From positions 2,240,001-2,304,000 of the forward strand of contig CAXXTU010000002.1 of NCBI GenBank assembly GCA_963662655.2: a stretch of DNA of 64,000 nt. Direction: 5' to 3'. The position numbers and the translations under genes were made by a program. Within the stretch, counting starts at the first letter, position 1. Each line of letters opens with the position of its first letter. Below are positions 1 to 64,000 of this stretch, one piece after another. The notes beneath the pieces were generated by a model. The model made no database searches, had not been told where the DNA came from, and saw nothing but the letters and a program-made list of their open reading frames with translations. The DNA comes from Candidatus Cloacimonadales bacterium (GTDB taxonomy: Bacteria; Cloacimonadota; Cloacimonadia; Cloacimonadales; JAIOQZ01).

Positions 1-281
1 TGTTCAGTTTTCACTCCACACTGAGCGCAGTTGATCCGGCGAAGCGTCAGCACAAGTACTACGGGACGACAGGATATGGATGCATGAAGAATTTTGCGGA
101 CTCGATGATCATAAACTGTTCCCACAATACCGCATGCAGGACAACGTGGCTCATCTTCCTTTCGAACATGGACTTCAATGCATGGATAAGTTTGATACGT
201 ACCTTCGATTATCTGGTCGGCAGAATAACCTTGCAAAGCCAACAACGTTTTACAGACTTGTTTTCTGAGAGGATCATTCAT
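1..281 (-). CDS. ISL3-family transposase, N-terminal part (runs off window)
   Basis: Manual translation of the minus strand from ATG at 281 (AAGGAG RBS upstream) gives MNDPLRKQV...PRCPACGIVGTVYDHRVRKILHASISCRPVVLVLTLRRINCAQCGVKTE, the zf-ISL3 CPxCG..YD.R.R...RR..C..CG pattern. No stop before the edge, so absent from the ORF track. Confidence 0.85.
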   Translation of the reverse strand, partial: MNDPLRKQVCKTLLALQGYSADQIIEGTYQTYPCIEVHVRKEDEPRCPACGIVGTVYDHRVRKILHASISCRPVVLVLTLRRINCAQCGVKTE

Positions 282-378
282 CTCTATCTCCTTGTTGTGG
301 TGATTAGGAGATTGTACGAGATCGGGTGATTCCTCTCTATCTTTTTTCCGACTTACCCACTAAGTTTGCAACAGTGCC
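1..378 (-). mobile_element. Left end of an ISL3-family IS
   Basis: 24-bp terminus GGCACTGTTGCAAACTTAGTGGGT (378-355, minus) resembles ISL3-type inverted repeats. It is followed outside by the AT-rich 8-mer TTAATTAA (379-386), consistent with an 8-bp ISL3 target duplication. Confidence 0.75.
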
Positions 379-417
379 TTAATTAACTATGCTATTGCTG
401 AAATATAGAAGAGCAAA

Positions 418-1974
418 ATGCGCTACTGGCTGCTTATAATAATTACTCTATCATCTTTCCTGTCCGCCCAGGATTCGCTCACGGTTATCGGAGAGATAGC
501 ATTACCGTCGGAATATGGCAATGCTATAAATTTTCCGAGTGGTTTCCTCAACTACAAGTCAGGCGGTGATTTAAATCAGAATGGATATAGTGATCTCATC
601 TGTGCGTTCTACAATAGCGAGCTGGAAAACTACTGCCTTGGAGCCTATTGGGGTGGAACAACGCCATGGCTGTATCCGGATGAGATCGCCCCCAATCCCA
701 ATTCGTTTTTTACAACCCTTTTACCAAGTTGGCAGGGTGATTTGAATGGTGATAGTGCGAACGACCTGGTGATAACGTATTGGAATTATGTCGATATCTG
801 CTACGTCGGATTCATTATGGGTGATGGAGAATTCACCACAGTACCCGATTCAACCTTTTCTTTCTGGTATTGGGGCGGATTTCTTGCCTGGAATGGAGGA
901 TATGACTTCAATGCAGATGGATATGACGATATCCTCTGCCTTGATTATACATCCGAATTCTGGAATGGTAATGTGGATATTCTATATGGCGGTGATCCCA
1001 TGGACACGATTACCGATATTCACTTCGAGGGGGACTACGATGATTTCTTCATGCTCGGAGATGTAGCATCCGTTGGCGATGTAAATGGCGATGGTAGTCC
1101 AGACCTATTGCTTTCACATGTGAATTATGAAGATTTTGAGGAACCCGCATCGTTAAGTGTGTACTGTGGTGGTGAAGATTTCGATACATCACCCGAGACA
1201 ACGATCCAAATGCCGGATAATTTCTTTGCCATGAATGCCCTCGGATTAATGGCTTCCAATGGCGATTTCAATGGAGACGGATACGATGACTTAATTGAAC
1301 CGGGGATGGATGCTCTTTACATTCACTGGGGATCTGAGTACCTGTCAAATTTCATCACACCTGATACTTTGAATATTGAGCTTGAGCAGCCGAATTCGTT
1401 ATATATTGAAGGGCATTATTGCAACATCAATAATGACGAATATGATGATATAGTAGTCAAAGCAATGTATGAAGGCAAGGTATATGTGTATTGTGGGGGA
1501 GAAAGTTTGCCGGAAAATTACTCATTTATGTTAAGTGGTACTGAAGTGACATATTATTCTCGTAGCATTGATCTTGGTGATTTCAACGGAGATGGATATA
1601 GCGATATCTTGTACGCTTTAGATGATACTGTTCCATACAGAGCTGCAATCGTTTCACTCGCTCCAGTCTCGATCGATGATGAGGAGATCGAGCAACCCGA
1701 GCTAATCACCTTGTCGAACTTCCCAAATCCGTTCAATCCATCCACAACGATTCGTTTCGATCTTCCCAAGGATAGCGACGTGACGCTCTCTATCTACAAC
1801 ATCAAGGGACAGAAAGTCAAATCCCTGGTGAATGAGAAGCTGGAAATGGGACGCTACAACATTCGTTGGGATGGCGACGACGCAACAGGGAAGCAGATGT
1901 CGTCAGGTGTATATCTGTATCGGCTGGAAGCCGGCGGTCATACGAAGGTCAAGAAGATGCTGCTACTGAAGTAG
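418..1974 (+). CDS. Secreted FG-GAP repeat protein with C-terminal FlgD-Ig/T9SS-type sorting-like domain
   Basis: Signal peptide; repeated GD(L/F/V)NGDG.xD motifs; C-terminal FPNPFNPSTTI...YNIKGQKV...SSGVYLYRL...KKMLLLK. Confidence 0.85.
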   Translation: MRYWLLIIITLSSFLSAQDSLTVIGEIALPSEYGNAINFPSGFLNYKSGGDLNQNGYSDLICAFYNSELENYCLGAYWGGTTPWLYPDEIAPNPNSFFTTLLPSWQGDLNGDSANDLVITYWNYVDICYVGFIMGDGEFTTVPDSTFSFWYWGGFLAWNGGYDFNADGYDDILCLDYTSEFWNGNVDILYGGDPMDTITDIHFEGDYDDFFMLGDVASVGDVNGDGSPDLLLSHVNYEDFEEPASLSVYCGGEDFDTSPETTIQMPDNFFAMNALGLMASNGDFNGDGYDDLIEPGMDALYIHWGSEYLSNFITPDTLNIELEQPNSLYIEGHYCNINNDEYDDIVVKAMYEGKVYVYCGGESLPENYSFMLSGTEVTYYSRSIDLGDFNGDGYSDILYALDDTVPYRAAIVSLAPVSIDDEEIEQPELITLSNFPNPFNPSTTIRFDLPKDSDVTLSIYNIKGQKVKSLVNEKLEMGRYNIRWDGDDATGKQMSSGVYLYRLEAGGHTKVKKMLLLK

Positions 1975-1993
1975 TAGACATTGAAGAAAATGC

Positions 1994-2019
1994 AAACGGG
2001 GATCGTGCGATCCCCGTTT
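1994..2019. terminator. Bidirectional hairpin terminator between convergent genes
   Basis: AAACGGGGATCG-TG-CGATCCCCGTTT perfect stem with A/T flanks. Confidence 0.7.
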
Positions 2020-2036
2020 CTTATATGGAAATTCGT

Positions 2037-4022
2037 TTATTCGATCACGCAGAGAATGGCGTCTTTCGATACCGTGTCTCCGGCTCCGAACGGGATTTCC
2101 TTGATAACGCCGTCAGCGGTTGCTTCGATGTTGTTGTACATCTTCATCGCCTCAAGAATCAGGATCGTATCCCCGACCGTCACCTTGTCGCCAACCTGCT
2201 TCTTGTACTCGATAACCATGCCGGGCATGGGGGCCGTCACAACATGCTGGCCTTCTGCAACTGCTACCTGAGGCTTGGGAGCTGCCGCTTTTGCAGCAGG
2301 CTTCGCAGCGGGAGCAGGAGTTTCCCGGCGCGCAACCGGCTTCACAGCCGGAGCCACCGCAGGCATTCCATCCGAACCGATCTCGACCTTGAAGTACTCG
2401 TCATCCACGAAGACGTCGAACGTACGGACGTTCTCCGGTTTCGGTGGCGCTTCTTTTGACGGTTTTTCGATCAGCTCGCCGCGCAGGGCCTTTTCCACCA
2501 TCTTGCGTTCGGCCTCAACTTCTTCGATGGTCTTTGGCGCAACGTCTTTTGGCGGTTCTTCCTTACCGTATTTCCATTTGAGGAAACGCTTGCCGGTCAC
2601 CGGATAGAGCGCGACGATCAACTCGTCGTCGATATCCTTCGCAAGGCCTTTGCAGTCTTCCTTCACGGCGGGAAGCTCCGGTTCGAGGACGTCTCCCGGG
2701 CGCACGCTGACAGGTTCCTGACCGCGTGGGTAATCCTTGAGCGCTCTCGCCTGAACATCCTTGTCGATCGGGCGTGGGGTCCTTCCGTACAGACCGTAGC
2801 AAAGGTCCTTCACCTGCTCGGTGATGCGGTTGTACTCGCCGTCTTCCTTGTCGAAGAGGACGTTGTTGACCGTCTGAATACCGACAATCTGGCTGGTAGG
2901 CGTTACCAGCGGAACCTGACCGAGGTCTTTACGCACCTTCGGAAGCGCTTCGAAAACGTCTTCGAGACGATCGAGCTGCTCCATCTGGCGAAGCTGATTA
3001 ACCAGATTGGAGAGCATTCCGCCCGGTGTCTGGTGCAGGATCACGTTGATGTCGATGATGGACAGTTTGGTGTTGTCCAGGTAGTGCATGTATTTCGGAG
3101 CGATCTTCTCGAGCTTTTTGTCGATGTCGCTGAGGAGATTGATATCGAATCCCGTATCACGATTGGTTCCCAGAAGGCTCACAACCAGCGGTTCAACCGC
3201 GCAATGGGAGGTGCGGTACGCAAAAGGCGCCATCGCGGTATCCACGATATCCACACCCGCTTCGATCGCCTTGAAGATGGCGAGGTCACCCATACCGGAG
3301 GTAAAGTGCGTGTGCAGGTGAATCGGAATCGAGACGGTCTCCTTGAGGCCCTTGATGAGATTGTATGCGTCGTACGGCGCAATCAGTCCGGCCATATCCT
3401 TGATACAGATCGAATCCGCGCCCATTCCTGCAAGTTCTTTCGCTTTATCGAGATAGTACTGAAGATTGTAAACATCTCCGCCCATGCGCTGCTCGGTGAG
3501 CGAGTAGCAGATGGTTCCCTGGAAGTGCTTCTTGTTCTTCTGGATGATCTTGACAGCGGTCTCGAAGTTGCGGAAGTCATTCAACGCGTCGAATACGCGG
3601 AAGATGTCGATGCCATTATCGGCAGCGCGCTGTACGAAAGCCTCCACCACATCGTCGGCGTAGTTGCGGTATCCCACCAGGTTCTGGCCGCGAAGCAGCA
3701 TGGAAAACGGGGTTTTCTTCATGTGCTTTTTAAGAAGACGGATTCTCTCCCACGGATCTTCGTTGAGGTAGCGGTGCATCGTATCGAATGTCGCGCCACC
3801 CCATATTTCGGTTGAGTAGAAACCAACTTCGTCCATCTCGGCGGCTACATCGAGCATATCCTCGGTTCTGCCGCGCGTGGCGAAGATCGATTGATGACCA
3901 TCGCGGAAGGTCACGTCCTGTATTTTCACAGGATTCTTTGCGATCGGACGATCCTTACCGTATATCATGTCGGTAAGTTCCAGCGCTCCGTGCTTATCGT
4001 ATTTCATTCCTGTTTCCTCCAT
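2037..4022 (-). CDS. Pyruvate/oxaloacetate carboxyltransferase fused to biotin carrier (5S/OadA/PycB-like)
   Basis: RDGHQS, WGGATFD, HLHTH, PLVTPTSQIVG motifs; Ala/Pro linker; EAMKM biotinylation motif. Confidence 0.9.
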   Translation of the reverse strand: MEETGMKYDKHGALELTDMIYGKDRPIAKNPVKIQDVTFRDGHQSIFATRGRTEDMLDVAAEMDEVGFYSTEIWGGATFDTMHRYLNEDPWERIRLLKKHMKKTPFSMLLRGQNLVGYRNYADDVVEAFVQRAADNGIDIFRVFDALNDFRNFETAVKIIQKNKKHFQGTICYSLTEQRMGGDVYNLQYYLDKAKELAGMGADSICIKDMAGLIAPYDAYNLIKGLKETVSIPIHLHTHFTSGMGDLAIFKAIEAGVDIVDTAMAPFAYRTSHCAVEPLVVSLLGTNRDTGFDINLLSDIDKKLEKIAPKYMHYLDNTKLSIIDINVILHQTPGGMLSNLVNQLRQMEQLDRLEDVFEALPKVRKDLGQVPLVTPTSQIVGIQTVNNVLFDKEDGEYNRITEQVKDLCYGLYGRTPRPIDKDVQARALKDYPRGQEPVSVRPGDVLEPELPAVKEDCKGLAKDIDDELIVALYPVTGKRFLKWKYGKEEPPKDVAPKTIEEVEAERKMVEKALRGELIEKPSKEAPPKPENVRTFDVFVDDEYFKVEIGSDGMPAVAPAVKPVARRETPAPAAKPAAKAAAPKPQVAVAEGQHVVTAPMPGMVIEYKKQVGDKVTVGDTILILEAMKMYNNIEATADGVIKEIPFGAGDTVSKDAILCVIE

Positions 4023-4026
4023 ATAT

Positions 4027-4212
4027 CTATCTTTTAATCACTCTTCGTTGAAGAAGCTCACGATTCTGCATGATGGTTCGTCTGCCGTGCTGCGCCCATG
4101 GAAGCGGTACATTAACCGGAAGCGGTTCAACGCGAGCCTGCATTGCCTGCTCTTCCTCCAGCAGCATCATCACGCCGGCAATCGCCGCTCTAATTTTTTT
4201 ATCTTTCTGCAC
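4027..4212 (-). CDS. Small accessory subunit-like protein of carboxyltransferase operon
   Basis: 61-aa ORF tightly packed between the two carboxyltransferase genes; AAIAGV helix and W..HGR tail. Confidence 0.6.
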   Translation of the reverse strand: MQKDKKIRAAIAGVMMLLEEEQAMQARVEPLPVNVPLPWAQHGRRTIMQNRELLQRRVIKR

Positions 4213-4221
4213 ATCTCCCCC

Positions 4222-5781
4222 TTACACCGGAATGTTACCGTGCTTCTTGGGAGGCAAGGCTTCACTCTTGGTGGTGAGGATTTCCAGCGCGTCGATGATC
4301 CGGATACGCGTTTCTGAAGGACGAATCACCGCGTCGATATAACCGCGCTCGGCTGCGTTGTACGGATTATTGAAAGCTTCTTCGTATTCGGCTATCAATT
4401 CCTGGCGGAGTTCCGCGGGGTTTTCGGCGTTCTTCATCCGGGCACGGTAGCCGGAAACGATATTCACCGCGCCCTGCGCGCCCATCACGGCGATTTCAGC
4501 CGAAGGCCACGCGAAGATCATGTCGCCACCCAGATGCTGGGAGCTCATGGCGATGTACGCGCCGCCGTAGTCCTTGCGGGTAACGATGGTGAGCTTGGGA
4601 ACCGTTGCTTCCGAATAGCTCCAGAGAAGTTTTGCGCCGTGGCGGATAATGCCGTTCCATTCCTGCTCGCAGCCGGGAAGATAGCCCGGAACGTCCACAA
4701 ACGTGATGATCGGCAGATTGAACGCGTCGCAGAAGCGAATGAAGCGCGAAATCTTGTCGGACGCGTTGATGTCGAGGCAGCCGGCGAGGATCATTGGCTG
4801 ATTGCCGATGATACCAACTGCACGGCCGTTCACTCGGGCAAAACCGATGATGGCGTTTTGCGCGTAGAAGTGATGCGGTTCGAAAAATTCGCCGTTATCC
4901 ACGATGGAGCGCACCACGTCTTTCATGTCGTAGGGTTGGCGAGCGCTATCGGGGATGATCGTATCCAGATCGGGGCAAAGCCTGCCGGGATCGTCTGTGG
5001 GCTCGAGGCGGGGCGCGTCTTCCATGTTGTTGTTGGGAAGGTAGCTGAGCAGCGTCTTGATCTGCTCGATCGCATCTTCGTCGCTCTCGCAGGCGAAATG
5101 CGCGTTACCGCTCTTGGTGTTGTGCGCCATCGCGCCGCCGAGGTCTTCGAACGTGGTATCCTCGCCGGTAACCGTCTTGATGACGCTGGGGCCGGTGATG
5201 AACATGTAGCTGGTGTTTTTCACCATGAAAACGAAGTCGGTCATTGCAGGCGAGTAGACTGCGCCACCCGCGCAAGGCCCCATGATGGCGGTGATTTGCG
5301 GGATCACGCCGGACGAACGCGCGTTGCGGAAGAAGATGTCGCCGTAGCCCTTGAGCGCGTCGATCCCCTCTTCCACGCGAGCTCCGCCCGAATCGTTGAA
5401 GCCGACGATCGGCACGCCTGATTTCATGGCCAGATCCTGGATCTTGGCGATCTTCGCAGCGTGCTTCTCTCCCAGAGAGCCGCCGCGGGACGTGAAGTCC
5501 TGCGAATAGGCGAAAACCGGGCGACCGTTCACCAGTCCGTGTCCGGTAATGACGCCGTCCGAAGGGATATCGTGTTGGGGCATATCAAAGTTGGTCGAGC
5601 GATGTTTAACGAACATGTCGATCTCGCGGAAAGTCCCCGGATCGAAAAACAGGTCGATGCGCTCCCGCGCCGTAAGCTTTCCGGCTTGGTGAAGCTTTTC
5701 GATACGAGCGGGTCCACCCATCTCTTTCGTCTTGCTGATCTTTTGTTCCAGCAGTTCGATTTTCTCTTTTACAGTACTCAT
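4222..5781 (-). CDS. Acyl-CoA (methylmalonyl-/propionyl-CoA) carboxyltransferase, 12S/beta subunit
   Basis: GKLTARERI, DSGGARVEEG, MGPCAGGAVYSPA, DVPGYLPG, KKHGNIP motifs. Confidence 0.92.
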   Translation of the reverse strand: MSTVKEKIELLEQKISKTKEMGGPARIEKLHQAGKLTARERIDLFFDPGTFREIDMFVKHRSTNFDMPQHDIPSDGVITGHGLVNGRPVFAYSQDFTSRGGSLGEKHAAKIAKIQDLAMKSGVPIVGFNDSGGARVEEGIDALKGYGDIFFRNARSSGVIPQITAIMGPCAGGAVYSPAMTDFVFMVKNTSYMFITGPSVIKTVTGEDTTFEDLGGAMAHNTKSGNAHFACESDEDAIEQIKTLLSYLPNNNMEDAPRLEPTDDPGRLCPDLDTIIPDSARQPYDMKDVVRSIVDNGEFFEPHHFYAQNAIIGFARVNGRAVGIIGNQPMILAGCLDINASDKISRFIRFCDAFNLPIITFVDVPGYLPGCEQEWNGIIRHGAKLLWSYSEATVPKLTIVTRKDYGGAYIAMSSQHLGGDMIFAWPSAEIAVMGAQGAVNIVSGYRARMKNAENPAELRQELIAEYEEAFNNPYNAAERGYIDAVIRPSETRIRIIDALEILTTKSEALPPKKHGNIPV

Positions 5782-5879
5782 TCAAACCTCTTGTTTCAGG
5801 CTCGTTAAAAGCGAGCTATCGTTTTTGTAAAATACTCGTTAGAAAAAAGATTTATCCCGTATAAAGGGCAAGCTTTTTT

Positions 5880-6428
5880 TCACTGATTTCCATTAGCAGC
5901 GTCCAGAATCCGCGCCAGGATTTCATCGTCCTGCCGAGCGCTATTCAGAAAATCGGTGGGGTCCATCCCATGCTCCACCGCGTAAATAAGCGCTTGCAGT
6001 CCCATCTCCAGCTTATCGATTCGGCGCACGAGAATCGCCTCTTCGCTCAGCCCTTCCTCAAACTCCATCCACAAATCGAACAGGTCGTCTTTGCGATTCA
6101 GCAAGCCCAGCACGTTTTCCACCGACTCCCGTTCCCGCGAGTGCTTCTCGCCTGCCGGAACGTCGTCATAAGGCGTGATGTCCCCCGCCTCAATCTCACC
6201 CAGTTCGTGAATGAGCGCCATACGAAGCACTTTCATCTCGTCGAGCTGTGGAAAGTACTCCCGTGCGATCACCCACGCCGTCATTGCCGTTGAAAAGCTA
6301 TGGTCCGCCACCGACTCGCAGTCCCCGCGAGCGATCCCCTTGAGCAGCCACCCCGAGCGGGGGAGGATCTTTAGTTTGTTGATGGTGCGATGGAATGCCG
6401 CGATGGATTCGGGGTTATTATTTCTCAT
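5880..6428 (-). CDS. HD-domain hydrolase (YfbR/HDDC2-like)
   Basis: LK.LPRSGW, ESVADHS, HELGE...GDITP, DKLE motifs; start chosen at 6428 by RBS. Confidence 0.85.
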   Translation of the reverse strand: MRNNNPESIAAFHRTINKLKILPRSGWLLKGIARGDCESVADHSFSTAMTAWVIAREYFPQLDEMKVLRMALIHELGEIEAGDITPYDDVPAGEKHSRERESVENVLGLLNRKDDLFDLWMEFEEGLSEEAILVRRIDKLEMGLQALIYAVEHGMDPTDFLNSARQDDEILARILDAANGNQ

Positions 6429-6469
6429 AATGATTCTCCATAATTGCAATCGAAAAGGCCATCCCAGAG

Positions 6470-7234
6470 TTATTCATGACGATCTCCAGAGGATAGTTTC
6501 TCAAGCATTTCCTCTAGATAAACCTCAATCTGCGCCATCCAGTCAAAAGCATCATGATAGAATCTTGAGTTCATTAATCCAGGCATTTCCCACTCCAACA
6601 AGTTTTGCCTATTCCGCTCCTCCCGCGTAACTGCAGGTTTTGCAAATCCATAACCCACCAGTAATCTAGCAGCATGAACATACGGAGCAAATGCAAAAGG
6701 TTTGTGAATACTATACGTTTCTCTGTCTTTCATTACCAAGTATAGAGCACTGAACATCCGATGCATTTGACGGTCAGTCAAACTCAAATATATCTGTGGC
6801 TTGCTAATAGGTATAAAAATTTTGTTAAACTCAGCAAGTTGATTGTTAGCAAGCTTTAGTTCCATTACATCAAGCATTTTGTTCAGGTAGTCGGGTCTTG
6901 ATCTCAATTCAGTATACCCATTGAAATCCAAGAGGATAATGCAAGCTAACGTATCTGAAACCCAGGTAGTCCGTTGCTCGAAAGGATGCTCGCAGCAAAA
7001 GAGCATCAGTTGTTCGATCGTTAATTCAGGCAGAAGCTCTGGCGGAAGCTGGTAAGGGATATCTTCGAATCGAACATGTCCTCTAGCATCTTTCTGTAAT
7101 ACAACCTCTTCGAATACAAATTTCTCCGATATTTCGCTGAACGTCACCCTGACTTGATCTCTAGAATAAATTGTGTTTCCGTAACAATGCATGGAGATTA
7201 TGAACAGCACTAGCGCTAGAATGAGATTTTTCAT
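6470..7234 (-). CDS. Hypothetical secreted protein
   Basis: 254-aa ORF with N-terminal signal peptide and RBS; visibly more AT-rich than neighbours. Confidence 0.7.
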   Translation of the reverse strand: MKNLILALVLFIISMHCYGNTIYSRDQVRVTFSEISEKFVFEEVVLQKDARGHVRFEDIPYQLPPELLPELTIEQLMLFCCEHPFEQRTTWVSDTLACIILLDFNGYTELRSRPDYLNKMLDVMELKLANNQLAEFNKIFIPISKPQIYLSLTDRQMHRMFSALYLVMKDRETYSIHKPFAFAPYVHAARLLVGYGFAKPAVTREERNRQNLLEWEMPGLMNSRFYHDAFDWMAQIEVYLEEMLEKLSSGDRHE

Positions 7235-7292
7235 GTTGCTTATCCTCTAATCTTTCTGCATTTCAAACGGAAAATCCTCTCTGAGAAAAACT

Positions 7293-7421
7293 TCCGGCGG
7301 CAGATTGGTTCGATCTGTGTACAAGGCGTGGTGTTTCACAGCTTTTGTTCCTTTTGACATTAGTTTCAAAAGGTGTGGTATATCCACGTCTTTCACACAG
7401 ATCGGGCGAAGATGCCCCGGA
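7293..7421 (+). repeat. Hairpin element copy 1
   Basis: GCAGATTGGTTCGATC-16nt-TGTTT...GTATAT-16nt-GATCGGGCGAAGATGC with complementary arms. Confidence 0.9.
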
Positions 7422-7465
7422 GCACCAACTGGCAGAAATGGACATCCTCTCTTCTCTCTCGCCTT

Positions 7466-7580
7466 AATCCTGATCATCCCATAAATCCCGAAAATCCTGC
7501 TTCAAGCAATCTCCAGGAACGCAGGCATCCTGCCTGCTCCCTCTTCCCAATCCTATTAATCCAATAAATCCTGATTCAAA
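7466..7580 (+). repeat. Two short arrays of 9-bp (A/C)ATCCnnnn units ending TCAA, flanking a REP-like hairpin
   Basis: 7466-7505 (4 units) and 7549-7580 (3 units) both end AATCCTG(A/C)TTCAA; GGAAC-GCAGGCA-TCC-TGCCTGC at 7516-7537 lies between them. Confidence 0.7.
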
Positions 7581-7587
7581 CATTTCC

Positions 7588-9669
7588 CTAATACTTGATC
7601 AACTTCTCCCGCTCCACGTAGAATGCCGCATACTGCTCACGCACCGGCTGATTTTCCTTTTTATCGAGCTGGGGATCGTCGCTGACGAGATCGAAGGCGT
7701 CCTTTCTGGCCAGCTTGAGCCACTCTTGATGCCTAATCAGGTTCGCATGCTTGAAATCCGGCATGCCCGACTGCCGGGTTCCGAAGAAATCTCCCGGACC
7801 GCGCAGATCAAGATCCTTCTCGGCGATGTCAAAACCGTCGTTCGTGCGGGACATGGTGGATATCCTCTCCCAGGCATCCTTAGAAACCGGCGGGTAATAG
7901 ATAAGATAGCACGTCGACTGCTGAACCCCGCGCCCCACTCTCCCCCGCAACTGATGCAACTGGCTGAGCCCGAAACGCTCCGCGTGCTCGATCATCATGA
8001 TCGTCGCGTTAGGGACATCGATTCCCACCTCGATCACAGTGGTCGAGACCAGAATGGAAAACTCCCGCTGCTTGAAGGCTTCCATGATCGCGTCCTTCTC
8101 CGAAGACTTCATCCTGCCGTGCAACAGCGCTGAATTGAACTCGGGAAAAATCTCCTGCGAGATGTCCCTGAAAAGCGTCTCCGAATCGAGCAGATAGCTC
8201 TTGTCGGATTCCTCCACCAACGGGCACACCAGATATGCCTGCCGACCTCGCTTCAACTGCTCGCGAATCTCTCGATACACATCGAGCTTTTTCTCGCCCG
8301 TCTTGTGAACCGTCCGGATCGGCTTTCTTCCCGGGGGCATCTCGTCGATCACACTCACGTCCAGATCGCCGAACGCCGTCATCGCCAGCGAGCGTGGTAT
8401 CGGCGTTGCGGACATGTGCAGCAGATTCGGTTTCCGGCCTTTCTCGCTCAGGAGTGCTCGTTGCTGCACCCCGAAGCGATGCTGCTCGTCCACGCAGACA
8501 AAACCGACATCGTGAAACTTCACGCCCTTTTGGATCAACGCGTGGGTACCGAATACCAGATTGACCTCTCCGGAGGCGATCTTCTCGAGGGTGGCCTTCT
8601 TGCCTTTGTAATTCCCGCCCTTGATCATCGCGACGCCAATATCCGGCTGGTTTTCCAACAAACTCATCGTGTTGCGATAGTGCTGCTCTGCCAGAATCTC
8701 GGTCGGGGCCATGAGAACAGCCTGATAGCCGTTTTCCACCGCAAGGAGCATCGCGAACAGCGTAACGATGGTCTTTCCCGAACCTACGTCCCCCTGAAGA
8801 AGGCGATTCATCTGATGCTCGGATTCCATGTCCGCGACGATTTCGCGAATCACTCTCTTTTGCGCGCCGGTCAGCTCGAACGCGAGGCTGTTTTTCAACT
8901 TTGTCGTATAGGTCTTCCGAACCGGGAGTGAAACGCCGAGGGTTTCTATCTTTCGCGTTCCGTACACCCGTGCCAGAAGAAGCTGATGATAAAAAAACTC
9001 TTCGTAGATGAATCGCTTCCGAACCGACTCCACGTCGGTCTCGGGAACGGGGAAATGCATCTTCTCCATCGCCGATTTTCTATCGGGAAACTGGTAGTGT
9101 TCGATGATCCGTTGTGGTAATGTTTCGGCGATGTGATCGTGGTACTTGCTGAACGCGCTGACCACCAGCTTGCGCATCATGTTCAAGGTGATTTTCTCGG
9201 TGAGCGGGTAAACCGGTAGTATCTTCCGGTTTTTCCAGAAGTCGTCGGAAGTGTCCTCGTCCAGGAGAATCTCGATGTCGGGATGGATAATCTGCGGCAG
9301 GCCCTTGTAGCCGGCTACCAGGCCGGACACCCAGACCGACGCGCCCTCCTTCAACTGATCGGAAAGCCATTTCCCGTAACGGAACCAGGTACAGAGCAGC
9401 ACCGCTTCGCCATCGGTAACCGACACATTGAGCTGGTTCTTTCCCCGGGCGGTGCGCCGCTCTTCAATAAACTGGATCGTTCCCACAATCGCGCATTGCT
9501 TGTCGATCTCGATATCGCGGATCTTTTGCATCGTGTGGCGATTGATATAACTGCGCGGAAAGCACTCCAGAAGATCACCCACGCTGTATATGTTCAACTT
9601 CGCAAGAAGACGGGCGCGATACTCTCCCACACCCGTAAGAAATTGTATTTCGGTTTTCCAGGGATTCAT
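7588..9669 (-). CDS. recG: ATP-dependent DNA helicase RecG
   Basis: MNRLLQGDVGSGKT, DEQHRFGV.QR, MSATPIPRSL, QLRGRVGRG, RGPGDFFG.RQSG; start moved to 9669 to avoid overlap with the upstream gene. Confidence 0.97.
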   Translation of the reverse strand: MNPWKTEIQFLTGVGEYRARLLAKLNIYSVGDLLECFPRSYINRHTMQKIRDIEIDKQCAIVGTIQFIEERRTARGKNQLNVSVTDGEAVLLCTWFRYGKWLSDQLKEGASVWVSGLVAGYKGLPQIIHPDIEILLDEDTSDDFWKNRKILPVYPLTEKITLNMMRKLVVSAFSKYHDHIAETLPQRIIEHYQFPDRKSAMEKMHFPVPETDVESVRKRFIYEEFFYHQLLLARVYGTRKIETLGVSLPVRKTYTTKLKNSLAFELTGAQKRVIREIVADMESEHQMNRLLQGDVGSGKTIVTLFAMLLAVENGYQAVLMAPTEILAEQHYRNTMSLLENQPDIGVAMIKGGNYKGKKATLEKIASGEVNLVFGTHALIQKGVKFHDVGFVCVDEQHRFGVQQRALLSEKGRKPNLLHMSATPIPRSLAMTAFGDLDVSVIDEMPPGRKPIRTVHKTGEKKLDVYREIREQLKRGRQAYLVCPLVEESDKSYLLDSETLFRDISQEIFPEFNSALLHGRMKSSEKDAIMEAFKQREFSILVSTTVIEVGIDVPNATIMMIEHAERFGLSQLHQLRGRVGRGVQQSTCYLIYYPPVSKDAWERISTMSRTNDGFDIAEKDLDLRGPGDFFGTRQSGMPDFKHANLIRHQEWLKLARKDAFDLVSDDPQLDKKENQPVREQYAAFYVEREKLIKY

Positions 9670-9700
9670 AAGCAACTCACAGGGAAAAACGCATGCCGGA

Positions 9701-12532
9701 TCAGTAAACCTCCACACCCACGGTGGCACGATAATCATTCATCCAGGTATCGAATCTCTGCTGAAGAATTTCCTCACGGAAGCTCTTCAAATTCTGTTCC
9801 ATACTGTCTTTGTCCGCCTTGTGGGTGTTCTCCACACGATAAACCAGATAACTGTCGTTTTGTAGCAGAATGGGGTAGCAATATTCACCCTCCTGCTTCT
9901 TGATCGCGTCGGCTAGGATATACTCGCTGTACTGGACGCCCGGAATCTCACCGTCGACGGTCAGATCCGAAGCGTGCTTCCACTCGCCCAGGAATACAAG
10001 CGACGTCTTGGGATCGTCATCCTGATCGAGGCCGTCGATCAGGTTGATCAGATACTCTTTGCGCGCGCTGCGCCGGGCTTCATCATCGTACATGGCCTGA
10101 ATCTGCGAAATCGCGTCCTCATAGGCGATCTGCCTGCCGTACTTCTTGTATCGCATGAAGACAACGGAATAGCCGTCATGGCTCTTGATGATCGATGTGT
10201 ATTTTTCGTTTCGATAAAGCTGCATGATACGGGTACCGATCTCCTTGATGCGACCGAACGGAGCGAAATCCCCATCGATTGATTGCCTCTCCGTTTCATG
10301 CACATAAACGCTATCGGCAAGCGTCAGGACATCGGCGTAGTAATTCGCGTTATCGAAGATGTACTTCGCCTTCGCGTAGGCCAGGCTGTCTGCCCGGCGC
10401 ATTTCCAGCTTATGACGAATGCTTCCTTTGACCTCATTGAATTTAACAGCGCCGGCCGCTTTCTCGCTGATCTTCATGACCATCAGCCAACCGCCGTTCA
10501 CAAATGCAGGTTCCGAAACCTCGCCGCGGAAAATCCGTTCGAGAATTGTGCGGTATTCAACAGGAAGCTCATCCATATACGTTGTGCCCGATGAGGGAAT
10601 ATCGATCGGAGAACCCATCAGTTCCTGGATCAGCTCCAGATTCTTTTCCCTGCTGGCATAGCGGTAAAGGTACTCAGAATAATCGCGGCGCTTTCCTTCC
10701 GGATCGCTGAGGAAAAACACCTGATATTCCACGCGGGGTGACATATAAAATTCCTTCGGATGATTCTGGAAATAGGTGTGGACTTCCTCCTCCGAAACCC
10801 TTACGGAATCGAGCTCGATCGGGTAGTACACCCCTGCAAGACTCAGGCTGTCCGGAGTTGTGAAAAAGGGTTGATTTCGCGTGTAAAAGAGACGGTAATC
10901 GGACGTGTCCGCCTGTACGGTCTCTTTGTGCAGTTTGGGTAGCTGAATCTTCACCTGTTCGTAAGAAGGAATATACTGGGGGAAAACCGAATCGACGCGG
11001 TAGATCACCAAGCGATCCTGGTAATTCACGATGCCCGACGCGGCATTCTGGTTACGCTTGACTGCGTATGCGATGTAGTCGTCCAGCGGCTCCACATTTT
11101 CCAGCCGGTCCAGGAACACGACGGTCCGTTCGAGTTTTATATTGTATTCCGCAGCCACGGAACGAAGCATCTGGTTATCGAAAAGGACCGGAATAATTTT
11201 CGACCGGATGTCTTCCATGCGCCGTTGAACCGATTCGTTTCGCAGTTGTTCCAGAATCTGTTCGCGCGCCTCACTGAAGGTAAGCCTGTTGCCGCGACGA
11301 TTGAACTGCTGCTGGTGCGATTGATAGTATTGGCGGACGGCCGCTTCGGGTATGTTTATTTTATCCTCGAACTGCGCCTGATCCACGACAACGCGAGTTA
11401 CGTACGCCGCCGGAACGATAAACTGGTCGATATTCTCTTCGTAATACTGCCGAAAATCGCCGGAGAACTGGATGTCCTTATGATCTTCAGCGTAGTCCAG
11501 CCAGACCTCTTTGCCCACTTCTGGAGTCAACCCGGAGTGTGGCTCTTTTTTATCGAGCACACGGAAAAAGAGGAAGCCGAATCCCACATCGTAGATTTCG
11601 GATATTTCCTTTTCCCTCATCTCGAAGGCATCGGAAAGAATCTCTGAGGCAGCCGGGAAATCACCAATCACACCGTCTTCGCGCAGGAAGTCGGTGATAA
11701 CTGGCGAGATCGGCGCTGGATCGTTCATTCTGACCAAATCGCGAATCGATTCCAGGGAATCGCGCACGATCAGCCGCTGCTTTGCTTCCTGAAGTACCGC
11801 CACGAGGCTGTCCCGGATTTCATCCAGAGGATACACGCTTGCGAAGGGCATGTACGTCCTCATCAATTCGTCTTGAGAAATCTTGATCGCGTCCTTGAAC
11901 CGTTCATTCTGGAGGACGAACAATTCCAGGCGCACTTCCGCGGGTGTACGGTACTTGCGGCTGTGATCCTGATAGTACTGCATCGCCTCTTCCGTATTGC
12001 AGGAAGGCGAAACATCCAGCAGCTCCCCGTCGATGGTTATATATCCGATATCGAATCGGAACCGGCTGGTGATATATTGATCCCGAACGATCGCGTCGGT
12101 GATTTCGAAACTTTCCTCGATGATCTTCCTGGTCTTGCCAAGCAGCAAATCCCGCTGAAGGTCCTGCATGATCTTGCGTATTTGCGGACGTTTGCTCAGT
12201 CGTTTGAATTTGAGGTAGCTGAACGCGCCGTTTTCCTGAAACTGCGAGTGATCTCCGTATTCGTTGATGAAGTAAGCCTCCACCTCGCTGCTATCGACGG
12301 TGATGCCGTATTCGTCCGCGAAGCTTACCATGAGGTATTCTTCGATCAGGTTGTTCAGCGCTTGCCGGCGCAACGCGTGATAGGTGCTCGGAGTATGCTG
12401 CAAATCGAAGAGGTAATCGATTTCGTTATCGAGCCTTTCTTGGGTGATGTAATACTCACCCACTCGTGCAACGACCTGAGCGTTGAGGGCGATTACTCCC
12501 AGCAAAAACAGTACAATCAGAATCTTGCGCAT
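9701..12532 (-). CDS. Large exported SurA-N/parvulin-like (PpiD-like) chaperone
   Basis: Signal peptide from 12532 (MRKILIVLF); VARVG..IT SurA-N-like start; repeated 'E...YY..H...F..P' and 'GEVSEP' rotamase-like segments. Confidence 0.7.
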   Translation of the reverse strand: MRKILIVLFLLGVIALNAQVVARVGEYYITQERLDNEIDYLFDLQHTPSTYHALRRQALNNLIEEYLMVSFADEYGITVDSSEVEAYFINEYGDHSQFQENGAFSYLKFKRLSKRPQIRKIMQDLQRDLLLGKTRKIIEESFEITDAIVRDQYITSRFRFDIGYITIDGELLDVSPSCNTEEAMQYYQDHSRKYRTPAEVRLELFVLQNERFKDAIKISQDELMRTYMPFASVYPLDEIRDSLVAVLQEAKQRLIVRDSLESIRDLVRMNDPAPISPVITDFLREDGVIGDFPAASEILSDAFEMREKEISEIYDVGFGFLFFRVLDKKEPHSGLTPEVGKEVWLDYAEDHKDIQFSGDFRQYYEENIDQFIVPAAYVTRVVVDQAQFEDKINIPEAAVRQYYQSHQQQFNRRGNRLTFSEAREQILEQLRNESVQRRMEDIRSKIIPVLFDNQMLRSVAAEYNIKLERTVVFLDRLENVEPLDDYIAYAVKRNQNAASGIVNYQDRLVIYRVDSVFPQYIPSYEQVKIQLPKLHKETVQADTSDYRLFYTRNQPFFTTPDSLSLAGVYYPIELDSVRVSEEEVHTYFQNHPKEFYMSPRVEYQVFFLSDPEGKRRDYSEYLYRYASREKNLELIQELMGSPIDIPSSGTTYMDELPVEYRTILERIFRGEVSEPAFVNGGWLMVMKISEKAAGAVKFNEVKGSIRHKLEMRRADSLAYAKAKYIFDNANYYADVLTLADSVYVHETERQSIDGDFAPFGRIKEIGTRIMQLYRNEKYTSIIKSHDGYSVVFMRYKKYGRQIAYEDAISQIQAMYDDEARRSARKEYLINLIDGLDQDDDPKTSLVFLGEWKHASDLTVDGEIPGVQYSEYILADAIKKQEGEYCYPILLQNDSYLVYRVENTHKADKDSMEQNLKSFREEILQQRFDTWMNDYRATVGVEVY

Positions 12533-12533
12533 A

Positions 12534-14069
12534 TTATTCCCACTCGATGGTTGCCGGTGGCTTCGAACTGATATCGTAAACCACGCGGTTGACTCCCTGG
12601 ACTTCATTGATAATCCTGTTGGAGACACGCTTGAGGAAGCTATAGGGCAGCTCCGTCCAGTCCGCCGTCATGCCGTCGGAGCTTCCGACGGCTCGGAGCG
12701 CGCAGACGTTTTCATAGGTTCGCTCGTCGCCCATCACGCCGACCGACTGCACGGGGAGTAGCACCGCGAAAGCCTGCCAGGTGGTATGATAAAGATTTTG
12801 TTCCCACAACTCGCCGATAAAGATGGCATCGATCTTCTGTAGGATATCCACCTTTTCCTTGCTCACATCGCCGATGATGCGAATCGCGAGGCCCGGTCCC
12901 GGGAACGGATGGCGTTCCACGAGTTTTGCGGGTAAACCGAGTTTCCTGCCGACTTCCCGCACCTCGTCCTTGAACAGTTCTCGCAGTGGCTCGACCAGCT
13001 CCAGATTCATTTTTTCCGGCAATCCACCCACATTGTGATGCGATTTGATCGTCGCGGACGGACCCTTGAACGACACGCTTTCGATCAGGTCGGGATAGAG
13101 CGTACCCTGCGCGAGGAAATGGGCATCCGGGTATTTTGCCGCTTCACGCTCGAAAATCTCGATAAAGGTATTGCCGATGATCTTGCGTTTCTTCTCGGGA
13201 TCCGATATGCTTTGGAGCCTTGAATAAAACGTCTCCGCGGCATCGATCACAATGAGTTCCATTCCGAAAGCGTCCTGGAATGCCTCCTCGACCTCCTTCG
13301 CTTCATCCTTCCGCAGAAGTCCTGTATCCACCAGGATGGGGATAAGGCGATTTCCGATTGCCTTGTGCAGGAGCGCGCCGACCACCGAGGAATCGACACC
13401 GCCGCTCAGGCCGAGGATAACCTGCCGATCGCCCACTTGCTCCCGAATCGCGGAAATGGTTGCCTCGATAAACGAGGCCGGTGTCCAATCCCGACTGAAG
13501 TCGGCGATTTCGCAGAAGTTTTCCAGCATTTTGAAGCCGTGGGGCGTGTTGGTTACTTCCGGGTGAAATTGCAGTGCGTACATAGGTTTATTATCATGCG
13601 CGATCGCGGCGAAGGGAGAATTCTCGCTCCAGGCAATGCGATGGAAGCCGTCCGGAATTTTCTCCACCGCGTCGCCGTGGCTCATCCACACATCTTCCTG
13701 TGACGAAAGGCCGTTGAACAGGGACTCGTGGTTTTCCACATGGATGCACGCGTAGCCGTATTCTTTTTTTTCCGACCGGATTACGCGACCGCCCAGCTTG
13801 TGGGTCATGAGCTGCATGCCGTAGCATATCCCCAGAATTGGAATGGGTAGATCGAGAATCCGCTCGTCGGGAATGGGTGCGTCTGCGCTATTCACGCTCG
13901 AAGGGCTCCCGGAGAGGATTATCGCTTTTGGATCCTTCGCAATGATTACATCGAACGATGTGTTGAAGGGTACAATTTCCGAATAGATGTTCATCTTGCG
14001 GATTGTTTTGGCGATCAACTGGGTGTATTGCGATCCGAAATCGAGTATTAAAGCCAACTCGTGTTTCAT
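12534..14069 (-). CDS. guaA: GMP synthase (glutamine-hydrolysing)
   Basis: [39 protein letters not shown]. Confidence 0.98.
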
Positions 14070-14108
14070 TATATCTCCAATCTATTTTATTATAAAAACT
14101 TTGCGTGG

Positions 14109-14687
14109 TTATTTCTTGTCCCGCTCGCGTGTGAAACGGATTCTCTGATCCTTGAAAATAAACTCGAGGTTGTAATTGCGCGGCGGAATCTTCTGGAAAA
14201 ATACATAACCGTCTTTGGTTGCTCCGGGGTGGATTTCCCCGAAATGATACGACTCGCTCATGAGTTTCTGTCGTGCCTCAAGCTGATCCTGATACCACTC
14301 CTGCTCCTGGCGCATATTGACCGGCGTATTCGAGAAATTCCTGAGCGTTGGCGATTCATCTACAAGAAAGCGGATGATGTAATCGGACGAGACGGGATCG
14401 TACTGGTGACGGTTTTCATCTAACAGGATGATGTCATCCGAATCGACCGAAATTTTGTGCGATGTTTTGTTGCGCACCCTGATCTTGAAAGTGGTGTAAT
14501 ATTCTGTGAGATTGTCCGGCTTGTGCGTCCAGAACGATGGTTGGACAATCAACGAATACTCCGGCGTTTCCAGAATCGCGATGTCATCCTGAACACGTAC
14601 GTTGTTCTCTTTCAACGGAACATATCCCACCGTACATCCCGAAAGCAGCGCAATCATCAATAATGTTGTAAAACCTGTTACTCTCAT
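14109..14687 (-). CDS. Lipoprotein, hypothetical
   Basis: Lipobox LLSG-C after a hydrophobic stretch; exact start uncertain (14687/14699). Confidence 0.7.
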   Translation of the reverse strand: MRVTGFTTLLMIALLSGCTVGYVPLKENNVRVQDDIAILETPEYSLIVQPSFWTHKPDNLTEYYTTFKIRVRNKTSHKISVDSDDIILLDENRHQYDPVSSDYIIRFLVDESPTLRNFSNTPVNMRQEQEWYQDQLEARQKLMSESYHFGEIHPGATKDGYVFFQKIPPRNYNLEFIFKDQRIRFTRERDKK

Positions 14688-14761
14688 ACTTTCCACCATG
14701 AAGAACGTTACCTGAAGTCCCCGCAATACGTCAAGACGAATATTATCTGAACCGGTATTCG

Positions 14762-14944
14762 GAATTCGCGGAAACAGATTCGTTCGCTTCCGCCCGGAGC
14801 CGTATTCTTACACGACGTAACGAAATTAGGTACTCTGGGATACGATGCGGGGGAAGTTCCAGGAAAGATATGGAAATTGTATTCGTGGGAGTCGTGTTGT
14901 TATACGGCGAAGGGCGGATCGGGCGAAGATGCTCCGCGCAATTC
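14762..14944 (+). repeat. Hairpin element copy 2 (divergent, long loop)
   Basis: ACAGATTCGTTCG...GATCGGGCGAAGATGC; arms TCCGCCC/GGGCGGA, GCCGTAT/ATACGGC and ACACGAC/GTCGTGT pair. Confidence 0.85.
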
Positions 14945-14950
14945 GAGACC

Positions 14951-15076
14951 GGCATGGTACCTACGCTCGATCCCAACTCCCAACATGGATATAACACGTC
15001 ATAGGGACTATCGAACGCGAATAAATGACGTGTAACACCATGCTGGGAGTTGGGATCAAACGAATCTACTCACACC
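14951..15076 (-). repeat. Hairpin element copy 3 (minus strand)
   Basis: Reverse complement reads GTAGATTCGTTTGATC-CCAACTCCCAGCATGG-TGTTA-CACGTCAT...ATGACGTG-TTATAT-CCATGTTGGGAGTTGG-GATCGAGCGTAGGTAC. Confidence 0.9.
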
Positions 15077-15092
15077 TCTGTGCACGTGTTGT

Positions 15093-16271
15093 TTATAAGA
15101 ACTCGATGTGGGTTTCTTTCAGATATTTTTTTTCCAGGACTTCGCAAAAATGTTTAATCAGATTGCGCCGGATCTCCAATTCTTTGGGTAATGAAGGGTC
15201 CTGGTGTGCTTCATTGATGCGCGTTCCGACAATAAACTGAACGATGTCGCTTTCCAGGAAAAGCCTGGCCAGCGTTTTGATCGGGCTGTTTTTCACCTGC
15301 TCCAGGGGATGTTCCTTATCGAGGATACCCAAGCATTTACTCAGGGTAATCGTTCCCTCCGTAACCAGCTCAAATCCTTCCATGGTAGCCGTCGGAGGAA
15401 TATCCGCCCCCCGTTTGACCTCATCCAGATTTACCGACAAGGGCAGATTCAATTCTCGGGAGATGATGGAGGAGGTTGTTCCGCCGCAAATGACTTTCCG
15501 TCCCTTGAAATCACGTGCAATCTGCGCGAGCGTTTTATCTTTCTCGATATCGTACGGCGGACCTGACATCACCAGTAGTTTGCGCGGTTCACGCAGGTAA
15601 AGCGCGGCGCAGGTGATGTCGTCTTTCGCCTTGTGGTTATCGTATTCAAGCGCTCTTCTGGCTGTCTGATAGCAAAGCTCTCCTGCGGAGATGGATCGAT
15701 TATCATTGAGCTCGTGAACCAGGAAGCGCTCCACGCCTTGCTCCGACCATCCTAAAGGCATGTATGCGGATCCCATCCCCGATTGCGTAACGCCATCCGA
15801 GAAAAAGACTAGGCGGTCTTCCGGTTCCATCTTGAACACGGAATAGAACAGCCGTCCTTTGCGATCGTTACTCAGGATAATCTCGTTTTTCTTGACGGGC
15901 TGGCTCTTGCCATCCCGCAGAAGCACGATGGATGGATTGTCGTATTCAATCACCCGTACTTTGCCATCCGTTCCGGCATCGACGATCGTGAAGGTGGAGT
16001 AGCCGATCTTACGTTTTGAGCAAACCGGCAAGGTCTCCAGAATAATCTCGGCAGCCCGTCGGATGTCCATATCGGAAAGCACGAAACGGGAAGCCATCGT
16101 TGTGGTGAGAGTCGCCAGCACGCCGGCTTTCACGCCACTCCCCAATCCGTCTGCGAGAACCGAAACGAGGCGCCCCTTGTCCTTCAGGCTGGTGAAATGG
16201 TCACCGCTGACACCCTGGCCGTCCTTACGAAGCTGATAGTAATCAACCTCGAGATAAACTTCTCCCATCAA
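15093..16271 (-). CDS. SpoIIE/PP2C-family Ser/Thr phosphatase (HfsC-like)
   Basis: SGD, LADGLGSGVKA, FSDGVT, DDIT motifs; follows the sensory hydrogenase. Confidence 0.88.
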   Translation of the reverse strand: MMGEVYLEVDYYQLRKDGQGVSGDHFTSLKDKGRLVSVLADGLGSGVKAGVLATLTTTMASRFVLSDMDIRRAAEIILETLPVCSKRKIGYSTFTIVDAGTDGKVRVIEYDNPSIVLLRDGKSQPVKKNEIILSNDRKGRLFYSVFKMEPEDRLVFFSDGVTQSGMGSAYMPLGWSEQGVERFLVHELNDNRSISAGELCYQTARRALEYDNHKAKDDITCAALYLREPRKLLVMSGPPYDIEKDKTLAQIARDFKGRKVICGGTTSSIISRELNLPLSVNLDEVKRGADIPPTATMEGFELVTEGTITLSKCLGILDKEHPLEQVKNSPIKTLARLFLESDIVQFIVGTRINEAHQDPSLPKELEIRRNLIKHFCEVLEKKYLKETHIEFL

Positions 16272-17962
16272 TCCTGTCCTTTTCTGGAAAACGATTGAAC
16301 AATCGAATTGAGCAGCACTTCGCTGTCGGCGGCATTCTCACCGAGCAGGAACGCGATCTGCTGTACGGTGGTCAGGTTTTTCTTCATCACCTCTCGCGCG
16401 TTCTGAATAATCTTCTCGCTCTGGATAACCGGTTCCGTGACGTCCTGCAAAACCCCTCCAACCGTGTGGTGCGGTTCCACCGTAAACACCGTGAGGCGGA
16501 TCACCTTCTTGTTGTGTTCGATATCCATGACCATCGATTCGTTTCCGTCCTGCAGAACCTGTTTGAACACCTCGTGGAACGGAATCAGCCTTTCCAGATA
16601 GACACCAGCAAGCTCGGGATTGACCTCGTACACGATGCTCGCATCTCCACCGACGATATCCACGAAGCGTGGATTGCACTCGAGGATTTTAAGGTCACGA
16701 TCGACAATCACCACGCCGCTGGGCATCGTTTTGAGGAGCGCGTTCGCCTTGTTCTGCGCCAGTTTACGTAAATGGGAAACACACATGGCCGGTTCGGCCC
16801 GATCCTCGAGCATGGCAACCGCGAAATCCTGACACGAGTTGTATCCGCAACCACCGCAATTCAGTTCGTCGACATGCCGCACCTTTCCGATGCGCAGCAA
16901 CGCTTGAGCGATCTGATCGGAAGTAAACGGCTTCTTTGCTTGCGGCTCGGGATAAAACTGTTTCTCGATCTTGCGGATGCTGTTCCGCGCCTCTTCCTCG
17001 GTGGGGAGCGGAGTCGATTTGAGAATCTGCGAGCGCTTGACGACCGTCGCTCCGCGCTTGGAGACCTGCGGCCCGTTCACGCAACCACCTTCGCATGCGA
17101 GCGCTTCGATGAATACTGGCGCGTCGAGATGAATCTTCCCGATATCCTCGATCGATTCCATGATGTCCTTCACGCCGCTCACGCACAGGAATTGCACATC
17201 CGGGAATTGCCTGTTCTGGCGAATTCCGTCGATCATCCCGCCGTCGATCGGATACCAACCGCCTTCTTCCGCTTTCTCGGGCACGAAGGCGGCCGTATCG
17301 TTCGAGACTACGATTGACTCGCTGTTGAGCCATCTGCGAAGCTCTTTGAAGGTCAGGCTCACGTCGATCGTTTCGCCTGTCTCCGTCTTCTTGGCGATAC
17401 ATGGGCTGAAGAAGACCACCCCGATATCTTCCCCGAACGTATCTCGCAGAATTCTGCCATGCGCTTGAACCGGTGACATCAAGTCGGTGAGGTTGCCGAT
17501 CTGATCCGGGTAATATCGCTCAACGAGCCGAACGACGGACGGACACGCAGTGGAGATGTATACTTTTTTCTCACCCTCGGAAAGAATCCTGGCGCAGGCA
17601 GCGGAAACCTCCTGCGCCCCCAATGCCGTCTCCGAAACTCCTGCAAATCCGAGCTGCTCGATGCACGCCAGAAGCTGACCTTCGGGGATATCGGCAAACT
17701 CGCTTCGGAATGATGGTGCAACTGAAGCGTAAACGGGTTTCCCCGATGCGATGAGCGCTCGAGCCTGATCGATATCGTCTCGAACCTTCTTCGCTCCCAC
17801 GGGACACACCAGCGTACACTTTCCGCAGTACAAACAGTCTTCCGCGATAACTGCTGCGCTGCCATCGCGAACAAGAATCGCTTTGACCGGGCAGTTTCTG
17901 ACACATTTATAGCAGTCCTGGCACTCGGTTTTCTCAGTATAGATCGGATTCTCAGCGTTCAT
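16268..17962 (-). CDS. Putative sensory [FeFe]-hydrogenase with PAS domain (HydS/HfsB-like, group C)
   Basis: 2x[4Fe-4S] N-terminus; H-cluster motifs STACP, SPCIAKK, EALACEGGCVNG; LNCGGCGYNSC FeS motif; C-terminal PAS (MPSGVVIVD...N). Confidence 0.88.
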   Translation of the reverse strand: MNAENPIYTEKTECQDCYKCVRNCPVKAILVRDGSAAVIAEDCLYCGKCTLVCPVGAKKVRDDIDQARALIASGKPVYASVAPSFRSEFADIPEGQLLACIEQLGFAGVSETALGAQEVSAACARILSEGEKKVYISTACPSVVRLVERYYPDQIGNLTDLMSPVQAHGRILRDTFGEDIGVVFFSPCIAKKTETGETIDVSLTFKELRRWLNSESIVVSNDTAAFVPEKAEEGGWYPIDGGMIDGIRQNRQFPDVQFLCVSGVKDIMESIEDIGKIHLDAPVFIEALACEGGCVNGPQVSKRGATVVKRSQILKSTPLPTEEEARNSIRKIEKQFYPEPQAKKPFTSDQIAQALLRIGKVRHVDELNCGGCGYNSCQDFAVAMLEDRAEPAMCVSHLRKLAQNKANALLKTMPSGVVIVDRDLKILECNPRFVDIVGGDASIVYEVNPELAGVYLERLIPFHEVFKQVLQDGNESMVMDIEHNKKVIRLTVFTVEPHHTVGGVLQDVTEPVIQSEKIIQNAREVMKKNLTTVQQIAFLLGENAADSEVLLNSIVQSFSRKGQD

Positions 17963-17978
17963 AGGGTGATTCCTTGTT

Positions 17979-18212
17979 TCACAGATTTTCGTCCAAAAGC
18001 CGGACGATGTTTTCCGGTTGCACGTTATGATAGCTTACGCCATCGATGATCATGTTGGGGCCTTGTCCGCACGCGCCAAGGCACAAAGAGCCTTCCAAGC
18101 GGACAAATCCTTCCAGGCCGTGCGATTTGATATATTCCTCGATCTTCGACAGGTTTTCGCGGTTCGCCCTTGCGAAGCAGGAGCTTCCCATGCAGATTTT
18201 GATCACTTTCAT
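17979..18212 (-). CDS. Thioredoxin-like [2Fe-2S] ferredoxin (HfsA-like)
   Basis: ICMGSSC...CLGACGQGP; start at 18212 right after the hydA stop. Confidence 0.85.
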   Translation of the reverse strand: MKVIKICMGSSCFARANRENLSKIEEYIKSHGLEGFVRLEGSLCLGACGQGPNMIIDGVSYHNVQPENIVRLLDENL

Positions 18213-18214
18213 GG

Positions 18215-20212
18215 TTACGCCCTTACCGAGTCCTGTATCATCGCGACCACGCGATCGAGCGTAGCGAAGTGCAGCACGTCGTCGCCAACCGCGACCGATG
18301 GTCCCTTGTCGCATCTTTCGGTACAGAACGTTGCCCCGAGATCGACCTTCTGCGCCCAGTCCTTCTCCTCGATCGTCTTGAGAAGATTTGCCAGAAGATC
18401 ATGAGCGCCACGGAGATAGCAGCTTGTTCCAACGCATACGCGCACCTTGACGCGCTCCTGCGTCGAGGATCCGGTCAGAGAGATGCTCTCATCCGCAATG
18501 CGCTTGCGGCTGGTGTAGTGCGTGTGAAGCATTTTGTGCGCGACTTCGCTGTTGGGCTCGTCGAGCAGCGTGTCGTACAGTTCCTGAATAAACGGATTGC
18601 GGTGGGATTTCTTCAAGGGGCTGATCTTGTCTGTATTGGCGATAGCCTTCGCACGGGCCTGACGTTCTTCGGAGGAATGGACGATCGGTTGACCCGCTCC
18701 GCCGATGCACCCGCCCGGGCAGGCCATCACTTCCACGATGTCGTATTGCAGCTCGCCGCTGAGGACTTTTTCGGCAACGTACGCCGCGTTTTTCAGGCCA
18801 TGAACCACAGCCAACCGCAGGGTTGTTGACCCAAGCGTGATTTCCGTCTCCCGAATCCCTTTTATATCACGGATTTCATCCAGATCGATCGAATCGGGTC
18901 TCTCTTCGCCCAGCACATCAGCGGCATACCGCACGACAGCCTCGCTCACACCGCCGGTTTTACCGAAAAGGACGCCGGCTCCCGTTGCCATACCCATGGG
19001 CATGTCCATCGATTCCGGTTCCAGGGAAGCGAAGTCGATACCGGCTTCCTTGATCATGTTGCCCAGCTCCTGGGTCGTAAGCGCGAAATCGACATCCTGG
19101 AATCCGTCGGTGCGGAATTCCGGACGCGCGCACTCGTATTTCTTCGCCGTACACGGCATGATCGATACCACGGTGAGTTTTCCTTGGGGTATTCCCATCC
19201 TCTGCGGCAGCATGTTACGCGCCAGCGAGCCGAACATTTGCTGAGGCGAGCGGCAAGACGAGAGGTAAGGAAGCAGGTCGGGATGCGACTGCTCGGCGAA
19301 CTTCACCCAGGCCGGGCAGCAGGAGGTGAACACAGGGAGCTTCCCGGCAGCGCTCTTGCGCTTTAGTAGCTCGTTCGCTTCCTCGACAACAGTCAGATCG
19401 GCAGCGAACGAGGTGTCGAACACCAGATCGAATCCCAGCATGCGCATGGCAGCGACAATCTTACCGGTCGTGACTTCTCCCGAAGGCATGCCGAACATCT
19501 CGCCGATCGCCACCCGGACAGCCGGAGCGATCTGCGCGATCACCTTCTGATCGTTGTCTTGAATCGCTTCCCAGACTCCGCCTGTTTGCGAGCGGATAGT
19601 AATCGCGCCCACCGGGCAAACTGCCGCACACTGTCCGCAGTTCACGCAGCCGACATCGGCAAGGCTTTTGTTGAAGGCAGGAGACACCACCACGTCTTCG
19701 CCGCGGTTGGTAAAATCGATCGCCGCGATGCCCTGAATCTCGTCGCAGTAGCGAACGCAGTCACCGCAGAGAACGCATTTGTTGGGGTCGCGAACCAGAG
19801 CGATGGAGCCGAGGTCTTTCTCCTTGGGATTCTTGGTCTTGCGATAGCGCACGTTCTCTATGCCGAGCTTGGCGCTGAGAGAGCGCAGGCTGCAAGTTTC
19901 CGAACGCGCACAGGTCGGGCAGGCCTGGTCGTGGTTTGCCAGCAGCATTTCCACGATGTTCTTGCGCAGGCGTTGAATCTGCTTGGTGTGAGTGAACACC
20001 CGCATGCCTTCTCTTGGAGGTGTGGAGCAGGAGGTTACAATCCCCTTTCCTTCGATCTCCACCAGGCACAGACGGCACGCGCCGTAAACGCTGAGTTCGG
20101 AATGGTAACAAAATGTAGGGATATCGATGTGCGCCTTACGCGCGACGGCCAATATATTCTTCTCCCCTTCCAGAGGGATCGGGCGGTTGTTTATATAGAT
20201 AATGGGTTTCAT
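18215..20212 (-). CDS. hydA: [FeFe]-hydrogenase catalytic subunit (group A3) with C-terminal [2Fe-2S] domain
   Basis: FTSCCPAW, MPCTAKKYE, EVMACPGGCIGGAGQP; N-terminal FeS clusters; C-terminal CVGTSC...CTERCDKGP. Confidence 0.95.
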   Translation of the reverse strand: MKPIIYINNRPIPLEGEKNILAVARKAHIDIPTFCYHSELSVYGACRLCLVEIEGKGIVTSCSTPPREGMRVFTHTKQIQRLRKNIVEMLLANHDQACPTCARSETCSLRSLSAKLGIENVRYRKTKNPKEKDLGSIALVRDPNKCVLCGDCVRYCDEIQGIAAIDFTNRGEDVVVSPAFNKSLADVGCVNCGQCAAVCPVGAITIRSQTGGVWEAIQDNDQKVIAQIAPAVRVAIGEMFGMPSGEVTTGKIVAAMRMLGFDLVFDTSFAADLTVVEEANELLKRKSAAGKLPVFTSCCPAWVKFAEQSHPDLLPYLSSCRSPQQMFGSLARNMLPQRMGIPQGKLTVVSIMPCTAKKYECARPEFRTDGFQDVDFALTTQELGNMIKEAGIDFASLEPESMDMPMGMATGAGVLFGKTGGVSEAVVRYAADVLGEERPDSIDLDEIRDIKGIRETEITLGSTTLRLAVVHGLKNAAYVAEKVLSGELQYDIVEVMACPGGCIGGAGQPIVHSSEERQARAKAIANTDKISPLKKSHRNPFIQELYDTLLDEPNSEVAHKMLHTHYTSRKRIADESISLTGSSTQERVKVRVCVGTSCYLRGAHDLLANLLKTIEEKDWAQKVDLGATFCTERCDKGPSVAVGDDVLHFATLDRVVAMIQDSVRA

Positions 20213-20222
20213 CGTTCGCTCC

Positions 20223-22100
20223 TTAGGAAATCGCCTTGAATTTACAGATTTCGATACAGGCTCCGCATTTGATACACTTTCCGGGATCGATCACGTGCGG
20301 TTGTTTGACGGTTCCGGAGATTGCGCCCACCGGGCAGCTTCTCTTGCAAAGCGTACAGCCCACGCAGATTTTCGGATCGATGGTGATTGGGACCAGCGCG
20401 GAACACTCCCGAGTAGGACAATACTTTCCGTTCACGTGCGCTTCGTATTCGTCGCGGAAGTAACGCAGGGTCGATAGCACCGGACTTGGCGCGGATTTCC
20501 CCAGGCCGCAGAGCGAGGTGATTTTCACCGTCTCGGCCGTGTCTTCCAGAAGCGGAATCGTGGTCTCGTCCGCACGACCTTCGGTGATGTCCTCCAGGAG
20601 TTCCAGCATCTGGCGGGTTCCTTCGCGGCACGGGACGCACTTTCCGCAGCTCTCGTGCTGGGTGAATTTCATGAAGAAGGAGGCGATACGCACCATGCAG
20701 GTGCTCTTGTTCATCACCACCAGGCCCCCCGAGCCCACCATCGCGCCGATGGAAGAAAGCGAATCGAAATCGAGCGGGACATCGAGGTGTTCTTCGGTGA
20801 GGCAGCCGCCGGAAGGTCCGCCGATCTGCACCGCCTTGAACGCGGTGTTATCGATGTTGCCGTTCTCGTCGATCACGCCACCGCCGATATCGAAAACGAT
20901 CTCGCGGATGGTCGAACCGAACGGAACCTCGATGAGACCGGTGTTCACGACATGCCCCGTGAGAGCAAAAGCCTTGGTTCCGGGTGACTTCTCCGTTCCG
21001 ATGGAGCGGAATTTTTCCACGCCGTAACGGAGAATCTGCGGTACCGTCGCCAGCGTTTCAACGTTGTTGATGACCGTGGGCTTTCCGAAGAGTCCCACTT
21101 CTGCCGACCGCGGCGGTTTGGTACGAGGCATTCCCCGTCCGCCCTGGATGGAGGCGATCATGGCCGAGCCTTCGCCGCAGACGAACGCTCCCGCGCCTTC
21201 CATTACCTGGATGTCGAACGAATGGCCGGATCCGAAGATGTTATCGCCCAGGATGCCATGCGATTCCGCGTCCTTGATGGCCTTGCGGATCCGTTTGCAG
21301 GCCAGCGGGTATTCCATGCGGACATAGACGTACCCGTGATTCGCAATGGAACCCCTCGCCGCGATCAGCATACCTTCGATCACGCTGTGGGGATTCCCTT
21401 CGAGGATACTGCGATCCATAAACGCCCCCGGGTCGCCTTCGTCCCCATTGCAAATAATGTATTTATCTTCGGAAGCTTGCTTTCTCGAGAGATCCCATTT
21501 AACGCCAGCGGAAAAGCCGCCACCGCCTTTGCCCCTTAAACCTGCTTCTTTGTATGTCGTGCAAATGTCTTCCGGAGCGAGTTCGAGCCATGCCTTGCGA
21601 GCGGCTTCGTAGCCTCCACCCGCGATGTATTCGTCGATGCTCTCGGGGTCGATGTGACCACATTCCTTGAGCACGTTGCGGGTCTGTCTCGAATAAAACG
21701 GTATATCCTGGGTAGTCTTGCAAGGCGAATGATCGGCAGGGTTCTTGTAAAGCAGGCGGTCAACGGCTTTTCCGTTTTGCAGAGTGGTATGTACGATTTC
21801 CTCAGCATCTTCTGGCTTAACATGCGTATAGAGAAATCCTTCCGGTTCCACGGTAACCAATGGACCAACCTGACAGAAGCCCTGACATCCGCTCTGAGAG
21901 AGAAGCACGTCGTGTTTCTCCTCACCCCTGAGCTCGATCGTCACATCGAGGCCTCTCTCGGAAGCGATACGTTTGAGAGCCGCGTGAACCTTCAACGATC
22001 CGTTCGCGATACATCCCGTACCTGCGCAAATAATCACCCTTCGCTCGCAACCGGTGCGAGCCGTCTTGTATTTCAAGGCGATTTCGTTCAAGTTACACAT
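20223..22100 (-). CDS. hydB: NADH/FMN-binding hydrogenase beta subunit (NuoF-like)
   Basis: GLRGKGGGGF, NGDEGDPGAFMDR, GGPSGGC, ESCGKCVPCREG; N-terminal [2Fe-2S] and C-terminal 2x[4Fe-4S]. Confidence 0.93.
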   Translation of the reverse strand: MCNLNEIALKYKTARTGCERRVIICAGTGCIANGSLKVHAALKRIASERGLDVTIELRGEEKHDVLLSQSGCQGFCQVGPLVTVEPEGFLYTHVKPEDAEEIVHTTLQNGKAVDRLLYKNPADHSPCKTTQDIPFYSRQTRNVLKECGHIDPESIDEYIAGGGYEAARKAWLELAPEDICTTYKEAGLRGKGGGGFSAGVKWDLSRKQASEDKYIICNGDEGDPGAFMDRSILEGNPHSVIEGMLIAARGSIANHGYVYVRMEYPLACKRIRKAIKDAESHGILGDNIFGSGHSFDIQVMEGAGAFVCGEGSAMIASIQGGRGMPRTKPPRSAEVGLFGKPTVINNVETLATVPQILRYGVEKFRSIGTEKSPGTKAFALTGHVVNTGLIEVPFGSTIREIVFDIGGGVIDENGNIDNTAFKAVQIGGPSGGCLTEEHLDVPLDFDSLSSIGAMVGSGGLVVMNKSTCMVRIASFFMKFTQHESCGKCVPCREGTRQMLELLEDITEGRADETTIPLLEDTAETVKITSLCGLGKSAPSPVLSTLRYFRDEYEAHVNGKYCPTRECSALVPITIDPKICVGCTLCKRSCPVGAISGTVKQPHVIDPGKCIKCGACIEICKFKAIS

Positions 22101-22593
22101 CGTGCCCCTCCTGCTTTTTCAATTCGTTCACAATCTCGATGGCCTTATCTGGCGTTACCTGCCCATACACGTCGTCATCGACGACCAGAACAGGTGCGAG
22201 TCCGCATGCGCCGAGGCACGATACGGTTTCGAGCGTGAAAAGCATGTCCGGCGTGGTTTTCTTCTTCTCGTTGAGGCTCAGATGCTCTCGAAGGGCTGTG
22301 ATAATCTTGCCGGAACCTTTAACATGACAAGCGGTTCCGTCGCAAATCCGCAGAATGTGTTTACCCTTGGGTTCAAGTGAAAAGTGGCTGTAAAATGTTG
22401 CAACCCCATATATCTTGGCCGGCGAGACGCCCAAGGATGTCGCGACGAATACAAGCACCTCCTGGGGAAGATAGCGATACTCTTCCTGGACGGCCTGCAA
22501 TATCGGGATGATCATCTTCGGGTCCCGCTGGTGCTGATCGAGTATCTCGATCACCTTACGGAAACTACGGTTTGCTTGCAGGGTATCTGTCAT
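22093..22593 (-). CDS. hydC: Hydrogenase gamma subunit (NuoE-like)
   Basis: GVATFYSHF, CDGTACHVKG, CLGACGLAP. Confidence 0.93.
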   Translation of the reverse strand: MTDTLQANRSFRKVIEILDQHQRDPKMIIPILQAVQEEYRYLPQEVLVFVATSLGVSPAKIYGVATFYSHFSLEPKGKHILRICDGTACHVKGSGKIITALREHLSLNEKKKTTPDMLFTLETVSCLGACGLAPVLVVDDDVYGQVTPDKAIEIVNELKKQEGHDV

Positions 22594-22607
22594 TGTTTCT
22601 CCATGGT

Positions 22608-23249
22608 TTATTCAGATTGTTTCATCAGTTTGACGGCCAGCCTCTGAGAGAGTACGGCCAGGCTGGCATATAAATCGACATTCTCGACGATGATGTTTTC
22701 GGGGACAACAAGCTGAACCGGAGCAAAGTTCCAGATCGCCATGATTCCCGATGCGAGCATCATATCCGCCACAGACTGAGCTGCTTCCGGCGGCACCGTT
22801 ACAATCCCGATATGAACATGCAGACGCTGTGCGAGATTACTGAATTTTTCCATGGCAAAAACAGGGACATCATGAATCTTCGTATCTATTAGTATAGGGT
22901 TTGTATCGAATGCTGCAAGTATTTTCATCCCTTTGGTTTCGAAAATCTCGCGATAACCCATGATCGCGGAGCCGAGGTTTCCCGCTCCAACGATAAAGGC
23001 TTCCGAGGAGTCGTTCCAGTTCAGGAAATCACTGATCGCAAGAGCGAGCTCGTTCACCTTGTGGCCCACCTTTGGCACGCCTACTACACCTGTGGAAGCG
23101 AGATCTTTGCGAACCTGCGTCCTGTGCACTCCGGTGTGATTGGCCAGCGAGGTTGCCGAGATGTACTCCTGCTTATTCTTTTGCGCTTCCAGTATGATTT
23201 GCAGGTACTGGGACAGCCTTCTCAGGGTTAAAATCGATACCGGTTTCAT
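22608..23249 (-). CDS. rex: Redox-sensing transcriptional repressor Rex
   Basis: TLRRLSQY, QVRKDL, VGAGNLG, I.AIWNFAP; AAGGAGA RBS before ATG at 23249. Confidence 0.93.
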   Translation of the reverse strand: MKPVSILTLRRLSQYLQIILEAQKNKQEYISATSLANHTGVHRTQVRKDLASTGVVGVPKVGHKVNELALAISDFLNWNDSSEAFIVGAGNLGSAIMGYREIFETKGMKILAAFDTNPILIDTKIHDVPVFAMEKFSNLAQRLHVHIGIVTVPPEAAQSVADMMLASGIMAIWNFAPVQLVVPENIIVENVDLYASLAVLSQRLAVKLMKQSE

Positions 23250-23266
23250 GATGTCTCCTTTCATTT

Positions 23267-23284
23267 TCGATAGATTATTATCGA
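23267..23284. promoter_or_regulatory. Putative Rex operator upstream of rex-hyd operon
   Basis: 18-bp palindrome TCGATAGATTATTATCGA, same length and symmetry as the canonical TTGTGAA-N4-TTCACAA. Confidence 0.6.
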
Positions 23285-23324
23285 TATGAATTTTGCCATT
23301 ACAACGTCAATGTTTTTCATTCAG

Positions 23325-23362
23325 AAAAGTACGGGAAGGACGCCTGGCATCCTTCCCTGTAC
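23325..23362 (-). terminator. Intrinsic terminator after adh
   Basis: GGGAAGGATGCC/GGCGTCCTTCCC stem followed by a T-rich tail on the minus strand. Confidence 0.7.
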
Positions 23363-23367
23363 CCTAT

Positions 23368-24579
23368 CTATTTCATCCTGTGCATACTGCTGGTGAAAAT
23401 GCGACGAATCACCTCATCGTCCGCCTTGACGGGCGCAATGCCGAGAAGTCCGTCCAGAGACGGAGTCGTCTTCGTCAGGTGAACCAGCTTGTCGATGTCC
23501 GCATCGGTATAGCCTTCGTCGGAAAGCTTGCGATCGATTCCCAAGCTGAACAGCCAGTCTTCGATAGCCTTCGCGACCATGTCGGCTTCTTCAGGAACGC
23601 CCTTGAGACCCGGGACGACCGGTGAGTAGATGTCGGCGAGAACTTTGGGGCGAGCCGGGTAGATTTCCTTGATCACGGCAGGCAGGATCATCGCCAGGCC
23701 AAGCCCGTGCGCCAGATCGGGTTTCACCGCGCTGAGCGGATGCTCAAGAGCATGTGTGAAGTGGAGGAGTCCGTTGTCGAAAGCGATTCCGGCGATTGCC
23801 GAGGCATACGTGAGAAAATAACGTGCCGTGAGGTCCTTTGGATCCTTCAGCGCGCGTGGGAGGTACTCGGCCACGAGGCTGATGGTTTCCTTGGCCATCA
23901 TCATGACGTAAGGGGTCGCAACGATGGTTGTCGCGGCTTCGGTCACGTGGTTGACCGCATCGATGCTCACGAATCGTGTCTGGTTTTCCGGAAGGCCGGT
24001 CATGAGGCCTGGATCATCGATTGCGTACAGAGGATAGATGCAATCGTATGCGATCGCCGGCTTGTATTCCTTGTCTGAGATGGTTACGACCGCGAAGCGA
24101 TTGACTTCGGTTCCGGTTCCGTGCGTGGTGTTGACAGCGATGATCGGTACGGCCTTGGCAGGAGCAAACTCGAATTCATAGAGGGAACGTGCTGTTTGAT
24201 TCGGGTATTCGAGGAGTATCGCGGTACTCTTTGCTGCATCGATGGGACTACCGCCACCAATACCGATCACCACTTGTGCCCCAAATTCTCTACCGATCGC
24301 GGTCGCTTCATCGACCTGCGCGTCGGTTGGATTCGGTGTTACACCGTTAAACAGTTTATAGTCTATATGATTTTCCTTGAGAGCTGCTTCGATAACATCC
24401 CAGGCGCCTGTTCTACGATAGGATGAGCCGCCGGTCATGACCAGCGCTTTGTTGATTCCAACACCCTTGAGTGTTGCTGCGATTTCCTTCATCTTGTTGA
24501 TGGCTCCGACTCCGAAGAAGTCGGTTGTGCGTGTTCTGAGTTCGAACACTTGATTGATATCGGTTTCATTCTTCCACAT
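23368..24579 (-). CDS. Iron-containing alcohol dehydrogenase
   Basis: GIGGGSPIDAAK, NTTHGTGTEV, DAVNH, HALEH...HGLG. Confidence 0.93.
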   Translation of the reverse strand: MWKNETDINQVFELRTRTTDFFGVGAINKMKEIAATLKGVGINKALVMTGGSSYRRTGAWDVIEAALKENHIDYKLFNGVTPNPTDAQVDEATAIGREFGAQVVIGIGGGSPIDAAKSTAILLEYPNQTARSLYEFEFAPAKAVPIIAVNTTHGTGTEVNRFAVVTISDKEYKPAIAYDCIYPLYAIDDPGLMTGLPENQTRFVSIDAVNHVTEAATTIVATPYVMMMAKETISLVAEYLPRALKDPKDLTARYFLTYASAIAGIAFDNGLLHFTHALEHPLSAVKPDLAHGLGLAMILPAVIKEIYPARPKVLADIYSPVVPGLKGVPEEADMVAKAIEDWLFSLGIDRKLSDEGYTDADIDKLVHLTKTTPSLDGLLGIAPVKADDEVIRRIFTSSMHRMK

Positions 24580-24596
24580 CTTTCACTCCTTTGTAT

Positions 24597-24642
24597 TCGT
24601 GATTTTTTTATCGATATATATTTATCGAGATTATAATCACGA
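24597..24642. promoter_or_regulatory. Three overlapping putative Rex operators over the adh promoter
   Basis: TCGTGATTTTTTTATCGA, TCGATATATATTTATCGA and TCGAGATTATAATCACGA at 14-bp period; the minus-strand TATAAT (24635-24630) lies within the third. Confidence 0.6.
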
Positions 24643-24898
24643 TATCCGCGTCAAGCAAATTTTTTCTTCAATTATTTTTTTGTGAGATGTAATCCAAGTA
24701 ATTATAGACGGTTACGAACGATAAAAAAAACGTGATATCCAGCGATCCAGACATTTTTCACGAAATTCCTTTGCAGCGATAAAGAATTCAATGGAAAAAG
24801 CCCTCCTTCCTTATTGGCAGATAATCTCCTTAATAAACTTGACACTTCCAGCAAGCCGCAATCTCTATTGTGTCAATTCGTTGAAGGATGGAATCGAT

Positions 24899-26119
24899 AT
24901 GCGTACGATCTACCTTATGTCAATTGCCATGATCCTCATCCTCGTGGCTGGCTGCGAAGACGACAGCGACAGCACGACCGGGCCGGCCGGGCCTCCTTCG
25001 ATCGATATCGTCATCCTTGTGGATGGCGCTGCCGTGGATACGCTTCGTATCACGGAGGAAAATGAGGGCGACACGATCCGCGTAATCCACGATAATGAGA
25101 TACTGGGAGAGCTTGAGTTCTCGATACTCGAGGTATCAAATTTGGATAACAATCCTGAGCTGCAAACCGTTTTCAATCTCCTCGCACGGAAAAATGGCTG
25201 CTTCACTCAAGGTTTTGCCTTCAGGCAAAACACGATATTCGAAATCGACTTTGCGACATCGTTCGTCCCATACGATCCCAGTACAAACTGCGGTGTTGTG
25301 GTTAGGAGTGGCGGTTTAGCGGACGGCTTCATGGGCTTACTCAAAGATAAGGATATCGAAATCCTGACGCCCGATTACATGAATAAAGATACCATCTACG
25401 TTGACGCAGACGGAAAGTTCATTACTGACCTCGAAGCCGGCGAATATGTTGCCCGGATACTGAATCCCTATCCCCTGCTGATGGATACGTCCTTTCAATT
25501 GGAATCCGGATACAACGAGTTAAATCTTCCCGTGGGATGTATGATCTGGGCCAAACCCAACATCTACCTCTATCCCACCGAAACAACCACGCTCGACGTG
25601 AGCATCGAGTTCCCGCAGGGAGGAAATGTCACCGTCTCCGATCCGCATTACCCTGATGAGTGGAGAAATATCAAGGTTGAGCCGGACGGCACCATCGACG
25701 GCGAGTACGGTTACTTGTTCTACGAAGCCGAGACACCGGCCATCGCCCAGCAGTCCGCTGGCTGGATCGTGGCACGCGAAGACCTGGAGGACTTCTTCGA
25801 CAACAACCTGCGTCGTACGGGCTTCAGCCAGGCGGAGATCGACGACTTTATCGAGTGGTGGATTCCCCGGCTGACAGATTCCGCTTACTACGCCCTCTAC
25901 CCGCAGTACAAGGAGCAGATCGATCCGGTCGTCGAGCTGAGGATATCACCGCAACCGGACAACATCCTGCGCCTTACCTACTATGTGGCTCCGCTCGATT
26001 CGCCCGATCTCGTGCTGGTTGAGCCGGCGATTCCAGCGTTCGACCGAACAGGCTTTGTGGTGGCCGAATGGGGTTTGATCCTCACCGAAGGTTCGCAGAA
26101 GCAGAACGCGAAAGAGTAA
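24899..26119 (+). CDS. Lipoprotein with C-terminal KPxIYLYP domain
   Basis: Lipobox LVAG-C; C-terminal KPNIYLYP...YLFYEA...DFIEWW.P...VVAEWG conserved hypothetical domain. Confidence 0.75.
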   Translation: MRTIYLMSIAMILILVAGCEDDSDSTTGPAGPPSIDIVILVDGAAVDTLRITEENEGDTIRVIHDNEILGELEFSILEVSNLDNNPELQTVFNLLARKNGCFTQGFAFRQNTIFEIDFATSFVPYDPSTNCGVVVRSGGLADGFMGLLKDKDIEILTPDYMNKDTIYVDADGKFITDLEAGEYVARILNPYPLLMDTSFQLESGYNELNLPVGCMIWAKPNIYLYPTETTTLDVSIEFPQGGNVTVSDPHYPDEWRNIKVEPDGTIDGEYGYLFYEAETPAIAQQSAGWIVAREDLEDFFDNNLRRTGFSQAEIDDFIEWWIPRLTDSAYYALYPQYKEQIDPVVELRISPQPDNILRLTYYVAPLDSPDLVLVEPAIPAFDRTGFVVAEWGLILTEGSQKQNAKE

Positions 26120-26357
26120 TTCCAGATTCAAATATCTCACGTTGTTTACACAAATTACAGACGGTTTCTTGCTCCGATTCCCTTTAATCGCCTTCTTTGG
26201 ATTCGATGAAAAACCAATAGCATTCAAAGTAACAATGTAATAATTATTTTAAAATTGTTTTTCAGGCCAAACATTGTATTATTTATATTGAGAAAATATC
26301 GTATTATTATGGACATTTTACATGAAAGTAATCTAACTGTAACAAAATGGAGGTTCC

Positions 26358-28649
26358 ATGAAAAGGTTTTTATTTTGTTTTGTAACCATTCTGATCGCAC
26401 TACCCCTACTTTCTCAGTCGGGGGTCGCGCCTTCGGGACTCGGTACGGAGGCCAGCCCATATCTGATAGCCACGTGGCAGAATCTTTATTGGGTCAGCCA
26501 GAATTCGAGCGAATGGGGCAAGCATTTTCTCCAAACCGCGGACATCGATTTCTCGACAGCTACCCCGGCCATTACAACCTGGAACGGCAATCAGGGGTGG
26601 ACTCCCATCGGTAACGCCACGACACAATTCACCGGCGTCTATGATGGCGATGGATTTAAAGTCATGAACCTCTATCTGAATTACCCTGGAAGCGGTGAAC
26701 CTACTTCTGTTATTGAGGCACAGGCTCTGCCCGGGAACATCGGCCTGTTCGGTTATCTTAAATGCACTTCAACAACGGACGCGATAATCCGCAATCTTGG
26801 GATACTGAACGCTGATGTTACCGGGGGCAGAGGTACCGGAACTTTATTGGGGCGCTCATTGCTCCCAAGCGACGCATCCCATACGACAATCGTCGAGAAC
26901 TGCTACGCGGCGGGAAATGTTACGGTACGCGGATTCGGCGCGACAGGCGGCCTGGTTGGTGCGAACAACTCACAGAAAAAGAACATCGTTCCCATCATTC
27001 GGTACTGCTATGCGGATGCTGACGTGGAGAGTCGCTTCCCGACCAATTCGATTCAGAATCCCGCAGATAACAACGAGTTGTTCAACATCAAGTATGGCGG
27101 ACTTGTCGGCTGCAACGAGAACGGGCTCACCATGGACAGTTATTCCCGGGGGAACGTATACGGTGGCAAGAGAGTCGGCGGTGTGTCCGGCTGCTCCATC
27201 CGCGGCGCGGTAATCCGGTGTTATGCCACAGGCCAGGTTCGCACCGGTTTCCAGAGTCCTCCCTTCACCGCGGATGCCGATCCGTTTGTCGGCGGAATCG
27301 TTGGGCGCGTGGATGGAAAATTACCCGGCGGCTTGGGCGGCTTCTCTGGAAGCGGATCGATTCAGATGTGTTACTGGGATACGACAACTTCAGGAAACAC
27401 AACCTCCGGGGGTGGATCGGGAGCTCAGGGCAGAACAACCGCCCAGATGCAGACACAGGCGAATTATACCGACTGGAATTTTAACGGCGTCTGGTTGATT
27501 TCCGCCAGCCAGTATCCCCGCCTCGGTTGGCAGGACGACGTGAATATAAACCCAACTTCCGACACTTACGAGGGCATGCTTTCCCCGACCGTCGATACGG
27601 GAACAGCCCTCCCCAACGCCCTTTACTCATCCACCAGCGTCGGTGGACAATCAGTATACACGGGCTTTATGCCTTCAGCTACAGAAACCGTCAATATCTC
27701 AATCTACGCGATTTACTCCGAGAATCCCCTGTTCGTTGAAGGCGACTTCCCCAATCCAGAGAACCTCGGCGCCTACTGGAAGTTCTACTGCTCGGACGAC
27801 GCGGTTCTGAGAAACGCTCAATACTTTGACATCCAGATGCCGAACGAATACACGGATATCTGGTACCGATACAGTCGCGACGGAGCTGAAGTGCTTTCCT
27901 GGCGAAAAATCCCTGGCGGAGTATCGGTTTATCAGTCGGGAAGCTATATCTACAGAATCACGATCAGCGGTTTGAGTCTGCCCTCCGGAGCAAGAGCCGG
28001 AGAGTTGGGTGAAATCGAATTCGCGGGAGACATCGGAGGAGGGGAGACCCTTCCTGTAGAGCTCTCCTCGTTCACGGCCACACAAACCTCAGTCAATGCT
28101 GCCACGCTTGCATGGACAACCCAGAGCGAAAGCGATATGATCGGGTACTACGTACTTCGAAGTCAAACCGAAGACCTCGTCGACGCTACCAGAATTTCCG
28201 GATTGATCGCTGCCGGGAACAGTCCCGCCGAGAACTCCTACCACTACACGGACGAGGATGTTTCGTGTGACAACACCTACCGTTACTGGCTTCAAAGTGT
28301 CGCGATGGATGCAACTTCTGCGTTTTTTGGCCCGGTGACTTTGACGATTACCAACAACGAAGGCGAAGGAAACGAAGCTCCGGAAGTCTTTGCCATCGAA
28401 CTGATGGGTTGCTACCCGAATCCGTTCAACCCTGCAACAACCATCAGCTATTCCCTCGCAAAAGACGGCCTCGCGAAATTCACCATTTTCGATCTGAAAG
28501 GACGTGAAGTCGACCGCTTCTCTCATGATGGCGCTAAAGGCTACAACAAGGTCACATGGAACGCGGAAAACATGGCTTCCGGTATTTACTTTGTACGTAT
28601 GAACGCCCAAGGTACCGAACAAACAAGAAAAGTTATGCTTCTCAAATAG
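26358..28649 (+). CDS. Secreted GLUG-repeat protein with T9SS/FlgD-like C-terminal domain
   Basis: Signal peptide; GTE.SPYLI, WTPIG..FTGVYDG, GGLVG repeats; LPVELSSF; YPNPFNP...ASGIYF...KVMLLK. Confidence 0.85.
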   Translation: MKRFLFCFVTILIALPLLSQSGVAPSGLGTEASPYLIATWQNLYWVSQNSSEWGKHFLQTADIDFSTATPAITTWNGNQGWTPIGNATTQFTGVYDGDGFKVMNLYLNYPGSGEPTSVIEAQALPGNIGLFGYLKCTSTTDAIIRNLGILNADVTGGRGTGTLLGRSLLPSDASHTTIVENCYAAGNVTVRGFGATGGLVGANNSQKKNIVPIIRYCYADADVESRFPTNSIQNPADNNELFNIKYGGLVGCNENGLTMDSYSRGNVYGGKRVGGVSGCSIRGAVIRCYATGQVRTGFQSPPFTADADPFVGGIVGRVDGKLPGGLGGFSGSGSIQMCYWDTTTSGNTTSGGGSGAQGRTTAQMQTQANYTDWNFNGVWLISASQYPRLGWQDDVNINPTSDTYEGMLSPTVDTGTALPNALYSSTSVGGQSVYTGFMPSATETVNISIYAIYSENPLFVEGDFPNPENLGAYWKFYCSDDAVLRNAQYFDIQMPNEYTDIWYRYSRDGAEVLSWRKIPGGVSVYQSGSYIYRITISGLSLPSGARAGELGEIEFAGDIGGGETLPVELSSFTATQTSVNAATLAWTTQSESDMIGYYVLRSQTEDLVDATRISGLIAAGNSPAENSYHYTDEDVSCDNTYRYWLQSVAMDATSAFFGPVTLTITNNEGEGNEAPEVFAIELMGCYPNPFNPATTISYSLAKDGLAKFTIFDLKGREVDRFSHDGAKGYNKVTWNAENMASGIYFVRMNAQGTEQTRKVMLLK

Positions 28650-28671
28650 CTCATCACACACCCACAATAAC

Positions 28672-28706
28672 AATCGCTGGCCGGGACTTCCTCCCGACCA
28701 GCGATT
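28672..28706 (+). terminator. Hairpin after GLUG protein gene
   Basis: AATCGCTGG-C-CGGGA...TCCCG-A-CCAGCGATT followed by pyrimidines. Confidence 0.55.
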
Positions 28707-28746
28707 CCTTTCTGACGTGTACGTTAGAAGTAAAATACTACCTCGA

Positions 28747-28873
28747 GGCGCGAGCAGATTCGTTCGATCCGCTCCTGAACAGGGTGTTTCCCGGTGGAGT
28801 TACCAATATCAAAATGCCTACGAAACCGGGGTATATCCCTGATCAGGAGCGGATCGGGCGAAGATGCCACGCC
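28747..28873 (+). repeat. Hairpin element copy 4
   Basis: GCAGATTCGTTCGATC-CGCTCCTGAACAGGG-TGTTT-CCCGGT...ACCGGG-GTATAT-CCCTGATCAGGAGCG-GATCGGGCGAAGATGC. Confidence 0.92.
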
Positions 28874-28969
28874 GGTGAAACATCTACTGCAAACTATCGA
28901 TCCCTATTACATTTTCCGCTTTGACAAATCAAAAACCGGGAAATAGAGGAGGCATAAATTGTTTTATAT

Positions 28970-29008
28970 GTGTAAAGACCGGTATCCCGGAGGATACCAG
29001 TCTTACAC
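28970..29008 (-). terminator. Hairpin after LamG protein gene
   Basis: GTGTAAAGAC-C-GGTATCC...GGATACC-A-GTCTTACAC just past the stop at 29020. Confidence 0.55.
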
Positions 29009-29019
29009 GGCTGGGGAAA

Positions 29020-32000
29020 TTAATCTTTTTTCGCGGTTACACGATAGAACATTCTGCTCAAAGGCAGTGGAGCCGACCACGAAGTCTCCGTTGTCTCTCC
29101 ATTCGTGCAGAGCATAAAGGTTCCATCCAGTGTCTCCGATTGATATACACAATACGAAGTCGCACCATTCACGGCATTCCACGAGACGTAGACGTTGCCT
29201 TCGCCCACATTCAGCGTAAGATTGGTTGGCTTCGAAAGTTGTAAAGCATTCTCGCGCACCAGGATGAATTGCATTCCGTTGATCGCGTTAATCGGATTCT
29301 CGTAAGCTGCGGTTCCATTGACAGGATCGACACTTACTGCGCCAAGAGAAAGCTCATAGCTACTGAAATCTCCATCCGCTCGCTTCAACAATCGGATATT
29401 GGATGGATCGTATTCATCCAAATTATCGAAGCTACCCTGAATTCTGACCGTCATCGTCACATTATCCAGCGCATCTCCGTAATAATGAAGAATGCGGTTC
29501 GGATGAGCAAATTCAGCATCGAATTCGGTTCTCACAGCGCTGAAAACCTCATTTGTTGTGATGTAGAATCTCCCATTCACCGCCGACGGGAAATCGAATG
29601 TCACACCGACTTCCGGGCAGTCGAGAATCCCCGCTACACCCGGCGTCTGATACGAGTAGGTTATCTGGTCGCCCAAAATCAGTGGAGATTCCATCCACGT
29701 TGCCCCGACAACCGTTCCATTCATTCGATAGGTTAGATCATAGACCGTACCGCCTGAACCATGGTTCATCCGCCAGTAGTGCTTGAGATTCGCTGTCGTC
29801 GGATCCGGTTGATTGTGCATTCCCATGCGGATTTCATCCGCTGTCCGCACTCCGTTCCACAAACGCACCTCGTCGATGTAACCGGTGAACGGCAATTGAT
29901 TGTAACTCCGGGAGGCCAGATAGAACGGTGTATCACTATGCGAAGTATAGGTAGTCATGGGATAGGGACCGTTATTGACCAGTGGTATCTCCTTCCCGTT
30001 CAAATACATCGATGCAAATCCAGCTTCGGGATTATACGAACATGCAAGATGGTTCCATACGCCGTCCTCGAATACATTCGCCGGTGTATCGAGGTATACG
30101 TGGTATGCCGGAATGAATCGTATGGCGTTTCCTGCAAGGTGGATCTCGTAGTTCTCGGTATGCTTCGCGCAAAGGAACTGAGCCGATGGTGAATACTCCG
30201 GTCTCATGAACCACATTTCGATCGTGTACGCACTCGTGACCATCCCGGATTCGATCGGGAACTCGACATGCTGATTCGCACCCGAGAAGCTCAATGCATA
30301 CTCGCCGTTCTCCATGTAAAGTCCGGTGCCCGACCATTCGATCGTCTGCGTTGACTGCACGGGATCGTTGGACACGATCTGGAAGGATCCGCTCTGGTAT
30401 TCTTCGGTTGTCGGGTAGTATTTGAACTGCAGGTCGAATCCTGTACCTGCTGCTTGGGTCGCAGAAAGCGTATTGTTATCTTCACCGTTGTAACCGGTAA
30501 CGGTAACAGGTCCCTCAACGGTGACCGTCCAGGACAAATCTGCCGTTCCGTTGTTATCGATATGGAGCCATCCTTCTGAAGCCGTACCGATCAATGTCGT
30601 CCCGAAATCCAGCGTATTCGTATTAACGCTCATAACAGGATAAACCGGCTCTACCTGACGGGTAATGATGAACTGCTGCGCGTTGGGAAGAGCGCTCGCC
30701 AGCGGGAAGGTCGCGCTGTCTGCCGCTGGGTCGACACTGCTCGCACCCGAGAGATTGTCGAAGTTCGCCACGCCACGTGCGTCGCGTCCGTTGAGGTGGA
30801 TGTTGTCGTGAAGAACCTCGTCGGCCGTTGTCATGTCGCCGAATGAACTGAAGGTGATGTCACCAGCCATATTCGTGCTGCCAAAAGTCTGTATAATGCG
30901 GGTGTTGTCGTTGAACACAGTATAGCAACCGGTGGGCGGATTCATCGGCGCACCGTACAGATATGTAACAACGATATCCTGCTGGTCGCAAGCCGAGAAA
31001 TCGAAACGTACGCTGCAATCGAAGCAGTCGAGCGTTCCGCTTCCGGCCGGCGCAACGTAGCTCACGCTGAATCCATCGCCGATAGGGAATCCGGTATCGA
31101 TGCGATCTCCGGCTTCAAAATTCTGGACCTTTGCATGACGCTTGTTTATATCTTCGATCAACCCACCGCCTTCCGTTTCGTTGCAACGCCAGTATGCAAG
31201 CATACCCGGACGGGGCAACGAGAGTGTGAAATGGCGATTCCGGCGAATTTCATCGGCTGTAAGGACGTTCGTCCAGAAGCGGATTTCGTCCATCGCGCCG
31301 TTAAACTGGTACATACCGTCGCATCTTATACCGAAGCGAGTGGTGCTGAGTGGTGTGGGAACCGGCGTGGAGATGGGATTGCCACCGCTTAAAGTGTAAG
31401 GCGTATCTACACCGTTAATGTACACCTTCGCATAGGTGTTTGTCGGGTCGTAAACGAACGCCAGATGCGTCCAGGTGTCGAATGTCACCGAGTTGTTAGG
31501 CGTATCAAGGTAGACGCCCGGAGCCGGGATGAACCGCAAATTGTTATAATTCGTATTCAGGTGAATCTCCAAGGTCTCCATTCCGGAACTGGTCAGGAAT
31601 TGGATTTGCGGACCGCCGCTATACACGTTGAACCACATTTCCATGCTGATCGCAGAACCAGCCGGCAGATCGACGGGGCGGAAGGTTTTGGCATAGTCGT
31701 TATCGTCGTTGAACTGGATCGACTTCGATCCCGTTACCGGCATCCGGGCCGACGCCGATATAATGACATTCTTCGTAAGATTATCCGGATCGTTGGATGT
31801 AAAGTTGAGCGTCGCACTCGTATATGTGCAATCCTCCACAGGCTGGAACACCATATCGAAGTAGTTGGTCGCCCCGTTCTCGCTTAAAATGGAATTGTAT
31901 GTCGAGTAAAGCACGCCATCCGCCCTTATATAGAACGGCTCGGTAACGGATATCGTATATTCCAGCGCCTGAGTACCGCTATTGAATACGGTGAAAGCCT

Positions 32001-32604
32001 GTGAAATCTCGTCCCCAACCAGGCACGAACCGAGCGAGATCGGATTTGCGCTCACGTTCAATTCCGGAGAAGGCATCGATAATTCGAAATTATCCACCGC
32101 CAACTCGATGTATGTGCCATTCGTGTTCGATAAGTATCCCAAAAAGCCAAAGTAAATCTCCGAATGACCTTCAGGATCGAAAGAATACTGAACATGAGCC
32201 CACTCATTGAATGTCTCACAACCATATTCCGTGATTGGGTACCATGACATTTCATCGTATGAATACTGAAGCTGAAACATTGCTATATCAGGCGTTTGGA
32301 GGTTACAACCCTGGAATAGATCGAAATCAATCGACAAAGGATTGCCATTGAGACCGGAGAGGTTAATCGACGAAGTTGTGGCCAAGGAATAATCAATACT
32401 GCTGGGTGCGCTATTGTAGATGTGAAGCTTGTAATCACTGTTACACCCGGGAGAATCCACCGTCCAATAAGAATCAGTAAAAGAAATCGTATCCCATCCA
32501 CCCGGATACCAGCCGGTTTCAAAATTCTGCTGATAGAGAATCGTATCTGCCGACAGCGCTACGCTGCCAACGAGTAAAGCAAGAATTAGTACAAGATGTT
32601 TCAT
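29020..32604 (-). CDS. Large secreted protein with two LamG-like and two Ig-like (ASH-type) domains
   Basis: Signal peptide; two '(S/T).EMWF...W.HLA..Y...Y.NG...F.G..DE.R.W' LamG units; two 'N.GT..L...SNDP' Ig-like units; Fn3-like C-terminus. Confidence 0.85.
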   Translation of the reverse strand: MKHLVLILALLVGSVALSADTILYQQNFETGWYPGGWDTISFTDSYWTVDSPGCNSDYKLHIYNSAPSSIDYSLATTSSINLSGLNGNPLSIDFDLFQGCNLQTPDIAMFQLQYSYDEMSWYPITEYGCETFNEWAHVQYSFDPEGHSEIYFGFLGYLSNTNGTYIELAVDNFELSMPSPELNVSANPISLGSCLVGDEISQAFTVFNSGTQALEYTISVTEPFYIRADGVLYSTYNSILSENGATNYFDMVFQPVEDCTYTSATLNFTSNDPDNLTKNVIISASARMPVTGSKSIQFNDDNDYAKTFRPVDLPAGSAISMEMWFNVYSGGPQIQFLTSSGMETLEIHLNTNYNNLRFIPAPGVYLDTPNNSVTFDTWTHLAFVYDPTNTYAKVYINGVDTPYTLSGGNPISTPVPTPLSTTRFGIRCDGMYQFNGAMDEIRFWTNVLTADEIRRNRHFTLSLPRPGMLAYWRCNETEGGGLIEDINKRHAKVQNFEAGDRIDTGFPIGDGFSVSYVAPAGSGTLDCFDCSVRFDFSACDQQDIVVTYLYGAPMNPPTGCYTVFNDNTRIIQTFGSTNMAGDITFSSFGDMTTADEVLHDNIHLNGRDARGVANFDNLSGASSVDPAADSATFPLASALPNAQQFIITRQVEPVYPVMSVNTNTLDFGTTLIGTASEGWLHIDNNGTADLSWTVTVEGPVTVTGYNGEDNNTLSATQAAGTGFDLQFKYYPTTEEYQSGSFQIVSNDPVQSTQTIEWSGTGLYMENGEYALSFSGANQHVEFPIESGMVTSAYTIEMWFMRPEYSPSAQFLCAKHTENYEIHLAGNAIRFIPAYHVYLDTPANVFEDGVWNHLACSYNPEAGFASMYLNGKEIPLVNNGPYPMTTYTSHSDTPFYLASRSYNQLPFTGYIDEVRLWNGVRTADEIRMGMHNQPDPTTANLKHYWRMNHGSGGTVYDLTYRMNGTVVGATWMESPLILGDQITYSYQTPGVAGILDCPEVGVTFDFPSAVNGRFYITTNEVFSAVRTEFDAEFAHPNRILHYYGDALDNVTMTVRIQGSFDNLDEYDPSNIRLLKRADGDFSSYELSLGAVSVDPVNGTAAYENPINAINGMQFILVRENALQLSKPTNLTLNVGEGNVYVSWNAVNGATSYCVYQSETLDGTFMLCTNGETTETSWSAPLPLSRMFYRVTAKKD

Positions 32605-33011
32605 AGAACCTCCATTTCGTTTTCAATATTTTGTTTGTTTGTGTTTGGCTTGGTTGACAGATTTATCTCGCGATATCGTCGCTCTTCGTAATACTCGAGA
32701 AGCGTTATCAATGATTCTATATCCGGCACACAGGCCACAGGAGCATGCTGCGAGTTGTTATTCAGTCCGCCGTTGATTTTTCCGCAAACAATGTGAAGCG
32801 ATGACGGTGAATCGTTTATAATCTCCTGAAAAAGCGGATAATCCCCGTCAAAACGGATAATCATTACGATGAAGCGGAAAGAGTATTTCTGCACCAGTTG
32901 CAGCGCTTCCTGAACCGAAACAGCGAGGAAGATCGATCCCATCACGTTCTTCTGCAATCGCTCCAGGAGTTCTGAAGGAATATCGTTCGAGCCAATTAAT
33001 AATGTGTTCAT
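32601..33011 (-). CDS. Small protein, degenerate receiver-like
   Basis: ORF coupled to the LamG gene (4-nt overlap); 'AVSVQEALQLV' receiver-like segment; start 33011 preferred because the upstream ATG lies in a sigma54-like promoter. Confidence 0.5.
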   Translation of the reverse strand: MNTLLIGSNDIPSELLERLQKNVMGSIFLAVSVQEALQLVQKYSFRFIVMIIRFDGDYPLFQEIINDSPSSLHIVCGKINGGLNNNSQHAPVACVPDIESLITLLEYYEERRYREINLSTKPNTNKQNIENEMEVL

Positions 33012-33039
33012 AACCAATCCGTTTTTTTCAATTGGTAAT

Positions 33040-33055
33040 AACACATCCTGTGCCA
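33040..33055 (-). promoter_or_regulatory. Putative sigma54 promoter
   Basis: TGGCACAGGATGTGTT: GG-N10-GT, deviating from GC at -12; palindromes at 33139-33156 and 33229-33253 lie upstream. Confidence 0.5.
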
Positions 33056-33289
33056 TCCGCGTAATGTTCTGTTATTGTTAGGGTTACAAATCAGGTGAGC
33101 TTTAATGTGGATTTGCGGGGGTATTTTCAGGATTCTTACATGTCGTAATCGACATGCGGAAAATGCAGTTCGCCTTGCATCTTGCTTTATTTCAACATGT
33201 TAGGATGTTTCAGCAAAATTTCTCTATTTCGTCATATCTGACGATATCGTCAGGTTTCGCGCATAAAATGCTATATTTTACAACTCGGT

Positions 33290-35548
33290 TCACCCTGCCT
33301 GGTGTCGCGTTGGTATCCCCAGTTTGACGAGCCTACGCTCTACTGCCTTCGCCGTAATTCCCAGGAGCCTCGCAGCCGCAGCCTGGTTTCCGTGTGTGAT
33401 TTCCAGAGCTTTTCGTATCGCCTGCTCTTCCAACTCTGCAAGGTTCATCGTCGTACTGCCTTGAACCGGCTTTGCCAGTGCGCTTCCATGCAGGCTGACA
33501 TGCCCTTTCTGCAGCGTGGAGCTGTCGCAGAGGATAACCGCCTTCTCGGCCAGGTTCTTGAGCTCCCTGATGTTTCCCGGAAACGGGTACTTCATCAGCA
33601 TTTCGATCACGTCCGGATCGACCCGGCGAATCGTCTTGTTCATGGCCCGGGAGAAGAAGCCGATATAGTGCTCGAACAAGATCGGGATATCGGTTACCCG
33701 CTCCCGAAGCGGCGGTATGTGTATGACAAAAGCTGCCAGGCGGTGATAGAGGTCCTCGCGGAATTTGCCGTCGTGTACGAGCTCCGTCAGATTCTGATTG
33801 GTCGCAGAGATGATGCGGACATTGACGGATATCTGGTTTCTCGCTCCGACGCGGATGACGTTCCTCTCCTCCAGGACCCGCAGTAATTTGATCTGTTGCT
33901 CGACAGGCATCGTCCCGATTTCATCGAGGAAGAGCGTTCCGCCGTTTGCAACCTCGAACCAGCCCGGCTTGGCTGTCAGCGCTCCGGTGAAAGCCCCCTT
34001 TTCATGTCCGAAGAGCTCGCTCTCGAACAGCGTTGCGGAGATCGCGGAGGAATTGACGCCGTGGAAGAAATTCTTCGATCGCTTGCTGGCATCGTGGATG
34101 GCCTTGGCGATCAGTTCTTTTCCCGTGCCGCTCTCGCCGATGATCAACACAGTTGTGTTATCCGTCAGAGCGACTTTCCCCACCATATCAAGCACCGCTT
34201 TGATCTCGTCGCTTTCACCGATGATCTTGCTCCCTGCGACTTCATGCAACCGATCCTGGATGAAGTTCAACGAACGCTCGCTTCTTCTGAGCTGGCTCAG
34301 CGTGTTCTCGATGCAGGTCTTTTGCTCTGCGATCTGCCGGTTTTTCTCCATCAGCTCTACATTCTTCAGCCGATAGATCTCCGCTTCCCGCTTTTGGGTT
34401 TCGAGGTCGTACTTTGTCTGGATTTCGTCGAGCTTTGCCAGTCGCTCCTCGTTGTATATGATGTCTTTGATCTCATGCAGTTTGATCAGATATCGATATG
34501 CGTTCTCGTAATCACCGATGCCGGAGTAGCTGTTTACATAAACGCCGAGTAAGCCAAGCTTCAAGTCTTTACGTTCGAGAGATGAGACATCGATTTGATT
34601 GCACATCTCCAGCGCTTCCGTGTATCGCTCTTCCAGATTCAACAGCCTCGCCAGCGAAATCATCGATGACACGACCGATTCATCGTCATCAATCTCTTTT
34701 CGAAGCTTCAGCGTCCTCTCGAAAAAATACCTGGCTGTTGTGTAATCCTTCAGTTCCTCGTGCACCAGCCCAAGAGCATGCAATGTGTTATGGATGAGAT
34801 GCTGCTTCCCATGCTTCTCCTTGTACTTCAAGGATTCAGTGAAATAGGGAATCGATTCTTCCAACCGCCCCGAATCCTTCAGCAAAATCCCCATCATGTT
34901 CAGCGCTTTGGAGAGTTGGATTTCCTGCCCGGCCTTACGATATATCTGTACCGATTTGTCGACAACCTCAATCGCGTGATCGATGTTGTCCATGCGACTG
35001 TATATTTCTCCGATGTTCAGGTAACAACTCGCAATCCCCAATTGCTCGTTGTTCTTCTCGCGGAGTTTCAGCGCTTTGATGCAATACTTGAGGGCGTCGT
35101 CGAACTCGCAGATTCTTGCGTAGCAATTGCCGATGTTGTTGTATAAAACACCCAATGGATGGTCTCCAAGCGATTCTTCCCTGCCTTCTATCGCGTGTTT
35201 GAACCAGTGAATCGCCTGCTCGTATTTGTTGAGCATCCTGTAAGTATTTCCAAGAACGTTGCAAACGTAGAGCAGCTCAGGCAGCAGATTCTCCCGTTCG
35301 AGCAGGCCGATGGACCCCTCGAAGCAAGCAATCGCCTCCTTATGACGATCCTCTTCATGCAATACCGCTCCCAATACGATATCGACGTACTCTCTTGGGC
35401 ACGCATTCTTCGCATGATGCTCTTCGAGCTTCGCCAACACCGCACGCGCTTCGTCGATCTTTTCGTGGGACGCAAGAGACGTTCCTTCAGCGATCAAATC
35501 CTGCGGGGATAGTTCATCTATTTTTTTCATCAGATCATGATCGGGCAT
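33290..35548 (-). CDS. TPR-repeat sigma54-dependent transcriptional activator
   Basis: N-terminal TPRs; [39 protein letters not shown]-terminal HTH. Confidence 0.92.
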   Translation of the reverse strand: MPDHDLMKKIDELSPQDLIAEGTSLASHEKIDEARAVLAKLEEHHAKNACPREYVDIVLGAVLHEEDRHKEAIACFEGSIGLLERENLLPELLYVCNVLGNTYRMLNKYEQAIHWFKHAIEGREESLGDHPLGVLYNNIGNCYARICEFDDALKYCIKALKLREKNNEQLGIASCYLNIGEIYSRMDNIDHAIEVVDKSVQIYRKAGQEIQLSKALNMMGILLKDSGRLEESIPYFTESLKYKEKHGKQHLIHNTLHALGLVHEELKDYTTARYFFERTLKLRKEIDDDESVVSSMISLARLLNLEERYTEALEMCNQIDVSSLERKDLKLGLLGVYVNSYSGIGDYENAYRYLIKLHEIKDIIYNEERLAKLDEIQTKYDLETQKREAEIYRLKNVELMEKNRQIAEQKTCIENTLSQLRRSERSLNFIQDRLHEVAGSKIIGESDEIKAVLDMVGKVALTDNTTVLIIGESGTGKELIAKAIHDASKRSKNFFHGVNSSAISATLFESELFGHEKGAFTGALTAKPGWFEVANGGTLFLDEIGTMPVEQQIKLLRVLEERNVIRVGARNQISVNVRIISATNQNLTELVHDGKFREDLYHRLAAFVIHIPPLRERVTDIPILFEHYIGFFSRAMNKTIRRVDPDVIEMLMKYPFPGNIRELKNLAEKAVILCDSSTLQKGHVSLHGSALAKPVQGSTTMNLAELEEQAIRKALEITHGNQAAAARLLGITAKAVERRLVKLGIPTRHQAG

Positions 35549-35641
35549 TGTGGCCTCCAAATTCTGAACAAGAAATTCGAGTGGTTCAACGTCAAGATTT
35601 TTTAAATGCCATTCAGGTAAAAAATAGCTCGTTCGTGGAAA

Positions 35642-35768
35642 GTTCGTGAGCAGGTTCGTTCGATCTGTCTCGAAGGCGTGGTGTTACACGTCTATTCTTC
35701 TCGCTCGATAGACACTTGACGTGTTATATCCACGCTGGAGGGACAGATCGGGCGAAGATGCCACGAAC
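35642..35768 (+). repeat. Hairpin element copy 5
   Basis: GTTCGTG-A-GCAGGTTCGTTCGATC...GCGTGG-TGTTA-CACGTC...GACGTG-TTATAT-CCACGC...GATCGGGCGAAGATGC-CACGAAC; abuts the stop codon at 35770. Confidence 0.92.
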
Positions 35769-35769
35769 G

Positions 35770-38700
35770 CTATCGAAGCTCCTCCATCATCTCCCTGCAC
35801 TCGCAGCATTTCTCGTCATCGCTCGCTTCGAGAATCGGCAAGGCCTTGTTCAGGAATTCCCGGGCCTCCTCGTATCGCCGCATCAATTTCAATGTCTTGC
35901 CGATGTTGTACAAGACGATTCCCGTCCTGTGATTTTCCGGAGAAAGCTTCTGCTCGTTTATCTTCAGCGCTTGATGGTAATACTCCAGAGCGTCCTCATA
36001 TTGGCCGGACTTCATGTATGAAGTACCGATGTTGTGAAGGGTAACGGCTACCTGCGGATGATCATCCCCGAAGCAATTCTTCTGAATCGCAAGAGCTTTG
36101 CTATAATACTCGAGCGCTTGCTCGAACGCCCCCAACTCCATGTAGGTTAATCCGATCATGTGACAGGTGACACCGGTGTGCGGGTGGATTTTCCCCAGGC
36201 TTTTTTCCCGGATGTCCAACGCCTTGGCGTAGAACTCGAGCGCTGTGTCCAGCTTTCCCATATTCCGGTAAACCGAACCGATACTGTAGTAGCTGTTTGC
36301 CGTGTCCCGATGCTCGCAACCCAACTTGTCCTCTTGAATCTTCAGACCCCTGTTCAGCATTTCCAGGGCTTTGTCGTAAAGCCCCATGTTCATGTAAACG
36401 GAACCGACATTCCCGTAGCTGATGGCAGTGTAAGGATGCTCCGGACCCCGCTTGGCAATATTGATATCCAGCGCTTTGTTGTAATACTCCAGGGCCTGCT
36501 GAAATTCGCCGCGATATTTATGAAACCATGCGATGTTATTGTAAGCGCTGCCAGTCTGTGGGTGGTTTGGACCCAACCTCGATTCAAATATCTTCAGCGC
36601 CGAGAGGTTGTAATCGAGGGCGCGTTCGTAATCACCCAGATTCTTGTACACCGATGCAAGATGATGATAGATGCTGGCCATTTTGGGGTGGTTATCGCTA
36701 TAAAGCTTCATACGCCGATCCAGCGTTATCAGGAAGTACTTCAACGCCAGGTCGAACTTTGCCTGATCGAAATATGCAAGACCAATATTGTAATAGATAA
36801 CATCCGTATTAATCAACGCCCGAGACTCGTTTTGCTCGTAAATCTCCAAAGCGCGGAAAAAGATTTTCAGCGCTTGTTCGTTGTCCCCTCTGGCCTTGTG
36901 AACCATCGCAATATTGATGTATGGCGCAGCCGAATCCGCTACCGCGAGGTCGTCGTTCTTCTCAAAGATTTCCTGCGCTCTTTTGAAATGGCCCAAAGCC
37001 ATATCCCAATTCCCTTTACGCAAATGAACCGACCCGAGATTGTCCTGTATGCTCGCCTCTCGTTTCGGGTCCGCGATGGCCTCATTCCTTAGCAGATCCA
37101 ATGCAATATTCAAGGTATCGAGCGCATTACCGTAATCCCCCATGAGGTAATAGACGGAGGCAAGCTCGTTGTTCATATCCGTGAGGAGAAACGACTCTGT
37201 TATCTCCTGGCTTTGGATTATCGAAAGGATGCGAAGATATACCTTCGCCGAATCCTCAAGCTCGTACTTCTCTTTGTGATTCTCCGCAGCTATGTGATAG
37301 TAGTGTATCGCCTTGTGATAGTAATTCCCAAATTCGTAATGCAGCCCTATTTCCTCGGAACGTTCGACGATTTGTCCACGAAACACCTCTTCCATTGCCT
37401 TTGCCGCGGCAAGATGCAGCGATACCTGTTCCTCGCCGAACATGCGCTGGTAAACGGTTTCTCGGATCAGGATATGACTGAATTCATACAGAGATTGCGT
37501 ATATTCAATCCAGATCCGGTTGATCCTGCCAATTCGCAGATTGTCGTCGATATCTTCACCCAACATGAGACGCAACACATCCTTGTTGAACTCCATCCCC
37601 AGGACACTCGCATTCCGGATGCATCTGCGAACATCCTTGTCCATCCGGTCGATCCTGCTGCCGATAATATCACTGATACCGAACATGCTGATGTGCTCGA
37701 CCTTACCATTGAGGTTTCCCTGATAATCCAGGCTTCCGCTCTCCTGAAGAAACGCAGTGAACTGCTCCGTGAATAACGGATTTCCCATTGCCCTGTCTTT
37801 GATAAACCGGATCGTCGCAGCAGGAACATGGTTGATCCGGAGAACAGATTCTATCAAATCGCCACAGGATTCATCCGAGATATTCAAAAGCTCCATTTCT
37901 AGCGAGTTCGATTCGTCGATCTCAATATCCAGCTTCTCGTCCTGGAGCATGTATCGATACGATACTACCAGCATGATCCTGGCTTTCACATTGTCGAGAA
38001 GGTATTTGATATACTCCAGCGTTCGGCTGTCCATCCACTGGCTGTCATCGAGATTGATAATCACGGGCTTGTTCATCGATATGGTTTTCAAGAACCACGA
38101 AAAAGCGCTCTTCAAAACCTCGTTACGCTCGGACGGAGCCGTGTGCTCCCAAATCGACTCGCCCCAATGAAATCCAAGAAGAGAGCCGATAACCGATTCG
38201 TTTCGATCTCGTTCCACTGGATCGCCCGGAAGCGCTGCCCACAAGCCCGAGAACATCGCCTTCGCAGCTTCTTGCGGCATCTCGGAATTGATGTAGAAAT
38301 AATCCTTCAGAAGCTTCCTGAGGGGTTCCAGCGGTTTTTGTATCAGTGAATCGCAGTGTACGAAGAATTTGAAAAACCGGTCGGGAGAACACTCCCTGAA
38401 CGCCTCCTCGATGAGCCGGCTTTTTCCAATTCCCGCTTCGCCCACAAGGTGCAACAGCTGCGTGGTCTCTTCCCGAATACACTTTTCCACCATTTCCTGA
38501 ATCTGAGCGATTTCCTTTTCACGCCCGACAAACCTGCTCTTGAACCGCCACCCGACCTTCTCCGTCTGCCGATTCAGTTTGTAGTACTTGACCGGCACAG
38601 AGAATCCCTTTAGCGTGAGCGAGCCCAGGAAATCGAAATCATACAGGGTGTGCATCTCCTGCCAGATGTAGTTATCGCAGAGTATTTCCTCCGGTCGTGC

Positions 38701-39759
38701 CCGTGCAATCAATCTGGCGGCAAGGTTCATCGCGTAGCCCATCGCGGTGTATTCCCGTGCGGAAGCGCACCCGACATAACCCGCAAAGACATTTCCGCAA
38801 CTGATACTCACAGAAACGCCGCGCAACCGTGTGAGAACTTCGAGCGCGAACTCGCACAAACGCTCCAGCGCCTTGCCTTCCATAAACGGAATACCGAACA
38901 GGATGATCGCTATCATCCCCTTATCCGTGGCATCCAGCTTGTTGATAAACCCGCCATAGAGATCGGCCAGCTCATGAAGAATTTCTATCGATAATTCCCG
39001 CTTCTCCGGCTCGATCGCCGTGAAATCCACAAAGCTGAAAGCCGCGTCGCGAATCTCGTTTCCCGGATTCTCCCCCCGGAATTTCGGGTGGATGAAAACC
39101 TCGGGAGTCTCTCTTCCGATCGACTTAACATTCGATTTGAGAGTCGTAGGAGAAACCGCGGGAACATAGCCGTTATCTGTCGGAGAAAAACGCTCCAGTC
39201 CCAGACGTTTCGCAGCCGATTCCGAGAACAGGAAATCCTGTTTGTTCAAGGCGAGCGCCATCAATTCCCGAATCGCACCTCCCATGAACAGGTATTCGTA
39301 TTGCCAGGGATTTCTATAGATTCGCCAGTCGATATCTCCGTAAGTTACCGTAAGGCGCACTCGAATCTCGAACTCGTCGAACTCCGTCCGAAACAACCCG
39401 TTCAGCTCGTACCATCTCCAGATATCCAGCACAACGGGAAGAATGTCGCTTTGATCCGGGAAAAACGCAGTAAAGGCATCGCCGGCAAACTGCCCGACAA
39501 ATCCGCCATGCTGGTCGATCGTTTCGATCGGGTACGACAGGCTGCGCTCCAGCAGGCGACTCAATTCTTCCGCCCCCTTTTTCCCATGATTGCGAAAGAT
39601 GGACGATATCGATGTGAAATCAACGATATCGAGGAATAACGCATACCCGGAGAAACACCCCTCGAATTGCCGGTTATTATTCCGGTCAACAATGAATGAC
39701 GGCACATATCGTATCATGATTGCTTCATTACTCCACTCAGAATATACGGATACATTCAC
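35770..39759 (-). CDS. Class III nucleotide cyclase domains + AAA/STAND ATPase + TPR repeats
   Basis: FLDIVDFT/FAGDAF, second domain DKG...NLAARL; FVGREKE, GEAGIGKSRL, DDSQWMD, GNPLF; many 42-aa TPRs; start 39759 or 39717. Confidence 0.88.
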   Translation of the reverse strand: MNVSVYSEWSNEAIMIRYVPSFIVDRNNNRQFEGCFSGYALFLDIVDFTSISSIFRNHGKKGAEELSRLLERSLSYPIETIDQHGGFVGQFAGDAFTAFFPDQSDILPVVLDIWRWYELNGLFRTEFDEFEIRVRLTVTYGDIDWRIYRNPWQYEYLFMGGAIRELMALALNKQDFLFSESAAKRLGLERFSPTDNGYVPAVSPTTLKSNVKSIGRETPEVFIHPKFRGENPGNEIRDAAFSFVDFTAIEPEKRELSIEILHELADLYGGFINKLDATDKGMIAIILFGIPFMEGKALERLCEFALEVLTRLRGVSVSISCGNVFAGYVGCASAREYTAMGYAMNLAARLIARARPEEILCDNYIWQEMHTLYDFDFLGSLTLKGFSVPVKYYKLNRQTEKVGWRFKSRFVGREKEIAQIQEMVEKCIREETTQLLHLVGEAGIGKSRLIEEAFRECSPDRFFKFFVHCDSLIQKPLEPLRKLLKDYFYINSEMPQEAAKAMFSGLWAALPGDPVERDRNESVIGSLLGFHWGESIWEHTAPSERNEVLKSAFSWFLKTISMNKPVIINLDDSQWMDSRTLEYIKYLLDNVKARIMLVVSYRYMLQDEKLDIEIDESNSLEMELLNISDESCGDLIESVLRINHVPAATIRFIKDRAMGNPLFTEQFTAFLQESGSLDYQGNLNGKVEHISMFGISDIIGSRIDRMDKDVRRCIRNASVLGMEFNKDVLRLMLGEDIDDNLRIGRINRIWIEYTQSLYEFSHILIRETVYQRMFGEEQVSLHLAAAKAMEEVFRGQIVERSEEIGLHYEFGNYYHKAIHYYHIAAENHKEKYELEDSAKVYLRILSIIQSQEITESFLLTDMNNELASVYYLMGDYGNALDTLNIALDLLRNEAIADPKREASIQDNLGSVHLRKGNWDMALGHFKRAQEIFEKNDDLAVADSAAPYINIAMVHKARGDNEQALKIFFRALEIYEQNESRALINTDVIYYNIGLAYFDQAKFDLALKYFLITLDRRMKLYSDNHPKMASIYHHLASVYKNLGDYERALDYNLSALKIFESRLGPNHPQTGSAYNNIAWFHKYRGEFQQALEYYNKALDINIAKRGPEHPYTAISYGNVGSVYMNMGLYDKALEMLNRGLKIQEDKLGCEHRDTANSYYSIGSVYRNMGKLDTALEFYAKALDIREKSLGKIHPHTGVTCHMIGLTYMELGAFEQALEYYSKALAIQKNCFGDDHPQVAVTLHNIGTSYMKSGQYEDALEYYHQALKINEQKLSPENHRTGIVLYNIGKTLKLMRRYEEAREFLNKALPILEASDDEKCCECREMMEELR

Positions 39760-39765
39760 GGATTC

Positions 39766-40440
39766 TCATGACAAATCGATCTCGAAGCTGCACACTTCAT
39801 CCTGCTGCATGATCGATTTCAGTACGCGAATTTTCACGGGTCGCTGAAGGATTTCTTCCCATACTCCCTTATAGAAACCGGCGCCGCAGTAACAGTAGCT
39901 TACGGGGATATCGATCCCTTCCCTGACCGCGTCTCGAATGCGTGGGCAATGACAGTAAATCTCCCGGCGCCGCTGTGGATCCGATTCCGCCAGGTATTCC
40001 TTGAGGAAACCACTCTTGGGAATCTTCGTTGCGACGATGCGGTTGCCCTCAATCACTCCGGCCGCACCCCATCCGCGCGAAACGACATCCGCTATCATCT
40101 CTTCACCGAGCAGGAGATGATTGCGCAGCATCGACACAAATCGCTCTTGAAGCATCCGATGCGCCAGGGCGGTGTCGCCGCTTTCCCGATAAACCGTTCG
40201 TATCGGTGCGAGATCCTCAACCGGATACCGGCAGGCGCAATCGAGCATGATATCGCTGGTTCCGGCGCTTCCGAAATGGTCATGCAGCTTGCCGAGAAGG
40301 TCAACCGTCCACTCGATATCCGATTTCGTTTCATCCAGCGCATCGATGATATCATGCAGCGTTTCCTCGCTCGAACGTATCCTGATCGCCTGATACAACT
40401 TGTCTTTCCATTGAGAATTGAAATCGTTCTGACCTGTCAT
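39766..40440 (-). CDS. Cys-rich conserved protein (DUF6144-like)
   Basis: CAC, YCHCP, YCYCGAGFYKG.WE.IL..PV...S....D.CSFEI pattern. Confidence 0.65.
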   Translation of the reverse strand: MTGQNDFNSQWKDKLYQAIRIRSSEETLHDIIDALDETKSDIEWTVDLLGKLHDHFGSAGTSDIMLDCACRYPVEDLAPIRTVYRESGDTALAHRMLQERFVSMLRNHLLLGEEMIADVVSRGWGAAGVIEGNRIVATKIPKSGFLKEYLAESDPQRRREIYCHCPRIRDAVREGIDIPVSYCYCGAGFYKGVWEEILQRPVKIRVLKSIMQQDEVCSFEIDLS

Positions 40441-40692
40441 CGTTCCTCCCGAATTTGCCTGTATTTCTGCCGGAACAGGATGGTTGCCGAGTCATCCCAA
40501 CATTGTGACGCCGAGTGAAAAACGCAAGATTTTATTATTGAGTCTCCAGAGAACAATCCGAGAAAATGTATGCGATTCAGGATTCTTCATGGAATCGGGA
40601 TAAATTTAAACGATAATAATATCCTCAATTGTTAACAATTTCCTTGACGCGCAAACCATATTTCACGCAAATATTATTAATATGGAGGATTT

Positions 40693-41499
40693 ATGCCGAT
40701 TACCCTACTTGAAGTCGCTAAACTAAAGGCCTGTGATCGCCACTTTTATTGGGGCCTGCTCCCGGGAAAGCAATTCATACACATGGAAGAATCCGATGCC
40801 TTGATGAAACTGATCGAAGGCAAGGAAAGCAAGGATTTCGATTTCACCGTGCTCGACGAGCCAACCACCATTACCACCTGGCGGCTGACCGACAACCCTA
40901 ATTACGTGATCCCGATCGATCGAATCCTGAACTTCGCAAAGATCCTCGTTCTGGATAACTTGAGCTGCTATTCGATATGGGATAAATACATCGATCATTC
41001 CCCTGCCGTATACAACGATAACTGGCTGCACAAGGGCCATCCAGAAGCATACATGCGCTACCTCTTCTCCGTAATTTACGAAAACTGGCATGAATCGAAC
41101 TACCATCACATCGACGCGAAGCTGCAAGCGATCCTCGACGACATCTCTCTGAACTCCGAGCAGACCGTCCAGGCGGACGACTTCCGCAATTGGCTCGCGA
41201 CTTCCACTCACTTCTATCCACGCGTCGTTGGCGATAAATACCACGTTACACGCGATATCCTCTCCAAGCTGGAGGTCGGACAGAAAATCAACCTGATCCA
41301 GGAATCGTTCAACGACTACGACGACTATGCGATCGGCGTCTACCTGGAGAACGGCAAGCAACTGGGATACTTCAGGCGGCCCGTCGCGCGAGTACTCTAC
41401 AACCGGGTCAACCGCGAGATGTTCTCGGCCCGTATTCACTTCATCGATCCAGACGCCGGAAACAACGACCGGCTCATCGTTGAGGTCAATTTCCTTTAG
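40693..41499 (+). CDS. HIRAN-domain protein
   Basis: C-terminal VVG..Y...L.VGQ.I.L..E..N.YD.YAI.V...G.QLGY HIRAN pattern. Confidence 0.75.
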   Translation: MPITLLEVAKLKACDRHFYWGLLPGKQFIHMEESDALMKLIEGKESKDFDFTVLDEPTTITTWRLTDNPNYVIPIDRILNFAKILVLDNLSCYSIWDKYIDHSPAVYNDNWLHKGHPEAYMRYLFSVIYENWHESNYHHIDAKLQAILDDISLNSEQTVQADDFRNWLATSTHFYPRVVGDKYHVTRDILSKLEVGQKINLIQESFNDYDDYAIGVYLENGKQLGYFRRPVARVLYNRVNREMFSARIHFIDPDAGNNDRLIVEVNFL

Positions 41500-41579
41500 G
41501 GATGATATAATCCAACCTTCTGCAATTCAACAGCTTTTATTCTTCTGAAAGTCATCCCCTGGATTTTTGCGCCACAAAA

Positions 41580-41606
41580 TTAGCAGTCCAACGCATGGTC
41601 TGCTAA
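41580..41606 (+). promoter_or_regulatory. CIRCE (HrcA operator) upstream of clpB
   Basis: TTAGCAGTC-N9-GTCTGCTAA vs consensus TTAGCACTC-N9-GAGTGCTAA, just upstream of a TTGACG -35. Confidence 0.8.
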
Positions 41607-41673
41607 TTTTTCCTTGACGCTTTCAACTGACTCCGTTATCTTATTCTAAAAAGATCATCCAAACGGAGGCGCT

Positions 41674-44253
41674 ATGAATTTGAACAAAATGACTCTCATG
41701 GTCCAGGAATCGCTCGAAAAAGCGCGCCAGATAGCGCTCGAGCACGGGAATCAGGAAATCGGAACCTTACATATATTATCCGCGATGTTGAACGCGGAGG
41801 AGAGCTTTATCCCGCCCTTGATGCGAAAAATCGGCATCGAACCGCAACAACTCACGGGAGAACTCACGGGCAAGATCGAGAACCTCCCCCGTGTGAGCGG
41901 TCTCAGCCAGGCCTACCTTTCCAGCGAGCTGCACAACGTTCTGGACGCAGCGGAGAAGGAAGCCGGAGGCATGCAGGATGAATTCATCAGTCTGGAGCAC
42001 ATCATACTGGCGATGCTCGAAAAGAAATGCGAAGCCGGCTCCATGCTGAAGCGCTACAGAGTCGACCGCAAGAAGGTGCTGGAAGCGCTCAAGGACATTC
42101 GCGGTTCGCAGCGCGTAACCGACCAAAATCCTGAAGCAAAGTATCAGGCGCTCAAACGCTACGCGCGCAATCTCACCGAGCTGGCGCGCACAGGTAAGCT
42201 CGATCCCGTGATCGGCCGCGACGAAGAGATCCGTCGCAGCATCCAGATTTTGTCCCGGCGTCGCAAGAACAATCCGATCCTCATCGGCGATCCGGGCGTT
42301 GGAAAAACCGCGATCGTAGAAGGGCTCGCCCGGCGCGTGATCGATCAGGACGTGCCGGAGAATCTCAAGGACAAGGACCTTGTCGAGCTCGACATGGCAG
42401 CGCTGCTCGCCGGGGCCAAGTTCCGCGGCGAATTCGAGGAACGCCTGAAAGCCGTTCTCAAGGAGGTGGAGGACTCCGACGGCAAGATCATTCTTTTTAT
42501 CGACGAACTTCACACGGTGGTAGGAGCAGGGGCGGCCGAAGGCGCGGTGGATGCGTCCAACATGCTCAAGCCGGCGCTGGCTCGCGGATCGCTGCATTGC
42601 ATCGGCGCGACGACCCTTGATGAATACCGCAAGTACATAGAAAAGGACGCGGCGCTGGAAAGACGATTCCAGCCGGTAATGGTCAGCGAACCCAACGAGG
42701 AGGAGACCATCTCGATCCTGCGTGGGATCAAGGAGAAGTACGAGGTTCACCACGGTGTGCAGATTACCGACAGTGCGCTGGTTGCGGCCGCGGTACTCTC
42801 GAACCGCTACATATCGGATCGCTTTCTGCCGGACAAGGCCATCGACCTCGTGGATGAAGCCTGTGCGCTTCTCCGCATGGAGATCGATTCGATGCCCGTT
42901 GAGCTTGACGAGATCGAGAGGCGCCTGCGGCAACTCGAGATCGAGAAGCTCTCCATGCAGAAGGAGAAGGATCCACTTTCCAAAGAACGCCTGCGCAAGA
43001 GCGACGAAGAAACCGCTCAACTGAAGGAGAAGCAGGCTTCGCTGAAGATGCGCTGGGAGTTCGAGAAAAACCTCCTCAAGCAGATCGGCGACATTTCCGA
43101 GGAGATCGACCGCATCAAGGCGGAAGCGGATATCGCCGAGCGAGGCGGCGACTACAATCGGGTTGCCGAGCTCCGCTATGGAATGCTCAACAGCAAGCAG
43201 AAGCAGTTGGACGATCTTCGAGCCAAACTCGCGGAAATCCCCAAAGACGAGCAGCTCCTCAAGGAGCAAATCGACGAAGAGATGATCGCGCAGGTGGTCT
43301 CCAAGTGGACGCACATACCCGTTTCCAAGCTCATGCAGAGTGAGATGCAGAAGCTAGTGAAGATGGAAGATTATCTCGCGCAACGAGTCATTGGCCAGCG
43401 GGAAGGAATACATGCCGTATCCAACGCTATTCGTCGCTCGCGCAGCGGACTGGCCGACACCGAAAGGCCCATCGGATCGTTCCTGTTTCTCGGTCCCACC
43501 GGTGTGGGCAAGACCGAACTCGCCAAGACCCTGGCCGAGTTCCTCTTCGATTCCGAGCGAGCCATGATCCGCGTCGATATGTCCGAGTACATGGAGCGAC
43601 ACTCGGTATCCCGACTCATCGGAGCCCCTCCGGGTTACGTGGGCTACGATCAGGGCGGCTACCTAACCGAAGCCGTTCGCAGAAGACCCTACTGCGTCAT
43701 CCTCTTCGACGAGATCGAGAAGGCACACAACGATGTATTCAACGTCCTGCTGCAAATCCTGGACGATGGACGCCTCACCGATGGAAAAGGACGCACTGTC
43801 GACTTCAAGAACACGGTCATTATCATGACCTCCAACATGGGCTCCGACATCATCTTCAACGCCGGTAGCGACGACCTGGATGAGATTCGCCCGCAACTGA
43901 TGAACATCCTGCGGCAATATCTCCGACCCGAGTTCATCAACCGCCTGGACGACATCATCCTCTTCCATCGACTCAGCCAGTCGCAGATTGAAGAGATCGT
44001 CCGCATTCAGCTCAAGCGTCTGCAAAAAAGGCTGAGCGAAAGGCAGATTGTGCTGGAAATCACCGATTCCGCCATGCACAAACTGGCGGAAGAGGGCTTC
44101 GATCCCCAATACGGAGCACGCCCACTCAAGAGAGTCATCCAGCGTGAGATAGAGAACAATCTCGCGAAGGAAATTCTCGAAGGGAACATCCTGCCCAATC
44201 ACAGGATTGAGGTGGATTACATAGACCGGAAGTACGTGTTTAAATCGGAGTAA
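41674..44253 (+). CDS. clpB: ATP-dependent chaperone ClpB
   Basis: Two AAA modules ([16 protein letters not shown]), coiled-coil middle domain, GARPLKR. Confidence 0.97.
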
Positions 44254-44266
44254 ACCTGAAACCTCA

Positions 44267-44392
44267 GTTCGGGAGCAGATTCGTTCGATCTGCCGCGTAA
44301 ACGTGGTGTTATGCACCTTATTTTTACGCTCGATAGTCCAAAGGTGCATTATATCCACGTTGGAGCGCAGATCGGGCGAAGGTGCCCCGAAC
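44267..44392 (+). repeat. Hairpin element copy 6
   Basis: GTTCGGG-A-GCAGATTCGTTCGATC...AACGTGG-TGTTA-TGCACCTT...AAGGTGCA-TTATAT-CCACGTT...GATCGGGCGAAGGTGC-CCCGAAC. Confidence 0.92.
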
Positions 44393-44553
44393 GTCATTGC
44401 TTGATACACCGTATCCCTTTTTCTCGCTTGACAAGAAAGCTTTCTTAATATTTTCTCCCTGCGAAAGCTGGGAGAGTTCTATTCGAAAATCCATATACGA
44501 TATATCGCAATCAAATCACCAATAGCCCTAACCCATTACCCAAAGGAGTTTAC

Positions 44554-45267
44554 ATGAAGACTGCATGCGCAAAAATCGGTAGTTTATCTGGTGGAAACGT
44601 TCTCGATGTAGCAACTGGAGGAGGCGAGTTCATTCGTGTCTTGATGAGGCTCTTGAATGGTTACTCTCAATTTACTGGCATCGACAGTTCGAGCCGAATT
44701 ATTGAATTGAACGCTGAATCGTTCAAAGCATTGCCGGTAGCATTCGAGACCATGGATGCAGCCGAAATGCGCTTCGAGGATCATTCTTTTGACACAGTCG
44801 CCATCTCCAATTCCATACATCATTTATCCGATGTGGATAAGGTTTTCGATGAAATGTTGCGCGTTCTGAAGCCGGGAGGTAACTTAATCGTACGTGAAGT
44901 CATTTGCGATCCGGGGCAGACCCCTCCCCAGCAAAATCACATCGACCTCCATCACTGGTGGGCTAGAATCGATACCATTTGCGGAATCCCCCATCGCTTC
45001 ACCCATAGCAAAGAAGAGCTCGATTCCATGATTGGTTCGCTGCCGCTTGTGGAGCTTGAGTCCTATTCCTATATCTTTCCGGTCCAAGACCCACTCCATC
45101 CACAGATGATCGAGAAAATGACCTCCATGATCGATCCCTATGTTGAAAGGATCAAGGATCATGAGTCGTACAGGGAGCTGAAAGAGGAAGGGGAAATGCT
45201 GAAATCCCGCCTCAAAGAATCTGGATATGCACCGGCGACGGCGATGTTCTATATCGGAAAGAAGTAG
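44554..45267 (+). CDS. Class I SAM-dependent methyltransferase
   Basis: VLDVATGGG, GIDSS, F.D.SFD.V, RVLKPGG. Confidence 0.88.
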   Translation: MKTACAKIGSLSGGNVLDVATGGGEFIRVLMRLLNGYSQFTGIDSSSRIIELNAESFKALPVAFETMDAAEMRFEDHSFDTVAISNSIHHLSDVDKVFDEMLRVLKPGGNLIVREVICDPGQTPPQQNHIDLHHWWARIDTICGIPHRFTHSKEELDSMIGSLPLVELESYSYIFPVQDPLHPQMIEKMTSMIDPYVERIKDHESYRELKEEGEMLKSRLKESGYAPATAMFYIGKK

Positions 45268-45411
45268 CGGGAATCGCCTTCCCCAGCACATGGATTTATC
45301 TGGTATTCTATAGCTTATAAGAAGAAGCTTGACAAAACTTTAACTTCCGAATTGTATTCAGTCAGGATAGCATCATCAGTGAATTTGAAACAAACCTTGC
45401 TGGAGGCGCCG

Positions 45412-47280
45412 ATGAAAAAGTTTCTGCCTGTTCTTTTCCTTCTTCTTGCAATCAATCTGATGGCCGAGACCATCATGTTCTATAACTTCGACAATGATTT
45501 CCAGTATTTCTTCAACGAGTGGACGCAGAATCGCGTACAGGGGATGTCTGCCTGGACGATCGCACAGGGTGGTCACAACGACCATCCGTCAGATGCTCAT
45601 TCCGGTAACCGCAACGCATTCCTGTACAAGGAATATGGTTTGGAAGGGACACAGATACAACAGTTGATCACGCCTCCGATGGACATCAGCAACTACACGT
45701 ACGTCTATGCTTCCATGTGGTTCGCGAGTGAAGCCTGGTTCCTGGATTCCGACTGGCTGTATGTATATTATCGTGAGTCGGAAGAGGATGAGTGGCACAG
45801 CTTCTGGAGCCCCAATTCAGGTACCGATTATGTCTACTGCGAACAACTTGTGGGAACTTTGCCTAACGCGCATGCCTTCCAGCTCATGTTCGAGGGGTAC
45901 GCCGACGGCGGTTTCGGGCTGTGCCTCGATGACATCCACATCTTTGGAACCCCCATCGGGCCCGGTGTGGCGATCGATCCCCTTCCCCATCGTAGCGAGA
46001 CAGGAGTCGGGCAGGATACGAGCATTTCCTGGACGAACACCGGCACCACGACAGAGGTGGAAATCCTTTTCGATACGGTGAATCCACCCCAGACCGTGGT
46101 CTACTCGGGAACGGCGATCGACACGCTCACCAACGCGCAAATCGGTGGGCCGTTTGCCCTGGGAACGACATGCTACTGGCAGGTCAACGCCATCAACGAC
46201 ACGCTCCAAACCAACGGAATGCTGTGGTCGTTCTGTGTTGCAGAACCACCGCCAGGACACCTGGTTGCCAGTCCGGACACGGTTTCCTGTACCCTGGCTT
46301 CGGGAACCCAGCAGGAACGCTCCCTTTCCCTTTCCAATACCGGAGGCCAGGAGCTGGATTACTCCATCACTGTTATGGGTTCCGGCAGCCGAGCCCTCCT
46401 GCATGAGGATTTCGAGAGCGGCGTTTATCCACCGGACGGATGGCAGACCTACCGCCTCGGAGCAACGGACGATCGCGCCTGGATCGAATCAACCTACGAT
46501 TCACACTCTCCCACGCACTCCATCGTGCATCCCGACGACGACTACAACAGCATGGCTCACGACTGGATCGTTACCCCTGCCGTTACGATATGCCCGAATA
46601 GCCACCTGCAGTTCTGGGAAAAAAACCAGTACGTCTATGGAAACTACTACACCTACCACGGCGTCTGGATATCCACCGGAAGCGGAGACCCGGCCGACAA
46701 CGACTTTATCGAGCTGATTGAGTCGGGAACAGAGATCGACAACTGGACGCTCAGATCCATCGACCTCGCGGACTACATCGGACAAACCGTGTATATTGGA
46801 TTCTACTATATAGGAGACTACGATTCGGTCTGGCGCATTGACGACGTCACCATCACCGGGGAAACCCCTCCGGCCTGGCTTACCGTTAGCGGCGAGCAGC
46901 AGTTAGAAGACAACCTGCTTCCCGGTTCGACGCAATCACTAGCGGTCGAGTTCGATGCATCCGGAATGAGCCCGGGAACCTACCGGGCATCGCTCCTTAT
47001 CGTTCCGCAGAACGACCAGGGCCTGATCGTCAAGCCTGTTGTCATGGAAGTCATAGAATCCCTGCTACTCCCACCCGAAGAAGTTACCATCGCTAGAACG
47101 GGAAACCAGGTCGACATATCTTGGAATACTGTTGATGGCGCTACATCATACGCGATTTACGCCTGCGATCGGCCCGACGGTGATTTCACCGAGTTGGTCT
47201 GGAACGGTTCAGGCAATTCGTGGAGTGCTACAGAAACCGACAGCAGGAAATTCTACTACGTTCGAGCACGTATCGATTAG
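45412..47280 (+). CDS. Secreted protein with cleaved-adhesin-like domains
   Basis: Signal peptide from 45412; EDFESG..P.GW, WIVTP, IDL..Y.GQ.VYIGF, W.IDDV.I; Fn3-like C-terminus. Confidence 0.8.
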   Translation: MKKFLPVLFLLLAINLMAETIMFYNFDNDFQYFFNEWTQNRVQGMSAWTIAQGGHNDHPSDAHSGNRNAFLYKEYGLEGTQIQQLITPPMDISNYTYVYASMWFASEAWFLDSDWLYVYYRESEEDEWHSFWSPNSGTDYVYCEQLVGTLPNAHAFQLMFEGYADGGFGLCLDDIHIFGTPIGPGVAIDPLPHRSETGVGQDTSISWTNTGTTTEVEILFDTVNPPQTVVYSGTAIDTLTNAQIGGPFALGTTCYWQVNAINDTLQTNGMLWSFCVAEPPPGHLVASPDTVSCTLASGTQQERSLSLSNTGGQELDYSITVMGSGSRALLHEDFESGVYPPDGWQTYRLGATDDRAWIESTYDSHSPTHSIVHPDDDYNSMAHDWIVTPAVTICPNSHLQFWEKNQYVYGNYYTYHGVWISTGSGDPADNDFIELIESGTEIDNWTLRSIDLADYIGQTVYIGFYYIGDYDSVWRIDDVTITGETPPAWLTVSGEQQLEDNLLPGSTQSLAVEFDASGMSPGTYRASLLIVPQNDQGLIVKPVVMEVIESLLLPPEEVTIARTGNQVDISWNTVDGATSYAIYACDRPDGDFTELVWNGSGNSWSATETDSRKFYYVRARID

Positions 47281-47291
47281 AACATTCGCGA

Positions 47292-47419
47292 GGCGGGAGC
47301 AGACTCGTTCGATCTTCCTTTTCGACGGGGTGTTTCGCGCCTTATTATCTCGTGTCCGGTAGTTTCGAAGGCGCGGTATATCCCCGGTGAAAAGGAAGAT
47401 CGGGCGAATATGCCTCGCC
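47292..47419 (+). repeat. Hairpin element copy 7
   Basis: GCAGACTCGTTCGATC-TTCCTTTTCGACGGGG-TGTTT-CGCGCCTT...AAGGCGCG-GTATAT-CCCCGGTGAAAAGGAA-GATCGGGCGAATATGC. Confidence 0.92.
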
Positions 47420-47543
47420 GGATGAACATTGCTGGACACCTATTACATTAACCTGTTCAAACATTTATTTTGACAATCAGTGATTATTATTCATATCGTG
47501 ACAAATACATTAAGAAAATGTATTTGTGAACTGGAGGATCTAC

Positions 47544-48605
47544 ATGAAAAAACATTGGCTGTATTTCTTAATTCTTTTACTGCTTTGTGGTTCCATGCAG
47601 GCAAAGCCTCAGGGATTCTTTACGATGGAGGAAATTGCCGACAAGATCAAGAGCGCCTTCAATACCGAAATCGTTAGCCACATTGGCGACATCATAGCTG
47701 ACGATGAGCACTTCAACGTTTTTGGCCAGAAAATAATCGATCAAGTCAAGCAAACAGATCAATATAAGAATGCGCCGGAGGCGCAGCAGCAGCTGTTTCT
47801 CGAGAACATGAACCAGGGATTCGAAGAAGACCGAAAACAGCATACGGATAATTTGATTAACTCAATCATCTCCTTGGGGGAACGTTTCACGAAGCTCATT
47901 CTCGATTATCCTGAGATCGATTACTACTCGTTGGAAGTTTACTCGATTCAATACAGTACGAAGCAGGAGATGTATGGAATTACCATACACGAGAATACGA
48001 TCGTTTCACTGTTCAACGAAGACTACATGATCGAGTGCAACCTGCCGGAAGTCCTTGAAATCGATGGCGGATTCATTCTCGAGAAAGCGCCCGAATTCTC
48101 GGTTTACAGGTACGGTTTTTCCGTCGACGAGATCGCTTCCGAGATAGCTCGGGCATTCTCTCTTGCCGATTACAGGGTTATCGATTCACTTTATGTATCG
48201 GACACGCAAATGCAGAAGCTTTATGATACCTACACGGCCAGCTATCGCAAGGGAGAACAGTACCTCGCCTACACGGATAGCCAGAAAGCCGAGTTCGATA
48301 AAATCCTCGAGGACGGACGCTCCGACCTGATTTATGAAGTATTCAAGAAAAAAGATCAGAGTGAAGAAGCCTTCAACACAGTCATTTTCGGGAATAACTA
48401 CTTTGATTATACAACATTCCAGGTTGAAATGGCTGCCCCGGGATACGTCACTGTGGAAGAAGGCGTCAAATCGATGAACGAAGTCACAGTAACAATCAGC
48501 AACAATGAATATAACATACGCATCGTCCTCCACGAACTTCTTTCGTTCGGAACACAATGGAAAATCGTCGGCACGATAGATTTCACAGTAGAAGACAAGG
48601 AATAG
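47544..48605 (+). CDS. Secreted hypothetical protein with internal duplication
   Basis: Signal peptide, GGAGG RBS; two similar halves. Confidence 0.75.
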   Translation: MKKHWLYFLILLLLCGSMQAKPQGFFTMEEIADKIKSAFNTEIVSHIGDIIADDEHFNVFGQKIIDQVKQTDQYKNAPEAQQQLFLENMNQGFEEDRKQHTDNLINSIISLGERFTKLILDYPEIDYYSLEVYSIQYSTKQEMYGITIHENTIVSLFNEDYMIECNLPEVLEIDGGFILEKAPEFSVYRYGFSVDEIASEIARAFSLADYRVIDSLYVSDTQMQKLYDTYTASYRKGEQYLAYTDSQKAEFDKILEDGRSDLIYEVFKKKDQSEEAFNTVIFGNNYFDYTTFQVEMAAPGYVTVEEGVKSMNEVTVTISNNEYNIRIVLHELLSFGTQWKIVGTIDFTVEDKE

Positions 48606-49258
48606 TAGCAGTTAATCGAGAAGAATTAACAATCCGGTTCGCGGATGATTTTATATTGGCCGATACAGCCGCAATCGAGACTGTCACGAAGGAATGGATT
48701 TCGCGCTTACAAGGGTATCACCCGATCGATCGCCTGGAAATATCAATCGGAACCTTCTACGTCGAGAATCCTTACGTAAAAGTATCTGCCGCCGGCGATG
48801 AGATCGATAAAATCTGGCTTGAAATCAATTCTTACCAGTTCGATCTGAATCATTTTCTCGAAGAGATATTGCCCAGAACGCTGGCACACGAATTTCACCA
48901 CATCATCCGCCTTCGCTATCATCAGGAGTTTCATCTGGCCGCGCTGGCAGTCAACGAAGGCTTGGCGGATCATTTCATGATGGAAGTAACCGGCTGCAAG
49001 AAACCCGGATACGTTCAGCCAATCGATCCCGATTTGCTGAAAAAACTCGAGCCATTCATTCAACGAGACCTGTTCAATAAGGATTTCAATCACCGCATCT
49101 GGCAAAAGGGGAGCAGGGAGCAGGGAGTTCCGCATACTTTCGCGTATCGATTCGGATTCATGCTGGTCGATCGATATTTTCTCCAAAACCCGGAGAAATC
49201 AGCCTTGAACAGCTTCGGTCTCGATTGCCGCGAGATAATTTCATTATTCGTTCTGTAA
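48557..49258 (+). CDS. Putative Zn-dependent protease (DUF2268-like)
   Basis: LAHEFHHIIR...NEGLADHF...AY..GF.LV; start uncertain. Confidence 0.75.
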   Translation: MENRRHDRFHSRRQGIVAVNREELTIRFADDFILADTAAIETVTKEWISRLQGYHPIDRLEISIGTFYVENPYVKVSAAGDEIDKIWLEINSYQFDLNHFLEEILPRTLAHEFHHIIRLRYHQEFHLAALAVNEGLADHFMMEVTGCKKPGYVQPIDPDLLKKLEPFIQRDLFNKDFNHRIWQKGSREQGVPHTFAYRFGFMLVDRYFLQNPEKSALNSFGLDCREIISLFVL

Positions 49259-49353
49259 CAACCTGAGCGAGCGTATTCGGGCATGGGGAATATCTCCCCG
49301 CATTTTCCTTTACATTTCTGCGCCGACATGCACCGTTGGTTCAGGAGGAACTG

Positions 49354-51015
49354 ATGGAATCGATCAACGACCTCGGCCAGGATATCATTCATCTGGCGGG
49401 AAAAGGGCTTTCCCGTTCTCTCTTCTTAGCACAGTTGTCCGAACAGCTTTTCAATTTCACGGAATGCGATGAGATCGAAATCCGTATCGCGAAACCACGG
49501 TTAACCTATCGCTTTCTATATGATAAATCCGACCGTAAAACGAGCTTCAAACGGGTAAAATTCAGGAGAGCCGAGGGAATCGTCGTTCCGGTCCTCCAGC
49601 AGAAAACAGCCCTCGAATCCTTGTGCGAAAAGCTCTATGAGAAGCGGTACCACCCGCAACTCAAGTACCACTATCAACGCAGTTGCATCGTCGTGGAAGA
49701 TACCATGAACTTCGCTCTGCCGGATCCGGACACGCTTTATAAAGAAACCGGCTGGGGCTCCCTGGCGCTGCTGGCGTTCTCATCCAGCGGCAACATCCTT
49801 GGTCTGATCATTCTGAAATCCTTGAATCGCAAGGGATTCCGCCTGGGAGACGTGGACATCTTCAAGAGCATCGCCGAGACCATCGGAATCGCCATCGTAT
49901 TCCGCAACACGCAGTTTGCCTTGAACGAGCGCGTCAAGGAGCTGAGCTGCCTGCATGGCATCAGTCAGCTCGTGAACGATTACAGGCTCAGCAAAGAAGA
50001 CAAGTTTCAGCGCATCGCGGAAATGATACCGCCTGCGTTCCAGTATCCCGAACTGACCTCCTGCAAGCTCCTCATCGATGGGAAGCTCTACGAGAGCGGC
50101 AACTCGAGCAGGCTTATACACACCATGGAGAGCATGCTGATTTATGAAGGGAAATCCTTTGGTAAGATCACCGTCATGCTCGGGAAGGGATCAAAATCGG
50201 AACTGGTCGAATTCCTCCCAGAGGAGCAAGCGTTGCTCGATTCGATCAGTCGCGCAATTTCCACGCTTGTTGCGCGAACGCGGTTCGAGCGTGAGCGCAA
50301 GGAGCTCGAGGAGCAGCTTCATCACGCCGACCGCCTGGCAACCATCGGCCAGTTGGCGGCCGGTGTTGCGCACGAGTTGAACGAGCCGCTTTCAAACATC
50401 CTCGGATTCGCTCAGTTAGCGCAGAAATCCCTCGATAAGCCCGAGATGCTCGAAGGAGACATCGGTAAGATTGTGAAAGCGGCGCTGCACTCTCGTGAGA
50501 TCGTCAGGAAACTGCTCTTGTTCGCCCGTCAGATGCCGGCGCAGAAATCGGCGGTAAATCTCAACGACGTCGTGAGAGAAAACGTCTCGCTGCTAGACAA
50601 CCGCTTAAAAAGCGGAGGCATCGAGCTTCGGCTCGAGCTTGAGGAAAATTTACCCGGGATCACCGCGGACCGCTCACAGATCAGCCAGGTCATCATAAAC
50701 CTCACTGTCAACGCGGTGCAGGCAATGCCCTCCGGTGGAACGCTGACGGTCTCGACGCAATGCGACCGCTCGGCAATAACGCTACAGATTCAAGATACCG
50801 GCACCGGCATCGCCAAGGGGATCCGACAGAAGATTTTTATGCCGTTTTTCACCACAAAGGACATCGGCGAGGGAACGGGACTGGGATTATCCGTGGTTCA
50901 TGGAATCATTACCGCCCACAAAGGTACAATCGAAGTGGAGTCGGAAAGCGGGAAAGGATCGATCTTCCGCGTCAAGCTGCCCTGTGAACACTCCGGGAAA
51001 GGAGAGCAATCATGA
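49354..51015 (+). CDS. Sensor histidine kinase with GAF-like domains
   Basis: GQLAAGVAHELNEPL, NL.VNAVQA, DTGTGI, FFTTK, GTGLGL; AGGAGG RBS before 49354. Confidence 0.93.
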   Translation: MESINDLGQDIIHLAGKGLSRSLFLAQLSEQLFNFTECDEIEIRIAKPRLTYRFLYDKSDRKTSFKRVKFRRAEGIVVPVLQQKTALESLCEKLYEKRYHPQLKYHYQRSCIVVEDTMNFALPDPDTLYKETGWGSLALLAFSSSGNILGLIILKSLNRKGFRLGDVDIFKSIAETIGIAIVFRNTQFALNERVKELSCLHGISQLVNDYRLSKEDKFQRIAEMIPPAFQYPELTSCKLLIDGKLYESGNSSRLIHTMESMLIYEGKSFGKITVMLGKGSKSELVEFLPEEQALLDSISRAISTLVARTRFERERKELEEQLHHADRLATIGQLAAGVAHELNEPLSNILGFAQLAQKSLDKPEMLEGDIGKIVKAALHSREIVRKLLLFARQMPAQKSAVNLNDVVRENVSLLDNRLKSGGIELRLELEENLPGITADRSQISQVIINLTVNAVQAMPSGGTLTVSTQCDRSAITLQIQDTGTGIAKGIRQKIFMPFFTTKDIGEGTGLGLSVVHGIITAHKGTIEVESESGKGSIFRVKLPCEHSGKGEQS

Positions 51016-52328
51016 ATCCGGAACGAATCCTGATCGTGGACGACAATCCAGATACCCGTGAAATGATCTATCGCTACTTATTCGGCACGTACGCCGAGGT
51101 CATGACGGCTTCTTGCATGGATGATGCGTTAAACCTTCTGGAGGAATACCCGTTCGATCTTGTGATCACCGATTACAAAATGCCCCACGGATCGGGGCTG
51201 GACATCGTAAAGCATATCCGACACAACTACAGGAATATAGGCCTGATGATGGTTACCGGATACGCCACGGTCGAAGGCGCAGTCCAGGCAATGAAATCCG
51301 GGGTTGAGGAATATCTCCCCAAGCCATTCACCGAAGAAGAACTCCTGCACGCAATCGAGAACCTCGCCGGGAAGATCAGAACGCGCCGGAACATGGATGC
51401 GGATGAGCCGCTTGAAGCGAAGTATGGCATTATCGGAAATTCCAAGGCGATTCGCAGTGTATACGGCATGATCGAGAAGGCCTCGCAGGCAGTAGCAACC
51501 GTGCTGATATCCGGCGAAAGCGGAACGGGAAAAGAGCTCGTCGCACGAGCCATTCACTACCGGAGTCACAAGAGCTCGGCTCCCTTCGTTCCGGTCAATT
51601 GTTCGGCGATACCCGAAGAACTCATGGAAAGCGAACTCTTCGGATACGTCAAGGGAGCTTTCACCGGTGCGGACACCTCTCGGGCCGGATTCTTCCAGAC
51701 GGCTGAGGGCGGTTCTATATTCCTCGACGAGATCGGCGAGATCAGTCTGGCAACGCAGGTTAAGCTCCTCCGCGTGATACAGGAAAGGGAGATTTATCTG
51801 GTTGGCTCACGCAAGCCAGTTCCCGTTAACATACGCATCATCGCCGCAACCAACAAAGACCTCCGCAAGCTCACAGACAAAGGCAGCTTTCGCGAAGACC
51901 TGTATTATCGTCTGAACGTCCTCAATATCGAGCTTCCCCCTCTCCGTGAGCGCGACAACGATCTCGAACTTCTCATTCGCCACTTCTCCAGGAAATTCGC
52001 CCTCGACATGGGAGTCGATTCACCCGTTTTCGCCGATGACACGCTCCAGATTCTCAGAAATTACGCCTTTCCGGGGAATATCCGAGAATTGGAGAACCTG
52101 ATTCAACGACTCGTGGTGATGTGCGGGGAAAACCGCATCGAACCCGCTGAACTCCCCAACTATATGAGATACGCACAGCCAAGAACCAGAAACCTCAAAA
52201 AAACACTCGCTCAAATGGAAAGCGATTACGTTAGGCAGGTTCTGGATTCCGTGGGAGGAAACAAGTCGGAGGCAGCCAGAATTCTCGATGTCGACCGCAA
52301 AACCCTGCGCTCGAAACTCAAAACCTGA
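51012..52328 (+). CDS. Sigma54-dependent response regulator (NtrC family)
   Basis: Receiver (VDD, TDYKMP, KPF) + AAA ([14 protein letters not shown]) + HTH. Confidence 0.95.
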
Positions 52329-52353
52329 CCGAAATAGTCGATAACGCCCGGGA

Positions 52354-52477
52354 GACGGGAGCATCTTCACCCGATCCATGTACCGCGTGGTGTTTCACGG
52401 CGTAGCTTTTAATATATCTTCCGCTCGGAGCCGTGGTATATCCACGCGGTACATGGATCGGGCGAAGATGCCACGTC
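52354..52477 (+). repeat. Hairpin element copy 8 (symmetrised outer arm)
   Basis: GCATCTTCACCCGATC-CATGTACCGCGTGG-TGTTT-CACGGC...GCCGTG-GTATAT-CCACGCGGTACATG-GATCGGGCGAAGATGC. Confidence 0.92.
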
Positions 52478-52515
52478 GTTCAGGAATGAATCGGCACCCT
52501 CCCGCAATGACAAGC

Positions 52516-52669
52516 TGAGGCAAATCACCTCACTGGGGAATATCTCCTCACTTTTTTTTACATCAAACCACCTCTCTAATCTCTCACCGTAATCATGCGT
52601 ATCGCGTTATATATCAACATTTTATCATTAGCTTTTCTCCGCATTCCGCTCATTGGCACCCTTAATGCA
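52516..52669 (+). promoter_or_regulatory. Sigma54 promoter of gdh with tandem activator sites and IHF-like site
   Basis: TGAGG-N7-CCTCA (52516) and TGGGG-N7-CCTCA (52534); TATCAA-N4-TTA (52612); TTGGCACCCTTAATGCA, GG-N10-GC (52653-52669). Confidence 0.8.
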
Positions 52670-52770
52670 AATTATATTGGGCGAGTTCACGAGAACTCAC
52701 CCGGTAAATTTCGATCTACAAGAAATGGAAAAGATCGAGCCGGTATCAGTATAATCCAAGTGGAGGAAAA

Positions 52771-54060
52771 ATGGAACTTAAGTCATTCAACCCATTCAAA
52801 ATGGCACAGGATCAGTTCGATCACATCGCAGATCAATTGGACCTGAGTCAGGCGTCCAGAGACTTGTTGCGCAATCCAATGCGTGAGTATCACATGAGCA
52901 TACCAGTGAAAATGGATGATGGAAGCGTAAAGGTATTCCGTGGATTCCGCGTACAGCACAACGACGCACGAGGTCCGGGAAAAGGCGGAATCAGATTTCA
53001 TCCGCTGGAAACAATCGATACGGTTCGAGCGCTTTCCATGTGGATGACGTGGAAATGCGCCGTTGTAGATATTCCCCTCGGTGGAAGCAAGGGCGGCGTT
53101 ATCTGCGATCCACACAATCTGAGCCTCAGGGAGCAGGAACAGATCTGCCGCGGTTGGGTTCGCCAAATCGCCCACGACGTTGGTCCCCTTCGCGACGTCC
53201 CCGCTCCGGATGTCATGACCAATGCACAACACATGCTGTGGATGCTCGACGAATACGAAGTGATCACCGGAAATCGCTACCCGGGATTCATCACTGGTAA
53301 ACCGGTGGGTATGGGCGGATCTCTCGGAAGAACGGAAGCGACCGGCTACGGCGTCGTGTTCACCCTGCGTGAAGCGCTTCGCGAACTCGACATCAAGCCT
53401 TCAGACACCACAGCGGCCGTTCAGGGATTCGGAAACGTCTCTCAATACGCCATCGAGCTTTACAATCAACTCGGCGGAACGGTTCTTTGCGTATCCTGCT
53501 GGGACCAGGAAGAACAGAAGTCGTTTACCTACCTCAAAAAAAGCGGCGTCGTTCTCTCCGAACTGCGCGACATCACCGACCGCTTCGGCGGAATCGATCG
53601 TAACAAGGCAAGAGCGCTCGGTTATGAAATTCTCCCTGGCAGTGAATGGATGACACAGGATGTCGATATCCTCATGCCATGCGCGATGGAAAACCAGATT
53701 ACTGGCGAGAACGTCAATTCCATCAGCCCCCAGGTTAAGATCATTGCCGAGGGAGCCAATGGCCCGACAACACCGGACGCGGACAAAGTTCTTCGCCAAC
53801 GCGGCATCTTCCTGATCCCCGATTTCCTCGCCAACGCCGGTGGCGTTACTTGCAGCTACTTCGAACAGGTACAATGCAACATGAACTACTACTGGGAGAA
53901 GGATGAAGTCCTCAGCAAACTGGATGTCAAGATGACCTCCGCGTTCCTGGATGTCTCCTCCCTTGCCCGTAAGAAAAATCTCTATATGCGGGATGCCGCC
54001 TACATTATTTCGATAAGCAGAGTCGCCCAGGCGTGCAAAGAGCGCGGCTGGATCGAATAG
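52771..54060 (+). CDS. gdhA: Glu/Leu/Phe/Val dehydrogenase, probably glutamate dehydrogenase
   Basis: RGPGKGGIRF, GGSKGG, DVPAPDV, ATGYG, QGFGNV, EGANGPTT, NAGGVTCSYFE. Confidence 0.9.
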   Translation: MELKSFNPFKMAQDQFDHIADQLDLSQASRDLLRNPMREYHMSIPVKMDDGSVKVFRGFRVQHNDARGPGKGGIRFHPLETIDTVRALSMWMTWKCAVVDIPLGGSKGGVICDPHNLSLREQEQICRGWVRQIAHDVGPLRDVPAPDVMTNAQHMLWMLDEYEVITGNRYPGFITGKPVGMGGSLGRTEATGYGVVFTLREALRELDIKPSDTTAAVQGFGNVSQYAIELYNQLGGTVLCVSCWDQEEQKSFTYLKKSGVVLSELRDITDRFGGIDRNKARALGYEILPGSEWMTQDVDILMPCAMENQITGENVNSISPQVKIIAEGANGPTTPDADKVLRQRGIFLIPDFLANAGGVTCSYFEQVQCNMNYYWEKDEVLSKLDVKMTSAFLDVSSLARKKNLYMRDAAYIISISRVAQACKERGWIE

Positions 54061-54083
54061 ATTTTCCTGAAAAACACCTCTGT

Positions 54084-54117
54084 AGCCGTCACGCGGAACC
54101 CAGACCGCGTGACGGCT
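54084..54117 (+). other. Intercistronic 13-bp hairpin without U-tract
   Basis: AGCCGTCACGCGG-N8-CCGCGTGACGGCT between gdh and the next gene. Confidence 0.6.
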
Positions 54118-54139
54118 CTCCAAAAAATGAGGAGAAGAG

Positions 54140-55873
54140 ATGCACAGCACATGCAATGAACCCCTTTTCGACCGCTCCAGGCCGGTTTCGAAGCCATTCA
54201 CATTCATCGGAGAAGGCAAAGCCGGAGGCAAAGCCCAAGGTCTCATCGACATCCAGCAAAGCCTCGAAGACGAAATTCCCGTTGATGGCCTGCATGGAAT
54301 CACGGTTTCCATACCCCACATGACGGTTATTCGTACCGATGTCTTCGATCTGTTTATGCAGCAAAACCACCTGTACGATATCGCACTCTCCGGGAACGAC
54401 GACGAATACATCGCGCACGAATTCCAGAAAGCGAGCCTGCCCTCCTTCATCGTGGGCGACCTTCGTGCACTGGTGACCAACTGCAATCTCCCGCTGGCCG
54501 TACGTTCTTCCAGCATGCTGGAGGACTCGTGCAAAGAACCTTTTGCCGGCGTTTACGCTACCAAAATGATCCCAAACAACCAGCAGGACGTCGAAAAAAG
54601 GTTTCGTAAACTCACCGAAGCCATCAAGCTCGTGTGGTCGTCGATGTTCTTCAAGGAATCCGCCGACTACTTCCTGGCCACGGGAAAGGACATCCGTGAC
54701 GAGAAGATGGCGATCGTTATTCAAGAAGTGATCGGAAACAGATACAAAGATCGCTATTACCCGGTTGTATCCGGTGTTGGGCGCTCATTCAACTTCTATC
54801 CCACTGGCAACGCACGGCCTGAGGATGGTGTCGTCAACCTTGCACTGGGGCTTGGAAAAACCATCGTAGACAACGGGATATCCTGGACCTACTCCCCCTG
54901 CTATCCCGCCGCCCCTGCCCCATTCAACGGAATCAGGGCCCTCATGAACATGACCCAGACTCGTTTTTTCGCGGTCAACATGGGACACATCCCCGAGTTC
55001 AACCCAATCAAGGAATCCGAATTCCTTTCGACCGCATCCCTGAAAGACGCGGAGCAAGACGGTACGCTGACTCACCTCTGCTCCTCGTGGGACTATGAAA
55101 ACGACCGGATTGTGACAGGACTCTACGGTAAATCGGCGCGTATCCTCAACTTCTCTCCCATCTTGCAGGCGCGCACCATCCACCTCAACGACGCCATCCT
55201 CAGGCTGTTGGATATCTGTGAAAAGAAATACGGTACCCACGTGGAAATTGAATTCGCAATGATGTACGATCGCGAAACTGGCCGGAAGCCTCACATCGGG
55301 TTTCTGCAAGTTCGTCCGATGAACGTATCTTCCACCTTTGTCGATCTCGATGAAATCAAATCGCCGGACAACCGTTTCCTGCTCGAGGAAGCCGAAAGCA
55401 TGGGCAACGGAATCCGCGAGGATATCCAGGACATCGTGTTTGTAGACCCCGGCATGTTCTCGTCGTCGCAGACAAGAGAAATCGCCGGAGAGGTCGAGCA
55501 ACTGAATCGAACGCTCCTAGACAGCAAACGTCCGTACCTGTTGATCGGGTTCGGCAGATGGGGATCGTCGGATTCCTGGCTGGGCATTCCCGTGACCTGG
55601 AGGCAGATATCCGGCGCTGCGACAATCGTGGAATCGACCCTTCCCGGGATGATACCGGAGCTGAGCCAGGGATCGCATTTCTTCCACAACATGATCGCCT
55701 TCAACGTCTTTTACTTTACAATTCGGGACGAGGGCGGATTAAAGATTGACTGGGAATGGCTCATGTCCCTTCCTGTAGAAAACCAAACCAGGCACGTTCG
55801 TCACGTACGGCTGGATGCACCTCTGAAGGTCGTTGCTGACGGACGCAAGAAAAAAGGGATGATCATACGATGA
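54140..55873 (+). CDS. PEP-synthase/PPDK N-terminal-like ATP-grasp protein
   Basis: GGKAQGL, VRSSSMLED, FAGVY, QEVIG, GLG, EIEFA, LQVRP; C-terminal GSHFF; no PEP-binding TIM barrel. Confidence 0.85.
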   Translation: MHSTCNEPLFDRSRPVSKPFTFIGEGKAGGKAQGLIDIQQSLEDEIPVDGLHGITVSIPHMTVIRTDVFDLFMQQNHLYDIALSGNDDEYIAHEFQKASLPSFIVGDLRALVTNCNLPLAVRSSSMLEDSCKEPFAGVYATKMIPNNQQDVEKRFRKLTEAIKLVWSSMFFKESADYFLATGKDIRDEKMAIVIQEVIGNRYKDRYYPVVSGVGRSFNFYPTGNARPEDGVVNLALGLGKTIVDNGISWTYSPCYPAAPAPFNGIRALMNMTQTRFFAVNMGHIPEFNPIKESEFLSTASLKDAEQDGTLTHLCSSWDYENDRIVTGLYGKSARILNFSPILQARTIHLNDAILRLLDICEKKYGTHVEIEFAMMYDRETGRKPHIGFLQVRPMNVSSTFVDLDEIKSPDNRFLLEEAESMGNGIREDIQDIVFVDPGMFSSSQTREIAGEVEQLNRTLLDSKRPYLLIGFGRWGSSDSWLGIPVTWRQISGAATIVESTLPGMIPELSQGSHFFHNMIAFNVFYFTIRDEGGLKIDWEWLMSLPVENQTRHVRHVRLDAPLKVVADGRKKKGMIIR

Positions 55874-58800
55874 CGGGATACGACGAAAATCTCAAGCAAC
55901 TGCTGAATAGTCTGAACGAACGCGCAAAAGAGCTGAACTGCCTATACCGTGTCGATGAGACACTGCGCAACGAAAAGCAGTCCCTCGCCGAGACCATGAA
56001 CAAGCTGGTAAAAATCATTCCCGACGGCTGGCAGCATTGCGATATCTGTCAGGTGAAGGTTTCGCTCAACGGGGATCGATTCCAGACAACGGATTTCCAC
56101 GATTCACAGTGGTCACAAATCGCTCCTATACTGGTCAACCAGAAGAAGGTCGGCGAGATACAGATCAGCTACAGCCGGGATACCGGTCACGTAAACCCGT
56201 TCCTCAAAGAGGAAGAAAAACTGCTTCACACGATCGCCGATAAAATCAGCGATTACCTGCACCGCCAGGAATTGAAACAGACTATCGACGAATGGCGCAT
56301 GGTTCGCGCCTCCATCGCTTCCAGCGAGCGCACCGACTGGAAAGTCATCATCGACTTACTCCTGCGAACCGACACCGAAGCATACCTCAGAATCGCACGC
56401 AAGATGATGAACTACCTCTACTGGATCGGCAGCGACGAAGCGATCTCTCAACTGGAAACGCTCGAATTGCAGGAGATGGAGAACCAGACAGAATTGCAGC
56501 TCTTCGCCAACAAGCCCATGAACCGCCAGGACAAGAAATTCATTCTGGAGCGGAACCACAAGGTTTTCGACATCGCCGAGAACTTCCTTTCCGGTGAAGA
56601 AATCCTCGATAATCTCCAGAAATGGATTCAAGAAGACCGTATCAGCTTCTTCGTGCTGGCACTGGAAGACCTGGCAACCTCGCTCAGCGATATTCAGAAC
56701 GCGCTCGCTCGCTACTACTCGCTTGGACTGGACAAAATCGAGCTCACCCAGTACACGCGCAAGAACATCAACGTCCTCTTGATCCTGCGCTTCTTCACCG
56801 ACCAGCTCGAATTCATCAACATCGCGAAGGATTTTATCCGGGTGGACGCCTTTCAGTCGCTCATCCAGCACATGATCTTCCCCAACAACAGCCATGGCAA
56901 GCTCGGTGGGAAGAGCGCCGGAATCTTTCTGGCGCACAGCATCCTCGAGAAGGAGATCGGCGATTCGCTACAAAACATCGATATCCGCTACCCGAAGACA
57001 TGGTACATCACTTCCGACACCATGCACAGGTTCCTCTATTACAACAACCTCAAGGAGATCATCGAGCAGAAGTACAAGGACATCGAACAGGTACGGGAGG
57101 AATACGGAAACGTAATCCAGATGTTCAAGAACAGCCACTTCCCCCCCGAGATCGTGAAAGACCTTTCGAGAGCGCTCGACGATTTCGGCGACCATCCTAT
57201 CATCGTCCGGAGTTCAAGCCTGCTCGAAGATCGAGTGGGAGCAGCCTTTTCTGGCAAATACAAAAGCCTCTTCCTCGCCAATCAGGGGAGCAAGCCGGAG
57301 CGCTTAAACGCACTAATGGACGCCATTTCAGAAGTGTATGCATCCACATTCGGGCCCGACCCCATCGTCTATCGCAAGGAGCGCGGCCTCCTCGACTTCC
57401 ATGAAGAAATGGCCATCATCATCCAGGAGGTGGTGGGAGCGCGGATCGGGAAATACTTCCTTCCCGCCTTTGCCGGGGTTGCCTTCAGCAACAACGAATT
57501 CCGGTGGTCGCCCCGCATCAGTCGCGAGGACGGTCTGATCCGCATCGTTCCCGGCCTGGGAACCCGCGCTGTCGATCGCCTGAGCGACGACTTCCCCATC
57601 CTGATCGCCCCCGGGCGTCCCAATCTCCGCGTGAATGTATCCGACGACGAAATCCTCCGTTACGCCCCGCGCAAGATCGATCTGATCAACCTCGAGAAGA
57701 ACACCTTCGAAACGGTCGAAGCAAGCGATTTGATCAGGCAATACGGTGAAGAATACCCCATGATCGAGCAAGTCGTTTCCATCAACCAGAAACCGAGTAT
57801 TGTCACAAAAAACCGCTTCAGTATCGACTTCGAGAATGACGACGCTGTCGTGACTTTCCACGGGCTCACTGCCGGCACCCCCGAGAAAGGCAACTACGTG
57901 CTGCTGATCAAGGAAATCCTGCAAATCCTCAAAGAGAAGATGGGCGTGCCCGTGGACATCGAGTTCGCATGTGACGGAAAAGCGCTATACCTCCTGCAAT
58001 GTCGTTCGCAGAGCGCCGATGAGACGCAGGTCGCAGCGAGCATTCCCAAGGATGTGCCGGAGAAGGACATTCTATTCACGGCGCGGAAGTATATTTCGAA
58101 CGGCTATATCCCGGAGGTGACGCACATCGTGTACGTCGATCCCGACCGATACAGCAGTCTGAACTCTCTGGAAGAGCTCAAGACCATCGGCAAGGTGGTG
58201 GGAAGGCTCAACGCGATTCTTCCCAAGAGGAAATTCATACTCATGGGGCCCGGGAGATGGGGCAGTCGCGGAGACATCAAACTCGGCGTGAGCGTAACCT
58301 ACGCGGATATCAACAACGCCTCGGTTCTGATCGAAATTGCCCGGAAGAAAGGCCAGTACACGCCCGATCTTTCCTTTGGAACCCACTTTTTCCAGGATCT
58401 GGTGGAATCGTCCATACGCTATCTACCGCTCTATCCGGACGATCCCGACATCCTTTTCAACGCGGGATTCCTGAACGGATCGGAGAACATTCTCTCAAAA
58501 CTTCTGCCCGAGTTTGACTCGCTTTCGGAGACCATCAAGGTTATCGACGTTACTTCGTCCCGTCAGGGGAAGGTGCTCCAGATTCTCATGAATGCCGATC
58601 TCGATGAAGCTCTGGCAAGGTTCACCGATCCCGGCTCAATCGACGGACAAGCGACCGTGAGTGACGATAATCGCTCCGTGCAGCAGGAAAACCACTGGCT
58701 CTGGCGATATCGCATGGCGGAGAGGATCGCCCGGCTGCTTGATGCAGAACGCTTCGGAGTCAAGCACCTGTATATCTTCGGGAGCGTCAAGAATGCCAGT

Positions 58801-59058
58801 GCGGGTCCCGCGAGCGATATCGATCTGCTGATCCACGCGGAAGACGATCCTACCCGCATTCGAAGCCTGATTACCTGGCTGGAAGGGTGGTCGCTGAGCC
58901 TCGCGGAATTCAACTATCTTAAAACGGGATACCGGACGGATGGACTGCTGGACGTGCATATCATCACCGATAAGGATATCGAGAACCGCACCAGCTTTGC
59001 CGTGAAAATCGGCGCCGTCACGGACGCAGCAAGAATCCTCAAGATGAAAGGCCAATGA
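55870..59058 (+). CDS. GAF-like + PPDK-like ATP-grasp + minimal nucleotidyltransferase fusion
   Basis: LNERAKELNCLY N-terminus; GGKSAG, VRSSSLLED, DIEFA, LLQCR, GTHFF; C-terminal IFGS...SDIDLLI...LDVH. Confidence 0.85.
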   Translation: MTGYDENLKQLLNSLNERAKELNCLYRVDETLRNEKQSLAETMNKLVKIIPDGWQHCDICQVKVSLNGDRFQTTDFHDSQWSQIAPILVNQKKVGEIQISYSRDTGHVNPFLKEEEKLLHTIADKISDYLHRQELKQTIDEWRMVRASIASSERTDWKVIIDLLLRTDTEAYLRIARKMMNYLYWIGSDEAISQLETLELQEMENQTELQLFANKPMNRQDKKFILERNHKVFDIAENFLSGEEILDNLQKWIQEDRISFFVLALEDLATSLSDIQNALARYYSLGLDKIELTQYTRKNINVLLILRFFTDQLEFINIAKDFIRVDAFQSLIQHMIFPNNSHGKLGGKSAGIFLAHSILEKEIGDSLQNIDIRYPKTWYITSDTMHRFLYYNNLKEIIEQKYKDIEQVREEYGNVIQMFKNSHFPPEIVKDLSRALDDFGDHPIIVRSSSLLEDRVGAAFSGKYKSLFLANQGSKPERLNALMDAISEVYASTFGPDPIVYRKERGLLDFHEEMAIIIQEVVGARIGKYFLPAFAGVAFSNNEFRWSPRISREDGLIRIVPGLGTRAVDRLSDDFPILIAPGRPNLRVNVSDDEILRYAPRKIDLINLEKNTFETVEASDLIRQYGEEYPMIEQVVSINQKPSIVTKNRFSIDFENDDAVVTFHGLTAGTPEKGNYVLLIKEILQILKEKMGVPVDIEFACDGKALYLLQCRSQSADETQVAASIPKDVPEKDILFTARKYISNGYIPEVTHIVYVDPDRYSSLNSLEELKTIGKVVGRLNAILPKRKFILMGPGRWGSRGDIKLGVSVTYADINNASVLIEIARKKGQYTPDLSFGTHFFQDLVESSIRYLPLYPDDPDILFNAGFLNGSENILSKLLPEFDSLSETIKVIDVTSSRQGKVLQILMNADLDEALARFTDPGSIDGQATVSDDNRSVQQENHWLWRYRMAERIARLLDAERFGVKHLYIFGSVKNASAGPASDIDLLIHAEDDPTRIRSLITWLEGWSLSLAEFNYLKTGYRTDGLLDVHIITDKDIENRTSFAVKIGAVTDAARILKMKGQ

Positions 59059-59249
59059 GCAATATACAAGCTCCCGACAATAAAACCGAACCGGAAAAAC
59101 CTCAGCAGGAAAAATTCACCGGCGCAACGAACCCGTCTGCCCCTAAAGCGCCACAATTGAAGGGACTATGCATCAACTGCGATTTCAGGGAAACCTGCTG
59201 CCTACCGAAATCGGAAACGGGAGTCTGGTTCTGCGAAGAGTACAGGTAG
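59055..59249 (+). CDS. Small Cys-rich (putative metal-binding) protein
   Basis: ATGA-coupled to the upstream gene; GLCINCDFRETCC...VWFCEEY. Confidence 0.7.
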   Translation: MSNIQAPDNKTEPEKPQQEKFTGATNPSAPKAPQLKGLCINCDFRETCCLPKSETGVWFCEEYR

Positions 59250-59521
59250 GGCTACTCTCTCCTTAAATTAAACGTGAAACAACCCTATCTCCTACGATGT
59301 GGACATTAGACTCTGTTACAAACAATTCCGCCAAGAATGACATTTTTTCCAATCTTTTTTCCAGATAACAAATCATACACCCCACATCAACGATATGAAC
59401 AATTCTTTGAAGCTCGACACTTTGTCATTATAACAACACACACCCAAAAAAGAACACATAATTTTTCCCTTGACAATCAAAACACCAGTTAAGCATCTTA
59501 CTGCCCAACAAGGGAGAGACA

Positions 59522-60130
59522 TTGAATAAGTTAATTCGGTTCTATATCAGAAGCATGTCTACCGCTCTATTGGTTATTATTGCGATTATGTTGTTTGTGA
59601 ATCTCCATGTATTACCATTCTTCTCCAATACAATGTTTCGTGGTTTTCTAAAAAATGTCTTACCATCTATTATTATTTTATGGTCTGAGCTATTTGTTAG
59701 GAAAATACTATGGAGGATAAAAGGGATAGGTATCCCAAGACTAGACTTTAACGGTACCTGGAGTGGTAAGACATCTTACGAACAAGAAATGAGTAACAGG
59801 TATAAGGGCTTTTTAAGTGAGCACAAAATGGTAATCGAACAGGATTGCCTGAACATAAGAATACTTTCAACCGATTCCACTGCATATGTGAACTGGGGAT
59901 CAAAAATGGCCGCTGTTCAAGAAGATGATACATTATTATATTATTATTGGGTTAATTATAATATCGATGAGCGCTTTCCTAATAGGAAGGTACATGGGAT
60001 TGAAGAACTAAAGATTGCAAATAATATAAATAATTTGTCGAGACCGAGCAGATTAACAGGAACATTTAACCATTGTTTTGAAAACGACGAACCAACATAC
60101 AAAGGAACTGTTGTGTTTACCAAGGAGTAA
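59522..60130 (+). CDS. 2TM + beta-barrel protein, Cap15/S-2TMbeta-like
   Basis: Two N-terminal hydrophobic helices, then DFNGTWSG...IEQ...I.I.S...LLYYY...HG...LTGTF...GTVVF; AT-rich. Confidence 0.65.
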   Translation: MNKLIRFYIRSMSTALLVIIAIMLFVNLHVLPFFSNTMFRGFLKNVLPSIIILWSELFVRKILWRIKGIGIPRLDFNGTWSGKTSYEQEMSNRYKGFLSEHKMVIEQDCLNIRILSTDSTAYVNWGSKMAAVQEDDTLLYYYWVNYNIDERFPNRKVHGIEELKIANNINNLSRPSRLTGTFNHCFENDEPTYKGTVVFTKE

Positions 60131-60132
60131 TT

Positions 60133-60864
60133 ATGAATGTCATTATCGGATCTGTAAATTCAGAAATAGGGAGCACAATTGCTTCCTCATTAGCGCAAGA
60201 TCCCAAAAATTCAGTTATAACAACAGCCAGGAGTGATAGAAGATATTCCATTAGTAATACAATTGAAATCGATAATATTGACCTTACCATGCAGGCTCAT
60301 TGTAACAAAGTTGCTGCTATAATCGACAATCAGTTTATTAGTTATTTCTCGTATATACATGCAGCCGGAGATTTCTGGAATCATAAACGATTGATTGATA
60401 CAGAATATAACGAAATTGTAGACATGATGAATTCACATTGGTTATCATTCGTGCAAATATCAAAAGCGTTGATCCCATTGATGATGAAGAAGGGAGGGGG
60501 AAGGTTTATAACATTCAGCTGTAATTCAGTTGGCTATTGTTATCCTGATATGCTCCCCTTTACTAGCTCAAAAGCTGCTTTGGAATGTTCCGTGAAAATA
60601 ATCAGCAATGAATATATGCGACACAATATATCAGCTCTCGCGATTTCTCTCCCAACAATCCTTACAGACAGAGTGAAACAAGAAAAACCGAATGGAGATC
60701 ATGCCAATTATCTTACTATCGATGAGGTTTCATCGTTCGTAGTAAATGATGTATTGCCGGCCAATCCACATTGTACAGGCACAATCTTGAAAATTGTGAA
60801 ATACAGCCCCACTTTTTACAATGATGGCTACTATGAAAGAAATCCTATAGCCTCCAAGCAGTAA
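60133..60864 (+). CDS. Atypical short-chain dehydrogenase/reductase
   Basis: IIGSVNSEIG, HAAG, GGGRFITFS, FTSSKAAL (Phe at the catalytic Tyr position). Confidence 0.8.
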   Translation: MNVIIGSVNSEIGSTIASSLAQDPKNSVITTARSDRRYSISNTIEIDNIDLTMQAHCNKVAAIIDNQFISYFSYIHAAGDFWNHKRLIDTEYNEIVDMMNSHWLSFVQISKALIPLMMKKGGGRFITFSCNSVGYCYPDMLPFTSSKAALECSVKIISNEYMRHNISALAISLPTILTDRVKQEKPNGDHANYLTIDEVSSFVVNDVLPANPHCTGTILKIVKYSPTFYNDGYYERNPIASKQ

Positions 60865-60963
60865 AGTGCAAACAATCCAGTGGAAATGATCCTGATGGCG
60901 AAAGACAATTGTATATGCTCGAATCGGACTGATGCGGAGTTGACTTTGCTAAACCTATCTTTT

Positions 60964-63900
60964 TTAAATATCATCAAAGAAGAACAACCGATTATTGACA
61001 TCCATACTATCCTTCTTGTATGACTTGAGGAGATCATTTCTTATGATTGCCAATTCGTGACCGCTTTTCAGTAAACTGCTTCTGAAACGCCGATCCGAAT
61101 AAGCACTATCGTTCATGATTCGATAGTAATTTTTCTTTACCTTTCCAGAGGGTCTCAAATATGTGTTTGTGAATTCATCGAGTAAATCCTTTTCGATCGA
61201 GAAACTATACGTCAATCTGTTTGTTCCATCCGCAGCAATCAGGTAATAGTGATCCAGACACTTCAGCATTGGTTCTTCCGATGAACCATTGTTACCTCCA
61301 TCAACTGTCCGGATAATGATGAAGAGACTATACCTCCCGTCTTTGCTTATGTTGCTTAATGGCTTACCTCCTTTGGGAGAATGTGCACGATTAAATCTTG
61401 ATGTATATGTATGATCCTTAGTATACCTTTTATTGAGGAATTGATTGAGCTTCACCATATACAAGAACCAGTTATCGGTTGGAACCAGATCAAAAATTTC
61501 TTCAGAACCTGCATTAGCCCACGTTATTAATCCGCCGCCCTTTTTTATCTTCATACCCAATATTGCACCGAAGTGCTCAACTTCTTTCCTTTTCTCCATA
61601 CACCTGTTCACCATCCCCAATTCACCTCTGTAGCGTTTCTTCTCGGAGTTGCTGGCTGCAGATTCTTCTTTTAGTCTATCTTCAATATCTTTGTACTTAT
61701 TCTTATCCCATAACCTCATATAGAACCTCTTCTGGGCCCTTCCATTGTTTCCACATGGAATACTTGTTGAAAACTCGATCAAAGGAAGCAGATTGTATTC
61801 AGCCGCCTCAGGCAGGTCAGTCATATCCCACATCATCAGATCGCATAACGCAGTACTGAATGTCCCAGGGATATCGTTCCCATCACCCCAAATATTGATG
61901 TGGACACGTTCCGGTAAATCTGACATTGTCCGTGACGATGCAGTAACTGGCTTCGTGTGAATACTCCCTTTTGCCCTTGTTGGAATATTCTTGTGCTTGA
62001 GAAAAGCTGAAATAGTACATCCGGTTAAGACTGCGCTGTTATTGGGACATGGGTCGTGAAGTTCTGGACCCTTCGGCAAGTATTTTGATACGGGCCTCAA
62101 CGCCTCTTGGAATTTACCCAGCGATCCGTCAGAGGTATTTATATAACATGCCTCGATTGCTTCGCCAATGTTCGAGGGCTGCTGCTCAGTCAAGAATGCT
62201 GTTCCAGTGAAAATGAAAGTTTGCTGGAAATGCCTTTCTTTGTATGAATAGCAGAAACTGAAGCTTGGGCGAAGTGATGGCAATTTCTCCGAAACGATGT
62301 ATTCCTTGTGATTCAATGTAGCTAGCAACATCGCTAAGGATCCTGCTTTATCACTCAAGCAAAAAGTAATTTCAGCTTCGAGTTGATCTTTTTCTGAATC
62401 TTGATCGTTATCCATCATCCCCAAAATATCCATTTTCCTGACGATCCACTCTCTTCGGCTGTCTTCGATAGTAGTGAATAAGGCTCGAATCATGGAAGCA
62501 TTTTGATTTGAAGCCACTGAATTTCTAGTGATATTTGCTTCGAGCGGTAAGGGTGTTGGAAATCCTCTAAGCTCCAATTCTGGTTGATTATACATTAAGT
62601 ACTTCATAAGCTGTTCGTTTGCATAAACACGGTCCTGGTAATTGGCCGAAACAATCATGGATGGCAGCGGCTTACGCATGGATTCATGTCCGATATTGAA
62701 AACATTCATTGCCCGGTTGAGAAGTGATGAACACCCGTATGGATCTTTATCGAGAAAAACAATTAAATCTGGATAGCGATCCGTTTCATCGAGAAGCTTC
62801 ACTAATTCAGCATAGTTTTCGAAGTTGTAAAGGTTGTTGTGATAGACTGGGATTCTTGCCAGATCATGTTCAAGATCAGAGTTATGTCTGCGAACAGGAA
62901 AAAACTCCCAATACAAGAATTTCTCGTAAGATTCTTGCTTTGAGGCATCAAATTGCTTAAACGAATTACTGAACAATTTACTCTTGCTGAATGGTTTGTA
63001 TTCATCCAGTAGATCCTTATCGTTCGTAAAAATCGTACACGCGTGATTGAGGTATTCGATTGCTTGCCGAAACTCGATTCCGATTGTCTCCATCGATAGA
63101 ATAATGGCGCGAAGAATGGAGTATACCACCTTCCCTTCTCCAATGAAGAGGAAATTCGGCATATTCGGATACACGTCTTGACTGTACAAATTGTTCTCGA
63201 TTTTTGTGTTCTTGTACAGATACTGCATAAACCAAATGATAATTCTCTGCGATATGCTAATCCCTTCTATGCTTTCAGAGTTGATTAGGTATGTAGAGCT
63301 TTTATGAGTTAAAGCGGTAATCAGATCGTACAATGGCGAGTTGTATTGCGAAAAGATTTTCTTAGGAGGGTGGCGGAGTGAAGCGAGGGCCATTGCGATC
63401 TCATTGTTATGAATGGTACAATCGACAAGCTTCGCTTTCTGGAAGTTCGCGGTGTGACGAATCGTAGGATGGACAACATTCCCCGATATGGCGATGAATA
63501 GTCCCTGTTCAAAATCACGCCAGGGGCAGAAAAAACCAACTGAGTAGTCCGGCGATTTTTCGAATAGCATACGGAAATTCGATTCATCCTGGTCGATTAT
63601 CAGCACTTTGGTCGACACAATGTAGAAATTGAAATTCTCATCGATGATAACTCGAAATGAGCGATCACTAAATTTCGTGGGATCCTTTAATTGCAGATAG
63701 CCCGAGAGCAATTTTCTGAAAAATCGGGAAAGACTGTTGATGATTTTCATGGGATCTTTGGGCTTCAAAAAAGAGGGAAGATTTTGTAAGATGAGTAGAA
63801 GAGTCTCATGGCTGTTTCGATAATCGGGCTCATAGCCTCTTTCATGCATATGAATATCCGGGAAAATGGTTCTGAGTATATTCCGCCCCAAGCTTCTCAT

Positions 63901-63999
63901 GCCAATGATAATCAAGTGATCTTCCATTTTATTAAGCATCGAATCAAGGACAACCCTCGACGTAAATTTTCGGAGAACCTTTTGATGGTCTTGAAACAC
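60964..63999 (-). CDS. Large hypothetical protein with RCK/TrkA-N-like segment (5' end probably outside window)
   Basis: Frame open to the window edge; DHLIIIGMRSLGRNIL Rossmann-like start; possible ACT-like segments; AT-rich. Confidence 0.65.
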   Translation of the reverse strand: MFQDHQKVLRKFTSRVVLDSMLNKMEDHLIIIGMRSLGRNILRTIFPDIHMHERGYEPDYRNSHETLLLILQNLPSFLKPKDPMKIINSLSRFFRKLLSGYLQLKDPTKFSDRSFRVIIDENFNFYIVSTKVLIIDQDESNFRMLFEKSPDYSVGFFCPWRDFEQGLFIAISGNVVHPTIRHTANFQKAKLVDCTIHNNEIAMALASLRHPPKKIFSQYNSPLYDLITALTHKSSTYLINSESIEGISISQRIIIWFMQYLYKNTKIENNLYSQDVYPNMPNFLFIGEGKVVYSILRAIILSMETIGIEFRQAIEYLNHACTIFTNDKDLLDEYKPFSKSKLFSNSFKQFDASKQESYEKFLYWEFFPVRRHNSDLEHDLARIPVYHNNLYNFENYAELVKLLDETDRYPDLIVFLDKDPYGCSSLLNRAMNVFNIGHESMRKPLPSMIVSANYQDRVYANEQLMKYLMYNQPELELRGFPTPLPLEANITRNSVASNQNASMIRALFTTIEDSRREWIVRKMDILGMMDNDQDSEKDQLEAEITFCLSDKAGSLAMLLATLNHKEYIVSEKLPSLRPSFSFCYSYKERHFQQTFIFTGTAFLTEQQPSNIGEAIEACYINTSDGSLGKFQEALRPVSKYLPKGPELHDPCPNNSAVLTGCTISAFLKHKNIPTRAKGSIHTKPVTASSRTMSDLPERVHINIWGDGNDIPGTFSTALCDLMMWDMTDLPEAAEYNLLPLIEFSTSIPCGNNGRAQKRFYMRLWDKNKYKDIEDRLKEESAASNSEKKRYRGELGMVNRCMEKRKEVEHFGAILGMKIKKGGGLITWANAGSEEIFDLVPTDNWFLYMVKLNQFLNKRYTKDHTYTSRFNRAHSPKGGKPLSNISKDGRYSLFIIIRTVDGGNNGSSEEPMLKCLDHYYLIAADGTNRLTYSFSIEKDLLDEFTNTYLRPSGKVKKNYYRIMNDSAYSDRRFRSSLLKSGHELAIIRNDLLKSYKKDSMDVNNRLFFFDDI

Positions 64000-64000
64000 G

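Follow-up and report, generated by a model that had tools for sequence, protein, structure and literature searches.

The eight intergenic hairpins of the 64,000-nucleotide window analysed here belong to a genus-specific, non-coding, dispersed repeat, of which 127 two-ended hairpin copies were counted in this Cloacimonadales genome (G000). We lean towards the view that the repeat folds as single-stranded DNA (ssDNA) and is copied or exchanged by an ssDNA-processing enzyme, most plausibly of the HUH/REP type, with replication setting the orientation that persists. On our best reading, the element is a variant of the folded-ssDNA dispersed repeats (REPIN- or attC-like) that is new to the catalogues searched. 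All four genomes of the genus contain the family, the three congeners contributing dozens more copies, and a genome scan with the element returned 12 matches, all within these three. In wider model searches, with 23 candidates scored per genome, the order sample gave one weak match outside the genus among 140 other genomes, and the model gave none beyond the genus in 138 more genomes from the phylum sample. Viral and metagenome scans yielded no match to the element. No Rfam 15 family reached the gathering threshold, with none in the window, and 14 copies compared with Rfam 15 gave sub-threshold generic hairpin matches only. A prior description of the repeat was not found in the open-access main texts searched. 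Joints in contigs of three runs from one study were explained by other copies of the element.

All eight window copies listed in the initial annotation were found where it had placed them, all intergenic and seven on the + strand; its count of five copies running with the upstream gene and three antisense to each of their neighbours was also borne out, as was its view that the element is not a simple terminator. The hairpin at 7291..7422 (+) is class I, with box 2 in the common polarity, and antisense to both neighbours. The 3' tail behind it at 7423..7585 (+) is rich in pyrimidines and contains other short repeat modules, a mosaic context as in the congeners; the nearby ORF 6470-7234 resembles a secreted hypothetical protein. 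Further class I hairpins lie at 35641..35768 (+), with an imperfect, ancestral-type middle stem and a 3x3 purine loop, at 44266..44392 (+), 13 nt behind clpB, and at 47290..47420 (+). The class I hairpin at 14950..15078 (-) has a perfect middle stem and is the sole window copy in the minority (leading) orientation. Two copies depart from the general plan proposed as common to all eight: the long-loop hairpin at 14765..14939 (+), tail-to-tail with the 14950 copy, is class II, its box-2 strands being swapped between the arms, and in the hairpin at 52350..52478 (+) the left box 1 was overwritten with the right box's complement.

The class I copy between convergent genes at 28745..28874 (+) served as the reference. 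Its left arm (28747..28769, +) comprises the outer stem, a bulged A, GCA, the GA of the tandem mismatch and the left strand of box 1 (28759-28769), and is followed at 28770..28789 (+) by the 14-nt left arm of the middle stem and the left strand of box 2 (28784-28789). The right arm (28831..28874, +) carries the right strand of box 2 (28831-28837), the middle stem, the right strand of box 1 (28852-28862), GA and the outer stem. A loose two-box regular expression matched 17 times in the window versus 2-8 times in 20 shuffles, a pattern too permissive to serve as the main test.

Both strands of three tested copies folded far better than shuffles (z from -5.65 to -7.93; 0/200). The folding preference for one strand claimed from the window extended to the family, the top strand being the better one in 119/127 copies with DNA parameters and in 125/127 with RNA parameters. 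Likewise, the proposed fixed distance between boxes was recovered as a spacing of 14-15 nt in 97 of the 114 parsed copies. The middle stem, described as paired in every copy, was not always so: among 107 parsed copies 40 had a perfect stem (0-1 mismatch) and 56 an imperfect one, with 11 in between. It also contains a conserved 3x3 purine loop that had escaped the initial annotation, with A.G and G.A each present in 46/107 copies. The foot of the main stem reads G(C/T)AG in 98/123 copies (GCAG 85, GTAG 13), and a loop motif is common to different species. Together, more than 200 natural sequences from four genomes provide a long hairpin in which several mismatched motifs are fixed while the stems are rewritten.

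Box 2 occurs in both polarities. It forms a pseudo-two-fold site with a mismatched spacer of 6/7 nt, all four strand combinations occur, and each arm is itself a spaced dyad. The box, to which an extrahelical T had been ascribed, is predicted with a single bulged T in some folds, and in others as a 4x5 or 5x6 internal loop. Its last position did vary between T.G (21) and A-T (15) as proposed, but C-G (6) and G-C (4) were also found among 46 copies. Two identities tried for box 2 were rejected: as an extended -10 it is not kept in the congeners and the promoter scan listed none in the copies, and it bears no resemblance to a dif site. The genome shows no enrichment of GATC (0.85). The boxes may be protein-recognition duplexes, as the initial annotation suggested.

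Covariation was strong. In 46 copies, 92.7% of cells pair and two-sided change occurred in 37/48 pairs, a level reached in 0/500 shuffles, although this control ignores relatedness. It had been taken as a test of structural selection, yet it is no proof of it, because the rewriting of one arm after the other and the swapping of interiors among copies also generate covariation. Perfect stems were derived from the right arm in 37/40 cases, equal to 18/21 families in G000 (p=0.0015), and overwriting of box 1 ran left-from-right in three copies and right-from-left in none. Template switching can give rise to such arm-rewriting patterns, according to excerpts of PMC8794818 and PMC6357072. No correlation links the outer, middle and inner modules (r -0.06 to 0.09), whereas the arms inside one module do correlate (0.6-0.8). 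Among orthologous pairs, the interior was closer to a same-genome paralog in 8/15, and in six of these eight the outer stem was kept. In G003, interiors are identical in two copies that lie 3.7 kb apart, one of which is missing from G002. Bearing on a possible origin as a non-autonomous IS200/IS605 or IS91 derivative, one G003 pair ends sharply on its 5' side and has in common a tail of about 75 nt. Copies have been both gained and lost between congeners. The 'free covariation' of the stems thus looks largely mechanistic, and the family offers a worked case in which covariation, though strong, need not imply selection on an RNA structure.

The orientation of the copies was compared with replichore and transcription, as the initial annotation had proposed, and it tracked the replichore. 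With the terminus placed from the skew and from a dif-like site at 796.6 kb, 94/127 G000 copies lay on the lagging-sequence strand (p=6e-8). The bias held in both replichores (55/74 and 35/48), and the congener copies showed the same (15/15, 19/22 and 10/10; 44/47 in total). The better-folding strand falls on the leading-strand template. Orientation ratios were 37:3 for perfect stems versus 38:18 for imperfect ones (p=0.005), which we read as a survival bias by orientation, and all three slippage-deleted remnants were seen in the exposed orientation. Chromosomal attC sites follow the same orientation rule in the available part of PMC5371416; the present dispersed repeat is tied to replication polarity in this manner with no integrase found.

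These data bear directly on the 'undescribed structured RNA' that had been offered as an alternative, that is, a 3'-UTR stabiliser or small RNA family selected at the RNA level. G.U wobbles, tandem GA and 3x3 GA loops are RNA-type motifs, and the element has all of them; its loop motif recurs between species, 117/127 copies lie behind at least one gene end, and 53 occupy convergent gaps versus 148/1032 gaps convergent overall. However, the lagging-sequence orientation prevails even in the convergent gaps (38/53, p=0.002), and 43/64 copies in co-directional gaps are antisense. Because orientation follows replication, the RNA reading is disfavoured, and the lack of any Rfam family at the gathering score also counts against it. 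The loops point the same way. A GNA triloop closes 25/27 short-loop congener copies, 23 of them as CGAAG, and 17/26 loop-cassette hairpins, counts that are not independent events. As d(GCGAAGC) is an extra-stable DNA mini-hairpin (part of PMC10527192), the GNA triloops of the short variants point to folding as DNA. Selection as an RNA is thus very unlikely.

Alternatively, a host protein (BIME-like, nucleoid or topoisomerase) may dock on the copies as double-stranded DNA, in which case only template switching and gene conversion would maintain the palindrome and the folded strand would go unread. Orthologous copies are frequently more alike than their own flanks, so a host function fits as well; the spaced dyads of box 2, the BIME-like mosaics of the congeners and the lack of a mobilising enzyme fit too. 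Nevertheless, this leaves unexplained the one-strand GNA triloops, the mismatches that exist in the folded form only, and the excess of G.T over A.C mismatches (55:19 in the middle stem and 19:5 in the inner, with 21:18 in the outer). We regard it as unlikely, albeit the least so of the rivals.

Rearrangements at the element raise another explanation, in which a novel or host-encoded tyrosine recombinase uses the copies as attC-like sites, swapping their interiors and rearranging the chromosome. Synteny breaks at 27/31 junctions with congener elements, and in G000 31/35 gaps with the element are broken versus 136/204 others (p=0.009). The element is flipped at shared gene ends in 8/12 comparisons where the gene is inverted, and both the pseudo-two-fold box 2 and the orientation rule recall such sites. 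On the other hand, convergent gaps without the element are also broken (14/15), against G003 the excess does not reach significance (18/23 versus 60/92, p=0.32), a sister genus without the element has breaks in one of two 20-kb windows, and oriented insertions that arose independently would account for the flips equally well. Element-driven, strand-preserving shuffling was rejected, with blocks retaining replichore orientation in just 60/102 and 28/44.

The initial annotation had seen a likeness in logic to attC and REP ssDNA substrates, which we share. As in attC, including CALIN/SALIC (excerpts of PMC5371416 and PMC7439510), one strand folds, unpaired features stand at fixed distances, the stem sequence is free, the terminal loop varies and the folding strand lies on the leading-strand template. 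Unlike attC, the boxes are 14-15 bp apart, many copies lie between housekeeping genes, and cassette arrays are absent. The RYYYAAC/GTTRRRY ends had already been reported missing, and indeed an R box was found in 0/127 copies; no integrase (IntI) was found in genome or genus. Sites of a tyrosine recombinase are thus distinctly improbable. Somewhat speculative, and rather unlikely, is a new structure-specific recombination system on folded ssDNA without an integron, whose enzyme would read the mismatched boxes, swap interiors among more than 100 chromosomal sites, accept box 2 in either polarity and occasionally employ these sites as hinges when gene order is shuffled, as it is heavily in this genus.

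Dispersed palindromic repeats are common as a class, also in this phylum. REPIN/BIME with RAYT (parts of PMC3116915 and PMC6006769) are, like the element, dispersed extragenic long hairpins with conserved ends and a variable paired spacer, with compensatory changes, persistence in one lineage and mosaics with other repeats. The G(C/T)AG foot of this multi-copy, lineage-restricted hairpin is also REP-like. It differs from REPIN in its conserved mismatched boxes inside the stem and strong replichore bias, in arms that form no REP-size hairpin of their own in the predicted folds, in GTAG itself being found in just 13/123 copies, and in having no RAYT gene flanked by copies. The REP arrangement, in which each arm has a hairpin of 20-40 nt preceded at 0-2 nt by a GTAG/GTGG tag, was not found, nor was a cognate Y1 gene flanked by copies.

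ERIC, bcr1, CIR and similar 105-170 nt palindromes, as far as the available text of PMC3184786 describes them, resemble the element in size, intergenic dispersal, lineage restriction, loop insertions and, for bcr1, compensatory changes. A DDE transposase could accordingly have left the copies as decayed MITEs (ERIC/Correia type), since they are long imperfect palindromes of similar size (126-137 nt). The element, however, forms a single rod that has several asymmetric motifs and DNA-type triloops, and its interiors are interchangeable; it also lacks a TA or 5-bp duplication: direct repeats were not above control and TA lay near the left end in just 7/127 copies. The ends are variable rather than conserved terminal inverted repeats, and the replichore bias is strong. 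A MITE origin is therefore extremely improbable.

Under the favoured reading of an ssDNA-processing enzyme, the strand with the T.G and GA mismatches would be the one read, its boxes by a structure-specific nuclease or transferase. It would survive best on the leading-strand template, where it would rarely be single-stranded, as for attC of chromosomal integrons. Fold-back synthesis may copy the right arm onto the left, and the stems would stay paired because of it; copies that lose the mismatched boxes would cease spreading, so that the boxes are conserved. Several observations stand against this explanation. IS200/IS605 act on the lagging-strand template (excerpts of PMC6006769 and PMC3971601), but here it is the leading template that bears the better-folding strand. 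Arm rewriting has only a weak polarity in the congeners (13 right, 7 left, 2 unclear). Near-identical copies are lacking in G000, so the spread there is old. An empty-site comparison, as the initial annotation had suggested, gave no clean empty site, and neither a target motif nor a target-site duplication was found at the copies.

A cognate enzyme, of which the initial annotation had seen none in the window, was not found in the wider search either. Y1_Tnp is absent from G000, also by our own profile, and 0/19 Y1 loci of relatives had an element within about 1.5 kb. Integron integrase TIGR02249 was above cut-off in 0/8 family genomes and likewise in none of 14 controls; Y2_Tnp was found in 0/5 genomes, with no match in its control either; TnpB was found in 0/8 genomes, G000 included. 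G000 gave no IS110 and no GxxExxY, and 0/12 G002 IS110 loci had an element. Six tyrosine recombinases occur in G000, of which the XerD-like one alone has an adjoining copy; none of the congener xerD junctions has one. The single reverse transcriptase gene is split, with no copy in its locus. No protein family was enriched next to copies, and ORFs near congener copies gave no candidate among the matches listed. The element itself offers an exact bait with which a new ssDNA-processing enzyme could be sought.

In the congeners, the copies form mosaics with neighbouring repeats of the kinds that surround HUH-Y1 and DUF559 genes. The upstream modules resemble repeats flanking a subclass-1.2-like Y1 gene, and the downstream modules those flanking DUF559 genes, which occur in the congeners and not in G000, at loci without an element copy. 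Three of the five module patterns show the strand bias of the element.

All eight elements that the initial annotation had placed in the window are present as described, and both strands of the three tested copies fold with z of -5.65 to -7.93. From its base, the hairpin comprises a 6-bp outer stem, a bulged A, 3 bp and a tandem GA/GA; box 1 of 11 bp with two T.G wobbles (both retained in 93/114 copies); a middle stem that measures 14-15 nt in 97/114 copies and in its ancestral type contains a 3x3 purine loop; box 2, a 6/7-nt mismatched spacer flanked by dyad half-sites; and then an inner stem and loop. Conservation ends about 12-13 nt beyond GA/GA on the left side and fades across about 20 nt on the right, and no target duplication was found at the element edges. 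An Rfam scan of the window gave nothing at gathering score, and 14 copies gave only sub-threshold generic hairpin matches. As annotated, no cognate enzyme is visible in the window, whose gene content is ordinary, metabolic and regulatory, with no recombinase or transposase. Rex and a multimeric [FeFe] hydrogenase cluster, which includes a sensory-type hydrogenase and a SpoIIE-type phosphatase, lie at window 15093-23264 (-).

The genome (G000; 3.81 Mb, two contigs, 98.95% complete) contains 127 two-ended copies and about 15 one-ended or divergent matches according to the profile search. A covariance model detected at least 22-23 copies in each of three congeners (G001, G002 and G003). In a 141-genome sample of the order, it gave besides the genus one weak match in one genome, and in a 141-genome sample of the phylum, scoring the best 23 candidates per genome, it gave no match outside the genus. 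In the species-genome collection a pattern scan matched the three congeners only, viral and metagenome pattern scans gave zero matches, and two exact patterns matching G001-G003 are absent from the further genomes G004 and G007. The proposed search of genome, relatives and Rfam was thus positive in G000 and congeners and returned no Rfam family. Searches of the open literature found no description of this hairpin family, and it is apparently undescribed. The family is real and probably DNA-level, and it is more complex than first annotated.

A dif-like site at the maximum of the GC skew (G000:C2 about 796,580), together with the skew itself, places the terminus at about 0.80 Mb and the origin between 2.7 and 2.77 Mb. 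In 94/127 copies, a count that holds for three choices of origin, the T.G (top) strand corresponds to the lagging-sequence strand and hence to the template of leading-strand synthesis. Copies prefer convergent gaps (53 vs 148/1032 gaps) and avoid divergent ones (10 vs 267/1032). As transcription cannot choose orientation in convergent gaps, the 38/53 copies with the T.G strand on the lagging-sequence strand there are independent of it. In congener regions with positive skew, 15/15, 19/22 and 10/10 copies share the same orientation; the skew-sampled regions of G001 hold 20 of its at least 22 model matches, all 20 obeying the rule. Hence orientation, when compared with replichore and transcription as had been suggested, tracks the replichore. 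Chromosomal attC sites obey the same rule, which restricts their folding, as described in part of PMC5371416. Modelled as DNA, the top strand is predicted to fold better in 119/127 copies, and a GNA triloop closes 25/27 short-loop congener copies. GNA triloops as a class are extra-stable, a property characteristic of DNA and not of RNA. One DNA mini-hairpin of extra stability is d(GCGAAGC), according to passages of PMC10527192.

In a 46-copy alignment, 92.7% of cells are paired and 37/48 pairs show two-sided change. The paired change reported by the initial annotation therefore stands; structural selection is not supported by it, as arm rewriting and interior exchange yield the same pattern. 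Middle stems are perfect (0-1 mismatch) in 40/107 copies, and 37 of these 40 (18/21 families) have sequences like the right arm of imperfect-type stems. In box 1, overwriting runs right to left in 3 copies and left to right in 0. Right-to-left rewriting is what would be expected of fold-back synthesis along the bottom strand (compare parts of PMC6357072 and PMC8794818), which is probably the nascent leading strand in most copies. In congeners this polarity is weak (13 right, 7 left, 2 unclear, scored with G000's matrices), which counts against the reading. The exposed orientation, the minority one with the top strand on the lagging template, holds a smaller share of the perfect stems than of the imperfect ones (3/40 vs 18/56), and all three slippage-deleted remnants; both observations agree with loss on the lagging template. 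Variation in the outer, middle and inner modules is uncorrelated. In 8/15 orthologous pairs among G001-G003, two copies entering twice, the interior is nearer to an own-genome paralog, and 6 of these 8 keep the outer stem. Given arm rewriting and interior exchange, statistical significance in R-scape would not tell selection apart from mechanism; the informative part is the conserved mismatches, not stem covariation.

The strands of box 2 are found in either arm. Classification of 136 G000 matches gave 105 of common polarity (class I), 10 swapped (class II), 1 with the left strand twice, 11 unparsed and 9 labelled right strand twice, of which inspection left 3 as genuine, the others being deletions or parse errors. 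The 89 congener matches comprise 57 common, 19 swapped, 1 left twice, 1 right twice and 11 unparsed. Since each strand keeps its polarity, double-strand inversion is ruled out for the swap. A separate two-hairpin repeat fills the loop of about 25 copies, with tandem amplification in one. This repeat family also stands free outside elements in G000, often in tandem, the sites listed being C2 184464, 606882, 2317521, 2347014, 2512146, 3135498 and 3160082. Eight element pairs lie tail to tail, often class I with class II (C2 13782/13945, 90000/90170, 414246/414429, 1230311/1230476, 2349467/2349610, 2468381/2468543 and 3341169/3341331; window 14765/14950). Two of them have a common spacer, showing that the two elements of a doublet were duplicated together.

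Copy presence varies between syntenic regions. In G003, two copies separated by 3.7 kb are identical in their interiors and have in common a left edge, about 12 nt ahead of GCA, and about 75 nt of tail; one of the two is absent from G002. The sole near-empty site is a 346-nt composite difference with no clean junction. Congener hairpins sit within mosaics of repeat modules, of which the upstream ones resemble repeats surrounding a Y1 gene that bears the subclass 1.2 signature (defined after part of PMC6006769) and the downstream ones resemble those surrounding DUF559 genes. The strand bias is common to three of five module patterns (17:2, 32:2 and 24:6), and the two self-complementary patterns gave 36:24 and 31:29. 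In G000 the module association is nearly lost: 5 module matches surround the 127 copies, and the tail signal is weak.

A recombinase, HUH/RAYT transposase or reverse transcriptase flanked by copies had been proposed as a check; among the enzyme families searched in G000 and relatives, no gene is flanked by the element itself. The element works like integron attC sites and REPINs, yet without their defining features as given in parts of PMC7439510 and PMC3116915, respectively, and it lacks those of a MITE as presented in part of PMC3184786; portions of PMC3971601 also entered this comparison. Until its enzyme is found, the family is one further member of a broad class. Subclass-1.2-like HUH-Y1 genes at three loci (L058, L059 and L064) are flanked by palindromic repeats of their own that also occur at other places in the genomes, and two of these genes adjoin xerC; the relevant part of PMC6006769 gives this subclass no repeats of REP type. 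At L215 and L216, a palindromic repeat dispersed in congeners flanks DUF559 genes in multiple copies, and a literature search found no description of it. A reverse transcriptase gene interrupted by a single stop codon (L212:1141-2700) lies in a locus without the element. G002 carries 17 IS110 copies of two families (L228-L238), with no hairpin association in the loci checked. An insertion of about 18.5 kb in G002 (L174:17200 to L175:15750) interrupts the right box of a truncated element; it has TGCA-type inverted ends and a 5-bp duplication, with no obvious transposase among the ORFs listed.

Gene order is heavily shuffled between G000 and its congeners, with 198 breaks vs 600 kept junctions in 1.2 Mb. 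Against G001/G003 (L106-L165), one break occurs per about 6 kb at about 78% protein identity, within one genus. Breaks are commoner at elements than at other large gaps (21/24 vs 99/190); broken gaps with the element vs others number 31/35 vs 136/204 for G001 and 18/23 vs 60/92 for G003. Convergent context accounts for much of this excess, and a sister genus without the element has breaks in 1/2 windows. Orthologous 3' gene ends bear an element in both genomes above expectation (12/25 vs 22/123, p=0.003). In 8 of the 12 comparisons in which a gene has changed its orientation to the fork, the element has flipped and is still lagging; some of the 12 share a G000 site. Hinge-type inversion at elements explains these flips in inverted genes, but independent oriented insertion explains them equally well. 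A Mu-like prophage gene set is also present in 3-5 related copies in G000, including C1 11558-20595 and C2 about 2.745-2.758 Mb.
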